Shown here in pieces: positions 1 to 64,000 of a DNA stretch of 64,000 nt; the first letter of the stretch is position 1; every line of letters begins with the position of its first letter. The notes beneath the pieces are model-generated. The model was not told the DNA's origin and did not search any database. It saw only the letters and a program-made list of their open reading frames with translations. The DNA comes from Protoeuglena noctilucae. Lineage: Eukaryota. The stretch is taken from positions 1 through 64,000 of the forward strand of contig OY253675.1 in assembly GCA_958009085.1 (NCBI GenBank), written 5' to 3'. The translations under genes were made by a program, and so were the position numbers.

Positions 1-53
1 ACACAGGCGATAGATTGCTCTCATGCCCTTCACCTACTTCCCCCCCCCCCCAG

Positions 54-1764
54 GTCTCGATTCTGTACGTGCAAGGCGACATGGCTGCCATCGTCCCCAT
101 CTACGACTACACAGAGGCCACGCACGTGATACCCGAGGCACTGGGGGCGTGGCGCACCATCCTCATGGGGGCGGTGAGGAACAGGAGAGGGGGCATGGGG
201 GGCAGCGTGTCGTGAGGCATGCCTGGCCCCTGCACTGTGGGGCATCCGAGTCGTCACTTGTCGCTGGCAATGACCCATCTCTTGCTGCATACCTGGCCCT
301 AACCCACCACAACCATCCCCACTCCACTCCTCTCTCAATCCACATGCATCCCCATTACCATTCCTCTCCGCCCCTCCCCCCAGGCTGCCCCCGGCGTGGT
401 GGTCTCTGCGCTGCTGCTGCTGACCATCCAGGACCCACGCCGCCCCGCCTGGGCCATCCGCGTTTTGCATGACGCATTCACCGGCAGGGCAACCCCAGGC
501 TCAGCCGCGTTCGGCATCGCGCGGGGGGTGCGGCACGTGAGGGACGGGCTGGGCCGGGTGGCGCGGGGTGGGACGACTGGCGGACGGGGAGGGATGCGCG
601 GAGGAGGAGGCGGCTGAGGAGGGCAGCGCAGAGATGGGGGTGGGTGGCGCAGGTGAGACTTTGGGGGGAGTGGGGATAGACACACACGCAACGCATTGGT
701 GTGCATCTCTCCCACACAGCCAATTGTCGCGTCTCCTCTGCCCTCACTCCCCTTATTAATGTGCCCTTCCCTATGCGCCCTTCGCAGTCTCCCGCCACCG
801 GCACCTCCCCCTTAGCGTCGGCGCTGCGTGACACGGCGGCGGGGGTGCAGGAGACGGCCACTGCGATGGCGCGGGTGATGCGGGCGGGGGGGGCGCGGAG
901 GCGGAGGCGCATGCGGGCACACGGGGAGGGACTGCCGGGCCTGATGAGGGAGCTGGCGCGCAACGAGGCATTCCTGGTGAGTCAGTGCCGGTGGGCAGCG
1001 TCAGCCCTATGTACTAGCCTCATGCACCGCCCCATCCATTGCGTCACCATTACTTCAATACAGTCGCCCCCTGCGTCACCCATCCTCAACCTTACCACTT
1101 AACCCCATGCCCCAACACCCCAACCCCCAACACATCCCCCCCCCCCCCTCACTCCCAGGGTGTGTCGGTGGCGTCGGCCGTGGTGGACGTGGGCGTGTGG
1201 TCCCTCATCTCCTGGCAGGCCACCTTCTACGAGCGAGTCTTCGACCTCCCCAGCTCCACCTACGCCCCCCTCCTCGCCGCCATCATCCCAGCGGCCGGCA
1301 TCCTGGGGGGGGTGGGGGGCGGCATGCTGGGCGACCGGCTGGCCCGCGTCAACCGCCGCGCCATCGTCACCGCCGGGTGCACATGCCTCGCCGGCCCCGC
1401 CCTCGCCGCATCCCTCCTCTCCCCCTCAGCTGACGCCTCCTTCGCCGCCCTGTTTGTCGGCATGGCGCTGTCGGAGGCCTGGCGCGCCAACGCGGCCGTC
1501 ATCGTCCGCACCGTGTCGCCCCCCCACGCGCGCTCCACCGCCACCGCCGCGTGGCTCACCACGCGCAACGTCACCGCCGCCGTCGGTCCCCTCTCCGTCG
1601 CCGCTCTGTCAGGGCCACTGGGGCTGCGCCACGCCATGCTCCTGGCCCCCGCTGCGTTTGTGCTTGGCGGCCTCGCCTTCTGGTGGACGGAGGCGTGCGT
1701 GCAGAGGGACTATGGATATGGCGGATACGGCAAGGAGGGCACCGACCGCGACAACCGGGCATGA
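54..1764 (+). CDS. Major facilitator superfamily transporter (spinster-like), multi-exon, 5' part outside window
   Basis: Hydrophobic exons (APGVVVSALLLLTIQDP; VWSLISWQATFYERVF...GILGGVGGGMLGDRLAR, MFS motif-A-like; ...NVTAAVGPLSVAAL). GT-AG introns; TGA at 1762-1764. Confidence 0.75.
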
Positions 1765-2139
1765 CGCGGACGCCGCTGACGTGCTGGCATCTGTTTGCGT
1801 GTCACGTTTTCCATTCACCACCGCTTTTCCGCTTGTTGCTGTGCACGGGTGCTGACACGTCGCCCATTCTCTCCCCTTTGCCCTCCCCGCCGTGAGACGC
1901 CGCACGCGGCAGGCGGGGCGGCTGTGTTTCTGTGCCCATTCTGTGCCTCTCCACGCATGCGATCTCGCGCATCCACATGCATCACGCTCCCCCTTCTCAT
2001 GTAAGTGCGATGCTTGAAACGCGCCCAACCCTACCCAGCTAGGCAAGGCCGTCCCACCCATGCATGCCACGTGACCAGGCTGAGCCGTCGACTGCGGTCC
2101 AATCCATGGCCCCATGCATAGCCGCACCCCCGCACCCCC

Positions 2140-5100
2140 TCACACTCTCATGAGCCTCACCCCCGTGACCCCCGCCTCCTGCGCATCCACCAGCCGCACC
2201 TCCCTCGCCGGCCCCGCCCTCGCCGCCCCCAGCAGCACCTGCGCCACGGTCGCGTCCCCCCGGGCCGACCGCGCCGCTGCCTCTGCGATGGCTGCCTCGG
2301 TGTCTGCCGCCACCAGCAGCTGCTCCAGTGCGGGCAGCACCGCACCCACACGCTCCCCGGACAGCCGCGACAGCAGCGCCTCCACCAGGCGGTGCACGGG
2401 GACACTCCTGGGGGGTGGGGAGGGGGAGGGGGCATGGTGGGTGGGTGGACATGGCAGGGAAAAGGACTGGCAAGCACAACTGCTGCTATGGATATGCTTA
2501 ATCACTCTCTCACCTCACGGCTGCCGCCACCACCAGTTCCAGCAACTCCAGCAGCGACCGCCTCACAGCCTCGCACCGCACACCCTCCCACTTGTCACCG
2601 TCGCTCTTCACCCCCTCCCCCTCTCCCCCCGCTACCCCCCTCCGCCCCTCATCCATCCCCGCCGCCGCCGCTGCCAGGTACGCCCTCAGCTCCCGCGCGC
2701 CCCTCCCCGCCCGGTCCGCCCCCAGCGCGTACGGCTCCATCAGCCGCACCCACAGCGCCGCCTCGCCCTCACTGGCATCCTCACTCGCATCCGCATGCCC
2801 ATTCTCATCCATCTCCTCCTCCCCCAGTCCCTCAGGCACCCCATAGGCGTCCGTCCCCACCGCCCCCGCACCCCACCCGTCCGCCCCCTCCCCCTCCGCC
2901 CCATGCCTCGCCACCCCCTCCGACATCCGCGGTGCTCGCGTGGCCGTGGCGTGCCGCATGCACAGACCCACCGCCGCGTGACACGCCTCCAATGCACGCT
3001 TGGCCGCATCGCACTGGCGCGCCAGCCGGCCGATCGCCAGAGTGTCGGGAACTGGGGAGAGGAGAGGGAAGGGAAGGGTGCAGGGACTGATATGGTAAGA
3101 CGGTGAATGCGGGGGCAGCGACGACGGGCGGAGCATCGCAACAGCTACCCACCCCTCACCCACTCTTCACCACTCCCGATACTCCCACCCTCCTCTCTCA
3201 CCCGCGGATAACAGGTCCCTGTACTCCCACGGCCTAGCCCCCCTCTGCACCACCGCCCCCGCCCCCCCCCTGGGCCCCACCCCCGCCGCCGCCCCCGCCG
3301 CCCTCTCTGCCGCCGCGTCCACCTCCCCCCCCGTCACCGCCTCCGCCAGCGCCGCGATGCTCGCCGCCACGTCCTCCCCCGCGAGCCTCGTGGCCCCCTC
3401 CACGTCGCCCATGCGCTCTAGCAGGTAGGTGACGGCCCCTTTCACGCGGTGGGCGCGGCAGGCGTCGAGGCAGGCGGGGAGGGAGTAGGCGTCGTGGGAG
3501 AGAAGGAAGGGGAGGACGTCGAAGGGGGCGAACCGGCACAGCAGCCTCACGTACTGGTCGCATGTGTCGCGGTCCATGGCGGTGGACTCGGACGCGGTGC
3601 CCCTGTGGAGGGGGGGGGAGGGGGTGAGTGCAGGTGTGGACGTGGCATGCATGTGAGGACATATGGATGGAGAGAGTGGATGTAGAGATGTGACATGGAC
3701 AGTGCTACTGAGGAGAGCAGGTGTAAACATTGCATTGACACAGTACTATGGAAGGGGCGGCATGCGCGGGTGCCGTCATACATAACACGTCGTCTCTCAC
3801 CTGAGGTACTTGTACTGCACTTCTGGGAAAGGGTCAAGGTGCTTGATGAGGGAGCCCTGCATGCCCGGGAACACCGACGCCACCAGGGACGCCGAGGCAG
3901 ACGCGTCCACCTGAGACATGGCAGGGATGGGGGGAGGGTCATGGTGGCAAGGTGAGGGACTGATGGATGAGATGGGGAGTGGATGACAGGAGCGGGGCAG
4001 TGCTGGTTGTGAGCGAGTGCTCTTGCCAACCATGCGCGTGCGTTGTTCCCCCTCATGCGTGCTTGCCTGCGTCATTTGGGATGCGTGCTGCAGGAACGCC
4101 TCGCCCAGCTGGTCCCTTGGGAGTGGGAACTCCCTCGCCAGCTCCACCACGCGGGAGAGGGGGGGAAGCAGAGGGGGGCAGTCGGGGGGAGGGGGGGCGC
4201 CCGCGGCAGCACGCAGGTACCTGGGAAGAAGGGGAGACAGAGCATGGGAGCATGGGATCAGCGACGTACGTATCGAAAGAGAGAAAGGGGAGCGATGCAA
4301 TGCACATGTGGACCTAAAGAGAGATGCGATGCTCGCAGTTGCGCAGTCCGTCGCTCACTGGAAGCACAGCGACGGGCAGGCGTCCGCCCGCAGCCCCGCC
4401 GCCACCGCCCCTGCCGCGTCCCCGGCCAGGTGCCGCGCCGCCGCCTCCACCGCCGTGGATCCCAGCCCCGCGGCGGCGTCGGCGAAGGCGGCCGCCGACT
4501 CCCGCAGCGACCCCGCCGCCTGCCACCCCCGCGCCTGCCGAGCCAGCAGGGACAGGCACCGCGACTCCGCCCACGCCACGGCAGGGCCCGCCTGGCCCCC
4601 CGCCGCCCGGGCCAGCCGCGACACGGCCAGCGCCGCAGCGGAGGGGGGCAGCCAGCACCCGGCGTCGTCCAGCAGCCACCACAGCAGCTGAGCGACAGCG
4701 GACAGCCGGGGGAACAGCAGGGCGCGGGCGGCCGGGTGAGGCACTGCCTCCGCCCCTGCACCCGCCCCTGCGCCCGCTCTCGCAAATGCACCACCCGCCA
4801 GCACCCGCCCCGCCCACGCCCCGTCCACGCCCAGCGCTGCACCTGCGCCCCCCTCGTCACCGCCCTCTCCCTCTCCCTCTCCTGCCACCCACACCGCCGC
4901 CGCGTCCCCCTCCCCCGGCCCCGCCTCCGTCGGCAGCACCCCCGCCTGCACCCATGCCCACACCGCCTCTGCCACTGCCTGTGCCACCGTCTCAGCCGGG
5001 AGGGGGTCCGGGGGGGACGGTGAGGATGGGAAGCGGCTGGCATGCGCTGCATATGGGGGGAAGGGGGTGTGGGTGAGTGAGGGTTGCTGGGACGCAAGTG

Positions 5101-8100
5101 TGACTGTCACCATCAATCCACGCCGTGCCATGCCAGCACAATACTCGTCAATCCCAGTGCTCTCTCATGGCAACGAACCAACCCCATTTGCTTCCCACCT
5201 TCGCAGTGGGATGCCCATCTACTCGCGTCCCCTCACCCGCAGCGACAGCCTCGGCCCCAAGCGCCCCCTCCACCGCCGCCCGTGGCAATGCCCCGGCCCC
5301 CGCCACCACCGCCAGCAGCGCCGCAGACGCGGGTGCGTCCACCCCCCACAGCGCCCTCGCGACCGGCGCCGCCTCCGCCATCCGCGCCGCGTCTGCCGCA
5401 CCCATCCCCGCGTGCCTGGCCAGCGAGGCCCGGGTCCCCTGCAGCAGCGTGGCGGCCGCGTCGGCCCTCATCCGCGCCCCCTGCCCCGCCTCTGGGGGCG
5501 CACCCTTCCCCTCACTGGGCGGGAACCACTCCCCTCTCGCAGCGCAGGCGAGGAGTGCCAGGAGTCGCCTGCCCACGCGCGCTGCCCTGGGTGGGTCATC
5601 GTCACACGCGGCATCGGCCAGCATGGCGGCGGCGGGGGTGACGGCGTCCGCCAGCCCCCGCAGGAACAGGTGCGCGAGTGCCGCGTGCAGTCGGTGTCTG
5701 CGGCACAGCCTGGCGACCTGGTCGAAATCCACCGACGCCGGGTGCATGCGCAGGACACAGCGCTCCACGCGGTCGGGGCGGCCCTGGGGGGAGAGGGGAA
5801 GGGAGATGGTGGGGATGCATGGAGGAGTGGGATACGGAGGGGGATTGCTGGGGGAGAGAGGATGCATGTGGGTGGTAGAGGGTGTTACGACGGTGACGCT
5901 ATCGTGCTATCGACAGACGACACCCATAGCATTGCTGTCCCTTCCCTCCTCGCCTGTTCCTGGAAGTAGGTGACGAGTGCCGAGAAGACCTCCGCGGATG
6001 TGGACGCGACGGCGCCCGCCTCAATGTACGCGGCAAGCACCGGCAGGAAGGGGCCGGATACGTGATGGGACTGAGAGTGCAGGGGGAGGGAGTGAGTGAT
6101 GAGAGAAGGCATTCGATGCATGGTGGGACTGGGGTGGGGCTGGGGAGGGGCAGGGAGTGATGAGGGTTGAGGTCAGGCATGGCTCGCGTATCATTACACG
6201 CAGAGAGTGGGATCATCATCACAGCCAGCAAGTCCCTCTTCTCGCCTGGAAGAGTGGGAACACGCGCGAGAAGAGGTCACCGACGCGGCCGGACGCCACG
6301 CACAGCGCCACGGCGGTGTCGGCGCACTCGGCCGCCTCCACCTCCGCGCGGCCATCCCCGGCAGACGACTCGGGGTGATTGAGAGCCGGTGCAGTGTCGC
6401 GACCGCCGCCGCTCCCGTCGCCGCCGCCCACTGCGGCGTCGCCCCCATTGGCAGCTCCCCCGTCACTGCTGCCGTGGGTGGCGGGTGGCTGCCCGGCCGA
6501 CGCTGCGCCCTCTGCCGCGTCCTCACTGCCGCGGGCAGTGGCGGGGGGGGTGCCACGCTGTGCTGCGGAGGGCAGGGCGCGGCCGACTGCGGGGGGGGAT
6601 TCGCGGTGATGCGTGATGCAAGTGTGCGCCTTTCACAAGAGTGCCAATGCGCTGGCATGGGTGGCATGGTTGCCACTCACGGAATGCGGCGAGTGCCTCG
6701 AGGAGTGACTCTGCCACGGGGGCACGGTCGGCGTGGCGTGGGGAGAGGAGGGACTTCATGCGGTGCATGCCGCGGGCTGCGGGGAGGGCGAGCACAGCGT
6801 ATGGGAGAGGGACGCATGCGGTGCGAGTGTTCGCTCTTCACATTGCACCCCCCTCACCCGCCACGCTGACGGCCCCCTCGAATTCCCCTGCCTCGACTCT
6901 TGCCCCCCTGTCGCCCTGGCTGTCGCCATGGCTGTGCCCATTCGCGGCCGCCAGCAGATCCAGGGCAGTGGCGAAGAGACCTCCCCAGTCACCCGCGGCA
7001 CGCATCTCCTGCACCACAGCTGCGGAGATGCAAGGAAGGGGGGTGATGGGATGTGACGCTCAGCAGCAGTGACGAGTGGACGACACATGCGGTGCGCATG
7101 CGACCACCCCTGTATGCCACGCCTGCCGCTCCCTCACCCCTCCAGGGCCGCACGTGCATGACCGCCACGCGTCCCTCGCACAGCACCGCCACGCATGCCT
7201 GGCTCCCCCCCTGCTCCACCGCCCAGCTCTTCACCCGGGCACCCAGGGGGCCGTCCACGTCGGTGTTGCCACGGGGGACCAGGGGGACCGCCAGCCTGCG
7301 GGGGGGATGGTGAATGGGTGAAAGTGAACTCGATCTAAGACATGCTCACGAACTTCTATCAGTGCCTGCCGTGAATGACAGGCGGAGTGTCTCTTCACTC
7401 GCCTGTCAAGGCAGGCGGCGCGGTCGGAGGCGAGGGTCCATGGGGCCGCGAGGGAGTGGGCAGAGACGCCGCCGACAGCTGTGATGGAGAGAGAAGCGTG
7501 CGATTGCAAAGCAGGAAGGGCGAGGCATGACATGCAGGGGTGTTGCGAGACAGAGACCCTCCACGCACCGGTGATGCACACGAAGGCGTCTTGGGAGAGG
7601 AAGTGGACGCCGATGATGTCGGCGCCGGTGCGTGGGGGTGCGCGGGGTGTGCTGGGGACGAAGGAGCAGACGAGGGCGCAGGGGGCGGCGGGGGAGGGGG
7701 GGGCATCCACCTCGGAGGGGGCGGGGGTGGGGGTGGGGTCGGGGGCTGCGGGGGGAGAAGGCAAGGAGTGTGGTGGACACTGCAGGGCATCGTGGCAGTG
7801 CGGAGAGCTGGTTGGCAGGCATGCATGCTTGGCCCGCATGGGGGAGTGCGACCCACCCGTCGCATTGCGGCCTGACATCATGCGCATCATCTTGCCGAAG
7901 CTCATGGACGCTGCGGGGAGGGACAGGGAAAGAGTGAGCGAAGCGTGCTCGCATGTGATGAGGACACATCTAAGCAACGCTGGCGACATTAGCGTGGCTT
8001 GCGCATGACACGCCCTCGCCTGCCGGCGCAGGGGCCGCCCCTCCCCCCCCGCGTGCCGTTCCTGCTTCCATTCCCTTCGGCGCCTCCCTCAGCGGCACAT

Positions 8101-9777
8101 GCAGCACCTGCACCTGGGGACCCCACCCCACCTGCACAGAGACATGGCACAGGCAACTTTGTGGGAGGGCAACAGAGGCAACACCACTTGTGTGCCTGAC
8201 ACCACCCCAGCCCCGCCCCTCACCACCAGCTGCCACCCCGGCGCCTCCCCCGCGTCCTCCGCCCGCGCCCCTTCCTCCGCCCCCATTCCCCGCAGCTCCC
8301 GTGGCAGCGGCGCGCACTCGGCCGGCCGCCACGCAACACAGGGGGGGCGACCCTCCGGCACGTCGGGGGGGCGGGCGCGCGTCTGCAGGGCGCGGATGGC
8401 CAGCCCCGCCGGCACCGCCTGCCCCGCCCTCGCCGCCACCTGCAGCAGGTGCACGCCGCTGGGGGTGGCCACAGCCACGGCACAGACGGCCACCTGGGGC
8501 GGGTGACTGCCGCCGTCCACCCCGGGCGCCTGCCCCGCCGCTGCGACCTGCAGCACCCCCTCTGCCAGCCCCAGCTCCGTGACCACGCGCGACGTGGCCT
8601 GGACGATGCGCAGGAGGGGCATGGAGGTGAAGCTCGTGAGCACCAGGCCGCCCCTCTGGTCGCCCGACAGCAGCGTGGGGGGGGCGCCGGGGAGGGGGAG
8701 GAAGGCCAGGGCTGCGAGGAAGGAGCAATGGTCGCGGTAACGCAGGTCAGTGGGGCGACTGCGTGAATGCGAGCGCAAGTGATGAGGGGCGGGCGGCAGT
8801 TGTGACTACGCAGTTCCCATGATGCGAACCCACGTCTATTCTATCACGGGCGCCCCTCCCCTCACCCGTGACGTGGCTGCGGTGCTCGTTGGTGGTGCGG
8901 AGGACGGTGCCGGATGCCTGGTCCCACAGGGTCAGGGCGCCGTTGGTGTGACCCGACACGACCCACGCGCCGTCGGGGGACGCGCACAGGCAGCTGCACA
9001 CCGACAGCGGGCCTGCGGGAGAGAGCGAGTCCCTGTCATCCAACCTGCTCGTCTATGGCGACGCACGCATGCATGCGATGCTCCCCCACCGCTCTCTCAC
9101 CCGACTTGCCGTCCCCCAGCACTGCCGCCGCGTCCCTCCCAGCGTGGTTGGCGTCCAGCGCCGCCTGCACGTCACCCGCCGCGTCGGGCCCTGTCGCAGG
9201 CACTCGGAAGAGGGCCACGGCGCCCGAGGTGGTGCCCACGGCCACGAAGCGCGGGTGCACGCACAGGCACGTCTTGTCGCAGATGCTGCGGTCCTCCAGG
9301 GCTGCGGGCGGGGACGAGGGGGCAGGTCGACGTGACAGCAAAGGGGAACTGACCCTACAGATTTGCCCCCCACCCCTGCCAACCCTTCTCGCGCACCCTT
9401 GGCAAAGTGGCCCCGGAGGATGCTGGCGCCCAGGACGCCCTGCTCGCTGACCACGCGGTCGTGAGACACGCGGCGGCCCTCGGGACCCACGTAGTCGCGC
9501 GACACCTCCATCCGCGACCTGCGAGGGGCCGCGGGTGCGGCGAGGATGGGCACGCATCGATGCGCAAATACGACGTCGCCCCTTCGCACCCCGCGGCCGC
9601 CGCTCGCGGGACGAGCTGTGCTGCGATGCAACGATCTCGCCTCAAAGCGTCCACGCTGCCCACATCAGACGCGCCCTCGTCGCCCGCCGGCTGCAAAAGC
9701 TTTGCCTCTTGCTCCCCCGCCCACCGCAGCGAGGCGCGCCCGCACGCCAGCCAGGCGAAGTCGGCTGTCGATCCCAT
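2140..9777 (-). CDS. VPS8: Vacuolar protein sorting-associated protein 8 homolog (CORVET subunit), multi-exon; termini approximate
   Basis: N-terminal WD40-like exons (FVAVGTTSGAVALF; VVSGHTNGALTLWD). Vps8 core RVERCVLRMHPASVDFDQVARLCRRHRLHAALAHLF. Clathrin-repeat-like YVRLLCRFAPFDVLPFL...AVTYLLERMGD. Confidence 0.85.
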
Positions 9778-10695
9778 GCTTGTCAACGAAGATCCCACTC
9801 CCGGCAAGGCCGGCCGGGGGACCGCGCGCGCGCCGGCGACCAGGTGGGTGCGAACGCCGCGTCCGTCGTGCCTAGGAGCGCGCGGGAACGAGCTGCACGC
9901 TCATCCACGAAAATTTGCCTTGATGCGGACCAAGTGAAGCGGATCTGATGCGCAAAGCACCCCGATACCTCTCGGCAGAGGCAGCAAAGAGATGCATACA
10001 CAGTTTGGGCCGCCGCTGCGCAAATACAGGGCTGACGATGTGCTGGGGGGTACTGGAGTGCACAAAAACAGCTTCTCCTTCGACAGCTGGGCTCCCAGAC
10101 TCGGCTGAGTCCACGGCGAGACCTGCGTCACGGAACTGGCACGCTGGTCAGCATTTCCTGGAGCCAAAGAGGCGCGCAGCTTCAGGCATGCGACTACATG
10201 TGCAGCCAGCGGGACGGTGCGGTGCTGGGTGCGCTTAAGGAGCCCGGCCTCCGCTGGTTCGACCTCTGCTTCTTCGAGCATCAAATTGCCTCCGCGATAC
10301 CATTTTGAGGAGCTGGTGATACGCTCTGCAATAGGTACGGTACAGACGTGAGCATCTGCGGGGCATTCTGGGTGTTAGATCGCCGCTGTGCGCTCCCCCG
10401 GCTGCGACTCGCACGGCTGGGTTGGCGGGAACCGAGCGTGGCCATCCGCGCCGTCGATTCGCATCTATTCGATGCTCAGCTCATTCTCTGTACTGCTGAT
10501 AACAATGAGGCTCGGGCGCACGGGGGCTTCAAGGCGCTCTCAATGCACACAGGCAGCCACATCTGGGCCCCTGCAGGTGCCTGGACCTGCGCGAGTCGTC
10601 ATCGCGTATCAGATCGTGAAACACTCGACCTGCGACCTGTCTGCGTGATTGGGTCCTCCCTACCTTCCGGCGGCCTGGGCAGGGCGAGGGATGCC

Positions 10696-12559
10696 ATGGG
10701 GACGGCCTCCGTGCTGCGGCTGGTGGCGCTAGTGGGCCTGCTGACCGTCCCCGTGTGCGTGGGTCAGTTCATGGGCGGCGGGGGACCGGAGGAAGGGTTG
10801 GCCCAGCTGATGGGCATGGCGGCCATGCTGGGTGCCAACGTGAGCAGCACGCATGGCCGCGCATGCTGCCAGCCATGTTTCGCAGCAGAGACCACCCCCT
10901 GCGAGGGCGATTCCTCGTGTCCCCTTACCGCAGCCCAACAACATCCAATTCATCCACGCGACCGCCACGCCGTCGGATCCGCGGGACCTGGCGCAACAAC
11001 GAGAGCAGCAGGGGGCGCAGCAAGAGCCGCAGAGGCAGCCACCCAAGTCGTCCGCTGGCCTAGGGGCGCAGCCGGGGGTGATCAACCTCGGCGACCAGCG
11101 ATGGCAGGGCACGCAGCAGCAGGGGTCACGGGCCACGTCGGGACTGCCCACCGAGTCGCCGCGCTCAGCGTCAACCCCCCCAGCGGGGCCGGGTGGCGCT
11201 GCAAGAGACGCATCCGTCCCCCCCGGCTGCCGGGGCCCCGACACGTCGCGGCTCACGTATGGGCTCGACGGGGCGCCGTACGTCCCCACGTGGGGCCGCA
11301 ACCGCTCGGGGAACGTCCGGGGGGCACGGGTGGCGGTGCTGACCCCCGCGTACGGCGGCCAGATACACGCGGCCTACATGCTCTCCATGCACCGACTCTA
11401 CGCCCGCGCCCTGATGGAGGGGTTCGAGGTGCACCCCATCCTCGTGTGGTGAGGGGCGCGTCAGCGGCGTGTGGGTGCTTCAAGACCGTCTGTGCCTGCC
11501 ATGGCGCATGTATACCCCTGTCACCCCGCAGGAACGAGAGCCTGGTCACCCGGGCCCGCAACTACCTCGTCATGTACGCGCTGGACGACCCCAAGATCTT
11601 CACGCACCTCATGTTCATCGACGCAGACATTGAGTTCGAGGCAGAGTCCGTCGTGCGCATGCTGCGGCGGGCGAGTGGGGGACCCGGCGTGTCACAGTCT
11701 TGGGCGCTCCCGGTGCTGCATTGCCTGGCCCCACCGCTCACCCCCTCCGCCCAGCGCCGCCCGCAGGACCAGCCCATCATGTGCGGGGTGTACGCCAAGA
11801 AGTCCCTCGACATCAGACGCCTCGTGGACCTCGCGAGGAGGAACCCCTTCGCCTCGCAAGACGCCCTCCTGGCGCAGGCGGTGGGGTACGTGGTGGACTT
11901 CGACATGACGCGGGACATCGACGTGGTGGACAAGTGGACCGAGGTCAAGGAGTGCGGCACGGGGTTCATGATGATCCAGGCGAGGCGCGTGCCAGTGGGG
12001 GGACGGGTGCAGGGGCACCCCCGGTGCAGCGGCTGAGGAGCGCCCGTCCCCGGCCACTGCAGCGCGCCACGCTGGAGGTCCTACAGGACGCCTACCCGCA
12101 CCTGCACAATCAATCGGCCGAGGTCGTCGACCGGAGCCTGCAGGACCCCTCGCGGACCATGCAGCACCTGTGGCACTTCTTCGACACCATGGTGAGGGGG
12201 GCACATGGCAGCGGTGGGTGGAGGGGTGGACCCACCACGACAGGGCAACCATTCCCTTGCGTGCGTCGCGCTCCCGCAGATCGAGCCTGACACGGGGCGG
12301 TACCTGTCTGAGGACTACGTCTTCCTCAAGCGGTGGCGCGACATTGGTGAGGGGCAGAGCGCAGAGCGGGCTGGCCTTCGACGGTCGGCGATGGATGGGT
12401 GGCGCTGACTGCGACTTTTACCTGATCGCAGGCGGGCGGGTGTTTGCGGACCTGTCCACGAAGCTGACGCACCACGGCACGTTCAGCTTCCACAGCGATC
12501 CGTGGGTGGGGGTCCTGGACGTGCAGAACGGTCGGCTGCGCCAGGGCTTCGCGGGCTGA
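10696..12559 (+). CDS. Secreted/lumenal GT-A fold glycosyltransferase-like protein, 7 exons
   Basis: Signal peptide (MGTASVLRLVALVGLLTVPVCVG). Spliced motifs TPAYGG, NESLVTRARN, THLMFIDADI (DxD), GVYAKK, GTGFMMIQR, FFDTMIEPDTGRYLSEDYVF and LTHHG. Confidence 0.8.
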
Positions 12560-12804
12560 AGGATTAGCGGGTGCCGATGTTGATGCGTGATTGGGTGTGA
12601 CGAGAGAGGGCACACAGCGTAGGAAGTCTAGAGCGCCAGCCGCGCTGCCTGCCAGAACATGTGATCAAAGCACCGATGAAGCCCCTGATGCGGCTTGCCG
12701 TGACCGTAGCGTGCGCACTGGCTCTCCATCGCCCGTTTTCCGGGCGCACGGGCGCGCCTAGCAATGTCGCCTGTCTGAACCTGCGGCTCTGCATCTGTGG
12801 CGCG

Positions 12805-13793
12805 ATGGCGGCTCGCTGCGCCTTCGCGGTGGGCGCTTCGGCGCGTTCCTGTCGCAAGAGTGTCGCGCGCGTGGCGGTCGCGGCCCGCGCCGTCCTCATC
12901 GAGGGGCGCACCACCAACCCGTTCCAGACGAGCGATGCGAGGCTCTCCCTCGAGGGCGCCGACGGTTCCAGGCTCTCCGCGCAAGTCTTGACGGCAAAAA
13001 AGACGGTCCTGGTGTTCCTGCCTGTCTTTGGGACGCCGTTCGCGTGGGAGCGGGTCCGGGAGGTGGAGCTCGTGGCACCGCAGGCGCGTGCAGCGTCGCG
13101 GAGCGTCCGCCTGCGCATATGGCGTCGCTGCGTCAGTGCGGAAATGACACCGCGTTTTTCCTGCGCACAGCTTCGGGACGCCGGGTACGCAGTGCGCTAC
13201 GTGGGGGTCGGGAGTGCAGGCGACGCCCTCAAGTTCGCCGAGCGCATGCGCCTGCCAGAGGTGGGTGCAGAGGACTTCGCGCACTGTCCGGGTTGGGTGC
13301 TTCGGGCCCCATGGCTGGCTCGTGACGCGGACCTCGCTGCTTCCTCCCGCGCAGGAGGCGGTGCTGGGGGACCCGGACGCCGCCACCCACCGCGCCGTGG
13401 GCCTCACGATGGGCCCCCTGGACCACGCCCGCGGCCTTCTCGGCCTCCCTCGCGGTCTGCTGCAGACCAAGGACGGGCTGTCGTCCCTGGCGGACCGCTA
13501 CGTCCCCATCCCGCCCCCGTCGCCCGGGGCCTTGCTGCAGTGCGGGGGCGTCATGGTCTGCGAGGGCATCCACATGCGACTGCTGATGAGGGTGCGTGGC
13601 GCGCATAGACGACTGGGCGACGGGACTGGGGCTCGCGAGCTGTGCACAGCCCCCATCCACGCCCCTGCACCCGCAGGACGAGGGCATGGCGGACCGCGCC
13701 CCGCTGGGGGACCTGGTCGACGCCTGCTGCGGCACGCTCGCGGAGGCGCCGCCCGGGTTCGTCACCGCTGAGCGCCCGCTGCTGGGGCCATGA
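12805..13793 (+). CDS. AhpC/TSA (peroxiredoxin-like 2 type) thioredoxin-fold protein with putative plastid transit peptide
   Basis: Ala/Arg/Ser-rich N-terminus; TVLVFLPVFG...LRDAGYAVRYVGVGS...KFAE...LGDPDAATHRAVGL...LQCGGVMV; 4 exons. Confidence 0.65.
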
Positions 13794-14865
13794 CGGCGAC
13801 GGCGGGGGGGGAAGACGACCGGGTGGACTGACTGGGATGAAACGATGAACCGTTGCTTGTGCCGCATGACCGACCGCGCTTTGATCCCGCCCACGGGTGT
13901 GCTCTGAAGAGCTCGACACTGCCGGCATGTTCGTTGAACAGGTCGGCCGTCGCTGTCAGCATGCGATTCGACGGGTGCGTCTGCCGAGTGGTCCAGGCGT
14001 TGCAGAAGCTTGGCGTCATGCTGCTGCACTCCCGCAGCAGCTTCATGCGGCCTGCCGCCGGCGGCAGGACTGTCGCAGCAGCGCGCTGGCAGGGGCGATG
14101 GCATGAAAGCGTCGATACGGTGGAACAGCGATTTGCGCCCGCCCCTAACGCCACCCCCTTGGTGGGGAGGCTGCCAGCGCGGAGGGCATCAATAACGCTC
14201 CAATAAGGCAACGTACGACAGGGTCCCTGCTACACCTGCTGCTTACCAGGTGAGAGCGGCTGTGACGCGTGCGTATGGCGACACCTCATGGACTGCATAA
14301 GGGCAGAAGGCTGACTTGCTGTGCATTTCGAGGCAGATGTCATCATGGAAAGGTGGGGTAGGCGTTCACGTCACACGCTGTTGCTGCGATGGGTGCGGGC
14401 GAGTTAGTCCAAAGGGACGCCTGGAACGGGCACGCACCGGCACCAGCGCTCCGGCGGTTGAATTCTTTACTAAGAATTACTGATGACAGTAATGACACGC
14501 GCACGGCGGCGTTAAGTCAACGCTGGCGGTCAACGCTGGCACCGCGAAAGTCAACGGTGGTGGTCAACGCTGGCGCCTATCGCCTCACGCGACGCCTGGA
14601 CGCCTCCCCCTAAGAAGGTCCCTAGCCAACGCTACCCATCGCCTCCACCGACGCCTGGACAAACGACAGCGTTTGTTGAAAAAAAGCCCGAACCGTTATG
14701 CCACCTCGTTCTCGTCGTCGTCGTAGTACCACAAAGGCTGAATAATCTTCTTTCCAGCATAAGCAGCTTGACACATGTTACATCCCGCGCGCCCGTGGTG
14801 TCCAGGGTCTATCGCCCGTTCAGACTGACTGACGCTTCAAAGGGCACACAGCTTAGGCCTCAGGC

Positions 14866-15045
14866 CTATTGCTCCCACACGGACGCCAGCAGGTCGAAGG
14901 CCTCCTCCCGTGCCGCCTCTGCATCCCTCTTGCTGGGCGCGTGCGACGCCCGCGCCGCCCAGTCCTTCCCCGTCTGGCCCACGGACTTGCGCAGGTTGTT
15001 CACGTTCTGCACCGCCCGCACGTAGCGCTCCGTGCCGACGCTCAG
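14866..15045 (-). pseudogene. 3' fragment of an unidentified coding sequence truncated by the telomere
   Basis: LSVGTERYVRAVQNVNNLRKSVGQTGKDWAARASHAPSKRDAEAAREEAFDLLASVWEQ* with 55/59 codons ending in G/C. TGTAA lies downstream (14778-14782, minus). No start codon; the frame runs directly into CCCTAA repeats. Confidence 0.6.
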
Positions 15046-15263
15046 GGTTAGGGTTAGGTAGGGTTAGGGTTAGGGTCAGGTTAGGTAGGGTTAGGTTAGG
15101 TTAGGTTTAGGGTTAGGGTTAGGGTTAGGGGTTAGGGTTAGGGTTAGGGTTATGGTTAGGGTAGGGTTAGGGTTAGGGTTAGGGTTAGGGTTAGGGTTAG
15201 GGTTAGGGTTAGGGTTAGGGTTAGGGTTAGGGTTAGGGTTAGGGTTAGGGTTAGGGTTAGGGT
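15044..15263 (+). repeat. Telomeric repeat array (TTAGGG)n with degenerate proximal units
   Basis: Tandem TTAGGG; variants TTAGG, TAGGG, TCAGG, TTTAGGG, TTAGGGG in the proximal ~120 nt; perfect distally. Confidence 0.97.
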
Positions 15264-15463
15264 NNNNNNNNNNNNNNNNNNNNNNNNNNNNNNNNNNNNN
15301 NNNNNNNNNNNNNNNNNNNNNNNNNNNNNNNNNNNNNNNNNNNNNNNNNNNNNNNNNNNNNNNNNNNNNNNNNNNNNNNNNNNNNNNNNNNNNNNNNNNN
15401 NNNNNNNNNNNNNNNNNNNNNNNNNNNNNNNNNNNNNNNNNNNNNNNNNNNNNNNNNNNNNNN
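15264..15463. other. Assembly gap (200 N)
   Basis: Run of exactly 200 N. Confidence 1.
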
Positions 15464-15554
15464 CCTCTCCCCCCTCCCCCTCACCCATGTCGTAGAGTCA
15501 TGCACACAAACACACAACACCCCCACATCTCCCTCTCCCTCTCATCCCCCTCAC

Positions 15555-18500
15555 CGGTGTCGTAGAGTCTCTTGGCCTCGATGGCGATGAGCTCCTGGAA
15601 GAGCCCCACCGTGGCGCGCTCGTGGTCCGCCACGAACGACTCCGCCGCCACGGCCTTGCGCACCCGGTCCCCCTCGGCGTTCTTCGCGTCGCAGGCGTCC
15701 CACAGCTGGTCCCGCAGCCGGTCCACCACCTCCACCGCCTCCGCCCGCACCGACGGCTGCTGGGTGGAGGGGGCGCGCTGCCGCACCTCCGCCAGTGCCC
15801 TGTCCACCATCGCCTGGCGCTCGTCGGGGGCGTGGAGGAACTCTAAGAAGGCAGCGCGCTTCGACACCAGGTACTGGACGTGGTCGGCGCGCTCGCGTCT
15901 CATGCGCGCGAACAGGCCGTCCAGGGAGCGCAGGTACGCCCCCTCGGCCTCCTGCCACGCGGACCATGACGCGCGCGCAGACTCGCGGGGCAGACGCGAC
16001 GCGGAGAGGGAGGGGGCCTCGACGTTGTCGCCCAGAGTGCTGGCGCGGACCGACGGGGCCACGGACGCGGGGCGGCCGCTCCCCACGCGCTCCGGGGTCT
16101 CGGAGCGAGGCACCGCGGATCCCTCCACGCCCTCGCCGCTCCCCGGCGGCTCCGGGCTCTCCGGGGAAAGGTCGTCCGGGCTGCCGGCGTGGGCGGCCGC
16201 GCGCCTGGCCTGCCTTACGGCGCGCTCGGCGGCGGTGCGGGCGTCGGCTGCCTGCTCCGCGGCGTCGTGGGCGCGGGAGAGCAGGTCGCGGACCTGCGGG
16301 AAAGGGTGGGTGGGGGGTGCATTCATGTACAAGACTCGGGACGTGCAGTGCGCGGAGCCGTGCAAGCGGCGTGGGGCAGGGCGGCATGCCATCGCGGCAG
16401 CAAGCGTATGTACGATCATTCCATGTCATCGTCTTCTACCCCACCCACCCCGTCACCCCCTCTCCTCCCCCACCTTGTCCCTGGCAGCCTCGGCCGCCGC
16501 CCGCGCCTGCACCGACGCCTCCAGCCGCGCGTCCGGCCCCTGCCCCGCGGCCGCGTCCATCGCCGCACGCGCCGACTCCTCCGCGGCCCGCGCCTCCTCC
16601 GCCGCCTTCGCAGCGCGCATGGCCGCCTCCTCCGCCCTCCGCAGCGCCTCGGCACACGCCGCGCTGGCGTTGAGCCTCAGCAGCTCCTGCGCCGCGGCTT
16701 CCGGGGACTCCGCGGGGGGCTCCTTGTCTTTGTCCTTGTCCCCCTTGCCACCCTTCCCCTTGGTCGGCTTGGCCGCGTCCCCCGACAGCAACGCGAGCGC
16801 CTCCACCTCGGCACGCTTAGCGGCGAAGAGCTCCTGTGCCGCCGCCTGCGCCGCCGCCTGCGCCTCCTCGGCCCTCTGCGCCGCCGCGCGGACGTCCTCG
16901 AGGGTGCGGGACAGGTCTGGGGGGAGAGAAGGGGTGGGGGTGGTTGGGGTGGGTGAGGGTGCGACTAAGTTGAGCAGAGGAGCCAAGAGCGGCAGCTGAC
17001 CGGGCACAGATGGGGCGAACATTTGATTATTAACAAGAAGGACAACAAGGGTCAACAGCAAAGCGGTCAGACCCCGCATGGCGTGTCATGCGACTTGCAC
17101 CGCACCCCCCCACCGCCCTCACCCCGCGCGGCCGCCTTGACCTCCCCCGCGGCCTCCCTGGCCTCCTTGAGTCTCTCCACACAGCCACGACCTCTCTCTA
17201 ACGCCTCCTCGAGCGCACAGTCCCCGTCCACCTCGGCCAGCAGCCCCGGGAAGCGCGCTGCCCACTCCCGCACCGCGTTTGCATTTGCACGGAAGGACGC
17301 CACCCTCGCCGCGACGGCAGCGGCGTCGTTGCTGGGCCCCGGCACCCCCTCGAGCCTCGCGAGCAGCCCCGGCTCGGTGGTGGGGGGCGGGCATGTCTCT
17401 GCGTGGAACACGCGCCCCGTCTCTGGGTCCACGCGCCTGCCTGCCGCCCGGTGCACTGCCTCGGACTCAGAGGCGAGGGATAGGAAGAAGAGGCCGTCGA
17501 GACCGGAGACGTAGGCGGAGGGGTCCAAGGAGAGCTCCGACTCGGAGGGGGGGGCCAGGAACGACGCCGACTGCGCCAACTCTGCGGTGGGTGGGGGAGG
17601 GGGGTGTACAGGTGATGTATATGGGGGGAGTGAGTGGTAAAGAGTCACAGGTATCACAAAGTGTTGTTTGAGTGCTACAGTGTTGACATGTCTAACCCTA
17701 CCCGCATGGTGGGTGCGGGCAGGATTGTGTCAAGATGGTGTGTATCCCCGTCAGTGCAGGCATCTGCAATAGCACCCCTCCCCCGCCTTCATCCGCTCTC
17801 ACCCCTGAGCCTGTCCGCGTCGAGTCCCGTGAGCCCCTTCTCCAGCAGCTTGGCCTGCTTCAGCGTGCGAGGGAACCCATCCAGCACGAACCCGCTCGTC
17901 ACCACGGGCGGCGACCACGCGGCGTCCTTCCCCTTCTTGGGCTTGGCGTCTTTCTTGGCTGCCTTGGCTTTGTCCTCCTTCTCCTTCCCCTTCTTCCCCT
18001 TGTCGTCCTTCTTGCCCTTATCATCCTTCACCGTCTCCAACGTGGCAGCAGACGCCTCCTGGGGAGGAGAGGGGGTGGGTGAGGGGGTGGGTGTGGGTGT
18101 GGGTGTGGGTGAGAAGCAGTGCATGTGTATGGTAAGAGGTGAGTGGGGGGCGGGTGAGGAGTGGTGCACATGTGCATGGATGAGGCGAAGTGGGGCACGC
18201 GGCGACGCCATGCCAAGCGACGCATTGACAGCGACTCCTCTTTCGCTCACACTGTGCTTGTCCGCCTTCAACCTGTGATATGACCGCATCCCCAGCGCGT
18301 GCCTCACCCGTGCCAGCTTGGTCCCCAGCGCCGCGACCTCCATCACCACCAGCCGCACCGTCACGTCGTCCGGCACCTCCTCCCCCTCCGCCAGCAGGTC
18401 CAGGCACTTCTGCCCCAGGCGCACCTCCTCCGATGAGGGGTCCACGGATGCGGAGTCGTCGGACGCGGGCTCGGGGGGGGGCTGAGGGAGATATGGGAAC

Positions 18501-21466
18501 AAGAAGCGTGGATACGCGTAACATGCATGGATGCATGGCATCCATTGGTTGCCACGACAGGCGCAGGTCATGGATATGCATGACACCGTCGATCCAAGCC
18601 ATGCTTGCCGTCATGGCTGGCACAGGCGGCCTGTCAGCTGCATCAACTCCAACGACGTCCAAACATATCCCCTCACCGGCGCTGCCTTGTCGCCCTTGCC
18701 GGTCGCGGGAGCGGGTGCGGGTGCAGGTGCGTCGGCCGCGTCCGGGGGTGGCGGTGGCAGCCCCCTCTCCGCCGCCAGCACCCGCGCCTGCGCCTGGTCT
18801 GCCTTGCGCGCCAACGCGCACGCCCTCGCCACCAGGTCTTCCGGGCGTATCACCAGCAGGCCGTAGTCCTGGGCGAGTGAATTGGCGATGGTGGACTTGC
18901 CGGAGAAGGGGGCGCCCACCAGCGCCAGCTTCAGCGGAAGGGCTGGGGGGGAGGGGGGGTGGGGAAGGGATTGAATGAAATGTGCCAAGCATACCATGCG
19001 CCATGCGTTATTTGGTGTTGGATCAAATGTGCAATGCGCCATGCATGATGTCCAAGCACCCCATCTCCACCACCTGCCCGCCCTTTACAGAACTCAGCTC
19101 ACCCGACAGGTCCGGGAGGGTGGGCGCGACCTCGGGCGCCGTGGCGGCCTGCATGACGCGGAGCAGCGTCGACCCCAGCTCCGGGTTGCGAGGGACGCGG
19201 TCGTCGGGGGCCTCCTCCCGCGCCCACTCCCCCGCTCCGTGCAGGTAGTGCTCCACCCAGGGGGGCAGCACCCGCTTGGCCCCGCCCGCCCCCACCGCCA
19301 GCCCCATCGACGCGTCGTCGTCGCCCTGCCCCAGCGGGGCGGAGAGTCCCTCCATGCGCCCCTCCACGAACATGGCCACCCACTCGTGGTACTCCTTGCG
19401 GGGCACCAGCATGTCGGTGCTCTCTCGGAACGCGGCGCACCGCAGGGCCAGGGCGCTGGGGAAGGGGGGGAGGGGGTCGGGGTGGATGGAGTGAGAGGGT
19501 AGGACGGTGTGGTGAGGGGTTGGCAGGGTGTGGTTGTTGGGGTGAGGGGGTGTGGATGGAATGAGAGGGGCTACAATTAGGCAGTTGAGCGGTGCACACG
19601 GGTGATGAGCATTCTGCAACTACCCCTGTCACCACTCTCCCATCCCAGACCCTCTCCTCACCACAGCCCCTCCGCCATCTCCCTGCAGTCCACCTCGGCC
19701 CTCCTCCTCTCCTGCGCCAGTCTCTGCTGCCGCACCCTCTCCGCCTCCGCCAGCTCCTCGGCATGCAGGCGGTTGTGACGCGCACGCAGCTCCTTGACCG
19801 CCTGGGGGGTGGAGAGAGGGGGGAGTGACAATGAGTCGAGGCCAGCGACAGGGAGATTAGGAGAACGCAACTATGTAACACATGGGGCAGTGCCAGGTCA
19901 AGCATTACGGTACGTGTGTCTTCGGTCGTGCGTCACCTCACCTCCGCCCCCCACGCATGCACCCATGCCCCCCACACCCCCCGTCTCTCTCTCTCACCTG
20001 CACTTCCCTGGCGATGGCGTCCTCCCAGTCCCTCTCCCTCCTCTCCGTGTACTGCTCCTCCCGCAGGCGCCGGTTCTCCACCATCACCTCCCGCTCGCGC
20101 CTCACGCGCCACAGGCGCTCGGCCACCCGCTGCTCCTCCCGGCTCTGCCTCTCCAGTATCTGCATCAGACCCTCCAGCTGCGTCTTCCGGTCCATCTCGA
20201 GCTGGGCGCTCTCCTGCTCCACCACCATGCGACGCCGACGCGCCTCCCGCTCGCGCCGCACCAGCACGTCCTCGCGGCGGCGGGCGCGCAGGGTGCCCAT
20301 GTACGCGTCGCTCTGGAGCAGCAGGTCGCGGCGATCAGGCGCCAGCTGTCGCAGCGTGCGCATGTGGTCTAAGGGGGTGTCGCCCAAGGGAGGCAGCACC
20401 TCCTCCGGCTCGGCGCGCTCCCCCTCCCCGCCCAGCCGCTGCAGATTGGCTTCGAAATTGTCGATGCCGCGCGCCACGTCCCCCGACGCGTCCTCGTGCG
20501 CCCGCCGCGTCCGCTGCAGCGCCTGCTCCGCCATGGTCAGCTCCACCCGCAGCTCCTCCCTTTCCAGATGCCGGCGCTGGTCTAGCAGGCCCTTGTGCGT
20601 CGCCTGCGCCTCCTTGGATGCGCGGGACCGGTCCGCACGCATCGACTGCATCAGGCCGTGCCGCGTGGACCGGAAGTCCCTCTGCTGTGCCTCTTTCGCG
20701 TCGCGGTCGGCGCGTGTGCCAGACTCCACCGCGTGGTGCTGGCGGAGCTCCTCCTCGAAGAATCGCTCCATGTGGAGGGCCTCGAGGATCTTCTTAGGAT
20801 TGCCCACCTGGGAATGGGAGTTGAGAGGGGTGATGGCTCAGCAGTGGGGTGCGTGACGCGCATGCAGCTAACATGCGCCCACTGCCCCCTCGCCTTGGTG
20901 CGCATGATGTCCTCGAACATGACTGCCTTGGACCTCTCGTAGTGCTCCTTGGCTGAGCGGTGCGCCTGCTTCTCCAGCACCGCGAACGACGGCCGGGTCT
21001 CCACGCTTGTCCGCGTGGCGAAGCGCGTGCTGAGGCGGGAGGCGGCCATGTTCTTCTGCAGCTCGTCGACCTTGGCCTTCACCGTGTACAGCAGCCGCGC
21101 CGCCACCCCCTTCTCCTCCGTCATGATGCTGTTGGCCGCGCGGCTGTCCAGGCGAATGCCCAGCTTGGACAGCGACGCCTGGAGACGCGTGAAGTTGTTG
21201 ATGCGCGCGTCGGGGGTGCCGCTCGCGTCGAACTTGTCGAAGTCCGGCTGCATGTTCAGCAAAGCCATCACGCGGCCCAGCGTGTAGCCCGACGCCAGCT
21301 CCTGCGGACACACCATCGCACGCAAACGCTGATCGCGGCGGGCCGGAGGGACGAGGGGACGGGTAGCGTTGCGCAGCATCAACATCCTCCTCACCTCCTC
21401 GAAACTCTCGGCCCGGACATCGCAGCCGACGTCCTCCCGGAGCCACTTGCGCAGAAGCTCGGCCAT
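15555..21466 (-). CDS. SPEF2: SPEF2/CPC1-like central-pair axonemal protein (CH domain + adenylate kinase-like domain); 3' end lost in gap
   Basis: MAELLRKWL...ELASGYTLGRVMALLNMQPDFDKF...RINNFTRL (CH-like), coiled coil, LVGAPFSGKST P-loop, GFVLDGFPRTLKQAKLLEKGLTG, GRRVDPETGRVFH lid, LRDQLWDACD...LIAIEAKRLYDT. Confidence 0.88.
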
Positions 21467-22336
21467 GGCGGGCCCGCGCGCGCCGGACCCACGGCGGCGG
21501 GGCGCAAGTGCAGCGTCTGCCGAGCCCTCTTCTTACGACCTAAGCGCCTGGGGACGCGGATGGGGGAATGAGGGGGATGGGCGGGCGCCCGGGGGGCCGA
21601 CAGCGACGCAGGCGTGTGCATGTGTTTCCCGCGCCAGGTGGCGCGAGCATCTCGCATCGAGACAGGCCGGAGTCAGAATATGGTGGATGCCGACGCGCAC
21701 AGGTCTCTAGGACGGTTCGGAGGCGCAGCAAGCCACAGTCCCGCCTTCCACATGCCCACAGGTGCGCGGGGACGGGAGCGAGCGCCGCGCAGGCAAATGT
21801 CAGGCGTCCATCTCTAATGCCTCCAGAGTCATGTCAGGTGCGTCAACATGCATCAGCAAGGGGCCTTGAGGGGCAGGCCAACATCTCGTTGCGCAACCTG
21901 CGCACCCCTCATGCCCCGAGTCCGAACGCGGGGTCCTATTAGCCGGCCAGGCTCAAGAGGCTCACCTGCTGGGACCCTCGCAATCTCCGCGGCTGCTTCA
22001 GCCCTCTCCGCATGCGCGGGCTATCAATGATCACGAGGGGACGCTGCCACAGCAAACTGGCTAATTGACAAACACCACAATATTCTTGTTAGCCAGCGGG
22101 GGCAGGGGGCCCGCAAACGACTCGCTGCTCGGGCGAAGCTCAGTTCTGGCGGAAACAATTCGATCGTTCCAGGCGCTGAGGCATCGCGCCGCATTCGCAC
22201 TCGCTTCGTCAATCTCTGAATTGAGCGCCACGCCCTGCCACTTGGCTCGCACTGTGCTTGTAGACCCGCTCCAGATTTGCACCGCGTCCGAGGGGACAGG
22301 AGACATGTAGTTGGTTGGGCATACGAGTTCGATACC

Positions 22337-25300
22337 ATGGAGTCCGATAGCGTGCGCGTGTGCATCCGCGTGCGGCCGCAGCTGCCGCGGTGAGTCCTCC
22401 GCGCTGGCCGGTGTCAGCATGTCCCGGCCATCCCCAGCTCGGAACTCGAGCCTCAGAGCAAGCGCAGCCCGCTGGCATCTAAGAATAAACTAAGGGGGCA
22501 CGCGCGAGGGTGTGCGCCGCTCGACATACCCACACGCCCCTCCGCGGCTGCAGAGAGTACAAGCAAGCGACGTGCGTCCAAGTGTTGCCGCCAAACCGCG
22601 TCCGCTGCGAGAACAGGGGCGTGTCTATGGAGAGCAACTTCGACCGTGTGTTTGGGTGAGCAACCGATGCGATTCATGCCCTCAGCGAGGGTTGGAAAAG
22701 CCATCGAGTCCGCACCGATGCACTCTGCCCCTGCCTCGCCACCGTGCCGGTGTCGCTGCACAAGCGGGCCTCGTTGTTAGTTAGATGAGCCAAGTATCTC
22801 ACTTCTCCTGGCCCATCCCCGCCTCGCCTGCATGGTGAACGTCCTCACAATCGGTCCCCTCGCCCGCAGCCCCGACAGTCGCCAGGAGGACATCTTCGAG
22901 GAGGTGTCCCCTTCCGTGGACCGTGCCTTGGAGGGCTACAACTGCACGGTCTTTGCGTATGGGCAGACGGGCACGGGCAAGACGTACACCATCAGCGGGG
23001 CGGACTACGAGCGCGGCCACGACTACCGGTGAGTCAGTGCGGATGCCTGGGGGGTGACTGGAGGGGCAGGGGCGGGGGTGGAAGCGATCCTGACTTGATT
23101 GATTGATTGAGTTACTGGTAGGACCATAGACGGGGTGCTCTGGTGACGGACGGGGTGCACCAATGTCGGTGGTCTCGCAGGTACCTGGCCAGTGCGGCAG
23201 AGAAGGGCCCAGGTTCCTCGGATGACGTGGGTCCCGAGTCGAGTGGTGCCACAGAAGGGGGAGAGGACGAGCTGGCGAGCACCGCGGGGCCAAACGAGGG
23301 AGGGGACCACAACAGGCGAGCGGGCATGGGCGCCTGGGCAAGGCAGGTGCACATGGATGACCGATCAATGTCTTCCATAGCAGAGCAAGGCAGGTGCAGT
23401 AGTGACACTCACTCGTCTTGTTAACACTCACTCGTCTTCCTCTGCTCACATAATTCATACAGCATCCCCCTTATCTCCCCAGCCCCGGCCTGGTCCCCCG
23501 CGTGGCCCTGTCGCTCTTCCAGCGCGCCTCGGCCCTCAGCCGGGGCGGCCGCCGCTCCGTGGCCGTGTTCGCCAGTTACCTGGAGATCTACAACGAGAGG
23601 CTGCACGACCTGCTGGAGCCCTACCGCCCCGATGCCACGCGCTTCCTGGCCGACCGGGAGCGCAAGGCGGGGCTGGCTATAAGGGACCTGCCCAGCACGG
23701 GGCCGTACGTGCCGGGGCTCACCGTGGCGCGCGTGAGGGACGCGGCGGGGCTGCTGAGCCTGGTGAGGGAGGGGAGAGGGGACTGGTTAGTAGTACAAAT
23801 GAGGGGGAGCAGCAAGTGTGGGGGGGGTGTTGAGGGGGGAGATATGAGAGCTGGTGTTGTTGGCTGCTTTTGTTACTTTTACTTAGCATTCGGGTTAGGG
23901 TAGCGCAATGCTGCACCCTCCATGCATCTCAGCCAATCCCACATCTCTCCCTCTTCCCCTCCCCCTTCCCAGGTGCGTCGCGGCAATCGCCACCGGGAGG
24001 TGCATCACACGCAGATGAACCAGCACTCGTCCCGGTCGCACACGCTGCTGCAGCTTAGCATCGAGCAGCGGTGGGACGAGGGGGGCGATGCCGAGGTGGT
24101 GCGGTCCAAGATCAACCTGGTGGACCTGGCGGGGTCAGAGGTGAGTGGAGTAAAGATGTTGTGTTATGCAGCCAGATGGCATGTAGTTGCGGGATTAAAA
24201 CTACGGACCTGGCGGGGTCGAGTTGTGAGTTGTGAGTTGTAAATTCCAATTGCGAGTTGCCACGCTTGGCTCTGACATCCCCCCCCACTCGTCCCCTCCC
24301 CAGCGCTGGGGCGACGGCGGCATGCCCGACGAGCAGGTGGCGGAGATGGCGTCGATCAACCAGAGCCTGGGCGCGCTGGCGTCCGTGGTGGCCGCCCTCA
24401 CCACCAGCGCCCCCTTCGTGCCCTACCGCGACTCCAAGCTCACCCACCTGCTGTCGGACAGCCTGGGGGGCAACTGCCTGACCACGCTCATCGCCACCGT
24501 GTCGCCCGCCGAGGGGGCGTTCCAGGAGACGCTGTCGACGCTGAGGTTCGCGGACAGGGCCAGGGCCATCGTCAACCGAGCGCAGGTGAGAGAGGGGGTG
24601 GGGATGGGGTGTGGAGACATGTAGTGTGGCAGAGGAAGTCGCGGTGATGCGGTGCATCATCACATCACATCAGTCGCCGTTCGCCATAGCTATGCTCAGT
24701 ATGCATCTCGGTGCATGTGACGACGTCCAAGTAATACCTGCCAGGCCAGCCATCGAATCTTGCCGTCGCCTCTGTTCCCCTTTTCGCAGGTCAACGCGGA
24801 GCCGGACCTGGCGGGGCAGGTGGCGGCGCGTGACGCGGAGATCGCGCGGCTGAGGGGTCTGCTGGCGGTGGCGACGGGGGAGGGGGGGGCGAGGGAGGCG
24901 GTGGTGATGGGGGACAGGCTGAGGCAGGCAGAGGTGAGGGGACAGTGATGGCAGTGGTGATGGGGGGCAGGCTGAGGCAGGCAGAGGTGAGGGGGAGTGG
25001 TGATTGTGGTGATGGGGTGGCAACAGGAGATGCTTTGCAATGGATGACAAGGCAGCAGTGTTGCTCAGGCCATTTCTCATATTCAACTATAACCTTATCC
25101 TCCTGTGCCCAGACCCGCATCGCCACCCTCCAGGGAGACGTGGCGGGGCTGCGTGAGGTGCTGGCATCCGAGAGAGCACAGAGGTGGGGACGCAAGGGGA
25201 CATGCATGGTTGTAGCATGCATCATCAGACCACAAACACGCTTTGCAATGTTGCCATGTGACGACACGCATGCTCGTGATATCATATCGTCATCAGACCG

Positions 25301-27833
25301 CGCCCGTGCCTCACGCGTGCTCTTCTTGCGATGCGCTCATCATCACACCATCCATCTCTGCTCTCCCGCAGGCGCCAGTTGGAGGCCATGCTTGCGGACC
25401 GTGAGAGGGAGGTGCTGGTGCTGCAGGACCAGGTCATCAAGATGAGGGGGAAGGCACAGGTGAGACGGGTGGATCATGGCTGGACATGATGGGGGAAGCG
25501 CGTGTGAGCTTGGGCTGTGATTGATTGCACCACCCCACTGCCGCTCCCGCCATCCTGTCAACACCCCTGTCACCACCCCACTTACGACCCCTGTCACCAC
25601 CCTGTCACCACGCGCATCACCACGCTTCACATCTGCCCCTCTCCTCCCCCCCAGTGTGCCGAGCTCCTCCGCCAAGAGGACAGCAGGGACATGGGCAACT
25701 CCAACGCAATCGAGCACGACCGGGCGGCAGGGCCCATGGACCGGGCCATGCGCACCGAGACGTTCGCGCTGCCACAGGCGAGGGGCGTTGCTGCGCATGA
25801 TGGACGTCACCGCATTCAAAGCCACTAGCCCTTCTGTCCAATGCCGCCCACAGGTCGCTATCAACATGCCACCTCTTTGGCTGTTGCTCATCTCCCTTAC
25901 GCCCCACCGCATCTGCATGTAACTGTCACCCTCCCTCCCCCACCCGCAGCTCTCGTCGCGCCCCCCCGGCGACGCCAGCCCCTCCCGCAGCCACGGCCGC
26001 CATCCCTGGGACCCATCCACAGCCACGGCCACACATACAGGGGCACAGTCGACTGGGCCATCCCTCGCGGCATCGGAGGCACAAGCGAGGGCGGCAGCAC
26101 AGGGCCAGTCACAGGGGCAGCAACAGGGGCAGGGGCAGGGGCAGTGGCAGTCGCAGGGTATGCCGCCTGGCTGGGCCCCGCATGGAGGGCCGCAGCAAGG
26201 AGGGCCGCGGGGCCCAGGGCCGTACGGAGCACCGCAGTACCCGCAAGGGCAGCATCAGCCACAGCAGTACCCTCCGGGGCAGCACTCAGGCGCTTACATG
26301 CAAGGCCCTCAGATGCAAGGCCCTCAGATGCAGGGGCCAGGGCCGTACCCCCCGGGTGGCCCTCGTGCCCCGCAGCCGGGAATGCAAGGCCTCCCGCAGC
26401 AGCAGCAGCAGTGGGCAAGTCACCCGAATGCGGCGGCTGTGCCCCCCGTCCCTCGCGACGCCTGGGCCGGCAGCCCGTCACGCCCACCGCAGCCACAGGC
26501 GAGGCGATGCAGTCGGCTAACTGGCAGCGGGTGTTCTTAGCATAGCGTCGGCAGTGAGAATATTGCATCGATTCCAACGCCTGCTGCCCTGCTAGTAATC
26601 TTATGTTCATTTCCTCATCCACTTGCAGACCCACGGCTTTGTTGCAACGAGCGCATCCCAGTCGGCCCCACCCCCGGCCGTGGCCGTCCGCGCCCACCCG
26701 GCAGCCCCGGCAGCGCTCGGCGGCCCAGCTCCCGTCGTCACAAGCGAGGCGCACGCAGTGGGGGCCGGGGGCACTGCGCAGGGATGGGGTGCGCCGGTGG
26801 GTGGCAGGAGCACGCTGGGATTGGCGGGGGCAGGAGCAGGCACGGCGAGGGGTGTACCTTCGATGGATGCGGAGGCAGTCGCGTCACCCGCACCCACGAC
26901 TGGCCCCACCTCTCTGCCCACGGCGTTCGGGCGGTCGTCCATCGTCGGGACAGGCGAGGGGGACTCATGGGCAGAAAGGATGACATCAGTCAGTTTCACA
27001 TTGAGTGGCTGTGCATGTCTCTGTTAGACAGCTGCACCATGCATGGCCGACCTGTGCACCCGTCGATTCACCTCCCTTGCTCGCTCCCCTCGCCAACATT
27101 TGCATCATTCCCAGTCACCCTCTTTCTCCTTTCCCCGCAGCGTCCTCCACCCCCCGCTACAACCTCAACGCCCTCATCCAGGCGCGGTTGGGGGACGGAG
27201 CAGAGGGGCGTTCGGACGTGGCAGACGCGCTCCTCAGATCCGCCAAGGCGAGCATGCCAGTGCACTCACCAAGCGCCGTGCACAGGACTGCACAGTTGAT
27301 GGATATAACGAGCCTGTTAGGGAGCCAGTCAGTCACTCCCCAGGCAACTCAATCTCTCCCGTGCAGCAGTCTGTGACCGTGCCATGCCTCGCTCCTCCCC
27401 GCAGCCCGCCGCCCCCACCCCCCTCCGTCCCACCGCGCCCCTCCCCGCCCTCGCCACGCATCCCCGCACCGCCGGCGGCTCAGGGGTCGCCGCCCCTCCC
27501 GGCAGTGCCCTCGACCTGGCCTACAAGATGGGATTCGGGGGACTGGGCAACTCGCACGCAGCCTCCCACGGCCCCTCCAGCGCCCCGGGCCGCGCCGCCA
27601 TCACCGCCGGTGCGGGTGTCGGTGCGGGGGGTGGCGCGTCGTTTGGTCGGTCTTCGCTGGGCGCCGCGGCATCGCCTGTGCGGGGTGCAAAGGCCGGAAA
27701 GCGCTCTCAGGGCGGGGGTGTGGCTGCCGGGGCGTCGTTCGGTGCCGGTTCTTGGGCGTACATCCTCGGCCCCCGCGCCAGCTCTGTGGTGGCGCAGCAG
27801 ATGGCAAGACGTGGGGCGGGACTCAACGCGTGA
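22337..27833 (+). CDS. Kinesin motor protein with coiled coil and Pro/Gln-rich tail, multi-exon
   Basis: [91 protein letters not shown]-terminal exons less certain. Confidence 0.9.
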
Positions 27834-28233
27834 CCATGTGATCGAGATTGCTTGGTGAAACGATGGAGCAATGATTTATGCTGTCTTCAATGCGATCAGT
27901 GGCAGGCATAGCGGAGCGCACTGCTCCTTATCCATGCATAGCTCTCTATGACTAGCGAAACACCGATCGTAGTGGTTCAAGCTACTCTCAGATGGGATCT
28001 CCTCAAGGAAGCCCCAGCTACTCTATGGTCGCGTGCCACGCGCACCTCCCCCATCCCACGTATCTCTCCCCACTTAGCCACCTCGTGGCCCAACATAGCT
28101 CATCTACGTCGCATCCACCCGACCCCACACAGCTCTTCCCACTCCCACCCACCCCAGCCACTCTACATGGTCTCATCTACATCCACCCAGCAACCCCCAC
28201 AGCTCGTCCCACTCCCCACCCACCCAAGCCACC

Positions 28234-29400
28234 CTACAGCTCGTCGTGGGTGGATATGGCGGCTGTGGCTGCCATCCTGGCATAGTAGTCGCGGTAGTGC
28301 CTGGCCACGGGGCTCTGCACCCACCCGGCCCGCAGCAGGAAGGTGGCGACATAGACCAACAACAAGAGGGCCAGCACGCCCCCAGATATGACGGCCAGTT
28401 CCACCTTCTCTGTCCGATCAAGGGCGTCAGAAACAGGGTCGCGGGCACCCATGGCGGCGTCGTCGCGCTTGGGCGCAGGGGCCGACGCCGGGGTGCGGGA
28501 GACGAGGGAGGCGCGGCCGGGGCGGTCAAAGGCAGCGCCAGTGCCGGTGCCAGTGCCAGTGGCGGTGGTGGACGCCGCACTGCCGGCCGCGTCGGAGGGG
28601 GTGGCGGCGCCGCTGCCCTGGGAGGAACGGCCCAGCCAGCGCTCGCGGGCCAGGGAGGAGCCGGCGGAGGAGGTGCCGCTCCGGAAACTGCGGGGAAGAC
28701 GATGGTCTACACATATGAGGGGTGGCATTGATGGGCAGCACTGGAGGGCTCAGTCGCCGCGCAGCCGGCCCTCCAAGCGTCCCGGTGCCCATGTGTCCTA
28801 TCCTGACATGCCAATGTGTCATTCCGACCCTCCGATACTCGCCCTGAGGTAGTGGCGGTGCCGGTCGCGGTGCCCTGGGGCGAGCGACGCACGGAAGTGA
28901 TGAGAGGCGCGCCCGTGATGCCCGCCAGGCGCTGCCCGGCGACGGACGAATCCACGACGTACGCATCCCGGCGCATCCTGTGGCACAGAGCGCTTTGTGT
29001 CGTCGCGCGAACACGTGAAACATTGCAATGCGCGTCTTCGTTCTCGTGCGCGACAGTGTCGGGATTTCGAAGCTCGCGGGATGAGGATTTGTAGTGACGC
29101 AACACGCATCGCTGAGGATTTACAGGAAGCGGCGTCGGGGCACGCGGGTCACCTGTCTCGCATCCCCGGCGGAGTGCGGCTTCGTTTCGGGTTCACGGGC
29201 GGCTTGCCGGCGAGCCGGACGCCGCCCGTGAACTCATCTCCCTCCTCCATTGCTTCCACCGTCCGGCAACGAGCGGAGCCCGGGCCCGGCGATGCCGACA
29301 CTCGCGCAGCACTCCCTCGCTGTGGCTTTGTGAAGTTGAATGGCACGGACTGCCTTAGTTCGACCTGCCTCACAGAGCTGGCGGGGACGGTTTGCGCCAT
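28234..29400 (-). CDS. Hypothetical protein with C-terminal TM helix ending in HDEL (3-exon model)
   Basis: Three exons joined in frame through one GT-AG and one GC-AG intron. TM segment LAVISGGVLALLLLVYVATFLL; ends STHDEL*. Confidence 0.55.
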
Positions 29401-29692
29401 CGTGGCGTCACGGTCCTGCTGCGGCAAGACGGAGGGATGGGTCAGACCCTGATGCCAGGCGCCGCTGGTGTCCTCTTCAGCGTGTGGCGCACCGCGTGCA
29501 TCGCATTCGCTCACATAGGTCTCTGCGGCACCCTTGGAAACACGATCAAAGCTTGCATTTGCCGGGAGAGCGCGAGCGTGCGTATTGCTTGAGTGACTGG
29601 CGTGGCCCCGCAGTATAACAGCGCGCTTGCCGCGTGTGCAAGTCGAGAGCTGAGCGAAGTCAGCTTGTGCGTCGTCGGGAAGCCGCGCCGTC

Positions 29693-32600
29693 ATGTCGGG
29701 GCCGGCGCAAACGCCCATCTCCACATCAGGGTTCGCGCCCGCCGGCGCGTCCCGGGGACGTCTTCTCGTCTCTCCCCGCCCTCACGCCGGCAATTTCTCT
29801 CGACGTTGCGTGTGTCTGCGAGCCAAGCGGCGCGAGACAGTGGCCGGGATAGGTGAGCCAGCCAGGCGTGCCGTGCATGAGCCTGCGACCGCGACCCGCT
29901 TCGCCGGAACGCTTTGTGATTGCTCACCACAGACCTGGGGACGACGAACTCGGCGGTGGCCGTCGTGGAGGACGGAGAGCCAGGTGTGACGGGCGCAGCC
30001 GCCCTGCCGCACACTGCCTCCACGATGCCATCCCATGCCCCATCCCATCGCCGCCCTCTCTGCTCTCCACCGCCCGCAGCCATCGTCCCCGACGCCTCCG
30101 GGCGTCTGTTGGTGCCCTCGGTGGTGGCGCTGACGGCGGATGGCGACACGCTGGTGGGGTGGCCGGCCCGCAAGCACGCAGCGACTGACCCACGGAACAC
30201 CTTCCACTCCGTCAAGAGGCAAGGGGTGATGGATGATGTGGCTGCATGATATACACGTCACAATTACATTGGAGGATTCTCATCACGCTGGGTGCTGGAG
30301 GCCTGCACCCACACATGGCCCATGCCAGCCCAGCTAGCACCTGTGGCACATCTTGCCATCTGCTTCCAACCCCGTCCCATCAGTCGTAGACACAAATCCC
30401 TCACACGTTCCCCCCAGGTTCATCGGCAAGCCCCTGAGCGAGTGTGGTGAGGACCAGGCAGCGGTGGCGTTCGCGTTGAGGAGCGACGAGGACGGCACGG
30501 TCATGCTGGCAAGCGACCGGGTGCCAGAAGGGAGGCTATACCCGGAGGAGGTGTCGGGGGCGGTGCTGAGTCAGCTGCTGGACCAGGCGAGGGGCGCATG
30601 GGACAGCAGGGCACCCCATGCAAGGGTTACTCAGCTGAGGGCCATGCGTGGCAGCAGGGAGGCCATCGCATCGCTCGCACTCCGCAACACCTCTTATCAT
30701 CTCTCTCCGTCACCCACCGTGTCTACTTTAGTAGCTAGCACACATGTGAGCTCTCTTCATATGCGCATGCTACCCTACCCACCCCCGCAGGTGGCGGACG
30801 CGTACGGCGACCGACCCACCAAGGCAGTGGTGGGCGTGCCAGCCTACTTCTCCGAAGCGCAGCGGGAGGCGACGCTGCAAGCGGGCATGTGCGCGGGGCT
30901 GGAGGTGGTGCGACTGATCCACGAGCCCGTCGCTGCTGCGTTGGCGTATGGCGTGGACCTGAAAGAGGACCGCACCGTGCTGGTGTTCGATTTGGGTGGC
31001 GGCACCTATGACGTGTCTATCCTGGAAGTGGGAAATGGGGTCGTGGAGGTGCTGGCGACCGGGGGCGACCCTCACCTGGGCGGTGATGACTTTGACGCGG
31101 CGATTGCGCGGTGGCTGGGCGACGAGCACCTGAGGCCGCGGGGGGTGGACCCGGGGGACCCCGCGGTGGCGTCGGGGCTGCGGGCGGTGGCGGAGGCGGC
31201 CAAGGTGCGGCTGTCTTCGGTGGAGCGGGTGGCCGTGGCCATGCCGCTGCCGGGGGGCGGGAGGGCCGAGGCGGTCGTGACGAGGCAGAAGGTGGAGGAG
31301 TTGTGCGGGGAGCTGTTCCGGTGAGTCAGCGGGAGGGGGAAAGAGGCGTGGGATGTGTGTGGGGAACTATTTGTGTTGATGAGGGGCAGAGGGGTGGGAT
31401 GTGGTGCGGGGAGCTGTGTTGGTGAGACGCGATGCAGAGAGAGCGGTGGGGAGCGTGCAGCGCAGCTGTGTTTGTGCATCGAGCATTGTCATGCCTCCCT
31501 CAGCCGTTGCCCCTCTCGTGTCCTCAGCCGCGCTCGGCTCCCTTTGGACCAGTGCTGCTGGCAGGCGGGGGTGGACCTGGGATCGTCGACCATGGAGGGG
31601 GAGTACAGGGGAGGGAAGCTGGTGAAAGTGGGGGAGGGGCAGGTGGGTGCGAGGGGTGGTTGCAGGATGGGTGGGATGGAGAGGTGTGAGGAGAGGCTTG
31701 GTTAGTTTTGAGTGCGCAAGTGCGGCAGGTGTCATGGATGGGACAGAGCTGACTGGGTGTATGGGTGGGGCGTGTGCCTATTATGATAACCAGCGCGTGT
31801 GCTTCACGCCTCGTGTGTGTCGTCTGCAGGGGGCCGTCAGGTCATCCTCCGCTGCCCGCAAGCGCTCCCCTGACAAGGGCGACGGGACGCGCCGGCAGCC
31901 GCTGAGCGAGGTGCTGCTGGTGGGGGGCGCCACGCGCATGCCGGCCGTGAGGCGGTTCGTGCGCAACATGACGGGGGTGGAGCCCAGGTGAGACGAAGAA
32001 GAGGCGTCGCATGATGTGGGGGGACGCATTGCATGGAGTGGGATGATGTAGCATGGGATGGGGTGACGAATTGCATATGGTGGGATGATACAGGTCAGAC
32101 CTCTATCAAAGATGCGTTACCGCGTGCCTGCCCTGCCACTCCACACCTCGGCCGACTGCGTGCATTCCTGGCACGCGTGCTGTCCCGTCGCTCCCATCCA
32201 ACCCCATCCTCGCTCGTCGCCCGTCCCACCGACGTCCTAGTCTCTGGCCATTATCTGGACATACGCCATCCAATCATCCCCCTTCCTGGTCACCAGGGAG
32301 TCTGCCGTGCATTACTTACTATTAAGTCATCCATTCATCCCCTGTTTCTCGTGCATTGCTTACTGATACTCATCCATTTCTCCCCTGTTCCTCGCCACCA
32401 GGGAGTCTGCCGTGGACCCGGACCTGGCGGTGGCGCTGGGTGCGGCGGTGCAGGCGGGCATCTACCAGGGGGAGGTGGCGGGACTGATGGTGATCGATCC
32501 GTGGAAGGCGGCGCTGATGCGGGCGTTCGCGGCGAGGGCGCTGGAGAGGGGGGAGGTGGACCCGGCGGCAGTGGGGGTGGAGGTGGGGGAAGAGGATGTG

Positions 32601-32762
32601 GGGGATGAGGTGGGGGAGGAGGGTGAGGGGGATGAGGATGGGGACGACAGGGAGCGGGAGGTGGGGGAGGGAGAGGTGGGTGATGCTTGGAGTGACGATG
32701 AGTCCGATGGGGAGGTGGCGGGGGGGAGGAGCACGATAGAGAGGGCGGGGCGCGGTGGGTGA
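29693..32762 (+). CDS. Atypical Hsp70/DnaK-family protein (ATPase domain only, acidic tail), probably organelle-targeted
   Basis: [92 protein letters not shown]. No substrate-binding domain before the stop. Confidence 0.88.
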
Positions 32763-33578
32763 CGAGGGCGAGAGTGGGATACGCGCAGGGGGAGTTAAAT
32801 TGTTTAACTTGCATTTGGGAACGGAAGGCCGTGGGATGGTGCGAAGCTGGCACCATCAGCCCCGCTCCGTCCCCGTGGGATCCCGCAAGAGCCAGGCGCG
32901 GGCACCGGCTGCCCGACAGCAACGCTGCTGACGACCGGCTGCGGACGACTCCCGCACCGCCGCGGCCGCACGGACCACCGGCCAGCCCATCGACGGGGCT
33001 CGGCTCGCAAACAAGCAAGCGAGGACACGCCACGTGCTGTCGGCTGCCTGCGCGTCGCTTGCCGCTCGTCGGGTGCAGAGATACTGTCGGAAACACTCGG
33101 CGACGGATGGCCCGGCCGACGCGCGCATCGACGCAGACGCCGACAGCAGCGGGGCAATCGCAGGCCTGGCGCGCAACCGACACGGGGCCTCCCCCGCGCG
33201 GCCCGGGCACCGACCGCGGGGCTCGGGTCCGGCGCAGCACACATCTCGCGACTCGTTTGATGCGAGCCTGAGCCATCGGTCGCGAGCGCGCGTGCGGAGT
33301 GAGCCGGAACCGAGGCTGGTCACGCAGTGCAGAGCTTGAGGCATCGTCTGCGTCCGCGCCGCATCGTTCCGGGGCCGAGGGGGCCGTGCGCAGGACGCGT
33401 GAGTGGAGCATGCAGCTGTTTGGCAGGACGGGGCCGGACGGGAGGCCTCCGACGCCGCGCCTGCGCTGGTTGGATGCAACGCATGCGTGGGCAGCCACGA
33501 CGGTGCGCGGCGGGCGTGTCCGCAGACGAGGCGGCGATCCCGGGTGGTGGAGACGCTGAGCAATCGTCGGAGCCCACT

Positions 33579-35150
33579 ATGAGGGGTCCGCGCGTGGGTG
33601 AGGCGCTGCAGCCAGGCCGTCGCGCTGTTGCATTGCTTGGGCTGGGTCGTGCGGGCACCTTGCGTGGGCCGTTGGTTTGCGCAGGGTGGGGCGACCTGCC
33701 CGGGGAGATGCATCGCGAGATCCTGCGGCTGGTGCCGCTGCGCGATGCGACGGCGGCGCGGGCGGTGTCGCGGGAGATGCGCGAGCAGGTGGACGAGGTG
33801 TGGAGGGCGTGGGGCATCCGGGCCACGGCGGAGGACATGAGGGGGGAAATTTTCGATTATTTCAGCTGTTCAACGGAGGACCACGAGCTTCTATATGACC
33901 CGCTGGTGGTGTACGCAATTGAGGGGTCCCATGCGCACCACCTGGCAAGCCTAGGGCTGTGGTGGCTGCCGGTGCTGGTGGCGGAGGGGCCGGGCATCCA
34001 CGGCACGTCATAGGCCGTGCGTGATGATCGGGACATCGACCAGTCGCCGCTGATGTTGGCGGTGCGGGCTCTGCGTCCGTCGGAGCGGGTCACGGACGGC
34101 GAGGTAGACCGGGAGTATGCACTGGTGGACGAGGAGGTGGCGCGGATGGTGCGGGCGGCGGTGGGGATGGGGGCGGACGTCAACCGGCGGCCGCAGAGAG
34201 CATGGCCGCTGATGACGTACTGCGCGATGCGGGGCTGCTTGGAGGCGATGAAGGCTTGCCTGGCTGCGGGGGCAGAGGTGGACGCGGCAAGATGCGATGA
34301 AGAAGGGGATTGGTTCACGGCGTTGTTGCACGCCGGGCATGGGGGTCACGAGGCGGTGGTGGAGGCGCTGCTGGAGGCGGGGGCGTCGGCCACGGTTGGA
34401 CTGGACGGCGAGGATGAGACGTTATTGACGGTGTGCCAGGGCATTCCGACGCCAAGCATCGTGCGTCGTCTGGCGGAGGCGGGGGCGGACGTCTGCGGTG
34501 GTACCTCCAGGAGGGGCTACACGGCCCTCATGGTTGCAGCACGGATGGGCAACCTGGCCGTGATGGAGGCCCTGGTGGACCTGGGGGTGGATATGACTTT
34601 CGCTAACATTTACGGACGCACCGCGATACACTTCGCGACGCGCACTGCATCAGCGGAGGAGGTGCGGTGGCTGGCGGAGCGTGGGGTGAGCGTCCAGGGC
34701 AATGGGGTCAACGACTCCCCACTCCAGTTCGCATGCCTCTTCGGCCACGTCGACGCCGTCCGCGCTCTGATCGAGCTGGGGGCGGATGTCCACTACATGG
34801 GTGGGGAGGCTGAAACGGCTCTCCACTGCGCGGTGCAAGGTAGTCAAGAGGAAGCGGCAGTAGAGATAGTGCGGCTTCTGCTGGCGGCGGGGGCGGACGC
34901 CAGGGCTGTCGGTAGGGAGGGCCAGACACCCCTGCATATGGTCATGCACGCCGCTTGCGTGGACCCGCTGGTGGACGCCGGGGCAGACCTGGAGGCACGG
35001 GACAGCAGGGGCAGGACACCGCTCCGGGTCGCTGCATCTCACTCGCCTTGCAGAGTCGAGGTGGTGGTGCAGCTGGCGGACCGCAGAATGGAGGAGCTGC
35101 GGGCGCAGCTCAGCGGCGGGCAACCCGGGCTGACGGCGCATGCAGGTTGA
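33579..35150 (+). pseudogene. Intronless F-box + ankyrin-repeat gene with an in-frame TAG at 34011-34013
   Basis: F-box-like WGDLPGEMHREILRLVPLRDATAARAVSREMR. The same frame continues after TAG into ankyrin repeats (TALLHAG, GYTALMVAA, GRTAIHFA, SPLQFAC, ETALHCAV, GQTPLH, GRTPL). Confidence 0.75.
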
Positions 35151-35762
35151 GGGCGTGGGGCAGGCGTGGGTCCTGAGTAGGTGATTGTCGGGTTTCTGAG
35201 ACGTGCATGGCCAGCAGCAGGAGAGGGTCTGAGTGCAACTGACTTCGCCGCTGAGTGCAGATCGCCAAAGGACCGGCGTTGGCGCAGCGCAGCCCACGGC
35301 AGTGCGGGTGATGGTGAGGTGGCGCGCATGTGCGGGAGCGTGGGGTGGCGTTTGGTTGCTCGGACCCAACATCCAGCCGTGTCGCCGCAACAGGCAGCGG
35401 TGCAATGGAGGACGGGTGGGCAGTGTGGCGACGTATGGCGCTGCGTCGATGTGAGGGTCGGTCCTTCACAGCGAGCAGCGGGCATGCGGCGGCCAGCCAG
35501 GGGGCGACAGGTGCGGCGCTTTAGGGAGGAAGGCGCGAGTGCGGGTGCATATGTGCGGGGCTGCGAGCCTGTGCCCTTGGGAGGCGCGCATTGAAACGGA
35601 GGCAAGCAGCCGGATGAGCCCACATGCGTCATTCCATCCATCCATCCATCCATCCAGTCAAGCGGCACAGCTGGCGCCCCATGGCATGTGGGCCACTGCT
35701 GCCACGATCACCGCTGCCCAGGATGTCGCTTCCACGCCCGTCCCCTCCCCCTGCTTCCCTCC

Positions 35763-37552
35763 TCACAGCATGAAGATGAGGTCGTTGTTGCGCACGCCCG
35801 TCCCCACGTAGAGCCCCCCCGACTCGAGCGTCCTGGCGTCGTAGTAGAAGGCGTACCCCAGCCACACCATCGACCGCACCGTCGCGCGACCCGACAGCTC
35901 CTCGTAGCGCACCGTCCACGTGCCCCTCGGGTCCTTGGCCACCGTGGCATGCGCGGCGGGGCCGGGCAGGAAGTGGAGGTACGACTCGAGTTTCTCCGGG
36001 TGGGGCAGGCCGCGGAAGGACAGGTTGGCGACGATGTCGTTATCGGCGTTCTCCACCAGGGCGCCCACGGGCACCAGGCCGCTGGGGGAGGGGTGGGCGC
36101 GGTGGGCGTGAGGGCTGGGGACGCCAACACAGGTCTAACACAGGTCGGCAATGCAATCCCACTCCACCCATTGCCTGTGGTCGTTTCTCACCAGTCCCTC
36201 GTCACGGTCTGGCACAGGTACTTGAGCCTCTTGATCTCCTGCACCGTCTGCGCATCGCCCTCCCCCTCCGCGGCCGCCTCCTCGCCCTCCTTGGGGATCA
36301 CCTCGAGGCCATTTACGACCTGAGAGGGACGGAGGGAGAGGAATCGCATTTGACAAAAGCAGGGGCGATGGGCCACGTACCCTTAAACACGCTGCGTGGT
36401 TGGTGTGGAGGAGGCGGGGTGGTGCGACGGACCGGCAGAGAGCCCCGCAGAAAGCGTGCCACGTTTGCAAATATACACAACAGAGTATAACTACACGAGC
36501 AGCGCCGAGCACGCGACCGCACGCTGCCCCTGCACCGTCCCCGTCTCTCCCTGCCCTCGCCTGGTACACGTACGCGGGGTCCCCCGTGAACTGGGTGTTG
36601 ACCTTGGCGCACACCGCCGCCTCCTCCGCGGAGATGTCGTCCAGGTCGGCCCAGTTGACGCCGTCCTGGGTGTAGAAGTGACGCAGCTCCAGATGCACCT
36701 TGCCCTGCATGACGCATACGGGGGACGGCCGTTGAGTGACATGTGCATTGGCTGCCATCGAGCAGCGAGTGGTAGAGTAGAGTCTATGGTCGAGTGGCTA
36801 CTTTGACTCCCTCAGCTGACGCGCCCTCGCCTTGTAGAGGTAGGCGCGGTTGTACCCCTCCGCCACCACGTAGTCCTTGCCGTTCTTGGTCAGCACGCGG
36901 CCCCAGAGGTAGAGCTTCTCCAGCCCAGATTCGGCCTTCTTCAGCGGCAGCGAATAGGCGATCGCGCTCTGCGGAGGGCGCGGGGGATCGGCGGGGGAGG
37001 TCGGGGATGTGTCGAGCGCCTGTTGGGGTCGCGAGGAAGCGGGGGGAGCCAGCGGGGGGATGCAAAGATACGAGCGAGTCTTCGAGAAAGAAAACAACAT
37101 GCAGATAATCTCGCAGCGCGCGTGCGCCGCGCCGCGGGGCGGCGGGCCTCCCAGCATGCAACAGAGGATGCGCCGGACGACGCCGCGCCCAGCGGCCTCT
37201 GAGACTCGCGGAGGCATGCTATGCATACATGACCAAAGCCGCGTGAGCGCCTGCTGGAGGAAAGCATGCGCGGGCGTCTACGGAGGGGCCCAGCTGCGCT
37301 GCTCGCGAGCGTGCGGATTCGCCGCGCCCGCATGGCTCACAGTCACCCCACGATATCTCTATGACGCAAACCTTTTGCACCAAAACTCCGCAGCTGCGCA
37401 CCCAGTGGCCGCGAGCGGCCCCCGGCGGCGCGAGGCGGGGGACATGCATGTCGGGCGGACGTCTTGCCCACCTTGTGCTCCAGCGTCAGCGGCGCGCCCG
37501 ACGTGGACAGCGCGTCCACCGTAAGAAGAAAGTGTGGCTCCGTGTGCACCAT
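35763..37552 (-). CDS. RSP9: Radial spoke head protein 9 homolog, 5 exons
   Basis: LYLWGRVLTKNGKDYVVAEG, FYTQDGVNWADL, FTGDPAYVY, VPVGAL...NLSFRGL, VRSMVWLGYAFY, LYVGTGVRNNDLIFML*. Confidence 0.92.
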
Positions 37553-38213
37553 TCCCGCCCGCCCCCGAACCCCGCTGGCCCGCGTCGGCCCTGTGCGATG
37601 GAGTGGGCTGTCTTCGCGGATGCCTGCCGAGAATGCGCGCTCGGGACAGCAGGCGTCGCAGTATCTGCTTCGTGACAACGTGCTTCTGCAGGCTTCGGGG
37701 CGCGAGCGCGCGCGCGGGGACGGGGAGCGCGAGGCGAGGGCTCTGACATGGCATGCCAGGAAAAATCAAGGAAGAGGCCAGTTGACGCCGGGTTCGCTTG
37801 CAATTGCGCTTGCCGCGTTCGAAACATGCTGGACACTACCATGCGGAGGGAACGTCGCGCCGCACACGCTTACATAGGGCCCGGTGCACGCGCCCTAGAC
37901 TTCAGTTTCACTGCCCCTCTGCTTCCCCTTCGCTGTTGCTCCCCGTGCTCGCTTCCGCGTCGTGGGTGTCCTGGCGCCTCCGCTTCTGGTGCTGGCACCG
38001 CCGCCGCGGGAACAACGTCTCGGGATCTCCTTCCGCGATCCCCGTCGTCTCTCGCAGATCCCCCCAGAGCCTAGGCATGCACCGTCGTGCCCCTGGCATC
38101 CTGGCGATCCCAGTCCCAACCACCACCCCGCACATGGCGGCTGTCTCTAGTCCGTACATGCGTCACTTCACAGCACAGAGTTCGCTGAGGCGGGAGCGCC
38201 TGTGTCTATCTGC

Positions 38214-41200
38214 CTATGCGGCTGCCTTCTTGCGACCCCTCTTCTCTCCCTTCTCTCTCCGATCCTTCCCACCGCTGCCACCCTTGCGCTTGCCCCCATC
38301 CCTCCCCTCCCCCATCTGCCGCTTGCCCCCATCCCCCCCATCACCCTTCGTCCGTTTGCCCCCATCTTTCCCCTTCCCCCGCCCCTCGCCCCTCTTCCGC
38401 TTTCGCTTCTCCTCCCCCCCTCCCCCGCCCTCCCCCTCCTCTCCCTGCCCATCCACCGCACGCATGTTGGCCTCCACCTGAGAGGGAAGAGAGAGAGCGT
38501 TTACTGAGAGATGATTAGTTTGGTGACATGCGACCAGCCACAGCAGGCAATCGGCTATAGACAATAAGCGACAGCATCCAATCAGCAACACGCAATCAGT
38601 GACAGCAGGCTGTCCGCCATACAGTGACACCCCACCCATCTCTCCCACCCCATCCCCTCACCAGCTCCGCCCAGTCCTCTGCCGCAGCCAGGGCCGCAAA
38701 GGGACTCCCCTTCTTACCACCACCACCGCCACCACCACCACCACCACCACCACCACCACCGCCCACATCGCCATCGCTCCCCTCCCCATCCTCGCCGTCA
38801 CTGCCGCCACCCTCAATGCGGATCATCGACGGCATGGGCGCATCGTCATCAATATCGATATCATCAATATCGTTATCGTTATCATCGGATGCCAGGGTCC
38901 CATTGGCCCCGTCTGCTGCGGGGGGGAGGGCGATGCGGAAATTGGTTACAGCATGCGGTGGCGATTGAGGGTGGGAGTGGGTGCGTGCGCATGGGGCTCG
39001 CAGATGCAACCATGCTACTTAGAACAGCGACCACGCTATCTAACAAGCAGACAGCATAGTAAGCATCAGAGCCAACTACTGCGTACCAAAGCTGCAGCCA
39101 TGTCTCCCCCACTCACCACCGCCCCTCTTTCTCGTCGCTTTGCCCCTCTTCTCCTTCCCCCCATCCCCCCCCACCTCCACCCCCTCCGCCATCACCCACT
39201 CCCCCTCACTCCCGCTCCCGCTGTCCCCGTCATCGTTCAGACCCTCCAGCTCCCCATCCCCCTCCACATCCTCACTCCCACTCGACCACTCCTCCTGAAC
39301 AGGCAACGGGTCATGAAACGGGATGTGTGAGTGTACGGTGTGGGTGGATGTGTATTTCTCGGTATGCAGCAGCTGCAGCAACGCGGCGAAACCACGCATC
39401 AACCCACATCAGACCATTGCCACTCCTGTTCCATACAACAAACTCTCACTTCTCCCCCTCGCCCCATACCCCCACTCCCCCCCTCACCCTCTCCATCACC
39501 CACTGTCCCAAGCCCACACACCCACACCCCCACACCCCTCCCTCCCTCACCTCCTCCCCCGCCCCCATCCCCTCGTGCTCCTCCTCCCTGGCAAGGAACG
39601 CATCCTCATCTTCCGAATCGCTGCCGGCTGCCGCCCGTCTTTTAACCTCCTGAGCTGCCGCGTGCCTGGCCTTCACGCGGTCCAGGTGATAGTACCTGGG
39701 GGGTGGTGAGGGAGGTGTTGATGACCATATAATAATATCATTGATATAGCCATGCATAATTATCATGATATAAATTTTCTTAAACACAAATTAAACCATC
39801 CCGCATACTTGTGGAAGTAGGGAACCGATGACAACGCCAACTAGTATGACCAATGACCAATACCAATACCAACACCAATAACACTTCATCTCACATATAT
39901 AAAACCCCATTCCAACTCTCGCCTGTGGAAGTAGAGGTCCTCGGGCGCGACGTCCGCCTCGGCCAGCGCGGCGAACACGCGCCCCACCGCCTGGCCCTTA
40001 GAGGCATTGCCTGCCCTCGATGCGAATGGGAGGGATGCGGCGGGTGCGGATGCCTTCGATTTGGATTTGGGTTTCTTTTTTGCGATCTTGTCGAGGAAGG
40101 CGGTCAACGTGAAGTCGCGGAGGGGGTCGCCCGCGTACACCACCTGGGGGGAGGAGAGGGGGCTATGAGTGGGGTATGGGTGGGTATGAGTGCATTGCAA
40201 TAAGTGCTTTACGGTAAGCACTGCCACCTCCGTGCACTTGGCCAACAACCCCACCCATCTCTACCCCTCGCCTGTTGCCCGGCCAGCACCAGCCACACCA
40301 TGCAGACACATGAAAACCCCACTCCGCAATTCACTATCAACAACCAACTCCACCACTCCCACTCCTATGACTCGCCTGTTGCCCCGCCAGCAGCGTGCGC
40401 GCCATGGCGGCCACGGATGGGTGCGTGTGCGATGCCAGCAGGCTCAGCTCCCAGGCGCAGCTGCGGTCCGCATTCGCATACCGGGGGTCCCTCTTTCGCA
40501 TGTCATAACCACCCTTCCTCGGCCACTGCCCGCGGCGCAAGGTGACGGCGGCAGCCGCACCACCGCTACTATCCGCGCTGGCACTCACGCCCGCACCCGC
40601 ACCCCCCCTCTCTGCCGCTCCGTCACCGTTTGCAGCATCCACAGTGTCCGTGTCATCTGTGTCACTGTCATTCACTCCATCCTCCCCATCGCTGCCCTCT
40701 CCCTTCTCAGTGTCGTCGCCATTGCTCTTGTCAACGCTGATGCGCTTGTTGCTTTTTGCACCACCACCATTACCCTTACCACCACCACCCCGCTTGCTCT
40801 TGCTCTTCCCACCATCTCCATCCCCATCCTCATCATCGCTCCCCCCATCATCCACATCCCTCACATCCTCCACCCCATCGTCATCGCTCCCCCCATCATC
40901 AATATCTCTCACATCCTCCACCTCGTCATCCATCCCCGCCTGCGTGCTGCTCGCCATTCCCCACAGCGCAGGCTTAGCCCGGAACAGCTCGCTGACCAGC
41001 AGCAGCGACCCGGCCGCAAACGCGGGGGGGGATGTTGATGCGACTTGCAGAAGGCGCTTGGCAAAGGCAGCCACGCGGGGGACTGGGAGGGTGGGGGAGA
41101 GAGGTTGCTGTGAGTAAGTGAGTGAGTTAGGGGAAGAGCAGAGTGGGTAACAGAGTGGGGTTGGCAAAGGCAGCCACGCGGGGGACTGGGGGGGTGGGGG

Positions 41201-44200
41201 GGGGGGAGAGAGAGAGTGGGCGTGGGAGTGAGTGAGGGAGTGAGTGAGGGAGTGAGTGAGTGAGTGACAAGAGAGAGAGAGAGAGAGTGAGTGAGTGTGG
41301 GAGGGAGTGAGTGAGTGAGTGAGTGAGGGAGTGAGGGAGGGAGAGGGAGTGAGTGAGTGAGGGAGAAAGTGAGGGAGGGAGAGGGGAAGGGGGGGTACAG
41401 CGTGAGGTTGGCAAAGGCAGCCACGCCGTCCCTCAGTGCCCAATGATAGTCAACTAGACAATGCAATTATCAACTATCCGCCCATCTATCGCCCCATCAC
41501 CATCTCACCCGACCCGTCATCCCTCAGCGCCCTGAACACCACCTCTTCTCTACTGTCATCACCTCTATCAATCACATTCCCATGTAACATACCCATGTAA
41601 CCCATGTCTCACCCGACACGTCGTCCTTGAGCGCCTTGAACACCAGCGCCAGGAACGCCGCCACCTTCTGCGACCCCGCGAGCCCCGGGGCCAAAAGGGT
41701 GCCGTACGCCGCTCGGAAGAATCGATCGTCGACCGCCGCCCTCGCAGCCGTAACGTGGTACAGCAGCGCCAGAGCCTGCACCGCCACCCCCAGCGATGGG
41801 GCGTGCGCCATGCGGTAGAGCGCGGGGGCGTGCGTTTCGATGAGCGGCTCGATGTCGGTGGGTGGGACGAAGGGGAACGCCCGGTTGACGCCCGTGAGTA
41901 GGGCCGAGAGGAGGCGGGCGTCCAGCTCACTCGAGGACTGGGGGAAGAGGGGTGGGAGGTGGTTGTTGATAGGAGAAGTGGTGTTAATATAGGGAGTGGT
42001 GTCCAGCTCTCTCGAGGACTGGGAGGGGTGGTTGGTTGTTTGATAGGGGGAGTGGTGTCGAGCTGACGTGGTGGCGCGGGGGTGAAGTTGGAGGTGGGGG
42101 CATTGTTGCAAAGCATTTCAGCATTATAGCCATGCATTCTTTGTGCTATCGCCACCAACACTCCCACCATCACCCCCACTCACCGCCGCTGCGTCCCTCC
42201 CCTCTTCTTCCTTCAACGCTCTCTTCGCCTCTGCCCCCTTCCTCCCCTTCTTCAACGCCGCCTCCTCCTTTTGTTTTTTCCTGTCTGCCGCGTGGCCCAC
42301 CGTGCCCTCGACAAGCATCTTGAACAACGCAAAGTAACAGTCGATCAACCGGTGGGCCAGCGAGGGGCCCTGGGGGGGGGGGAGAGTGGGTGGAGTGGAG
42401 GGGTGGGAAGGTGATGGAATGGGAGGGAGTGAGGGAGGGCTGACTATCTCGATCAGACCAGTCATGTTCACATACAGAATGACAAGCACGTTGTACCACC
42501 CCCTCTCACCTCCCCCTCCTTCTCCTTCTCCCTCTCCAGCACCATCTGGCTGAGGAACACGACCGCGTAGTACCTGGCGCGGTCCTGCAGGTTGCGCCTA
42601 AACAAGAAGCGCTCCACCTCCCGCACCACGACCGCCTTCATGCGTGGGTGCTCGGTCAGCAGGCATTGCAGGAAGTAAGCAGCACGGGAAGCAACCTTGC
42701 GCACTGGGGGGTGGGAGGGGTGGGGTGGGGGGATTGGGGGTGAGCAGGGCACGGGATGATGCGGCATTGCGCTCACCGATCAGTCACTACCAATCACACA
42801 CATTACTCTCACATACATCCACAACCCCATCTCCCCTCACCCGGATCTCCCAGCTTGTTGACCACCATGGCCAGCACCCTGGCCTCCCCCTCCGGTTTGG
42901 TCGACAGCAGCTCGTATGCCGCACGCAGCGCCCTCTCCCTCACATACTCCAGGTTGTCCATCAAACAAGCATCCAGTGCGGACAGGAAGGCGTAGAAGCG
43001 GGAGCGGAGGGAGTCCTCGAATGCCCAGTAGAGACACAGGCGGTCGCCGTCCTTGCCGGGAGGGAGAAGGGCTGGGGGGGGTGGGGGTGGGGGTAGCGGT
43101 GAGGGTGGCAGTGGGGGTGGCAGTGAAGGTGGCAGTGAAGGTGGCAGTTACGGTACATGCTCAGGTGCAAGGCACAACCATCATCCCACCCAAAAGAGAG
43201 CACTGCACACGACACCCATACTACCCAGCCGTCCCCCTCAGCTCCTCAGCGCCATGACCACAGTAGTAACATTACCATACTAACATACCCATAGCACATC
43301 TCTCACATAGGTCTCTCTGCTCCAGCGTCGTCAGCCTCCGGTCCGGCAGAAGCACGGACTTGAAGAGCTCCCGCAGCGCATCAATCGACTGGCCGACCAC
43401 CGCGCGGCCGCCCTTGGACTTGGCTACCCACGAAATCAGCTCGTCCAACGCGCGAAGATTCGCGATCGCGCGCTCCTGGACCACAAGGGCCGACGCCGCG
43501 AGGCGGTCGCGGGTTGTCCCTGCCTTGCGCACCGCCACCAGCCACCGCGCGTCGGACGGGTTCGTGCGCCACATGGAACGCTCGAACGCGCGCGCCTCGT
43601 TCGTAAGCAAACGCTCGCCGCGCTCCCGCGCAGCAGCGACCGCCTCCGCGGGCGCGGGGGACCCCGGAGACGTGGACGCGGCGACGCCCGCCGCGGACTC
43701 CGCCGCGCGCGCCGCCTCGAACCAGCTCGCCGGCTCGTCGCGGGGGAGGATTGATTTCGCCTTCGGGAGGTCCGCGGGAGGCCCGGAGGTGCCTCCCTCG
43801 GCGTCCCCAGCACCGCCCGCCAGCAGGGAGCCCCCCTGCGCGCCGGGGCGCTGGCCCACGGACTCTCTCCAGCCCCGGGACCGTATGGGATCCAGAGACT
43901 TGCGATCAGACCCGTTGCCGGCGTCCTGCGGGCGCGAGAACGCGCGGGGCGGAAGGCCGTGAACAAGGGCGGCTTTAAAGAGCTCCTCTAGAGCGTCGCC
44001 GCGGTATGAAAGCGAAATGCACGTACCAAGACGAGCGCATACAGTAATAGAATCTGCGCAAGCAAGAACCGCGCGCGTCCGCGCAGTTCGCGGGTCGCAA
44101 GGCCGCCGACTGCGCCGACGCGTGATGCGGGCCCCGGCGCGGCGGTCGCCTCGCGCAGAGCGCCGCCATCGCTTCCACCGCACCTTACTCCATCTCCCGC

Positions 44201-44492
44201 CCTCGCGATCGCCACCCCGGCCTCGTCCCCTGCCTCCCCGGCCCCCAAACCCGCCCCTGCCCCTCCCCCCAACCTGCCCCCTCCCCCGCCCCTCGCCGCG
44301 CCCCGCCCCGCGCCCTCCCGACGCGCCCCTCCCGCCACGCTCCCCCTCCCCGCCTCGCTTCCGCCCCGCCCCGGGCGCGAAATCGCTGAACTCGTGCCCC
44401 GCCCCGGACGGCCCCCCCAAACCCAGCTCCCGCGTCATCCGCGCCACCTCCGCCGACAGCGCGGCGGTGTCGAGACTCTTTTCGCCTTTCAT
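38214..44492 (-). CDS. NOC1: NOC1/MAK21/CEBPZ ribosome biogenesis protein (CBF domain), multi-exon
   Basis: GTTRDRLAA, HPRMKAVVVREVE, RARYYAVVFLSQ, RLLSALLTGVNRAFPF, PRVAAFAKRLLQ, YDMRKRDPRYANA...WEL...HTHPSV, YAGDPLRDFTLTAFLDK, SPFAALAAAEDW; basic C-terminal tail. Confidence 0.92.
41227..41365. repeat. Intronic (GAGT)n/(GA)n microsatellite
   Basis: Degenerate GAGT/GAGG tandem run in a NOC1 intron. Confidence 0.85.
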
Positions 44493-44796
44493 GTTTACGC
44501 AATACTACCTACGAACGCCGGGACGCGGCAACGGTGGTTTGGGGGCTTCACGCCTGCCCCCTTCTCTTTGCGACGCGTCACCAGTCGCGCGCCGCCCTTT
44601 CCGCGGCCGGGTTGCGCGCGCGGCCGCAGCTTTTCTGCACGCCCATCGTTGGCGCTTGCCGCACAGCGTTCTCGTCGCTGTGAGTGCCAGTCTCAGTCGT
44701 TTCACTTCAACGCCGGCCGGCCTCCCCAACCCTCCAACACAATCCCGCATCCCTCCCCATCTACAAGATGCGATCTGCGATCTTTTCCAGTATTCC

Positions 44797-47700
44797 TCAC
44801 GCGCCGTGCACAATCAGGTCAAGACCGGTGGCCTCAGCCCCGATCCGCGCCACCCCCCCCACGGGCGACGGCTGCCCCTTGCATGAGGGCTGGAACTTGG
44901 CCCCCGACAGCGGGCACTGCACGAAAGGCGCTCCCCGGTAGATGGGCGTGTAGGTGAGGCAGCACACGTCAAAGGGCGTGCGTGGGTCGTAGTCCAGCTC
45001 GATGTCGTCCTTGAGGCCCGCCTTGTCGCACGCCAGGAGCACCTGCTTGGCCTGGGGGGGGGATGGGGAGGGGTGGGGTGAGGGGGAGGAGAGGTGGGTT
45101 GGGATGGAGAGGGACCTACCTTCACATCACCACCACACATGCACCCCACCCCACTACACATACCCACACCCCCCATCTCCCTCACCTGCACCGCAAACTT
45201 GTCCCCCGGCCCCAAGTCGACCAGCCTCCTGGCCATGTGCGAGGCCGTGCCGTAGCACTTCATCTTGAAGAGCACCGTCATGGCCGCGCGCAGGGAGAGG
45301 GCCTCGTGCACGGGCGCCATGCCGCAGTGGGTGAAGTAGCACGACAGCTCAGCCGAGCGCTTGGGGTCCTTGTCAGAGACCTCCTTGCGCTTCAGCTCCA
45401 CTCTGGATAAAATGGGGAGAGGGTGTGTGAGTGTGCGTTACCACCACTCCACTCTAAACCCACACACCCCCCCACACATACACCCACCCACACACACATC
45501 TCTCACCTCATGGCCACCACGTAGTCCCTGCACGTCCTCATCGCGTCGTGGATCTCCGCCATCTCCCCCGCATCCTTGGCCGCCAGCATCGTGCACGCGA
45601 GCAGACACCCGTTGAACGCGCGGAGAGCATCCGTGAACCGACCGGCCGTCACCATGCCCTGCGCCTCGGCGATGCGCGCCACGATTGCCGTGAGGGAGTA
45701 GGCGGGGCGGGGGCCGGCGGGCGGCTGCGTCTCGGCTGCGTCGGACCAGTCCCGGTCGATAGCCAAAGCGAAGGGCGGCAGGCCGGGGAGCGTGGCGGCC
45801 ACCGCGTGCGACGCAGCAACAACGTCCAGGAACAGCTGCTTGTAGGGAGCGAAGTGGGATACCCCACATTGCCGGTGCAGCACGCGCATGGCCGAGGCGG
45901 GGTCGTTAGCAGCCACGTGCTCGCAGGGGGTGCGGGCGGTCTGCCCCCAGCGCCGGGAGTGGGGCACGCCGGGTGCGGGGGGGATGAAGGCCTGTGCGGC
46001 CATGGCGGCGGTGGGGAGGGCCTGCGTGTCGTCTGCCTCGTGGCCGCCCAGGTCCAAAGCGCCCAGGTCCAGGTCGTCATCGCCCCAGGCGCCTGGGGGG
46101 GATGGGGTTGGGGGGCTGAGTGCTGGGGTGTAGGTGGGGGTGGCAGTGGGGGTGGCAGTGAGGGTGGCGGTGGGGGCAGCAGTGGGGGTAGCAGTGCGGG
46201 TGATAGTAACAATAATAAGGCGAGAGGGGTGGTGCTCACAATAGGCAGTCGCAACCCCATCACAGGCAGTCCTGCTACCAACCACCGCATCCCCCCCTCC
46301 CTCACCTCCCTCCAGCGCCCTCTCCACCTCCCCCATCCCCGCCCCCGCATCCCCGCCCCTCGACGCCGTGGTGTCTGACGCCGCAACGCCAGTGCCGGTG
46401 CCAGTGCCGGTGCCAGTGTCGAGGTCCTCCTCCCCGCCCCACGCGTCCGCCCCCTCCCCCGGCCCCTCCATCACCACCCCCGCATTCACGGGACGGGAGC
46501 CGGGGACCTGGTCGAACATGCCGCGCTGTGGGGAGGGAGAAGGCGTGACTGGTGAGTGGAGATGTGTGTGTGTTTATGACAGACCTGGTTGAGCGCGCCA
46601 CGCTGCATTGAGGAAAGTCATGAATGAGGGAGAGTGAGCCATCGCATCCCACCCACCCCACCCCATGCCACACCCCCATCCCTCCCCTCCGCACACCCTC
46701 ACACCCACCACCGCATCCCCACCCCATCACCCCGCATCCCCCAACCCCACACCCCCCCCTTATCCGCCAATCACCTTCGCCGCCGCGGACGGCCACGGCG
46801 CCCCGTCCGCTTTGACCGGGGCGGGCGGCCACAGCAGCGCCGCCCCTTCCACACCCCTGGGCAGTCGCACGTCGCCCCCCGCCCCCTCCCCCCCGTCCAC
46901 CCCCTTGCCGCCCTCCGCCCGCAGCTCCTGCGCCAGCACTGCCTCCTCGTCCCCCATGCCGTGCGTGTGGGCGGTGAGGTACGCCAGCTGCAGCTGCCCC
47001 GCCTCCCGCAGGACGCGCACGCGGTCCATGGCGTCGCCCAGGTAACAGGCGCAGTGGAAGCGGGAGAGGGGGTCGTTCCTGGGAATGGGAGGTGGAGTGG
47101 GGTGAGGTGAGAGGGTGTGTATGGTGGCATGGTTAGTGGGTGTTGTTTGTTGTTATGAGGTCTCATGTGACGGGCGCGGTGGAAGCGGGAGTGGGCGTTG
47201 CCTTTGCCTTTGCCTGCATCCATCCACACCCCCCATCTCCCTCACCTCCTCCACAGCTCTTTCACCATCCCTATCACCATCACCATCGCCACTGACCTCA
47301 CTCATCATATGTAATATTATCCACCACTCACCTCAGCTCCGCCATCTTCCGCATCTCCCCCACACCACCATCACCAACACTATCACTACCCCACTCAACA
47401 TCACTACCCCAAGCACTATCACCATCACCATCCCCCACTCGCCTCAGCTCCGCCATCTTCCTCATCTTCTCCAGCTTCCCCCTCTCCCCCGTCAGCACAT
47501 ACAGGAACGCCAGCCGGTCGTAGTCCTTGGTCTTCTGGCACGCGTACTCCACCACCTGGGAGATGGGGGGAAAGATGTTGTTATAGAGAGATAGTGAGAG
47601 TTTTTGGTCTTCTGGCACGCGTACTCCACCACCTGGATGAGAGATGAGGGGAGGGGAGGGGCACTGAAGGAGAGATGAAAGTTGTTGAGAAGGGTCGGCG

Positions 47701-50700
47701 GAGCACGTTTGGATAGATACTCAACACACTTGCAATCCACGGCATCACCACCACCGCAGACCACCACCACTACCCCTCCATCACTCCACCACCCCTCACC
47801 TGCAAGTGCCCCAGCCGCAGCGCTTGTTGTCCCACTCTCACTACCGCTCTCACCACCACCACCACCACCACCCCTCTCTCTATAAATCAAATCCATCGAT
47901 CTCCCCTCACCTGCAAGTGCCCCAGCCTCAGCGCTTGTTGTCCCAGCTCCCTCCACGTCGCCGCGTCGTCCATCTCCTGCGCCGCCTCCAGCGCCGCCTC
48001 GACGTTGCCAGAACCCAGCGCCAGGGTGAAGCGGCGCCTGGGATGGGATAAAGGGGGTGGTGGTGGTGGTTGGGGGTGTGGTGGGGTCGAGCAGTGGCTG
48101 GGGTGAAGTCATACCAACAATGACGAATACAAATACTGTTTCCTAATTAGCACATTGCTTCTCCTTCACCTGGGGTCCTTGACCATGTGCATGGCCACTT
48201 CCGGGAACCCCTTCGCCTGCAGGTACGCCACCATGGCATCCCCCACCAATGCCCCCGACTGGATCATCGCCAGCACCTGGGGATACTCTTTTCGCATCAA
48301 ATGCAGCTTGAAGGCGAACTCGGAGGCGTTGACGGTCAGGTGCAGCACGCGGCCCTCGCGGTCCAGGGCCGTGACCTAAAGGGGGTGAGGGGTGCGGTGA
48401 GGGTGAGGGGTGCGGTGAGGTGAGGGGTGGGAAAGGGAGGTGATGGTGTGTGCGTGACGGAGATCACTATCGCAGCAACCTGCAACACCACACTCACATC
48501 CCCAACCACACCACGCTCACTCTAACCACTCCCACTCCACCCCTCACCTGCCCCCCCTGCACCGACACCAGGTAGAGCGGCAATCTACCACTCCCACTAC
48601 CCACCCCTCACCTGCCCCCCCTGCACCGACACCAGGTAGAGCGGCGCGTCGAGCGTGCGCACGATGCCGCTGTCGCCATTGGGCAGGCAGTACTTCATGT
48701 GGTTGAGCGTGGTGTACAGCAGAGCACCGGACGCGTCGAATGCGGCCGACTTGACGCGGATGGTTTCGTGGACGGTGACGGACGACTTGAGCTTGCGGTC
48801 GGCGATCACCACCGCGTGCTTGGACAGCAGCGCCACCAGCGACATGTCGGGGGACCAGACCACGTACTTGACCTGAGAAGGGGAGGTGGGGAGATGGGGA
48901 GAGGTGAGTAACTGTGTATGTGTTTGTGTTTCGTCACTCCCTCTCAACCATCTCACCTGCGCCGCCGCCACCTCCCCCACCACCGCCCGCGTCTGCAGGT
49001 CGAGCATCGCCACCCGGTCCTCGCCCCTCAGCAGCACCGCCCCCGTCCCCGCGTAAAAGATCGAATCGGGCGCCAACCCCGCCGGCACCGCCACCTTCTT
49101 CGTAACCTCGTTCAGCAGGTTCTTGATCAGCAGCGCGTTCTGGGTTCGATCCAGCACGGCAAAGCGGTTGCGCGCCACGAAGGCCGCCCCGCTGCCCGTG
49201 CCCCGCCGGGCCTCCACCGACGCCTCACCCTTGGTCCCGGCGTCGCGGGGGATCACTGGGGGGAGTGGCAGGGGGAGTGGGGGGGTAGTGAGGGTAGCAG
49301 TGAGGGTGGCAGTCGAGGTGGCAACAGTGGGGTTGGTAGTAGGGGTGCTAGTCGGCTTGACAGTAAGGGCGGCACTTCTTGTGCAGTTCGTACAACCCCA
49401 TCGCTACACCCCACCCCTCCTTCCCCCTCCTCTCCCCCCCTCACTGTACAGCTCGTACGACCCCCTATTACTGCTTCCCATCTCATCACCACCCTTCCCC
49501 CCCCCCCCCCTCACCGTACAGCTCGTACGACCCCCCCTCGGCGGTGCTGGTGAGCAGGACGGCGTTCTCGGCTGGGTTATACCCCAAATGCCGGGGTGCC
49601 GCGTTGAGCGTCGACCCCGAGGGCCGCTTGAGGGCCAGCAAGGGAGTGGACCTCCTTGAAGCCAGGTCGTACAGCCGCAGGTATCGATCCTTTACGTAGA
49701 AGAGCTTCGATCCGTGCAGGGAGTGCGCGGGCCTCTCCCGTTCGAGTTTGAACACGATGATGCCGCTGTCGTGGCCGGCGGCCAGCAGGTTGATCTCCGG
49801 GTGGGCGGCGAGGATCCAGAAGCGGTCATGCTCGCGGCTGCGATGGGGGGGAGGGTGTGTGTGTGTGAGTGAGTGAGTGTGTGTGTGTGAGTGGGGTGGT
49901 GGTGAGTGAGATGCAGAAGCGGTCGTGCTTGCGGCTGCGATAGGTGGGGGGTGGGGTGTGTGCGTGAGTGGCAGTGGGGGTGGTGAAGGTAGTGTTGAGT
50001 GGGTACGGGTAGAAGAGCTCATCACCCGACCCCCCCCCCCCTTCGTCACTCTCACCGCTAACCCACACACAGTCACCCCCACTCTCTCCCTCACCGGAAC
50101 GTCTGCACCCCCGTGCGCTTGGACATGTCCCAGACGCGCACGGTGCGGTCCTCCGAGTTGGACACGATCAAATCCTGCTTGGCGTGGAACATGACGCAGG
50201 AGACGTTGTTGGTGTGGCCGCGCAGCGTGTCCACCTCCCAGGCCTTGCTCTCGTTCATGCGCCACAGCTTGACCTGGGGGGGGGATGGGGGATGGGTGTA
50301 TGGGACCCGGGCAGGGTTGGATGAACGGGGATGGCGGCTGTGCACATGCTAAACAGTGATCATGTTTGTCACATCATCATTGCTGCCGATACCTTCTCAT
50401 TGCACGCCCCCTCACCAGCAGTCAACACCCCTTCTCTCCCATCATCCCTCACCTGCCTGTCGTCCGCCCCCGACACCAGCAGCGGCAGCGAGGGGTGGAA
50501 GTGCACCCAGTTGACCCCCCTCTCGTGTCCTTCAAGCACGTACTTGACCATCGCCTCGGAGCTGCCAAAGAGGTCCGCGCCCATCGAGGGCAGGCCGGGG
50601 AAGGGGCGGTCCTCGCTGTGAAGGGGGGAGGGGATGAAGGGGGGTGAACAGATCGGGAGTGGGGGGCGGGGTCAGGGTATCATCCACATCGACACCCACA

Positions 50701-52445
50701 CTCAGACTTACCCCCGTTACACCCATTCGCACACCCACGCCCTCACCGCACACCTCCAAAGCACACCCAAACCCCCGCCGCACCCACACCATATACCCAT
50801 CCACTGCACACCCACCGCTCACGCGCACCCCCCACCCCCTCCGCACACCCCCCATCTCACCTGGCGTGCCCCCCCGGCGTGGGCGACTTGCGCCTGAGCG
50901 CCGACACATCCCACACGCGGATGGTCTGGTCGAGGGAGGCGCTGGCCACGATGTCTTCCTTGGGGTGGAATCGGGCGCACATGACGTAGTGGTTGTGGCC
51001 GGTCAGGACGGCGATGCAGGCGCGGGACTGCCAGTTCCATATGCGAATGGTCTGGGGGGGAGGGAGGGTGAGGGTGGGGTGTTAATAACCAATGCGGATG
51101 GTCTGGGGGTGGGGTGGGTGAGGTGAGAGGGGTGAGTAAGATATGTGAGTGAGGGACTGCCAGTTCCAGATGCAGATGGTCTGAGAATGGGGTGGGTGGG
51201 GTGTGACGTGAGAGGGACTGCCAGTTCCAAATGCGGAGTGGGGATGGGGTACGGTGGGACATGTGAATGATGGACTGCTAGTAACAAATGCGGGTACCAC
51301 CATCCCCAGTTGTCAGTACCAACACCTCGTCTCCCTCATCTCATCTCACCTGGTCGTCCGAGCACGATAGCACCCAGGGGCTCTCGTGGTGGAACTGCAC
51401 GGTGCGGATGTAGTCGAGGTGACCCACCAGCGTGAAGATGCACCGGCGCTGCTGGTAGTTCCAGACCTTGACCTGAGGGGGAGAGATGGAGGCGTGGGGT
51501 GTGGGTGTCAGGTGTGAGCAGTTCGGATGATGCCATGGGGAGCTGAGGGGCGGGAGGTGAGGGCAGGGTCAAGCATCGGCATCGTCCATGCGCTTCTGCT
51601 ATCCATCGACGCTCTGACGCTGATCCTCAGCCCCTGGGTCCCCCACCTTGTAGTCATCCCCGCCAGACACAAACAGCGGCTGCGTGCCGTGGAAGTCCAC
51701 GCTCCGGACGGGGCCCTCGTGCTGCGGGCGGGAAAACAAAGGGCCGCGGGTCGGTGTATTCACAAGCACTGAACCACAACCGACCATGTCGACTCGTGTC
51801 GCTCACAAAGCCCCTCATCGACCCTGCATCTCGCGCGAACCCCGTCCGACCATCGCCCGTCCATTGCACTTAACGCACCTCGTCGAAGCGATCGATCAGC
51901 GTCCCCATGCGGTAGTCCCAGAGCTGTATCATGCCCGTGTGAAGGGACGCAAGGATCCACGGCCTGCGGGCACCGCGCGGCGATACATCGCTCCGGAAGC
52001 TGAGCTTTGACATAACTAACATCAGCTGCGACGGAAGCGGGGTCGCGCGAAACGCAGCGCGCGCGATGGGGCCAGAGGGACGCTCGGACACCCGATGCAG
52101 CGGCCTGGGGCGCCGGGACGGCCACTTGGGGGACCAGACCGCAGCTGAGCGGAGCTTCACGAGCATCTACGTCCGATGGGAGCAAGCATCGGGCGCTTCG
52201 TCCCCCACGCCGGCCAGGGTGCGTCCCCGGGCAACGCATGCGCGTGGGACCCATGCCGGGCCCCTGGGGCCGCGCCCGGGGCCCTCTCGCTGGCCAGCGC
52301 GCGAGATGCGAGTCACGAGCGAGATCGGATGGCGGATGCCGACCATCGCGGCTCCCCACAGCGGCGTGGGGGCCCGGCCTCACCGTTTGGGGTGGAACGC
52401 GCATCCCTTGACGCGGTTGCTCTTCGTCTCGAACTTTGTCAGCAT
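44797..52445 (-). CDS. COPA: Coatomer subunit alpha, multi-exon
   Basis: [112 protein letters not shown]. Confidence 0.97.
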
Positions 52446-52902
52446 CTTGACCCGTTAGCTCCGAGGACGCGCCCGGGCGGGCCAGGGAAGTCGGCTCTCG
52501 GCCAAGCGGGGCCGAGGACGGAGGCTCCAGAGGCCGCGGGCCCAGTCACCGGCGCCCGCGCGCAAAATCTGCCCCGAACTGACGTGCGGGAGGGGTCGGA
52601 TCGGTCCCTCAATGCGGTTCTGGCGGTGTCAGAAGCGGGTTTTGCGTGCCTCCCGAGATCCCCCGCGTCGCCCGCACTGCGGCGCTCTCGCGGTCCATTT
52701 CGCGTTCCTAGCACCGGGCGAACTCTTCCGCGGACAATCTGCGGCTGCGACGTCGGCTGGCTGAGCCTTCGGCGCGTGGCTTCTGCGTGCGCTCCCGGCC
52801 GCGCGTCGGGCAACTTAGGCGCCCGCCACCCGCCGCCGCTGAGTCTCTGAACTTGGCAGGAACCTCGCGGGCGCGGTCCGGGGCCCCGACCCGCGGGCGA
52901 CC

Positions 52903-55843
<2,941 letters not shown>

Positions 55844-56169
55844 GATAGAGACATTCCCGTCCCAAAGCGAGGCGCTGTGTCGGGGGCAGACTCGTTTGCC
55901 TGCAGCGCACACGCCAGTTGAAGCTGCTTCCTGGGAATGAAACACCCATCGCTACTCCCTCATGCACCAGATCCCACATGCGCCTGAACTCGCTCGCCGC
56001 ACTGGCCAGACATCGTTATTGCGATCGGAAGAGCAGGGCCGTCACTGCCCAGCTGTACTCAGCGCACCGGTGGCATCTGCGCGCCCGATTTCATCTGCAC
56101 CTGAATCCTGGGCGTTTGTTATTGTTCCGCACTGCCTGACAGGGGCGCGGCGGGGCCCACGGACTCGCG

Positions 56170-59100
56170 ATGACTGGGGAAGAGTGAGTGCCCCGCCAAG
56201 CGATGGATCCCGCGCGCTGGGCCACCTGCGTTCCCCGCGGGGGCATGTGGCGCGAGATGCTTAGATGATACGTCCCTGGTCGCTGCAGGAACGCCGGGGA
56301 GGCTGGCACCCGGAAGCGGAGGACGCGGTTCGCGGACCCCACGCCGGCGCCCACCGAGCCCCCGGAGGCGGCGACGCCCAGCGGCACGGCCCTGGTCACG
56401 GGTGGCCAGAGTGCAGGAGCAACGGAGGCGCCGACTCCGGCGACGGCGGAGCGTCCCTCCGGGACGGAGGGCGCGGCGACCCCGGCGTCGGGCAACGGGG
56501 CGCCGTCTGCCGAGGGGCAGAAGAAGCGGAAGCGGAGGAAGGGCTGGGGAGAGCCTACCAACAATCCAATCAACATGCCCACGATCCTCGGCACGGGCGC
56601 GCTGCCGAACCTCCCGCACGTGAGTCGGGGTCACAGACGCGCCCTTCCCAGCCGCGGAGTGCCCCGCGAGGCTCCGATTTTGTTTGCGATGTATTCTCAA
56701 CTCCATTTTCTTTATCATCTGTGCTTCCCTCGCCTCCGGGCGTGCGCCGATCGCTTGGCGCTCGCCCCGCAGTCGTTCCCGTGCTTCACGTCCGTTCCCT
56801 CCCGCTTTCCCCTCAGATCCCCGGCGCCTTCATGGCGCACGTGGGTCCTTCCTCTTCCGGCAACGACTTGGTGGCCGCGATGCTGGGCGCGGGCAGCTCT
56901 GCCGCTGTGGTCCCGGATTTCACGGGCGAGACGCACGCCATGAAGCAGAGCCGCAAGGTGTACGTGGGCAACGTGCCCATGCACTGGTGACTGACGCGCG
57001 ATGTGTAGAAGCAGAGCCGCAAGGTGTACGTGCGCGACGCAGCCTTGGTTGTTGGTTGCTGAGAAGCAGCGGACCTGCAACGAGCGTCGCTGTGTCCGTC
57101 TCCCCACCATACATCGACCCTTGCTTACCCTTCCTCCCTTTAAAAGTAGCACCTATCGTTTGAATAAACGATGCCTTGACTCCCCACCATCCATCCACCT
57201 TCCCCCCCCCCCCCCCCCCCCCGCAGCACGGTGAACGAGCTGATGAACTGGTCGTCGGAGCAGGTGCTCAAGGCATGTCCCACCATCATGGAGGTGACCA
57301 AGGGGGCCATCCCCGTCATCAATGGCATGGTGGCGGGGGACAAGGGGTACGCCTTCATTGAGTGTGCGTGTGCCGAGGTCGCCACCATCGCCGTCAACTT
57401 GCTGGACGGCAAGACCTTCCGGTGAGGAGCAGGGACGCGATTCGCTGATTCCAATTCTCTTTCTCACACTCTTTCCTTTCCATCGCAACCTCTCACGTGC
57501 ACCACCCCACCCCCACCCCACCTCTCTACCCCTCACTGCTGTCGCTACCAGCCCCTCACATGACCCACCCCACCTCCCTCTCTCCCCCCAGTGGCAGCAT
57601 CCTGCGCATGCGTCGCCCCAAGGACTACATCCCAGGGTGGGAGCCCGACCACGTCATCCTCACGCGCCTCATCCCGGGGTACCGCATCCCCATCTCCAGG
57701 GAGGTGAGAGGAAGGGGCACGGCTTTGACTGTGTGCGTGCTGGGTTACTGAGTGATAAGCAGCATCCCCATCTCCAGGGAGGTGAGGGAGAGGGAGAGGG
57801 AGACAGTGCAGGGATGGGTGCAAAGCGAGAGGTCGCATCCTGACGCTACCACCCCTCCGCAGCCACTCTCCTTGCCTCTACTGACCCACTCCAATCCCCT
57901 CACCCACTCCATCCCTCCACCCTACTCCCCGTCACCCACTCCACCCCCCCACTCCCCCAAACCCCCCCCCAGGTCCAATGCGACAGCGAGGTCCCCCCCT
58001 CCCCCACGCGCCTGTATGTGGGCAACCTGCACCCGGTCGTATCCGAGGCAGAACTGAAGGACTTCTTCCACAAATACGCCGAGCTGCGCGCGTTCAAGCT
58101 TATCAAGAAGCACCCGGACGACGAGCTGTCCATGGGCTACGCCTTCGCGCAATTCGAATTCCCCAGCGACTTTCCGGCCGGGGTGCTGGGGCTGCGTGGG
58201 GTGCAGTTCATGGGCAAGCCCATCGCGGTGTTCCCCGCGGACCTTGACCCGGAGATTCTCCCAAAGATCACCGACGAGGTGGCGCAGGGGCGGTCCGGGC
58301 TGGACGTGCTGCCAGAGTCGGTGCCAGAGAGGCCCCGGGAGGAGTGGTACCGGCCGCTCGAGTGGGTCAAGCCCCTCAGCGAGGCGCCGACGAGGATACT
58401 CGAGATATCCGGGTGCATATCGGGTGAGTGGGAGTTGGGTGGCTGGTGGCATGGGTGGTAGTATGGGTATGAGTGGGCTGGTTGGTGTTGTCTGGGTGCG
58501 TCGCAGAGTCGATGGAGGAGCTGCATGTCACATATCACACATCGCAACCCATCTCACTTCTTGTGCTTTGTCGCAGAGTCGATGGAGGAGCTGAACGACG
58601 AGGATGCGTGCGCGCGCATTGAAGAGGACGTGCGTGCCGAGTGCGAAAGGTTTGGGCTCACGTGGTCATCGCACCTGACGCGCTTGCCGGGGGCGGCGGC
58701 GGGGGCTGCGGGGGAGGCGGCAAAGGCGGAGGGCGGGGCGGAGGGGGCGGCAAAGACGGAGGGTGATGCGGCGGGGGCGGGGACGGAGGTGAAGGTGGAG
58801 GGGGAGTTGAAAGCGGAGGGCGCGGGGGGTGCGGGGGAGGGGGAGAATGGGATGGGAGCGGCGGGGGAGGCGGGGGCGGGTGTGGTGAAAGACGAGGGTG
58901 GGAATTTGGGAACGGAGCCTAAGGGGGAATCGAAGGGTGTACCTGCGGACGAGGGCCACATTGAGGAAGTGCGGGAGGAGGAGGGTGCACAGGGGGCGGC
59001 TGTGAAGGAAGAGGGGAATGGCGATGCGGGTCGCGAGGGTGGGGATGGCGATGGGGACGAGGATGAGGATGGGGATGGGGAGGGGGGGCCTAAGAAGCTG

Positions 59101-59710
59101 TACGGTTTGGGCAAGGTGTACGTGGAGTTTGCGAGGAAGGAGACGGCCATGGTGGCGCTGTTCCGGTGAGGGGCGTGTGGTTCGGGGGGCATGTGCGTCG
59201 ACTTGACACGTCGACTTGACATGACGTGTGGGGGCGTGGATGCGGGTCATGGTGGCTATCAACGCAGCTGTAGTCGATGACCTTGGTTGGCTTGTTAACT
59301 AGTGTCCTGTTGCAACCTGCCCCGTCTGCCACCTCGCGACCCCTTCGCCCGCCTCACGCCCTCCTCGCTTGTGCGCCCGCAGCCTGTTCGGGCGCTCCTA
59401 CGACGGCCGCCTGCTGACGGCGCGTTACTTCCCGGTCAAGACCTACCAGCGGCAGTTCAACAAGGGGATCCTGCCCACCACCCTGGCCCAGAAGATCCAG
59501 CTGGCCATCGCCGTGCAGGCCCGCATCACCGAGGCGCTGTACCACGACGACGAGCCGGGGAGGGCGCGCGTGCCCCTCGTGCCTCCCAACCGCCGGACTT
59601 TCTTCTGGGACACGGCAGGGGGCCGCGTCACGGACCAGGACGCCGTCCGGACCGCCATCGAGTTCTCGCGGCAGCAGCAGCTCCTGCCGGCGCCGCCGGG
59701 GAGGAGGTAG
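56170..59710 (+). CDS. U2AF large-subunit (U2AF65)-like splicing factor: ULM, two RRMs, UHM; no RS domain
   Basis: KRKRRKGWG (ULM-like); RKVYVGNVP...KGYAFIE...LDGKTFRGSILRMRRPKDY; RLYVGNL...MGYAFAQF; PTRIL...IEEDVRAECERFG...GLGKVYVEF...LFGRSYDGRLLTARYF. Confidence 0.85.
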
Positions 59711-59961
59711 GAATCGCATGCTGAATGGAGGCCGTGTGAGAGGGGTCGGGAAGCGCTGTGAAGAGGGGCATGCGTCGCCAAAACTGCTGGAATTGGATCG
59801 CTAGAGATCAGCATCCGATCTGCCAACCTCATGGCAATTTCCTGACTCGATCTCCAAGCCTTCCGTGCCGCGTTCGTCGCTCGCGAGAGCACAGATACCT
59901 CCCTCGGGCACTTCGCCCCGCATCGCGGCCAGGGTGGCACTAGCGTCGGCCAAACGCAACG

Positions 59962-62144
59962 ATGCTTGCGACCTTGACGACAGCGGAGATCGCTGCGGGG
60001 CTCGCGGTCCCACGGGCACCCCCGCGCGCCCGGGTAGCGTGCCGAGCGGAGGGGAACGGCGCGTCGCGGGGCCTGCGCTCCGACCCGTCGCTTAAATCGA
60101 GCGAGATTGACAATAAGGCATCGGTGTTGGCTTCTACCAACGGCGCGTCGAGCGACGATGAGGTTCGTTGCTGCCTCGCACCTGGCGGCCCGCTGCAGCG
60201 TCCTGCGCGGGGCGCGTCGTCGGATTCCTATCCCGGTGGCTTCCTGGCACCTTCCTCTTTGCTTGCGAATCATGTGAGGGGCTCCCCCCGCAGCGATTCC
60301 TCGACCTCGACTCGTGGTTAGCACGGGAGAGCCTCTCCGCCGGGTGGACGCCGTACGGGCAGCGGGGGCGGCAGGTGTACCAGCGCAACCCGCTGGACGC
60401 GTACCGACCCTATCGTAGGACGGAGTTCACGCTCGAGGGTGCGTGCCGGCGCTGTGCGACGGCGGGGGGGCTCCCGCGGGGCCCGGGCGACGTCGCCACC
60501 CGCCCCTCCCCCGCGCCCTCCCCGCAGACTGGGAGAGCCACCGCTCGCTGAGCCGTTATGTCCGCAACATGGTCAACCTCCCGCAATCGGGCATCTTCCG
60601 CGCCCTGGCTCCCCCCATCACCTTCCTGACGGTCGAGACGGTCGCCCTGATCGGATACGCGGACGCCGTGGCGCAGGGGCTCCTCCCGACCTACATGCCG
60701 CAAATGCCGAACTTCGGTCTCGCTCCCTTCGAGCTGACGGCCTTCGCGCTGGCGCTCCTCCTCGGTTTCCGCACCAACATCTCCTACAGCCGGTGCGTCG
60801 CGTGCGCTGCGCGTGCGCCGATGCACGCTTTGGATGACTTAGAGACGACATATGCGGGATGGGTCGCAATTAGAGGTCCTGAGCCCCGTCGCGCGCCGGT
60901 CTTAGCCAAAGCACGCGGGCATGCGCCCTCCCGACCCCCGCGCTGCCCTCTCGCCGCCTGCGCAGGTGGGCATCGGCTCGGCAGATATGGTCGGACATCA
61001 TCGCGAGCTCGCGCAGCCTGGGCCGGCTGTGCATGGTCTACATGACGGACGACGCGTCGGCGGTACGAGCTGCCACGTGGACGAAGGCCTTCCTGGTGTC
61101 GCTGCAGTGCCGGCTGAGGGAGGACAGCCACATGGAGGCGCCGCTGGAGCAAGCGGGGCTGCCGTCGGGCGAGGCGGCGCGCGTGGCGGGGGTGCACCAC
61201 TCAGCAGTCTACTGCATGCAGGCGAGAGACGTGGGGCAGATGCGGGCAGGGTGGCCCCGGGTCTGAGGCTCGCTGCCGCATACGCGTGGCGTGGTCAGTT
61301 TGCAAGTTGTCGTCCGAATGTGACACACGAACATGTCTGTGCGATCTTGCTGCCGTGGTCGCTGTGTTTGCTCTGCGCTCGCTTTCCGGTGTCACTCTCC
61401 GCGTGCCCTCGCCACCTCCCCAGGAGCTCTCCGCCGTGGTGCTGTCGGCCCCCTTCCGCGACAACCAAGTGCGTGGCCTGGTGGAGGCGGCACTGATGGA
61501 CATTGACAAGCAGATGTCCGGGTGCGAGACGCTCATCCGGAGCCCCATGCCGCTCTTCTACACCCAGGCGAGACAGCGGGATGTGGGGAAATCACAATGA
61601 CCCAGTCGGCAGTAAGCTGTGTGGGCAAGCGTGGGGTGGCGGGTGCGGCGTCGCAGACCATTAGGCAACGACGCGCTTCCGTGGCAAATTGCCAAGCATC
61701 CTTACCCAGCCAGCGCCCCCTCTCGCGATGCCGACTTGTATTTACTGAGCATCAGTACCTCACCACCACCTCGCCTCCCCCGCAGCACGTGTCGCGTTTC
61801 ATGACGGTGTGGCTGGGACTGCTACCCCTGGGCCTCGTGACGCTGCTGGGGTGGCAGGCGGTGCCGGCCATGGCGGCCATCTCCTTCGCACTCCTCGGCA
61901 TCGACGAGATTGGGCTGCAGGTACGGACTAGGCACCTCGCGTGCTGTCCCAGCCATGCACCTTGTGTGCCGCAGCCACGCATGGGGAACAGCTTGGGTGC
62001 ACGCCAGGTCTCCCCACATCGTCACATTGTCGCCCGCAGATCGAGGAGCCGTTCGGAGTGCTCCCTCTCGAATCCATGGTCCGCACCGCATCAGCGGACA
62101 TGGACCTTTTGGTCAGGGCCAGGGCCGACCGTGCCCAGCCATGA
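59962..62144 (+). CDS. Bestrophin-like (UPF0187/VCCN/BST type) anion channel with putative plastid transit peptide; 3' end uncertain (may extend to 62448)
   Basis: DWESHRSLSRY, ALALLLGFRTNISYSRW, GCETLIRSPMPLFYTQHVSRF, LLGIDEIGLQIEEPFGVLPL. Confidence 0.88.
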
Positions 62145-62716
62145 CGACACGCGAAGCACACACCGGGGGCTCGTCGTCACCAGCGCAGCATGTCGCTTTG
62201 GCTACTATCGATCATGCCTCTCCACTTTCCGCCTTTTGTCCTCCCCTGGGGCCTCGAGAGTCCGCACTGTGCTGCCCAGGTCGCGTTTTGTGACCCCGGC
62301 GACGTCCTGCTCCGCTAACGATGTGATGGGTTCGATACGGGACTCGTTTGCTATCAATGGCCTGGATTCCGCCTCTCCCGGCGTTGAATTCCACGGGTCA
62401 ACGGCTGCTGCAGACGCCAGAACAGCTCGTCAGCCTCAGCGGGACTAGAATGGCGCCCGCCGCGTCCCGCGTATGCGAACTCGGTCACATCACTTGCGCC
62501 TGCGAGTCCCACGTTGCGCGTTCGTCCACCGTCGAGGAGCCAGGGCAGCCAACACTTGCGCCTGCTGGAAGTTGCCCCGCCTACCGCGCACGCGCTTTCT
62601 GAGGCTGCAGAGACCAATCCAGCCCGACCGTAGGCAGCGGGCATGTCCGGAGGCCTGGACCGGGCGCGCGTCTGAGCGGCGGCGTTCAAACGGGGCCGAG
62701 CGCGCCGGTCGCCGCA

Positions 62717-64000
62717 ATGAGCATCGACGCGCTCCGGACGACGGGCGAGCTGTCTGACGTGACCGTCCGAGTGAAATACCACGATGTGGACAGCAACAGG
62801 ATCATCGGGCAGCAGGACATGGCCCTGCACTCGACGCTGCTGGCGGCCAAGTCCGATTGGTTCAGAGACCATATTTTCCGCAACGCGGACGGCGTCACGG
62901 CCAGCATGCGCATGTCGGGTGGGGAATAGTGCACTGGCGGAGGCGCCGGGGCCGCGCGCGCCGTTCCGCGGGGAACGCACAGGGTGATGCGCCGTATCTC
63001 TGCTTTTCCCTCGCAGTCCAGTCGCTGGTGCGCTCCATCTACGGCGGCTTCCTCGAAAAGAGTCTGAGTGTGATTGAGGTGCACCTCCCGCACTCCCAAA
63101 AGCTGTATTTCGAGGCCATGGTGAGTGATTAGTACCCGACTGCACACCCGCACCTGCCACCACTTCACCCGCCACCACCCGCACCTCCCTCCCACCCCAC
63201 TCACCCACCTCTGGTCCCCGCCACTCCATCCACCCCCCGTCTCCCCCCCTCCCCAACCCCAGATCGTCTTTATGTACAACAACTCGGTGGATTTAAACGA
63301 GCAGACGTACGCGGGCCTGTTGGAGGTGGCCCACACCTTCCGGGTTCGCGAGCTGGTGGACGCGGTGGTGGACTTCATTTTGGCCCGGCTCACCTGGGAC
63401 AACTGCGTCGAGGCGTGGCTGAATGCAATTGAGGTTGAGCACCCGCGATACGAGGCGCAGACGATGGCGGTGGTGGCAAGGAACTTCGACCGTGTCTATC
63501 GGGCGCCGGAGCTGGGGGATGCGGTGCCGGGGAAGGTGCTGGAGCTGCTCCGGCACCCGGATTTGAACGCCGCGGGGGAGGACGTCGTGTTTGAGATGGT
63601 CAGGTGAGACATGAGGGGGAGGGGGGGTGTTGAGGGGATTGACAAGTGGGGAAGTGGGGTGGGTGGGAGGTGAGCAGGAGGGGGCGTGTTGAGGGGCAAG
63701 TGGGGTGAGCGTGCGGTGAGTGGGACGTGGGCCATGTCGGTGCGTGTGAGTGAGGGCGTGGTGGGTGTGGGAGAGAGTGATTGTGAGGGGGAAAGGCAAG
63801 GAGCTTGCATGTGCCTTGCATGCCACTGCATCCCTCACAATCACACATGCCTGCGTGCACCCATCGCAGGGGTTACATGCAGAACATCGCCTCGCGCCAC
63901 GGCTACCAGATCAGCAGGGAGGAGAACCGGCAGCTGTGGGGGGCAGTGCGGTGAGGGGACAGGCAGCACAGGCTTGGGGAGAAGGGGTCAGCGGGGTGGG
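62717..64000 (+). CDS. BTB/POZ-BACK domain protein, continues beyond window
   Basis: GELSDVTVRV...LHSTLLAAKSDWFR...FEAMIVFMYNNSVDL...LLEVAHTFRVRELVDAVVDFI...LTWDNC...LLRHPDLNAAGEDVVFE. Confidence 0.85.

Follow-up and report, generated by a model that had tools for sequence, protein, structure and literature searches.

Why would introns repeatedly contain copies of the ends of their own flanking exons, splice sites included? The question is raised by a 64-kb window (contig OY253675.1, positions 1-64,000) of the marine green alga Protoeuglena noctilucae, in which a sequence-only reading had listed 20 pairs of a real stretch and an intronic copy, here called an echo. All 20 pairs are present where that reading placed them, and the echo observation is thus confirmed in the window (Table 1). 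The genes concerned include those for kinesin (recognized by its motor domain), Hsp70, CBF/Mak21 and an RRM protein, identified by Pfam, and COPA, identified by homologues; VPS8 and MYST are putative names taken from the sequence-only reading. Further echoes lie outside the original list, namely 47430/47319, 51024-51300, 54936-55068, 15545/15475 and third copies at 41407-41426 and about 49367.

Two of the listed pairs need a different description. The 'VPS8' pair (3216/3174) is not above chance: it does not reach the threshold of the repeat scan and lacks gene-model support, both of its copies lie within one open frame, and a Pfam search there gave zero matches. The 56942 pair had been taken for a junction copy with its donor at 56957. 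The real RRM donor is at 56986|56987, and the source is exon-internal, at -45 to -21 from this donor, with its copy at +22 to +46 of the intron.

Table 1. Exon and junction copies in the window (matches are identical/compared nucleotides; RNA joint, intron joined in an RNA contig)
Span	Strand	Feature	Real / echo	Matches	Further details
3174..3230	-	doubtful 'VPS8' pair	3216-3230 / 3174-3188	13/15	G-rich; sub-threshold
15475..15569	-	donor echo	15545-15569 / 15475-15499	23/25	adjoins N gap; real copy assigned from ORF context only
24122..24219	+	kinesin exon end (LVDLAGSE)	24122-24136 / 24205-24219	15/15	donor 4 nt beyond copy; similarity runs on with indel; score 15, just below scan threshold
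24897..25017	+	donor echo, head-to-tail array	24901-24941 / 24954-24994	40/41	period 53
31303..31427	+	Hsp70-family exon end and GTGAGT	31303-31326 / 31404-31426	20/23-24	Hsp70 by Pfam
32291..32414	+	acceptor echo (Hsp70 in the sequence-only reading)	32396-32414 / 32291-32309	19/19	spacer contains 43-nt tandem repeat; spacer similarity rank first of 7
40267..40392	-	GC-type donor echo, CBF/Mak21 (NOC1-like)	40371-40392 / 40267-40288	21/22	echo retains GCGAG
41058..41426	-	acceptor echoes, exon starting 41082	41058-41097 / 41161-41200	39/40	originally listed core 41058-41087/41161-41190, 30/30; third partial copy 41407-41426, 19/19
41503..41645	-	donor echo, NOC1-like	41607-41645 / 41503-41541	34/39	RNA piece starts 41613
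41920..42023	-	acceptor echo, NOC1-like	41920-41942 / 42001-42023	22/23	RNA piece ends 41937
47048..47205	-	acceptor echo, COPA intron 47079-47442	47048-47080 / 47173-47203	24/31-33	RNA joint; gapped score 17 vs null maximum 15
47319..47467	-	donor echo, COPA intron 47079-47442	47430-47467 / 47319-47356	35/38	real donor GCGAGT, echo GTGAGT
47527..47636	-	acceptor echo, COPA intron 47556-47910	47527-47559 / 47604-47636	33/33	RNA joint
47792..47945	-	donor echo, COPA intron 47556-47910	47903-47945 / 47792-47834	42/43	both copies in one X5 contig
48525..48645	-	donor echo, COPA intron 48376-48611	48601-48645 / 48537-48581	45/45	RNA joint; near-complete 64-nt tandem duplication
49367..49535	-	donor echo, COPA intron 49256-49514	 / 49434-49465	31/32	originally listed span 49511-49535/49441-49465, 24/25; third, more diverged copy deeper inside, about 49367
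49817..49941	-	acceptor echo, COPA intron 49838-50094	49817-49844 / 49914-49941	26/28	border from homology-based spliced alignment and RNA piece ending 49837
51024..51300	-	array of exon start and acceptor, COPA intron 51052-51349			4-5 copies, 51-78 nt apart, occupying most of intron
53526..53609	+	donor echo, intron 53539-53686	53526-53546 / 53589-53609	21/21	unrelated spacers; RNA joint
53802..53926	+	GC-type donor echo, intron 53833-54107	53802-53838 / 53890-53926	36/37	RNA joint; echo retains GCGAGT
54936..55068	+	three-unit array of exon end and donor, intron 54956-55194			period 54-55; RNA joint
56942..57032	+	exon-internal copy, RRM (U2AF65-like) gene	56942-56966 / 57008-57032	25/25	
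57684..57786	+	donor echo, RRM gene intron 57704-57972	57684-57708 / 57762-57786	25/25	
58500..58593	+	acceptor echo, RRM gene intron 58424-58576	58570-58593 / 58500-58523	24/24	RNA piece ends 58423

Since the window is part of a scaffold with a 200-N gap, the echoes could in principle have been produced by assembly or polishing. The probability of this is practically negligible, as independent contigs from X5, a marine metagenome run of a different study, carry both copies of many pairs. Six X5 spans (40000-41179, 41396-42381, 47607-48566, 50032-54684, 54779-57115 and 57957-58774) show 0 differences from the window, and each of them contains both copies of at least one pair. The X5 contigs break only within long exact repeats, as expected of de Bruijn assembly.

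The echoes are also in clear excess over controls. In an ungapped scan at offsets of 25-400 (score of at least 16), 116 segments were found, 31 of them non-periodic and direct, while four equally wide bands at distant offsets (1000, 2000, 3000 and 5000) yielded 0, 1, 1 and 1. At the same local offsets there was a single inverted repeat, and none remained after the non-periodicity filter. Thus, echoes are local DNA copies in the same orientation, as had been claimed. Their link with junctions was assessed in 28 introns with independently evidenced borders, by aligning the exon ends at 56 junctions with their own introns and with non-adjacent ones. At 16 of these junctions, in 13 of the 28 introns, none of the 1,512 non-adjacent comparisons scored as high as the echo. 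Exon segments located 50-100 nt away from the junction yielded 0/44 echoes in the first 22 introns, and reverse-complement queries there yielded 1/44, which was marginal. Donor echoes lie on the donor side of the intron and acceptor echoes on the acceptor side, in agreement with the earlier description.

The 16 junctions that exceed the null link echoes with splice junctions, but part of the proposed focus may be a detection effect. The ends of the introns are low-complexity arrays resembling splice sites, so that copies primed there are invisible unless they reach the exon. For instance, the motif G[TC]GAG has a density of 8.5 per kb in the 5′ halves of introns vs 1.3 per kb in exons, and the 5′ halves are 44% G and the 3′ halves 41% C.

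Which of the two copies is used can be seen in metatranscriptome contigs from three samples. All 16 of the RNA-contig joints among those listed use the outer, real sites, in contigs whose assembly drops rare variants, and the 16 joined introns are canonical (GT/GC..AG) only at the sites that the sequence-only reading had designated as real. In addition, pieces of RNA contigs end at 41613 and 41937, which are two of the NOC1-like real sites. The assignment of real and echo copies is therefore upheld, and the echoes, foreseen as decoys, are near-perfect splice sites that are unused in the assembled transcripts. The donor consensus is intact in 9 of the 10 donor echoes of supported introns, and many of them are 100% identical to the real site; among three GC-type donors, the GC is kept in two echoes and the third is one transition away. 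Such conservation might suggest that echoes are selected as functional decoy or alternative splice sites, e.g., for regulated unproductive splicing or U1 recruitment. This is very unlikely given the exclusive use of the outer sites at the listed joints. Moreover, periods divisible by 3 occur in 7 of 21 pairs, which is no frame preference and hence does not point to selection for alternative products in frame. No role is evident for the copied exon stretch, and none of the three COPA introns of the closest relative has an echo. The youth of the copies is a simpler account of their identity.

How, then, were the copies made? Across 21 pairs, the copied stretch covers 19-45 nt across the splice junction, with a median of 21 nt of exon (range 13-35 nt) and 6 nt of intron (0-15 nt), and its distance from the original, the period, has a median of 88 nt and a range of 53-129 nt. 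Copy starts are unevenly distributed over the period (mean 0.16 vs 0.5, t = -12.3, p = 8e-11). The copies are asymmetric, the junction being close to their edge on the intron side (mean i/R 0.23, p = 2e-10). Identity within copies is 90-100%, while the spacers of 12-98 nt are far less alike, with spacer-to-spacer local scores of just 4-28. In 9/13 donor pairs and 1/7 acceptor pairs, spacers are no more similar than unrelated introns are (rank 3 or lower); in the other 10 of 20 pairs (6/7 acceptor and 4/13 donor), spacer similarity ranks first or second.

These latter ranks would be expected if plain tandem duplications of 50-130 nt occurred anywhere, with exonic ones purged, junction-spanning ones surviving and the low-complexity intron part decaying by slippage, that is, in the absence of any targeting or patch. 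Head-to-tail arrays at junctions are consistent with this, at 48525-48645 (1.9 copies, 96% matches), 24897-25017 (2.3 copies), 54936 (three copies) and 51024 (4-5 copies), and so are tandem repeats devoid of exon sequence at 28099, 32009 and 32306; two junction arrays are true tandem repeats according to TRF. Introns with echoes are indeed longer, as had been proposed (median 259 nt vs 166 nt without echoes, Mann-Whitney p = 0.0012), and the excess is about one period. The spacer ranks and the TRF arrays thus indicate that part of the set is ordinary tandem duplication. Nevertheless, with periods as long as 129 nt, the exon part stays within 35 nt (45 nt once), and the copy starts depart from uniformity (KS p = 5e-9). 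The exact copies at 53526, 57684 and 58500 stand beside complex, non-repetitive and wholly dissimilar spacers, and their flanks are unrelated; with zero substitutions in the core, decay cannot explain such spacers. Furthermore, the annotated genes (COPA and those at 53-56 kb) have 12 non-periodic local repeats, all involving exon sequence and none purely intronic. Overall, plain duplication is a rather unlikely explanation, though one of some weight, and a templated patch appears to suit the young, sharp-edged pairs with unrelated spacers better.

It is also conceivable that old junction-spanning duplications were kept identical in part by short-tract gene conversion from the constrained exon end. 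The 56942 echo is exact over its core, beyond which an in-register similarity of about 60% extends to the old donor, and in the 51024 and 54936 arrays the echo copies have changes in common that are absent from the real exon. However, conversion should homogenise spacers too, no remaining similarity in register is seen in most donor pairs, and recombination needs homology far longer than cores of 15-45 nt. Gene conversion is consequently improbable as the general mechanism. The 56942 pair itself looks like either an old duplication that later received a patch or a case of gene conversion.

Known routes of intron gain have been considered as well. In the birth of introns by tandem duplication of an AG|GT site, one copy lies at each end of the new intron, whose length is that of the duplication (PMC3265369, PMC4974935, PMC2891723). 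In the alga, too, an identical second splice site arises by local duplication, but here the intron is longer and already existed, and the two copies are found together on one of its sides. The similarity between the two ends that this route predicts is missing: exon ends and intron ends share 0-7 of 15 positions in 22 introns, the chance level. This route was therefore rejected, in line with the sequence-only reading, which had noted the opposite geometry.

Introners are introns of transposon origin found in protists, with marine algae as their main known hosts; they form sequence families and have target-site duplications of 3-9 bp at the two intron ends (PMC9860276). By analogy, the echoes might have arisen as target-site duplications when a mobile element (an introner or retroelement fragment) inserted beside junctions, the spacer being the element. 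Like introner hosts, this is a marine alga with short direct repeats involving splice sites, and its lineage looks rich in new introns, with 16 of 18 COPA intron positions absent from all 69-80 other COPA loci. However, no further copies of the spacers are present in the window, and all-against-all BLAST of the 28 introns, with low-complexity masking, gave just 6 matches of 22-33 nt; no sequence family was therefore seen in these introns. The duplications are variable and of 19-45 nt, instead of the 3-9 bp of introners, and the two copies share one side of the intron and do not flank it, the test for flanking duplications being negative. A mobile element is accordingly very improbable.

The nearest known case is a single human minisatellite. 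Intron 7 of the human F7 gene is described as containing a VNTR of 37-bp units, the first of which straddles the exon 7/intron 7 border (PMC1557585). Identical pseudo-donors, which remain silent, thus come after the true donor, and splicing takes place at the most upstream site. The arrays at 48525-48645, 24897-25017 and 54936 are similar, with head-to-tail units starting in the exon, and the RNA contigs of the alga likewise use the outermost site. Unlike F7, which is one locus in one gene, echoes in the alga occur at 16 of the 56 junctions examined, at both acceptors and donors, and mostly the junction stretch alone is repeated, with an unrelated spacer, instead of whole units.

Our tentative preference, with just short of an even chance of being right, is that echoes are DNA-level scars of repeated local copying, in one orientation, within single introns. 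They would comprise templated patches and short tandem duplications, and would probably derive from microhomology-primed break repair. A junction stretch would be rewritten 53-129 nt deeper in the same intron, sometimes in several rounds, when an intron break is repaired by end joining with abortive templated synthesis of the kind described for polymerase theta. The 3′ end at the break would carry a motif resembling a splice site (G[TC]GAG and G-runs in the 5′ half, a pyrimidine-rich ...CAG in the 3′ half) and might anneal, in a shifted register, to the motif of the true splice site on the opposite resected end. Extension by about 13-35 nt into unique exon sequence would be followed by release and rejoining. 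Priming at other low-complexity motifs would merely reshuffle the array unseen, so that visible copies would be located at junctions. A minority of echoes would be plain head-to-tail duplications with units of 53-64 nt. The recurrent process of templated insertion first proposed thus fits several sharp-edged patches but not the four arrays named above, which are ordinary head-to-tail duplications. That first interpretation is accordingly supported in part, the R-loops at junctions being a hypothetical element of it.

Polymerase theta repair produces short templated insertions copied from nearby flanks as well as small tandem duplications, and the sharp-edged copies from within about 100 nt, sometimes in several rounds, resemble these, although we know of no link between such insertions and splice junctions. 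Some observations fit less well. Inverted (snap-back) copies are also expected from this repair, and the alga has none after filtering. Periods as long as 129 nt and copies as long as 45 nt lie towards the upper limit for such insertions, and the 56942 copy lacks a junction. By hand arithmetic, introns with echoes minus whole periods measure about 129 nt vs 166 nt for echo-free introns, which fits whole-unit duplication at least equally.

In either case, the outermost donor and acceptor are still joined, so that the mRNA is unchanged and the copies would be tolerated. The pattern, seen so far in this one 64-kb window, would leave the affected introns longer and provided with decoy splice sites that are unused in assembled transcripts.

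The window is approximately 66% G+C and carries intron-rich eukaryotic genes. Its COPA protein has its best named relatives among chlorophyte green algae (Tetrabaena, Volvox, Chlamydomonas and others; 73–76% identity over an 87-residue exon). Near-identical DNA is found in marine metagenomes and in sequencing runs that carry the label of a single organism, and spliced copies occur in marine metatranscriptomes. Among the joints listed, 16 introns at 45–59.4 kb (11 of the GT..AG and 5 of the GC..AG type) are missing from metatranscriptome contigs of three runs. These joints are canonical only at the outer sites, as the sequence-only reading had it when it called those sites real. In 16/16 listed joints the outer sites are used and the identical pseudo-sites are silent, with the proviso that contigs may miss rare use of an echo, that is, of a same-orientation copy of an exon end and its splice site inside the adjoining intron. 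Further RNA pieces end at 41613, 41937, 49837 and 58423. GC-AG introns are frequent, with 5/28 checked donors starting in GCGAG (introns between 41083 and 59382).

COPA borders were also placed with our own protein-to-genome spliced aligner, which reproduced 8 COPA RNA joints exactly and added six more COPA introns. For the RRM (U2AF65-like) gene, a homologue search at E <= 1e-8 gave no match, and the model was built instead from RNA-piece lengths, open frames and the RRM motif. The sole model that fits the piece lengths, an open frame and a complete RRM has exons at 56817–56986, 57227–57421 and 57592–57703, and the exon that follows has an RRM_1 match. This model shifts the real donor to 56986/56987; consequently, the stretch at 56942–56966, which had been read as a junction, is exon-internal. 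Elsewhere in the window, a long open frame rich in ankyrin repeats (34014–35147) closely follows the Hsp70-family exons, in the same orientation.

All 20 real/echo pairs that had been listed are present where they were placed, with identities as claimed or nearly so. The set holds except for one doubtful pair (3216, in the putative VPS8 gene) and the misplaced junction at 56942. The pairs are not assembly artefacts, since marine metagenome DNA contigs from another study hold both copies of many of them with 0 differences (for instance, 47607–48566, 50032–54684, 54779–57115, 57957–58774, 40000–41179 and 41396–42381). In addition, these contigs break within the longest exact repeats, as would be expected of real repeats.

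How common echoes are at junctions was tallied over 28 introns with independent borders, supported by RNA joints (16), by homology (6) or by RNA pieces together with frame and domain (6). Four COPA introns (48873–48956 and three between 46022 and 46939) were left out as uncertain, because their homology-only borders conflicted between query proteins or with RNA pieces. All kinesin, Hsp70 and 'VPS8' introns, and the remaining introns of the CBF/Mak21 (NOC1-like) gene, have borders without independent evidence and were also left out. Each query, 60 nt of exon plus 12 nt of intron, was aligned to the intron interior. Among the 56 junctions, 10 donors and 6 acceptors have an echo, with scores of 17–45, and at least one echo is present in 13/28 introns. 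Against non-adjacent introns, the best of 1,512 alignments scored 15, so that the proposed comparison of exon ends with their own and with non-adjacent introns sets 16/56 junctions above every non-adjacent score. In the first 22 introns, exon segments 50–100 nt from the border gave 0/44 echoes, and reverse-complement queries gave 1/44, with a score of 12. Echo-bearing introns are longer than echo-free ones (median 259 vs 166 nt, p = 0.0012).

An ungapped direct-repeat scan of the window (offsets 25–400, score >=16) returned 116 segments, 31 of them non-periodic. Control scans in four distant-offset bands gave 0, 1, 1 and 1 non-periodic segments, and the equivalent search for inverted repeats left 0 segments after filtering, from 1 raw. 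Thus, the excess is local and strictly same-strand. An exon end is involved in approximately 24/31 of the non-periodic segments; the remainder comprises a 13-nt repeat, a telomere-like array, an in-frame 48-nt repeat in an acidic exon, a G-rich match and three tandem or periodic segments (at 28144, 32571 and 38287). The in-frame 48-nt tandem repeat, with a 30/15-nt substructure, occupies 40819–40916 in the acidic part of a CBF/Mak21 exon. At 15044–15463, the + strand carries some 38 units of a (TTAGGG)n array, which abuts a 200-N gap; this is either a telomere-ended contig scaffolded onto another contig or an interstitial telomere repeat.

The anatomy of the copies was measured in 21 pairs, leaving aside 56942 as exon-internal, 3216 as doubtful, 24122 as gapped, and any additional array copies. 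The copies are 90–100% identical. Their starts are far from uniform along the period (p = 8e-11), and the junction sits close to the copy's intron-side edge (p = 2e-10). The specific splice site is copied too: GC-type donors stay GC in two echoes, and a third differs by one transition. Donor echoes begin 21–86 nt into the intron and acceptor echoes stop 48–101 nt before its end, in introns of 148–530 nt. The period is divisible by three in 7/21 pairs. An acceptor-like AG precedes the donor echo in 6–7/15 pairs, which was judged not significant.

Dimensions of echo copies (21 pairs) and locations of multi-copy arrays in the window
Feature	Range or coordinates	Median or copies
Exon part of copy	13–35 nt	21 nt
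Intron part of copy	0–15 nt	6 nt
Whole copy	19–45 nt	31 nt
Distance between copies	53–129 nt	88 nt
Array	51024–51300	4–5 copies
Array	54936–55068	three copies
Array	41058–41426	three copies
Array	49367–49535 (near)	three copies

Echoes could in principle be the remains of tandem duplications that have since decayed. In some cases the duplication is evident: Tandem Repeats Finder (TRF) detects repeats at 48525–48645 (64 nt, 1.9 copies, 96%) and 24897–25017 (53 nt, 2.3 copies). The sequence between the copies (the spacer) was also compared with that past the echo and ranked against other introns; its similarity ranked first or second in 6/7 acceptor pairs and 4/13 donor pairs. Nevertheless, even top-ranked spacers reach only about 30–70% of the possible score, against 90–100% identity in the copies. 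In the exact-copy pairs 53526, 57684 and 58500, the flanks are complex and unrelated on both sides. Uniform decay of a tandem duplication cannot explain these pairs, as it would have to leave 21–25 nt with zero changes while the adjoining sequence lost all resemblance. The set is accordingly of two kinds, one made up of head-to-tail duplications and the other of brief stretches of junction sequence patched into the intron. The earlier proposal, in which local copying from a template recurs, makes introns longer and sows decoy sites, is partly supported; R-loops and a true targeting of junctions are a conjectural part of it. Tandem repeats without exon sequence also occur, at 28099–28238 (71 nt), 32009–32089 (42 nt) and 32306–32394 (43 nt); the last lies within the spacer of the 32291/32396 acceptor echo, and its first 4 nt are the closing 4 nt of the stretch of exon that is echoed.

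The nearest described case found is a minisatellite in human F7 intron 7. There, a 37-bp unit is repeated, the first unit spans the exon border, and identical silent pseudo-donors follow the true donor, the most upstream site being chosen (PMC1557585). The repeats at 48525–48645 and 24897–25017 and the 54936 and 51024 arrays are of this type, with border-spanning head-to-tail units, whereas pairs with unrelated spacers, such as 53526, 57684 and 58500, are not. As in F7, the outermost site is used here and the pseudo-sites are silent in the 16 listed RNA joints. A systematic echo pattern at both kinds of junction was not found reported in open-access full text.

Two known routes of intron birth were also considered. 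Under the AG/GT duplication model, intron length equals the duplicated unit and the intron ends repeat the opposite exon flanks. The sequence-only reading had judged the echoes contrary to this model, and the flanks agree with that judgment: exon-1 end against intron end, and exon-2 start against intron start, match at 0–7/15 in 22 introns, and the echoes lie well inside the introns. Introners are sequence families with 3–9 bp duplications flanking the intron (PMC9860276). Here, by contrast, the repeats are of 19–45 nt and both lie on one side of the intron. An all-against-all BLAST of 28 introns, with masking on, gave 6 matches of 22–33 nt, and was not taken to indicate an introner family; no spacer has a copy elsewhere in the 64-kb window. 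Introner target-site duplication was likewise rejected on the 0–7/15 matches, in a 15-nt in-register test that is coarse for a 3–4 bp duplication.

To compare intron positions, one COPA protein was aligned to the window (44700–52450, minus strand) and to 80 metagenome loci, 14 of them intronless. Of 18 window positions, four of which have uncertain borders, 16 occur in none of the 69–80 loci that cover them. Conversely, widely shared positions are missing from the window (residue 70 phase 1, in 49 loci; 236 phase 1, in 32; 646 phase 0, in 25). This suggests lineage-specific intron turnover or gain. That the window introns are ancient ones that have slid was not retained as an explanation; five lie within 3–8 residues of widely shared positions, with about 2 expected by chance in a hand estimate. 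The metagenome scan for same-species DNA with empty alleles yielded these 80 COPA loci, none from the same species. The closest locus, L001 (1–5975; 76% G+C), has 85% protein identity in one exon and only three COPA introns, all near the 5′ end. Two of them share positions with the first two window introns, and none of the three carries an echo (best scores 7–9). Within the window gene, an exact 22-nt same-strand match joins 45164–45185 and 47224–47245, 2 kb apart; it pairs the first 22 nt of intron 45052–45185 with an internal site of intron 47079–47442. No such match is expected (100 shuffles), and it is in effect a non-adjacent "echo".

The composition of the introns may bear on how echoes arise. 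In 22 introns of COPA and the 53–59 kb genes, the halves are mirror-skewed (5′ halves G 44% and C 16%; 3′ halves C 41% and G 20%). The donor-like motif G[TC]GAG occurs 8.5 times per kb in 5′ halves vs 1.3 per kb in exons, and its reverse complement 12.7 times per kb in 3′ halves. Judging from these mirrored motifs, the two halves could pair with each other; the window scan found no long exact inverted repeats. At a break within the motif array, the exposed 3′ end might anneal in a shifted register to the true splice-site motif of the opposite, resected end, be extended a few tens of nt into the exon and then be rejoined. The product would be the real junction, a spacer, the exon end with its splice motif, and the rest of the intron, in direct orientation. 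The short intron-side edge would represent the priming homology, and the exon tract would be limited in length. Priming at other motifs of the array would only reshuffle low-complexity sequence, and junction copies alone would be visible. Breaking, priming, extending and rejoining in this manner are the known steps of polymerase-theta end joining, from which we infer that echoes may arise. The copies agree with its signature of copying sequence within about 100 nt of the insertion, being 90–100% identical at 53–129 nt. On the other hand, the absence of inverted copies from the window scan speaks against it, as does the fact that the metagenome loci supplied no empty allele.

A broader reading, which we regard as tentative and rather unlikely, is that echoes mark a lineage-specific process by which introns grow, and perhaps turn over, through break repair primed on splice-site-like repeats. 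Junction copying would then build the mirror-skewed, motif-rich intron ends, and each event would add roughly one unit to an intron. Perfect decoys, of donors and of acceptors, would arise continually, and the spliceosome would have to ignore them by an outermost-site rule. The setting for this reading is a lineage in which most COPA intron positions are unshared and one junction-like stretch has been copied to an intron 2 kb away.

All of the evidence on echoes comes from one 64-kb window. If the pattern is genome-wide, gene finders would need a warning, as echo sites score the same as real ones; the misplaced donor of the sequence-only reading is an instance. There would also be hundreds of naturally occurring, perfect decoys of splice sites, each with its exonic context and 50–130 nt from the real site. 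Such a collection would be a ready-made experiment on how a short-intron spliceosome chooses between identical sites, and in the 16 joints listed the outermost is preferred for donors and acceptors alike. Finally, with many copies at 100% identity, the process is expected to be recent or still active and to be polymorphic, and it would provide a concrete, datable mutational route to longer introns.

Follow-up and report, generated by a model that had tools for sequence, protein, structure and literature searches.

Do introns retain copies of the spliced junctions of their own flanking exons? The question arises from the window analyzed here, a stretch of 64,000 nucleotides of Protoeuglena noctilucae DNA (assembly GCA_958009085.1, contig OY253675.1, positions 1 to 64,000). 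By composition, the introns have a G-rich 5' arm and a C-rich 3' arm, and some contain short copies of the end of their own upstream exon (donor echoes) or of the start of their own downstream exon (acceptor echoes). Three strings, referred to here as (a), (b) and (c), were originally predicted to join sequence of both exons as in spliced mRNA, owing either to RNA- or cDNA-templated patching of breaks inside introns or to microhomology deletion between a donor echo and an acceptor echo. All three strings occur on the minus strand and are covered, with 0 differences, by contigs of environmental DNA run X5 from another study (records 6, 7 and 12); for (a), record 7 extends ~28 nt beyond the fusion point and narrowly misses the bridging rule of 31 nt. 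None of the three strings is a copy of spliced mRNA.

String (a) lies in a CBF/Mak21 gene (Noc1/CEBPZ-like). The exon upstream of its intron matches PF03914 and yeast Mak21, a PDB search with the downstream exon yielded nothing beyond a weak match to Noc4 (E 0.15), and RNA contigs of runs X9 and X10 end at 41613, the edge of the intron. The features are:

41083..41612, minus strand: intron holding (a), 530 nt, with a G-rich 5' arm, a C-rich 3' arm and a frame open across the join
41509..41541, minus strand: donor echo of the upstream exon's last 33 nt (28/33), followed by GTGAG at 41508
41408..41441, minus strand: (a), probably an older donor echo (about 41441-41426) fused to a truncated acceptor echo (41426-41408) through CGTG microhomology, at the arm switch
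41161..41188, minus strand: acceptor echo, CAG plus the downstream exon's first 25 nt (25/25)

The predicted string and its CGTG join stood, and the right part (41426-41408) equals the downstream exon from its seventh base (19/19). The left part is borderline. Counting the common CGTG, it matches the upstream exon end at 15/20, against a top score of 14/20 among 1,344 foreign exon ends, and it matches the donor echo at 13/16 (foreign best, 12/16); a uniform scan that covered 53 truncated echoes gave it p = 0.024. However, (a) is not collinear with the mRNA, since 15 nt (5 codons) across the true join are absent. It shares its terminal exon base and a similar tail onward with the acceptor echo at 41185-41161 (P about 0.015). 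Most likely, a single later microhomology deletion produced (a) by linking an acceptor echo and an old donor echo at the 4-nt CGTG. The second of the two proposed origins therefore fits (a), but it describes no general class, as fusions of donor and acceptor echoes were not enriched among the introns (8 vs 6.3 expected).

String (b) lies in a COPA-like gene for which at least 13 joints were found in RNA, and whose exons near the intron carry PF23953 and PF04053:

44797..52445, minus strand: COPA-like (coatomer alpha) coding span with an open frame and 17 introns, 6 of them with echoes at a score of at least 14
47556..47910, minus strand: intron holding (b), 355 nt, spliced at its outermost sites, with the joint seen in RNA runs X9 and X10
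47800..47834, minus strand: donor echo (34/35), followed by GTGAG at 47799
47717..47735, minus strand: (b), a gapped 15/18 likeness to the spliced join, at chance level
47604..47635, minus strand: acceptor echo, CAG plus the downstream exon's first 29 nt (29/29)

The predicted count of 15/18 with one gap was correct. Statistically, however, (b) is a chance match: its geometry recurred in 2/759 introns, with about 1.4 expected, and foreign junction probes score at least 15/18 in 2-3/256 introns. The own-junction score was set aside because plain echoes inflate it; the score of 17 in this intron stems from its donor echo. An 11-nt match in the same intron prompted us to consider hairpin template switching or terminal inverted repeats, a candidate that was rejected because the similarity between an intron's own arms was no higher than that to other introns (256 introns).

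String (c), from the same CBF/Mak21 gene as (a), was said to fit the NOC1 join better than the genomic donor:

39696..39922, minus strand: intron holding (c), 227 nt, GC-AG, predicted by the gene model in an open frame
39805..39820, minus strand: (c), a decayed donor echo that is identical to the exon end over 11 nt (39820-39810)

The junction reading is ahead of the consensus donor GTGA by a single base. Among 67 comparable echoes, 63 leaned to the donor, 3 to the junction and 1 was tied, and the junction likeness of (c) is thus at chance level.

The search was then based on 1,350 introns predicted by our own gene finder, which was verified on one gene; they span 1.02 Mb or 3.9% of the genome, and events rarer than ~1 in 450 introns escape the scan. 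No precise junction copy (8+8 nt, at most one mismatch per side) was found in the 1,350 introns (0.1 expected), and looser settings, among eight in all, gave 10 vs 12.3 expected. Chimeras collinear with the mRNA were absent at each of four thresholds, and scans for the shapes of (b) and (c) stayed at the null level. The bases that follow echoes do not track the other exon (61 vs 56.3 expected, P = 0.26; 19 vs 18.7, P = 0.52). Both (a) and (b) sit at the switch from the G-rich to the C-rich arm, but junction-like matches at the arm switches of 254 introns were not enriched (22 vs 22.5-23.7). Among the DNA joints listed, none had lost a whole intron with its exons joined. The comparison of junction copies against a null, proposed along with the original prediction, thus gave no enrichment over this 3.9% of the genome, and the germ-line trace of mRNA-templated repair that the prediction had posed is absent there. 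We are confident that the process which makes the echoes acts on DNA and is not templated by mRNA.

The echoes themselves are clearly specific to their introns. Copies of the own upstream exon end were detected in 61/1,350 introns and copies of the own downstream exon start in 28/1,350, as opposed to 2 and 0 of 6,750 in the foreign-pair control and 0 inverted copies. Upstream-exon copies sit in the 5' part of the intron and downstream-exon copies in the 3' part, at a median distance from their source of 97 nt on the donor side and 113 nt on the acceptor side. The exon part measures 14-60 nt with a median of 27 nt (the query spans at most 60 nt). Where donor echoes reach the junction, G[TC]GA comes next in 47/50 cases, and CAG precedes the acceptor echoes in 18/18. 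Beyond the splice site, the likeness mostly dies out within a few bases: the exon part is 94% identical, whereas the alignment of the neighbouring tract exceeds z = 3 in only 9/76 pairs and z = 2 in 20/76. The ungapped extension beyond the donor has a median of 6.5 nt, compared to 5 nt for unrelated introns, and is shorter than 15 nt in 47/56 donor echoes and at least 15 nt in 9/56. A search of the literature, mostly non-subscription papers, found no description of such exon-end echoes.

The differences between echoes and exons are concentrated at synonymous sites (32/47/102 at the three codon positions). The ratio of 4-fold to 0-fold differences was 3.4 (gene bootstrap CI 2.2-4.9) and reached 4.1-5.1 in stricter sets, compared to 1.9 for a simulated neutral copy. 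C<->G changes amounted to 25/393 vs 7/838. For G/C-to-A/T changes alone the ratio was 1.9-2.6, consistent with a neutral copy. Differences private to the echoes are also biased toward the third position (29/50); we do not count this bias as proof because sequential copying from a changing exon yields the same pattern. A paralogous source was found for neither of two diverged echoes tested, in a search that ignores common words.

Based on these observations, we infer that the echoes are patches left by DNA repair, with priming at splice-site motifs and, in many cases, a diverged allele as the source. A break in a low-complexity intron arm would leave an end that starts with a G[TC]GAG-like or finishes with a CCCAG-like motif. 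This end would anneal at the real splice site of the template and copy 14-60 nt of exon, and the strand would then be released and rejoined, as in synthesis-dependent strand annealing, leaving a repair-mediated duplication. The template would often be a diverged allele on the homologous chromosome, so the echoes would differ from the exons mainly at synonymous sites. In echo-free polarised introns, the density of G[TC]GAG falls from 8.1 per kb in the 5' arms to 0.3 per kb in the 3' arms, and acceptor-like primers in 3' arms are barely enriched (2.8 vs 1.6 per kb); the internal GTGAG motifs may be decayed echoes. Echoes are tolerated since splicing takes place at the outermost sites, as seen in the RNA joints listed. 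We give the full mechanism, splice-motif-primed repair patches with an allelic template, an even chance. The wider proposal, that splice-site motifs prime break repair from the homologous chromosome and that this organism's long introns lengthen at both ends through patches taken from other alleles, is put forward tentatively, at slightly short of even.

A simpler source would be plain tandem duplication in cis, by slippage or unequal sister exchange, of the exon end together with the intron start, followed by rapid turnover of the low-complexity tract and, later, by drift of the exon or its replacement when other alleles recombine with it. Near-perfect duplicates of the whole unit do exist (extensions of 100, 121 and 146 nt), some tract similarity is left over (identity 0.66 vs 0.34 at +6), and the exon divergence of donor echoes with long and short extensions is equal (0.073 vs 0.072). 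Yet a neutral copy would give a ratio near 2, not the observed 3.4-5.1, and for several echoes whose exon part is perfect over 20-44 nt, the tract alignment does not exceed that of unrelated tracts. Furthermore, 15/56 donor echoes deviate from the true donor within its first five bases, and 8 of the 15 carry a consensus donor where the true donor departs from the consensus, a shift toward the consensus that speaks against simple duplication. A fit would also call for an exchange of alleles at a later stage or for synonymous change at unusual speed. We regard this origin as unlikely, though less so than the other rivals.

Alternatively, the echoes could be old and kept by selection, because they are fed back into the exon by gene conversion or repeat-mediated deletion or have a role in splicing. 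The synonymous bias and the intact echo donors agree with this idea, and 0-fold differences are fewer within 12 nt of the junction (12/491 vs 49/960), which hints at constraint or conversion. However, the non-synonymous differences look random rather than conservative (BLOSUM -0.54 vs -0.62, P = 0.36) and 5/5 indels break the frame, both of which fit decay after insertion. We also considered, and rejected, echoes as parts of a coding isoform: donor-echo periods are random modulo 3 and the frame is open in only 2/56. These numbers likewise argue against selection, as do the listed RNA joints with their outer sites, and we consider it improbable.

Patching of intron breaks from spliced mRNA or cDNA, which would leave junction copies, could account for the position of (a) and (b) at the arm switch, for the 2:1 excess of donor over acceptor echoes, and for the slight excess of G at the start of the exons downstream of donor-echo introns (31/48 vs 105/225, p = 0.027, one of three tests). 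RNA-templated repair has been described in human cells (PMC12065846), but the scar described there is the deletion of a whole intron and not an insertion into a retained one. The negative junction scans, the 15 nt missing from (a), the end point and tail that it has in common with the acceptor echo, and the intronic splice-site bases in the echoes all speak against such patching. This origin is very improbable.

Introners bear terminal repeats. If the introns were introner-like mobile elements, the echoes would be long target-site duplications, and the stereotyped intron ends and the G-rich and C-rich arms, which resemble inverted repeats, would agree with this. Against it, intron-specific inverted similarity between the arms exceeded z = 3 in 1/256 introns only, a BLAST match in another gene was obtained for only 14/1,350 introns (3.9% of the genome), and the inserted stretch would equal half an intron; the chance that this applies is equally slight. 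Concatenation of two haplotypes during assembly, an error that would give tandem copies differing like alleles, is largely refuted and barely merits consideration, as environmental DNA contigs from a different study (X5 records 6, 12 and 13) span echo introns with 0 differences and 0 gaps.

If the preferred reading, repair patches from diverged alleles, holds true, each echo preserves an allele that has vanished or escaped sampling, and the introns are an archive, legible in one haploid assembly, of past outcrossing between lineages that differ by ~10% at silent sites. With no population sample required, the echoes would then testify to sex or hybridisation in a microbial eukaryote and count repair events from the homologue. 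Against this reading, present diversity looks low, since four environmental runs showed only 2 variant positions and 0 indels across 14.3 kb, with no allele matching the echo variants, and a metagenome scan of 80 loci for close relatives yielded 76% protein identity at best. The echoes also bear on intron lengthening and the rewriting of intron ends, and they are traps for gene annotation and assemblers because they provide perfect decoy splice sites ~100 nt from the real ones.

Among known systems, RNA-templated double-strand break repair, whose scar is described as precise whole intron deletion (Jalan et al. 2025, PMC12065846), resembles the present case only in the idea of an intron break and a spliced template; no precise junction copy was found in the introns scanned here. 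Introners are described as families of similar introns across genes (PMC9860276, PMC4540971), and we found neither inter-gene families nor element-specific terminal inverted repeats in the introns scanned here. Tandem genomic duplication as outlined by Yenerall and Zhou (2012, PMC3443670) also duplicates splice-site sequence, but the new intron inferred from their model consists of the downstream-exon start followed by the upstream-exon end, whereas the echoes have the reverse order and old introns grow. The host introns, though not the echoes, resemble the human introns bridged by G and C triplets, with G-rich 5' and C-rich 3' ends able to pair (Lin et al. 2016, PMC4691745). Consistent with this likeness, polarised introns (n = 60) had predicted folds more stable than those of shuffles (-0.359 vs -0.337 kcal/mol per nt), with 70% of pairs joining the two halves. 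Microhomology-mediated deletion in introns leaves an identical motif of 1-6 bp at the join (Farlow et al. 2011, PMC3020277). String (a) is similar in being an imprecise deletion whose 4-nt microhomology lies close to the splice point rather than on it; unlike those deletions, it joins two echoes in a retained intron, and it is one borderline case. Close counterparts are the repair-mediated duplications of vertebrates, for which nearby templates, possibly the homologous chromosome, and synthesis-dependent strand annealing were proposed (Pace et al. 2009, PMC2671141). Both are short local copies with a near source, and the vertebrate copies can include exon pieces or splice sites and are in part chimeric. 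Those duplications are at least 50 bp long, which is their detection limit, and lie about 1.2 kb apart on average, whereas the exon parts of the echoes (14-60 nt, median 27 nt) mostly fall below this size and lie about 100 nt from their source. The echoes further differ in being tied to the splice site of their own intron, in their sorting by intron arm and in diverging mainly at synonymous sites.

Contig C8, which begins with the window, belongs to a eukaryotic (presumably algal) genome of 26.3 Mb in 27 contigs, with ~66% G+C, which is matched by marine metagenomes and metatranscriptomes. The three intron strings that the original prediction had likened to spliced exon joins fall in two minus-strand genes, CBF/Mak21 (PF03914, E = 6e-5; yeast Mak21, E = 1e-16) and coatomer alpha (COPA; PF04053 and PF23953). 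Sites in the window are:

15264-15463: run of 200 N
39805-39820, minus strand: string (c)
40830-40935, minus strand: acidic tandem repeat of 48 coding nt (16 residues) inside the CBF/Mak21 exon, with GTGAG in every unit
41408-41441, minus strand: string (a)
47717-47735, minus strand: string (b)
51964-52383, minus strand: COPA intron 1, GC-rich and without arm skew over its 420 nt, RNA-confirmed and missed by the gene finder
52903-55843 and ~56200-59700, plus strand: two more intron-rich genes with echoes (intron copies of flanking exon sequence), presumably MYST acetyltransferase-like and U2AF large-subunit-like by the look of their sequence

RNA contigs from two runs contained at least 13 COPA joints, and those listed were all at predicted sites. 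Five of the listed joints span echo-bearing introns, and in all five the outermost donor and acceptor were used. The introns of the three strings showed no differences from DNA contigs of another study; therefore, the strings are not assembly errors.

Besides the window, 960 kb from nine contigs were sampled. Introns were predicted with a purpose-written self-training gene finder, one of whose two seed genes was one base off frame in training. The intron set rests on a check of this finder on one gene, COPA, which was kept out of training (16 of 17 introns recovered, none false). From 1,642 predicted introns, 1,350 in 282 genes were kept, requiring flanking exons of ≥40 nt and a clear coding score, and 292 were discarded. 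GC donors were predicted for 299 of the 1,350 (22%; window and further stretches L002-L097), of which one, at 47442, is RNA-confirmed.

Precise junction copies were not enriched across this 3.9% of the genome, with none in 1,350 introns (0.1 expected) at a resolution of ~1 in 450 introns, so that rarer events are compatible with the zero count. Because exons were swapped one at a time, plain echoes were retained in the null. The 1,350 introns also gave null results under looser settings (10 vs 12.3; 8 vs 8.6), as did any-offset chimeras (40 vs 40.2; 8 vs 6.3; none collinear) and junction-like matches at arm switches, the setting of (a) and (b) (22 vs 22.5–23.7, 254 introns). Bases past echo ends showed no tendency to follow the other exon.

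String (a), originally likened to the spliced join, lacks 15 nt across the true join, and its halves meet at a CGTG common to both. The right half copies the downstream exon (19/19) and shares its final exon base with the acceptor echo at 41185-41161, which copies the downstream exon start; the tail that follows is also similar (P ~0.015). For the left half, in segments picked by eye, the match to the upstream exon is 15/20, which none of 1,344 foreign exon ends equals, and the match to the donor echo (which copies the upstream exon end) is 13/16; when 53 truncated echoes were scanned uniformly, its site reached p = 0.024. We regard (a) as probably a genuine fusion of two echoes, as the alternative DNA-level, microhomology reading had proposed. 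Chance resemblance is a good deal less likely, and an RNA origin is very improbable. Taken alone, the shared end point is also compatible with (a) having seeded the acceptor echo, as it may have done. The match count given for (b) was right, but such matches occur at the chance rate (2 of 759 introns vs ~1.4 expected). String (c) is a decayed donor echo in which the junction reading leads the consensus donor by one base, as in 3 of 67 comparable echoes. Of the three strings, one is thus a probable fusion at the DNA level and the other two are chance matches; copying of spliced mRNA is not supported.

The echoes around the strings are real. Copies of the upstream exon end occurred in 61 of 1,350 introns (2 of 6,750 foreign pairs) and of the downstream exon start in 28 (0 of 6,750 foreign pairs), and none in these introns was inverted. 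Donor echoes lie in the 5' part, with G[TC]GA next in 47/50, and acceptor echoes in the 3' part, with CAG directly before in 18/18. Long introns are favoured (34 of 123 introns of ≥250 nt have a donor echo and 22 an acceptor echo). Echoes cluster by gene (158 pairs vs 66) and were missing from 3 of 10 sampled blocks. Host introns have a G-rich 5' arm and a C-rich 3' arm, with neither intron-specific inverted repeats nor families.

The arm skew extends into coding sequence: beside such polarised introns, four-fold sites are 61–68% G before donors and 53–59% C after acceptors, with G and C about even beside other introns. One genome holds two intron regimes. Blocks C1:500001, C7:400001 and C16:200001 have short introns (median 102–114 nt), weak skew and no echoes; the median on contigs C8, C3, C5 and C12 is 163–185 nt. 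Among 60 sampled polarised introns, ~70% of predicted base pairs link the two halves, and folding is ~7% more stable than in shuffles. Several introns share a GTGGCAGT/ACTGCCAC minisatellite (window 43090-43150, 46125-46205 and 49290-49340), its orientation following the arms (36 vs 4, 44 vs 17); in an environmental DNA run (X5), bins covering the first two sites rise to a depth of ~240–270.

Two features of the echoes are at odds with simple tandem copying. Firstly, the exon part of echo–exon pairs is 94% identical, beside a poorly similar adjoining intron tract: only 9 of 76 pairs gave a tract alignment at z>3, and ungapped identity past the donor drops from >0.9 to ~0.5 in eight bases (background 0.35–0.4). 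The echo donor is unlike the true donor in 15/56, the consensus form usually being on the echo side. Secondly, differences are biased toward synonymous sites (32 at first, 47 at second and 102 at third codon positions). The four-fold/zero-fold ratio is 3.4 (gene bootstrap 2.2–4.9; 4.1–5.1 in stricter sets; 54/425 vs 56/1,603 when each intron side contributes a single echo), as against 1.9 for a simulated neutral copy. The excess is carried by C<->G changes (25/393 vs 7/838) and appears also at sites with A/T in the exon and G/C in the echo; taken by themselves, G/C-to-A/T changes are compatible with a neutral copy. Non-synonymous differences look random, indels break the frame and only 2/56 frames are open from the echo donor; therefore, the echoes do not code at present. 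Neutral duplication does not explain their allele-like divergence. At L003:875-1100 (C8 ~74875), one codon specifies Phe in the exon, Leu in one of its two echoes and Ile in the other; with four changes in it and one other within 24 nt, it looks like amino-acid-level variation among alleles.

We infer break repair from an allelic template. A break in an intron arm would leave an end with a splice-like motif (8.1 per kb in 5' arms), which would anneal to the template's real splice site, copy 14–60 nt of exon and rejoin. Such priming would account for direct orientation, sorting by arm, short tract reach and consensus echo donors, and the synonymous excess would arise because the template, another allele, had stayed coding since its split from the present exon. 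An older donor and acceptor echo would then have given (a) by imprecise microhomology deletion. No alleles were observed (2 variant positions in 14.3 kb, four environmental runs), no close relatives were found, and acceptor-like primers are barely enriched. A very similar pattern would result from plain duplication if the exon were later exchanged between alleles: 9/56 donor echoes resemble ordinary tandem duplicates, their exon divergence being that of other echoes, and some tract similarity is retained, but the neutral-copy ratio speaks against duplication by itself. Indirect selection may also act on echoes, as differences are fewer near the junction.

Our literature search, which covered subscription journals thinly, found no account of such echoes. 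RNA-templated repair, according to PMC12065846, leaves precise whole intron deletions, a scar unlike the pattern here. Pace et al. (PMC2671141) described repair-mediated duplications that lie near their source, include splice sites and possibly used the homologous chromosome. The mechanism proposed here would work alike, which makes the echoes candidates for this class; most of them are below the 50-bp limit applied there, and the likeness is drawn from the copies alone. String (a), in turn, fits imprecise microhomology deletion as set out by Farlow et al. (PMC3020277).
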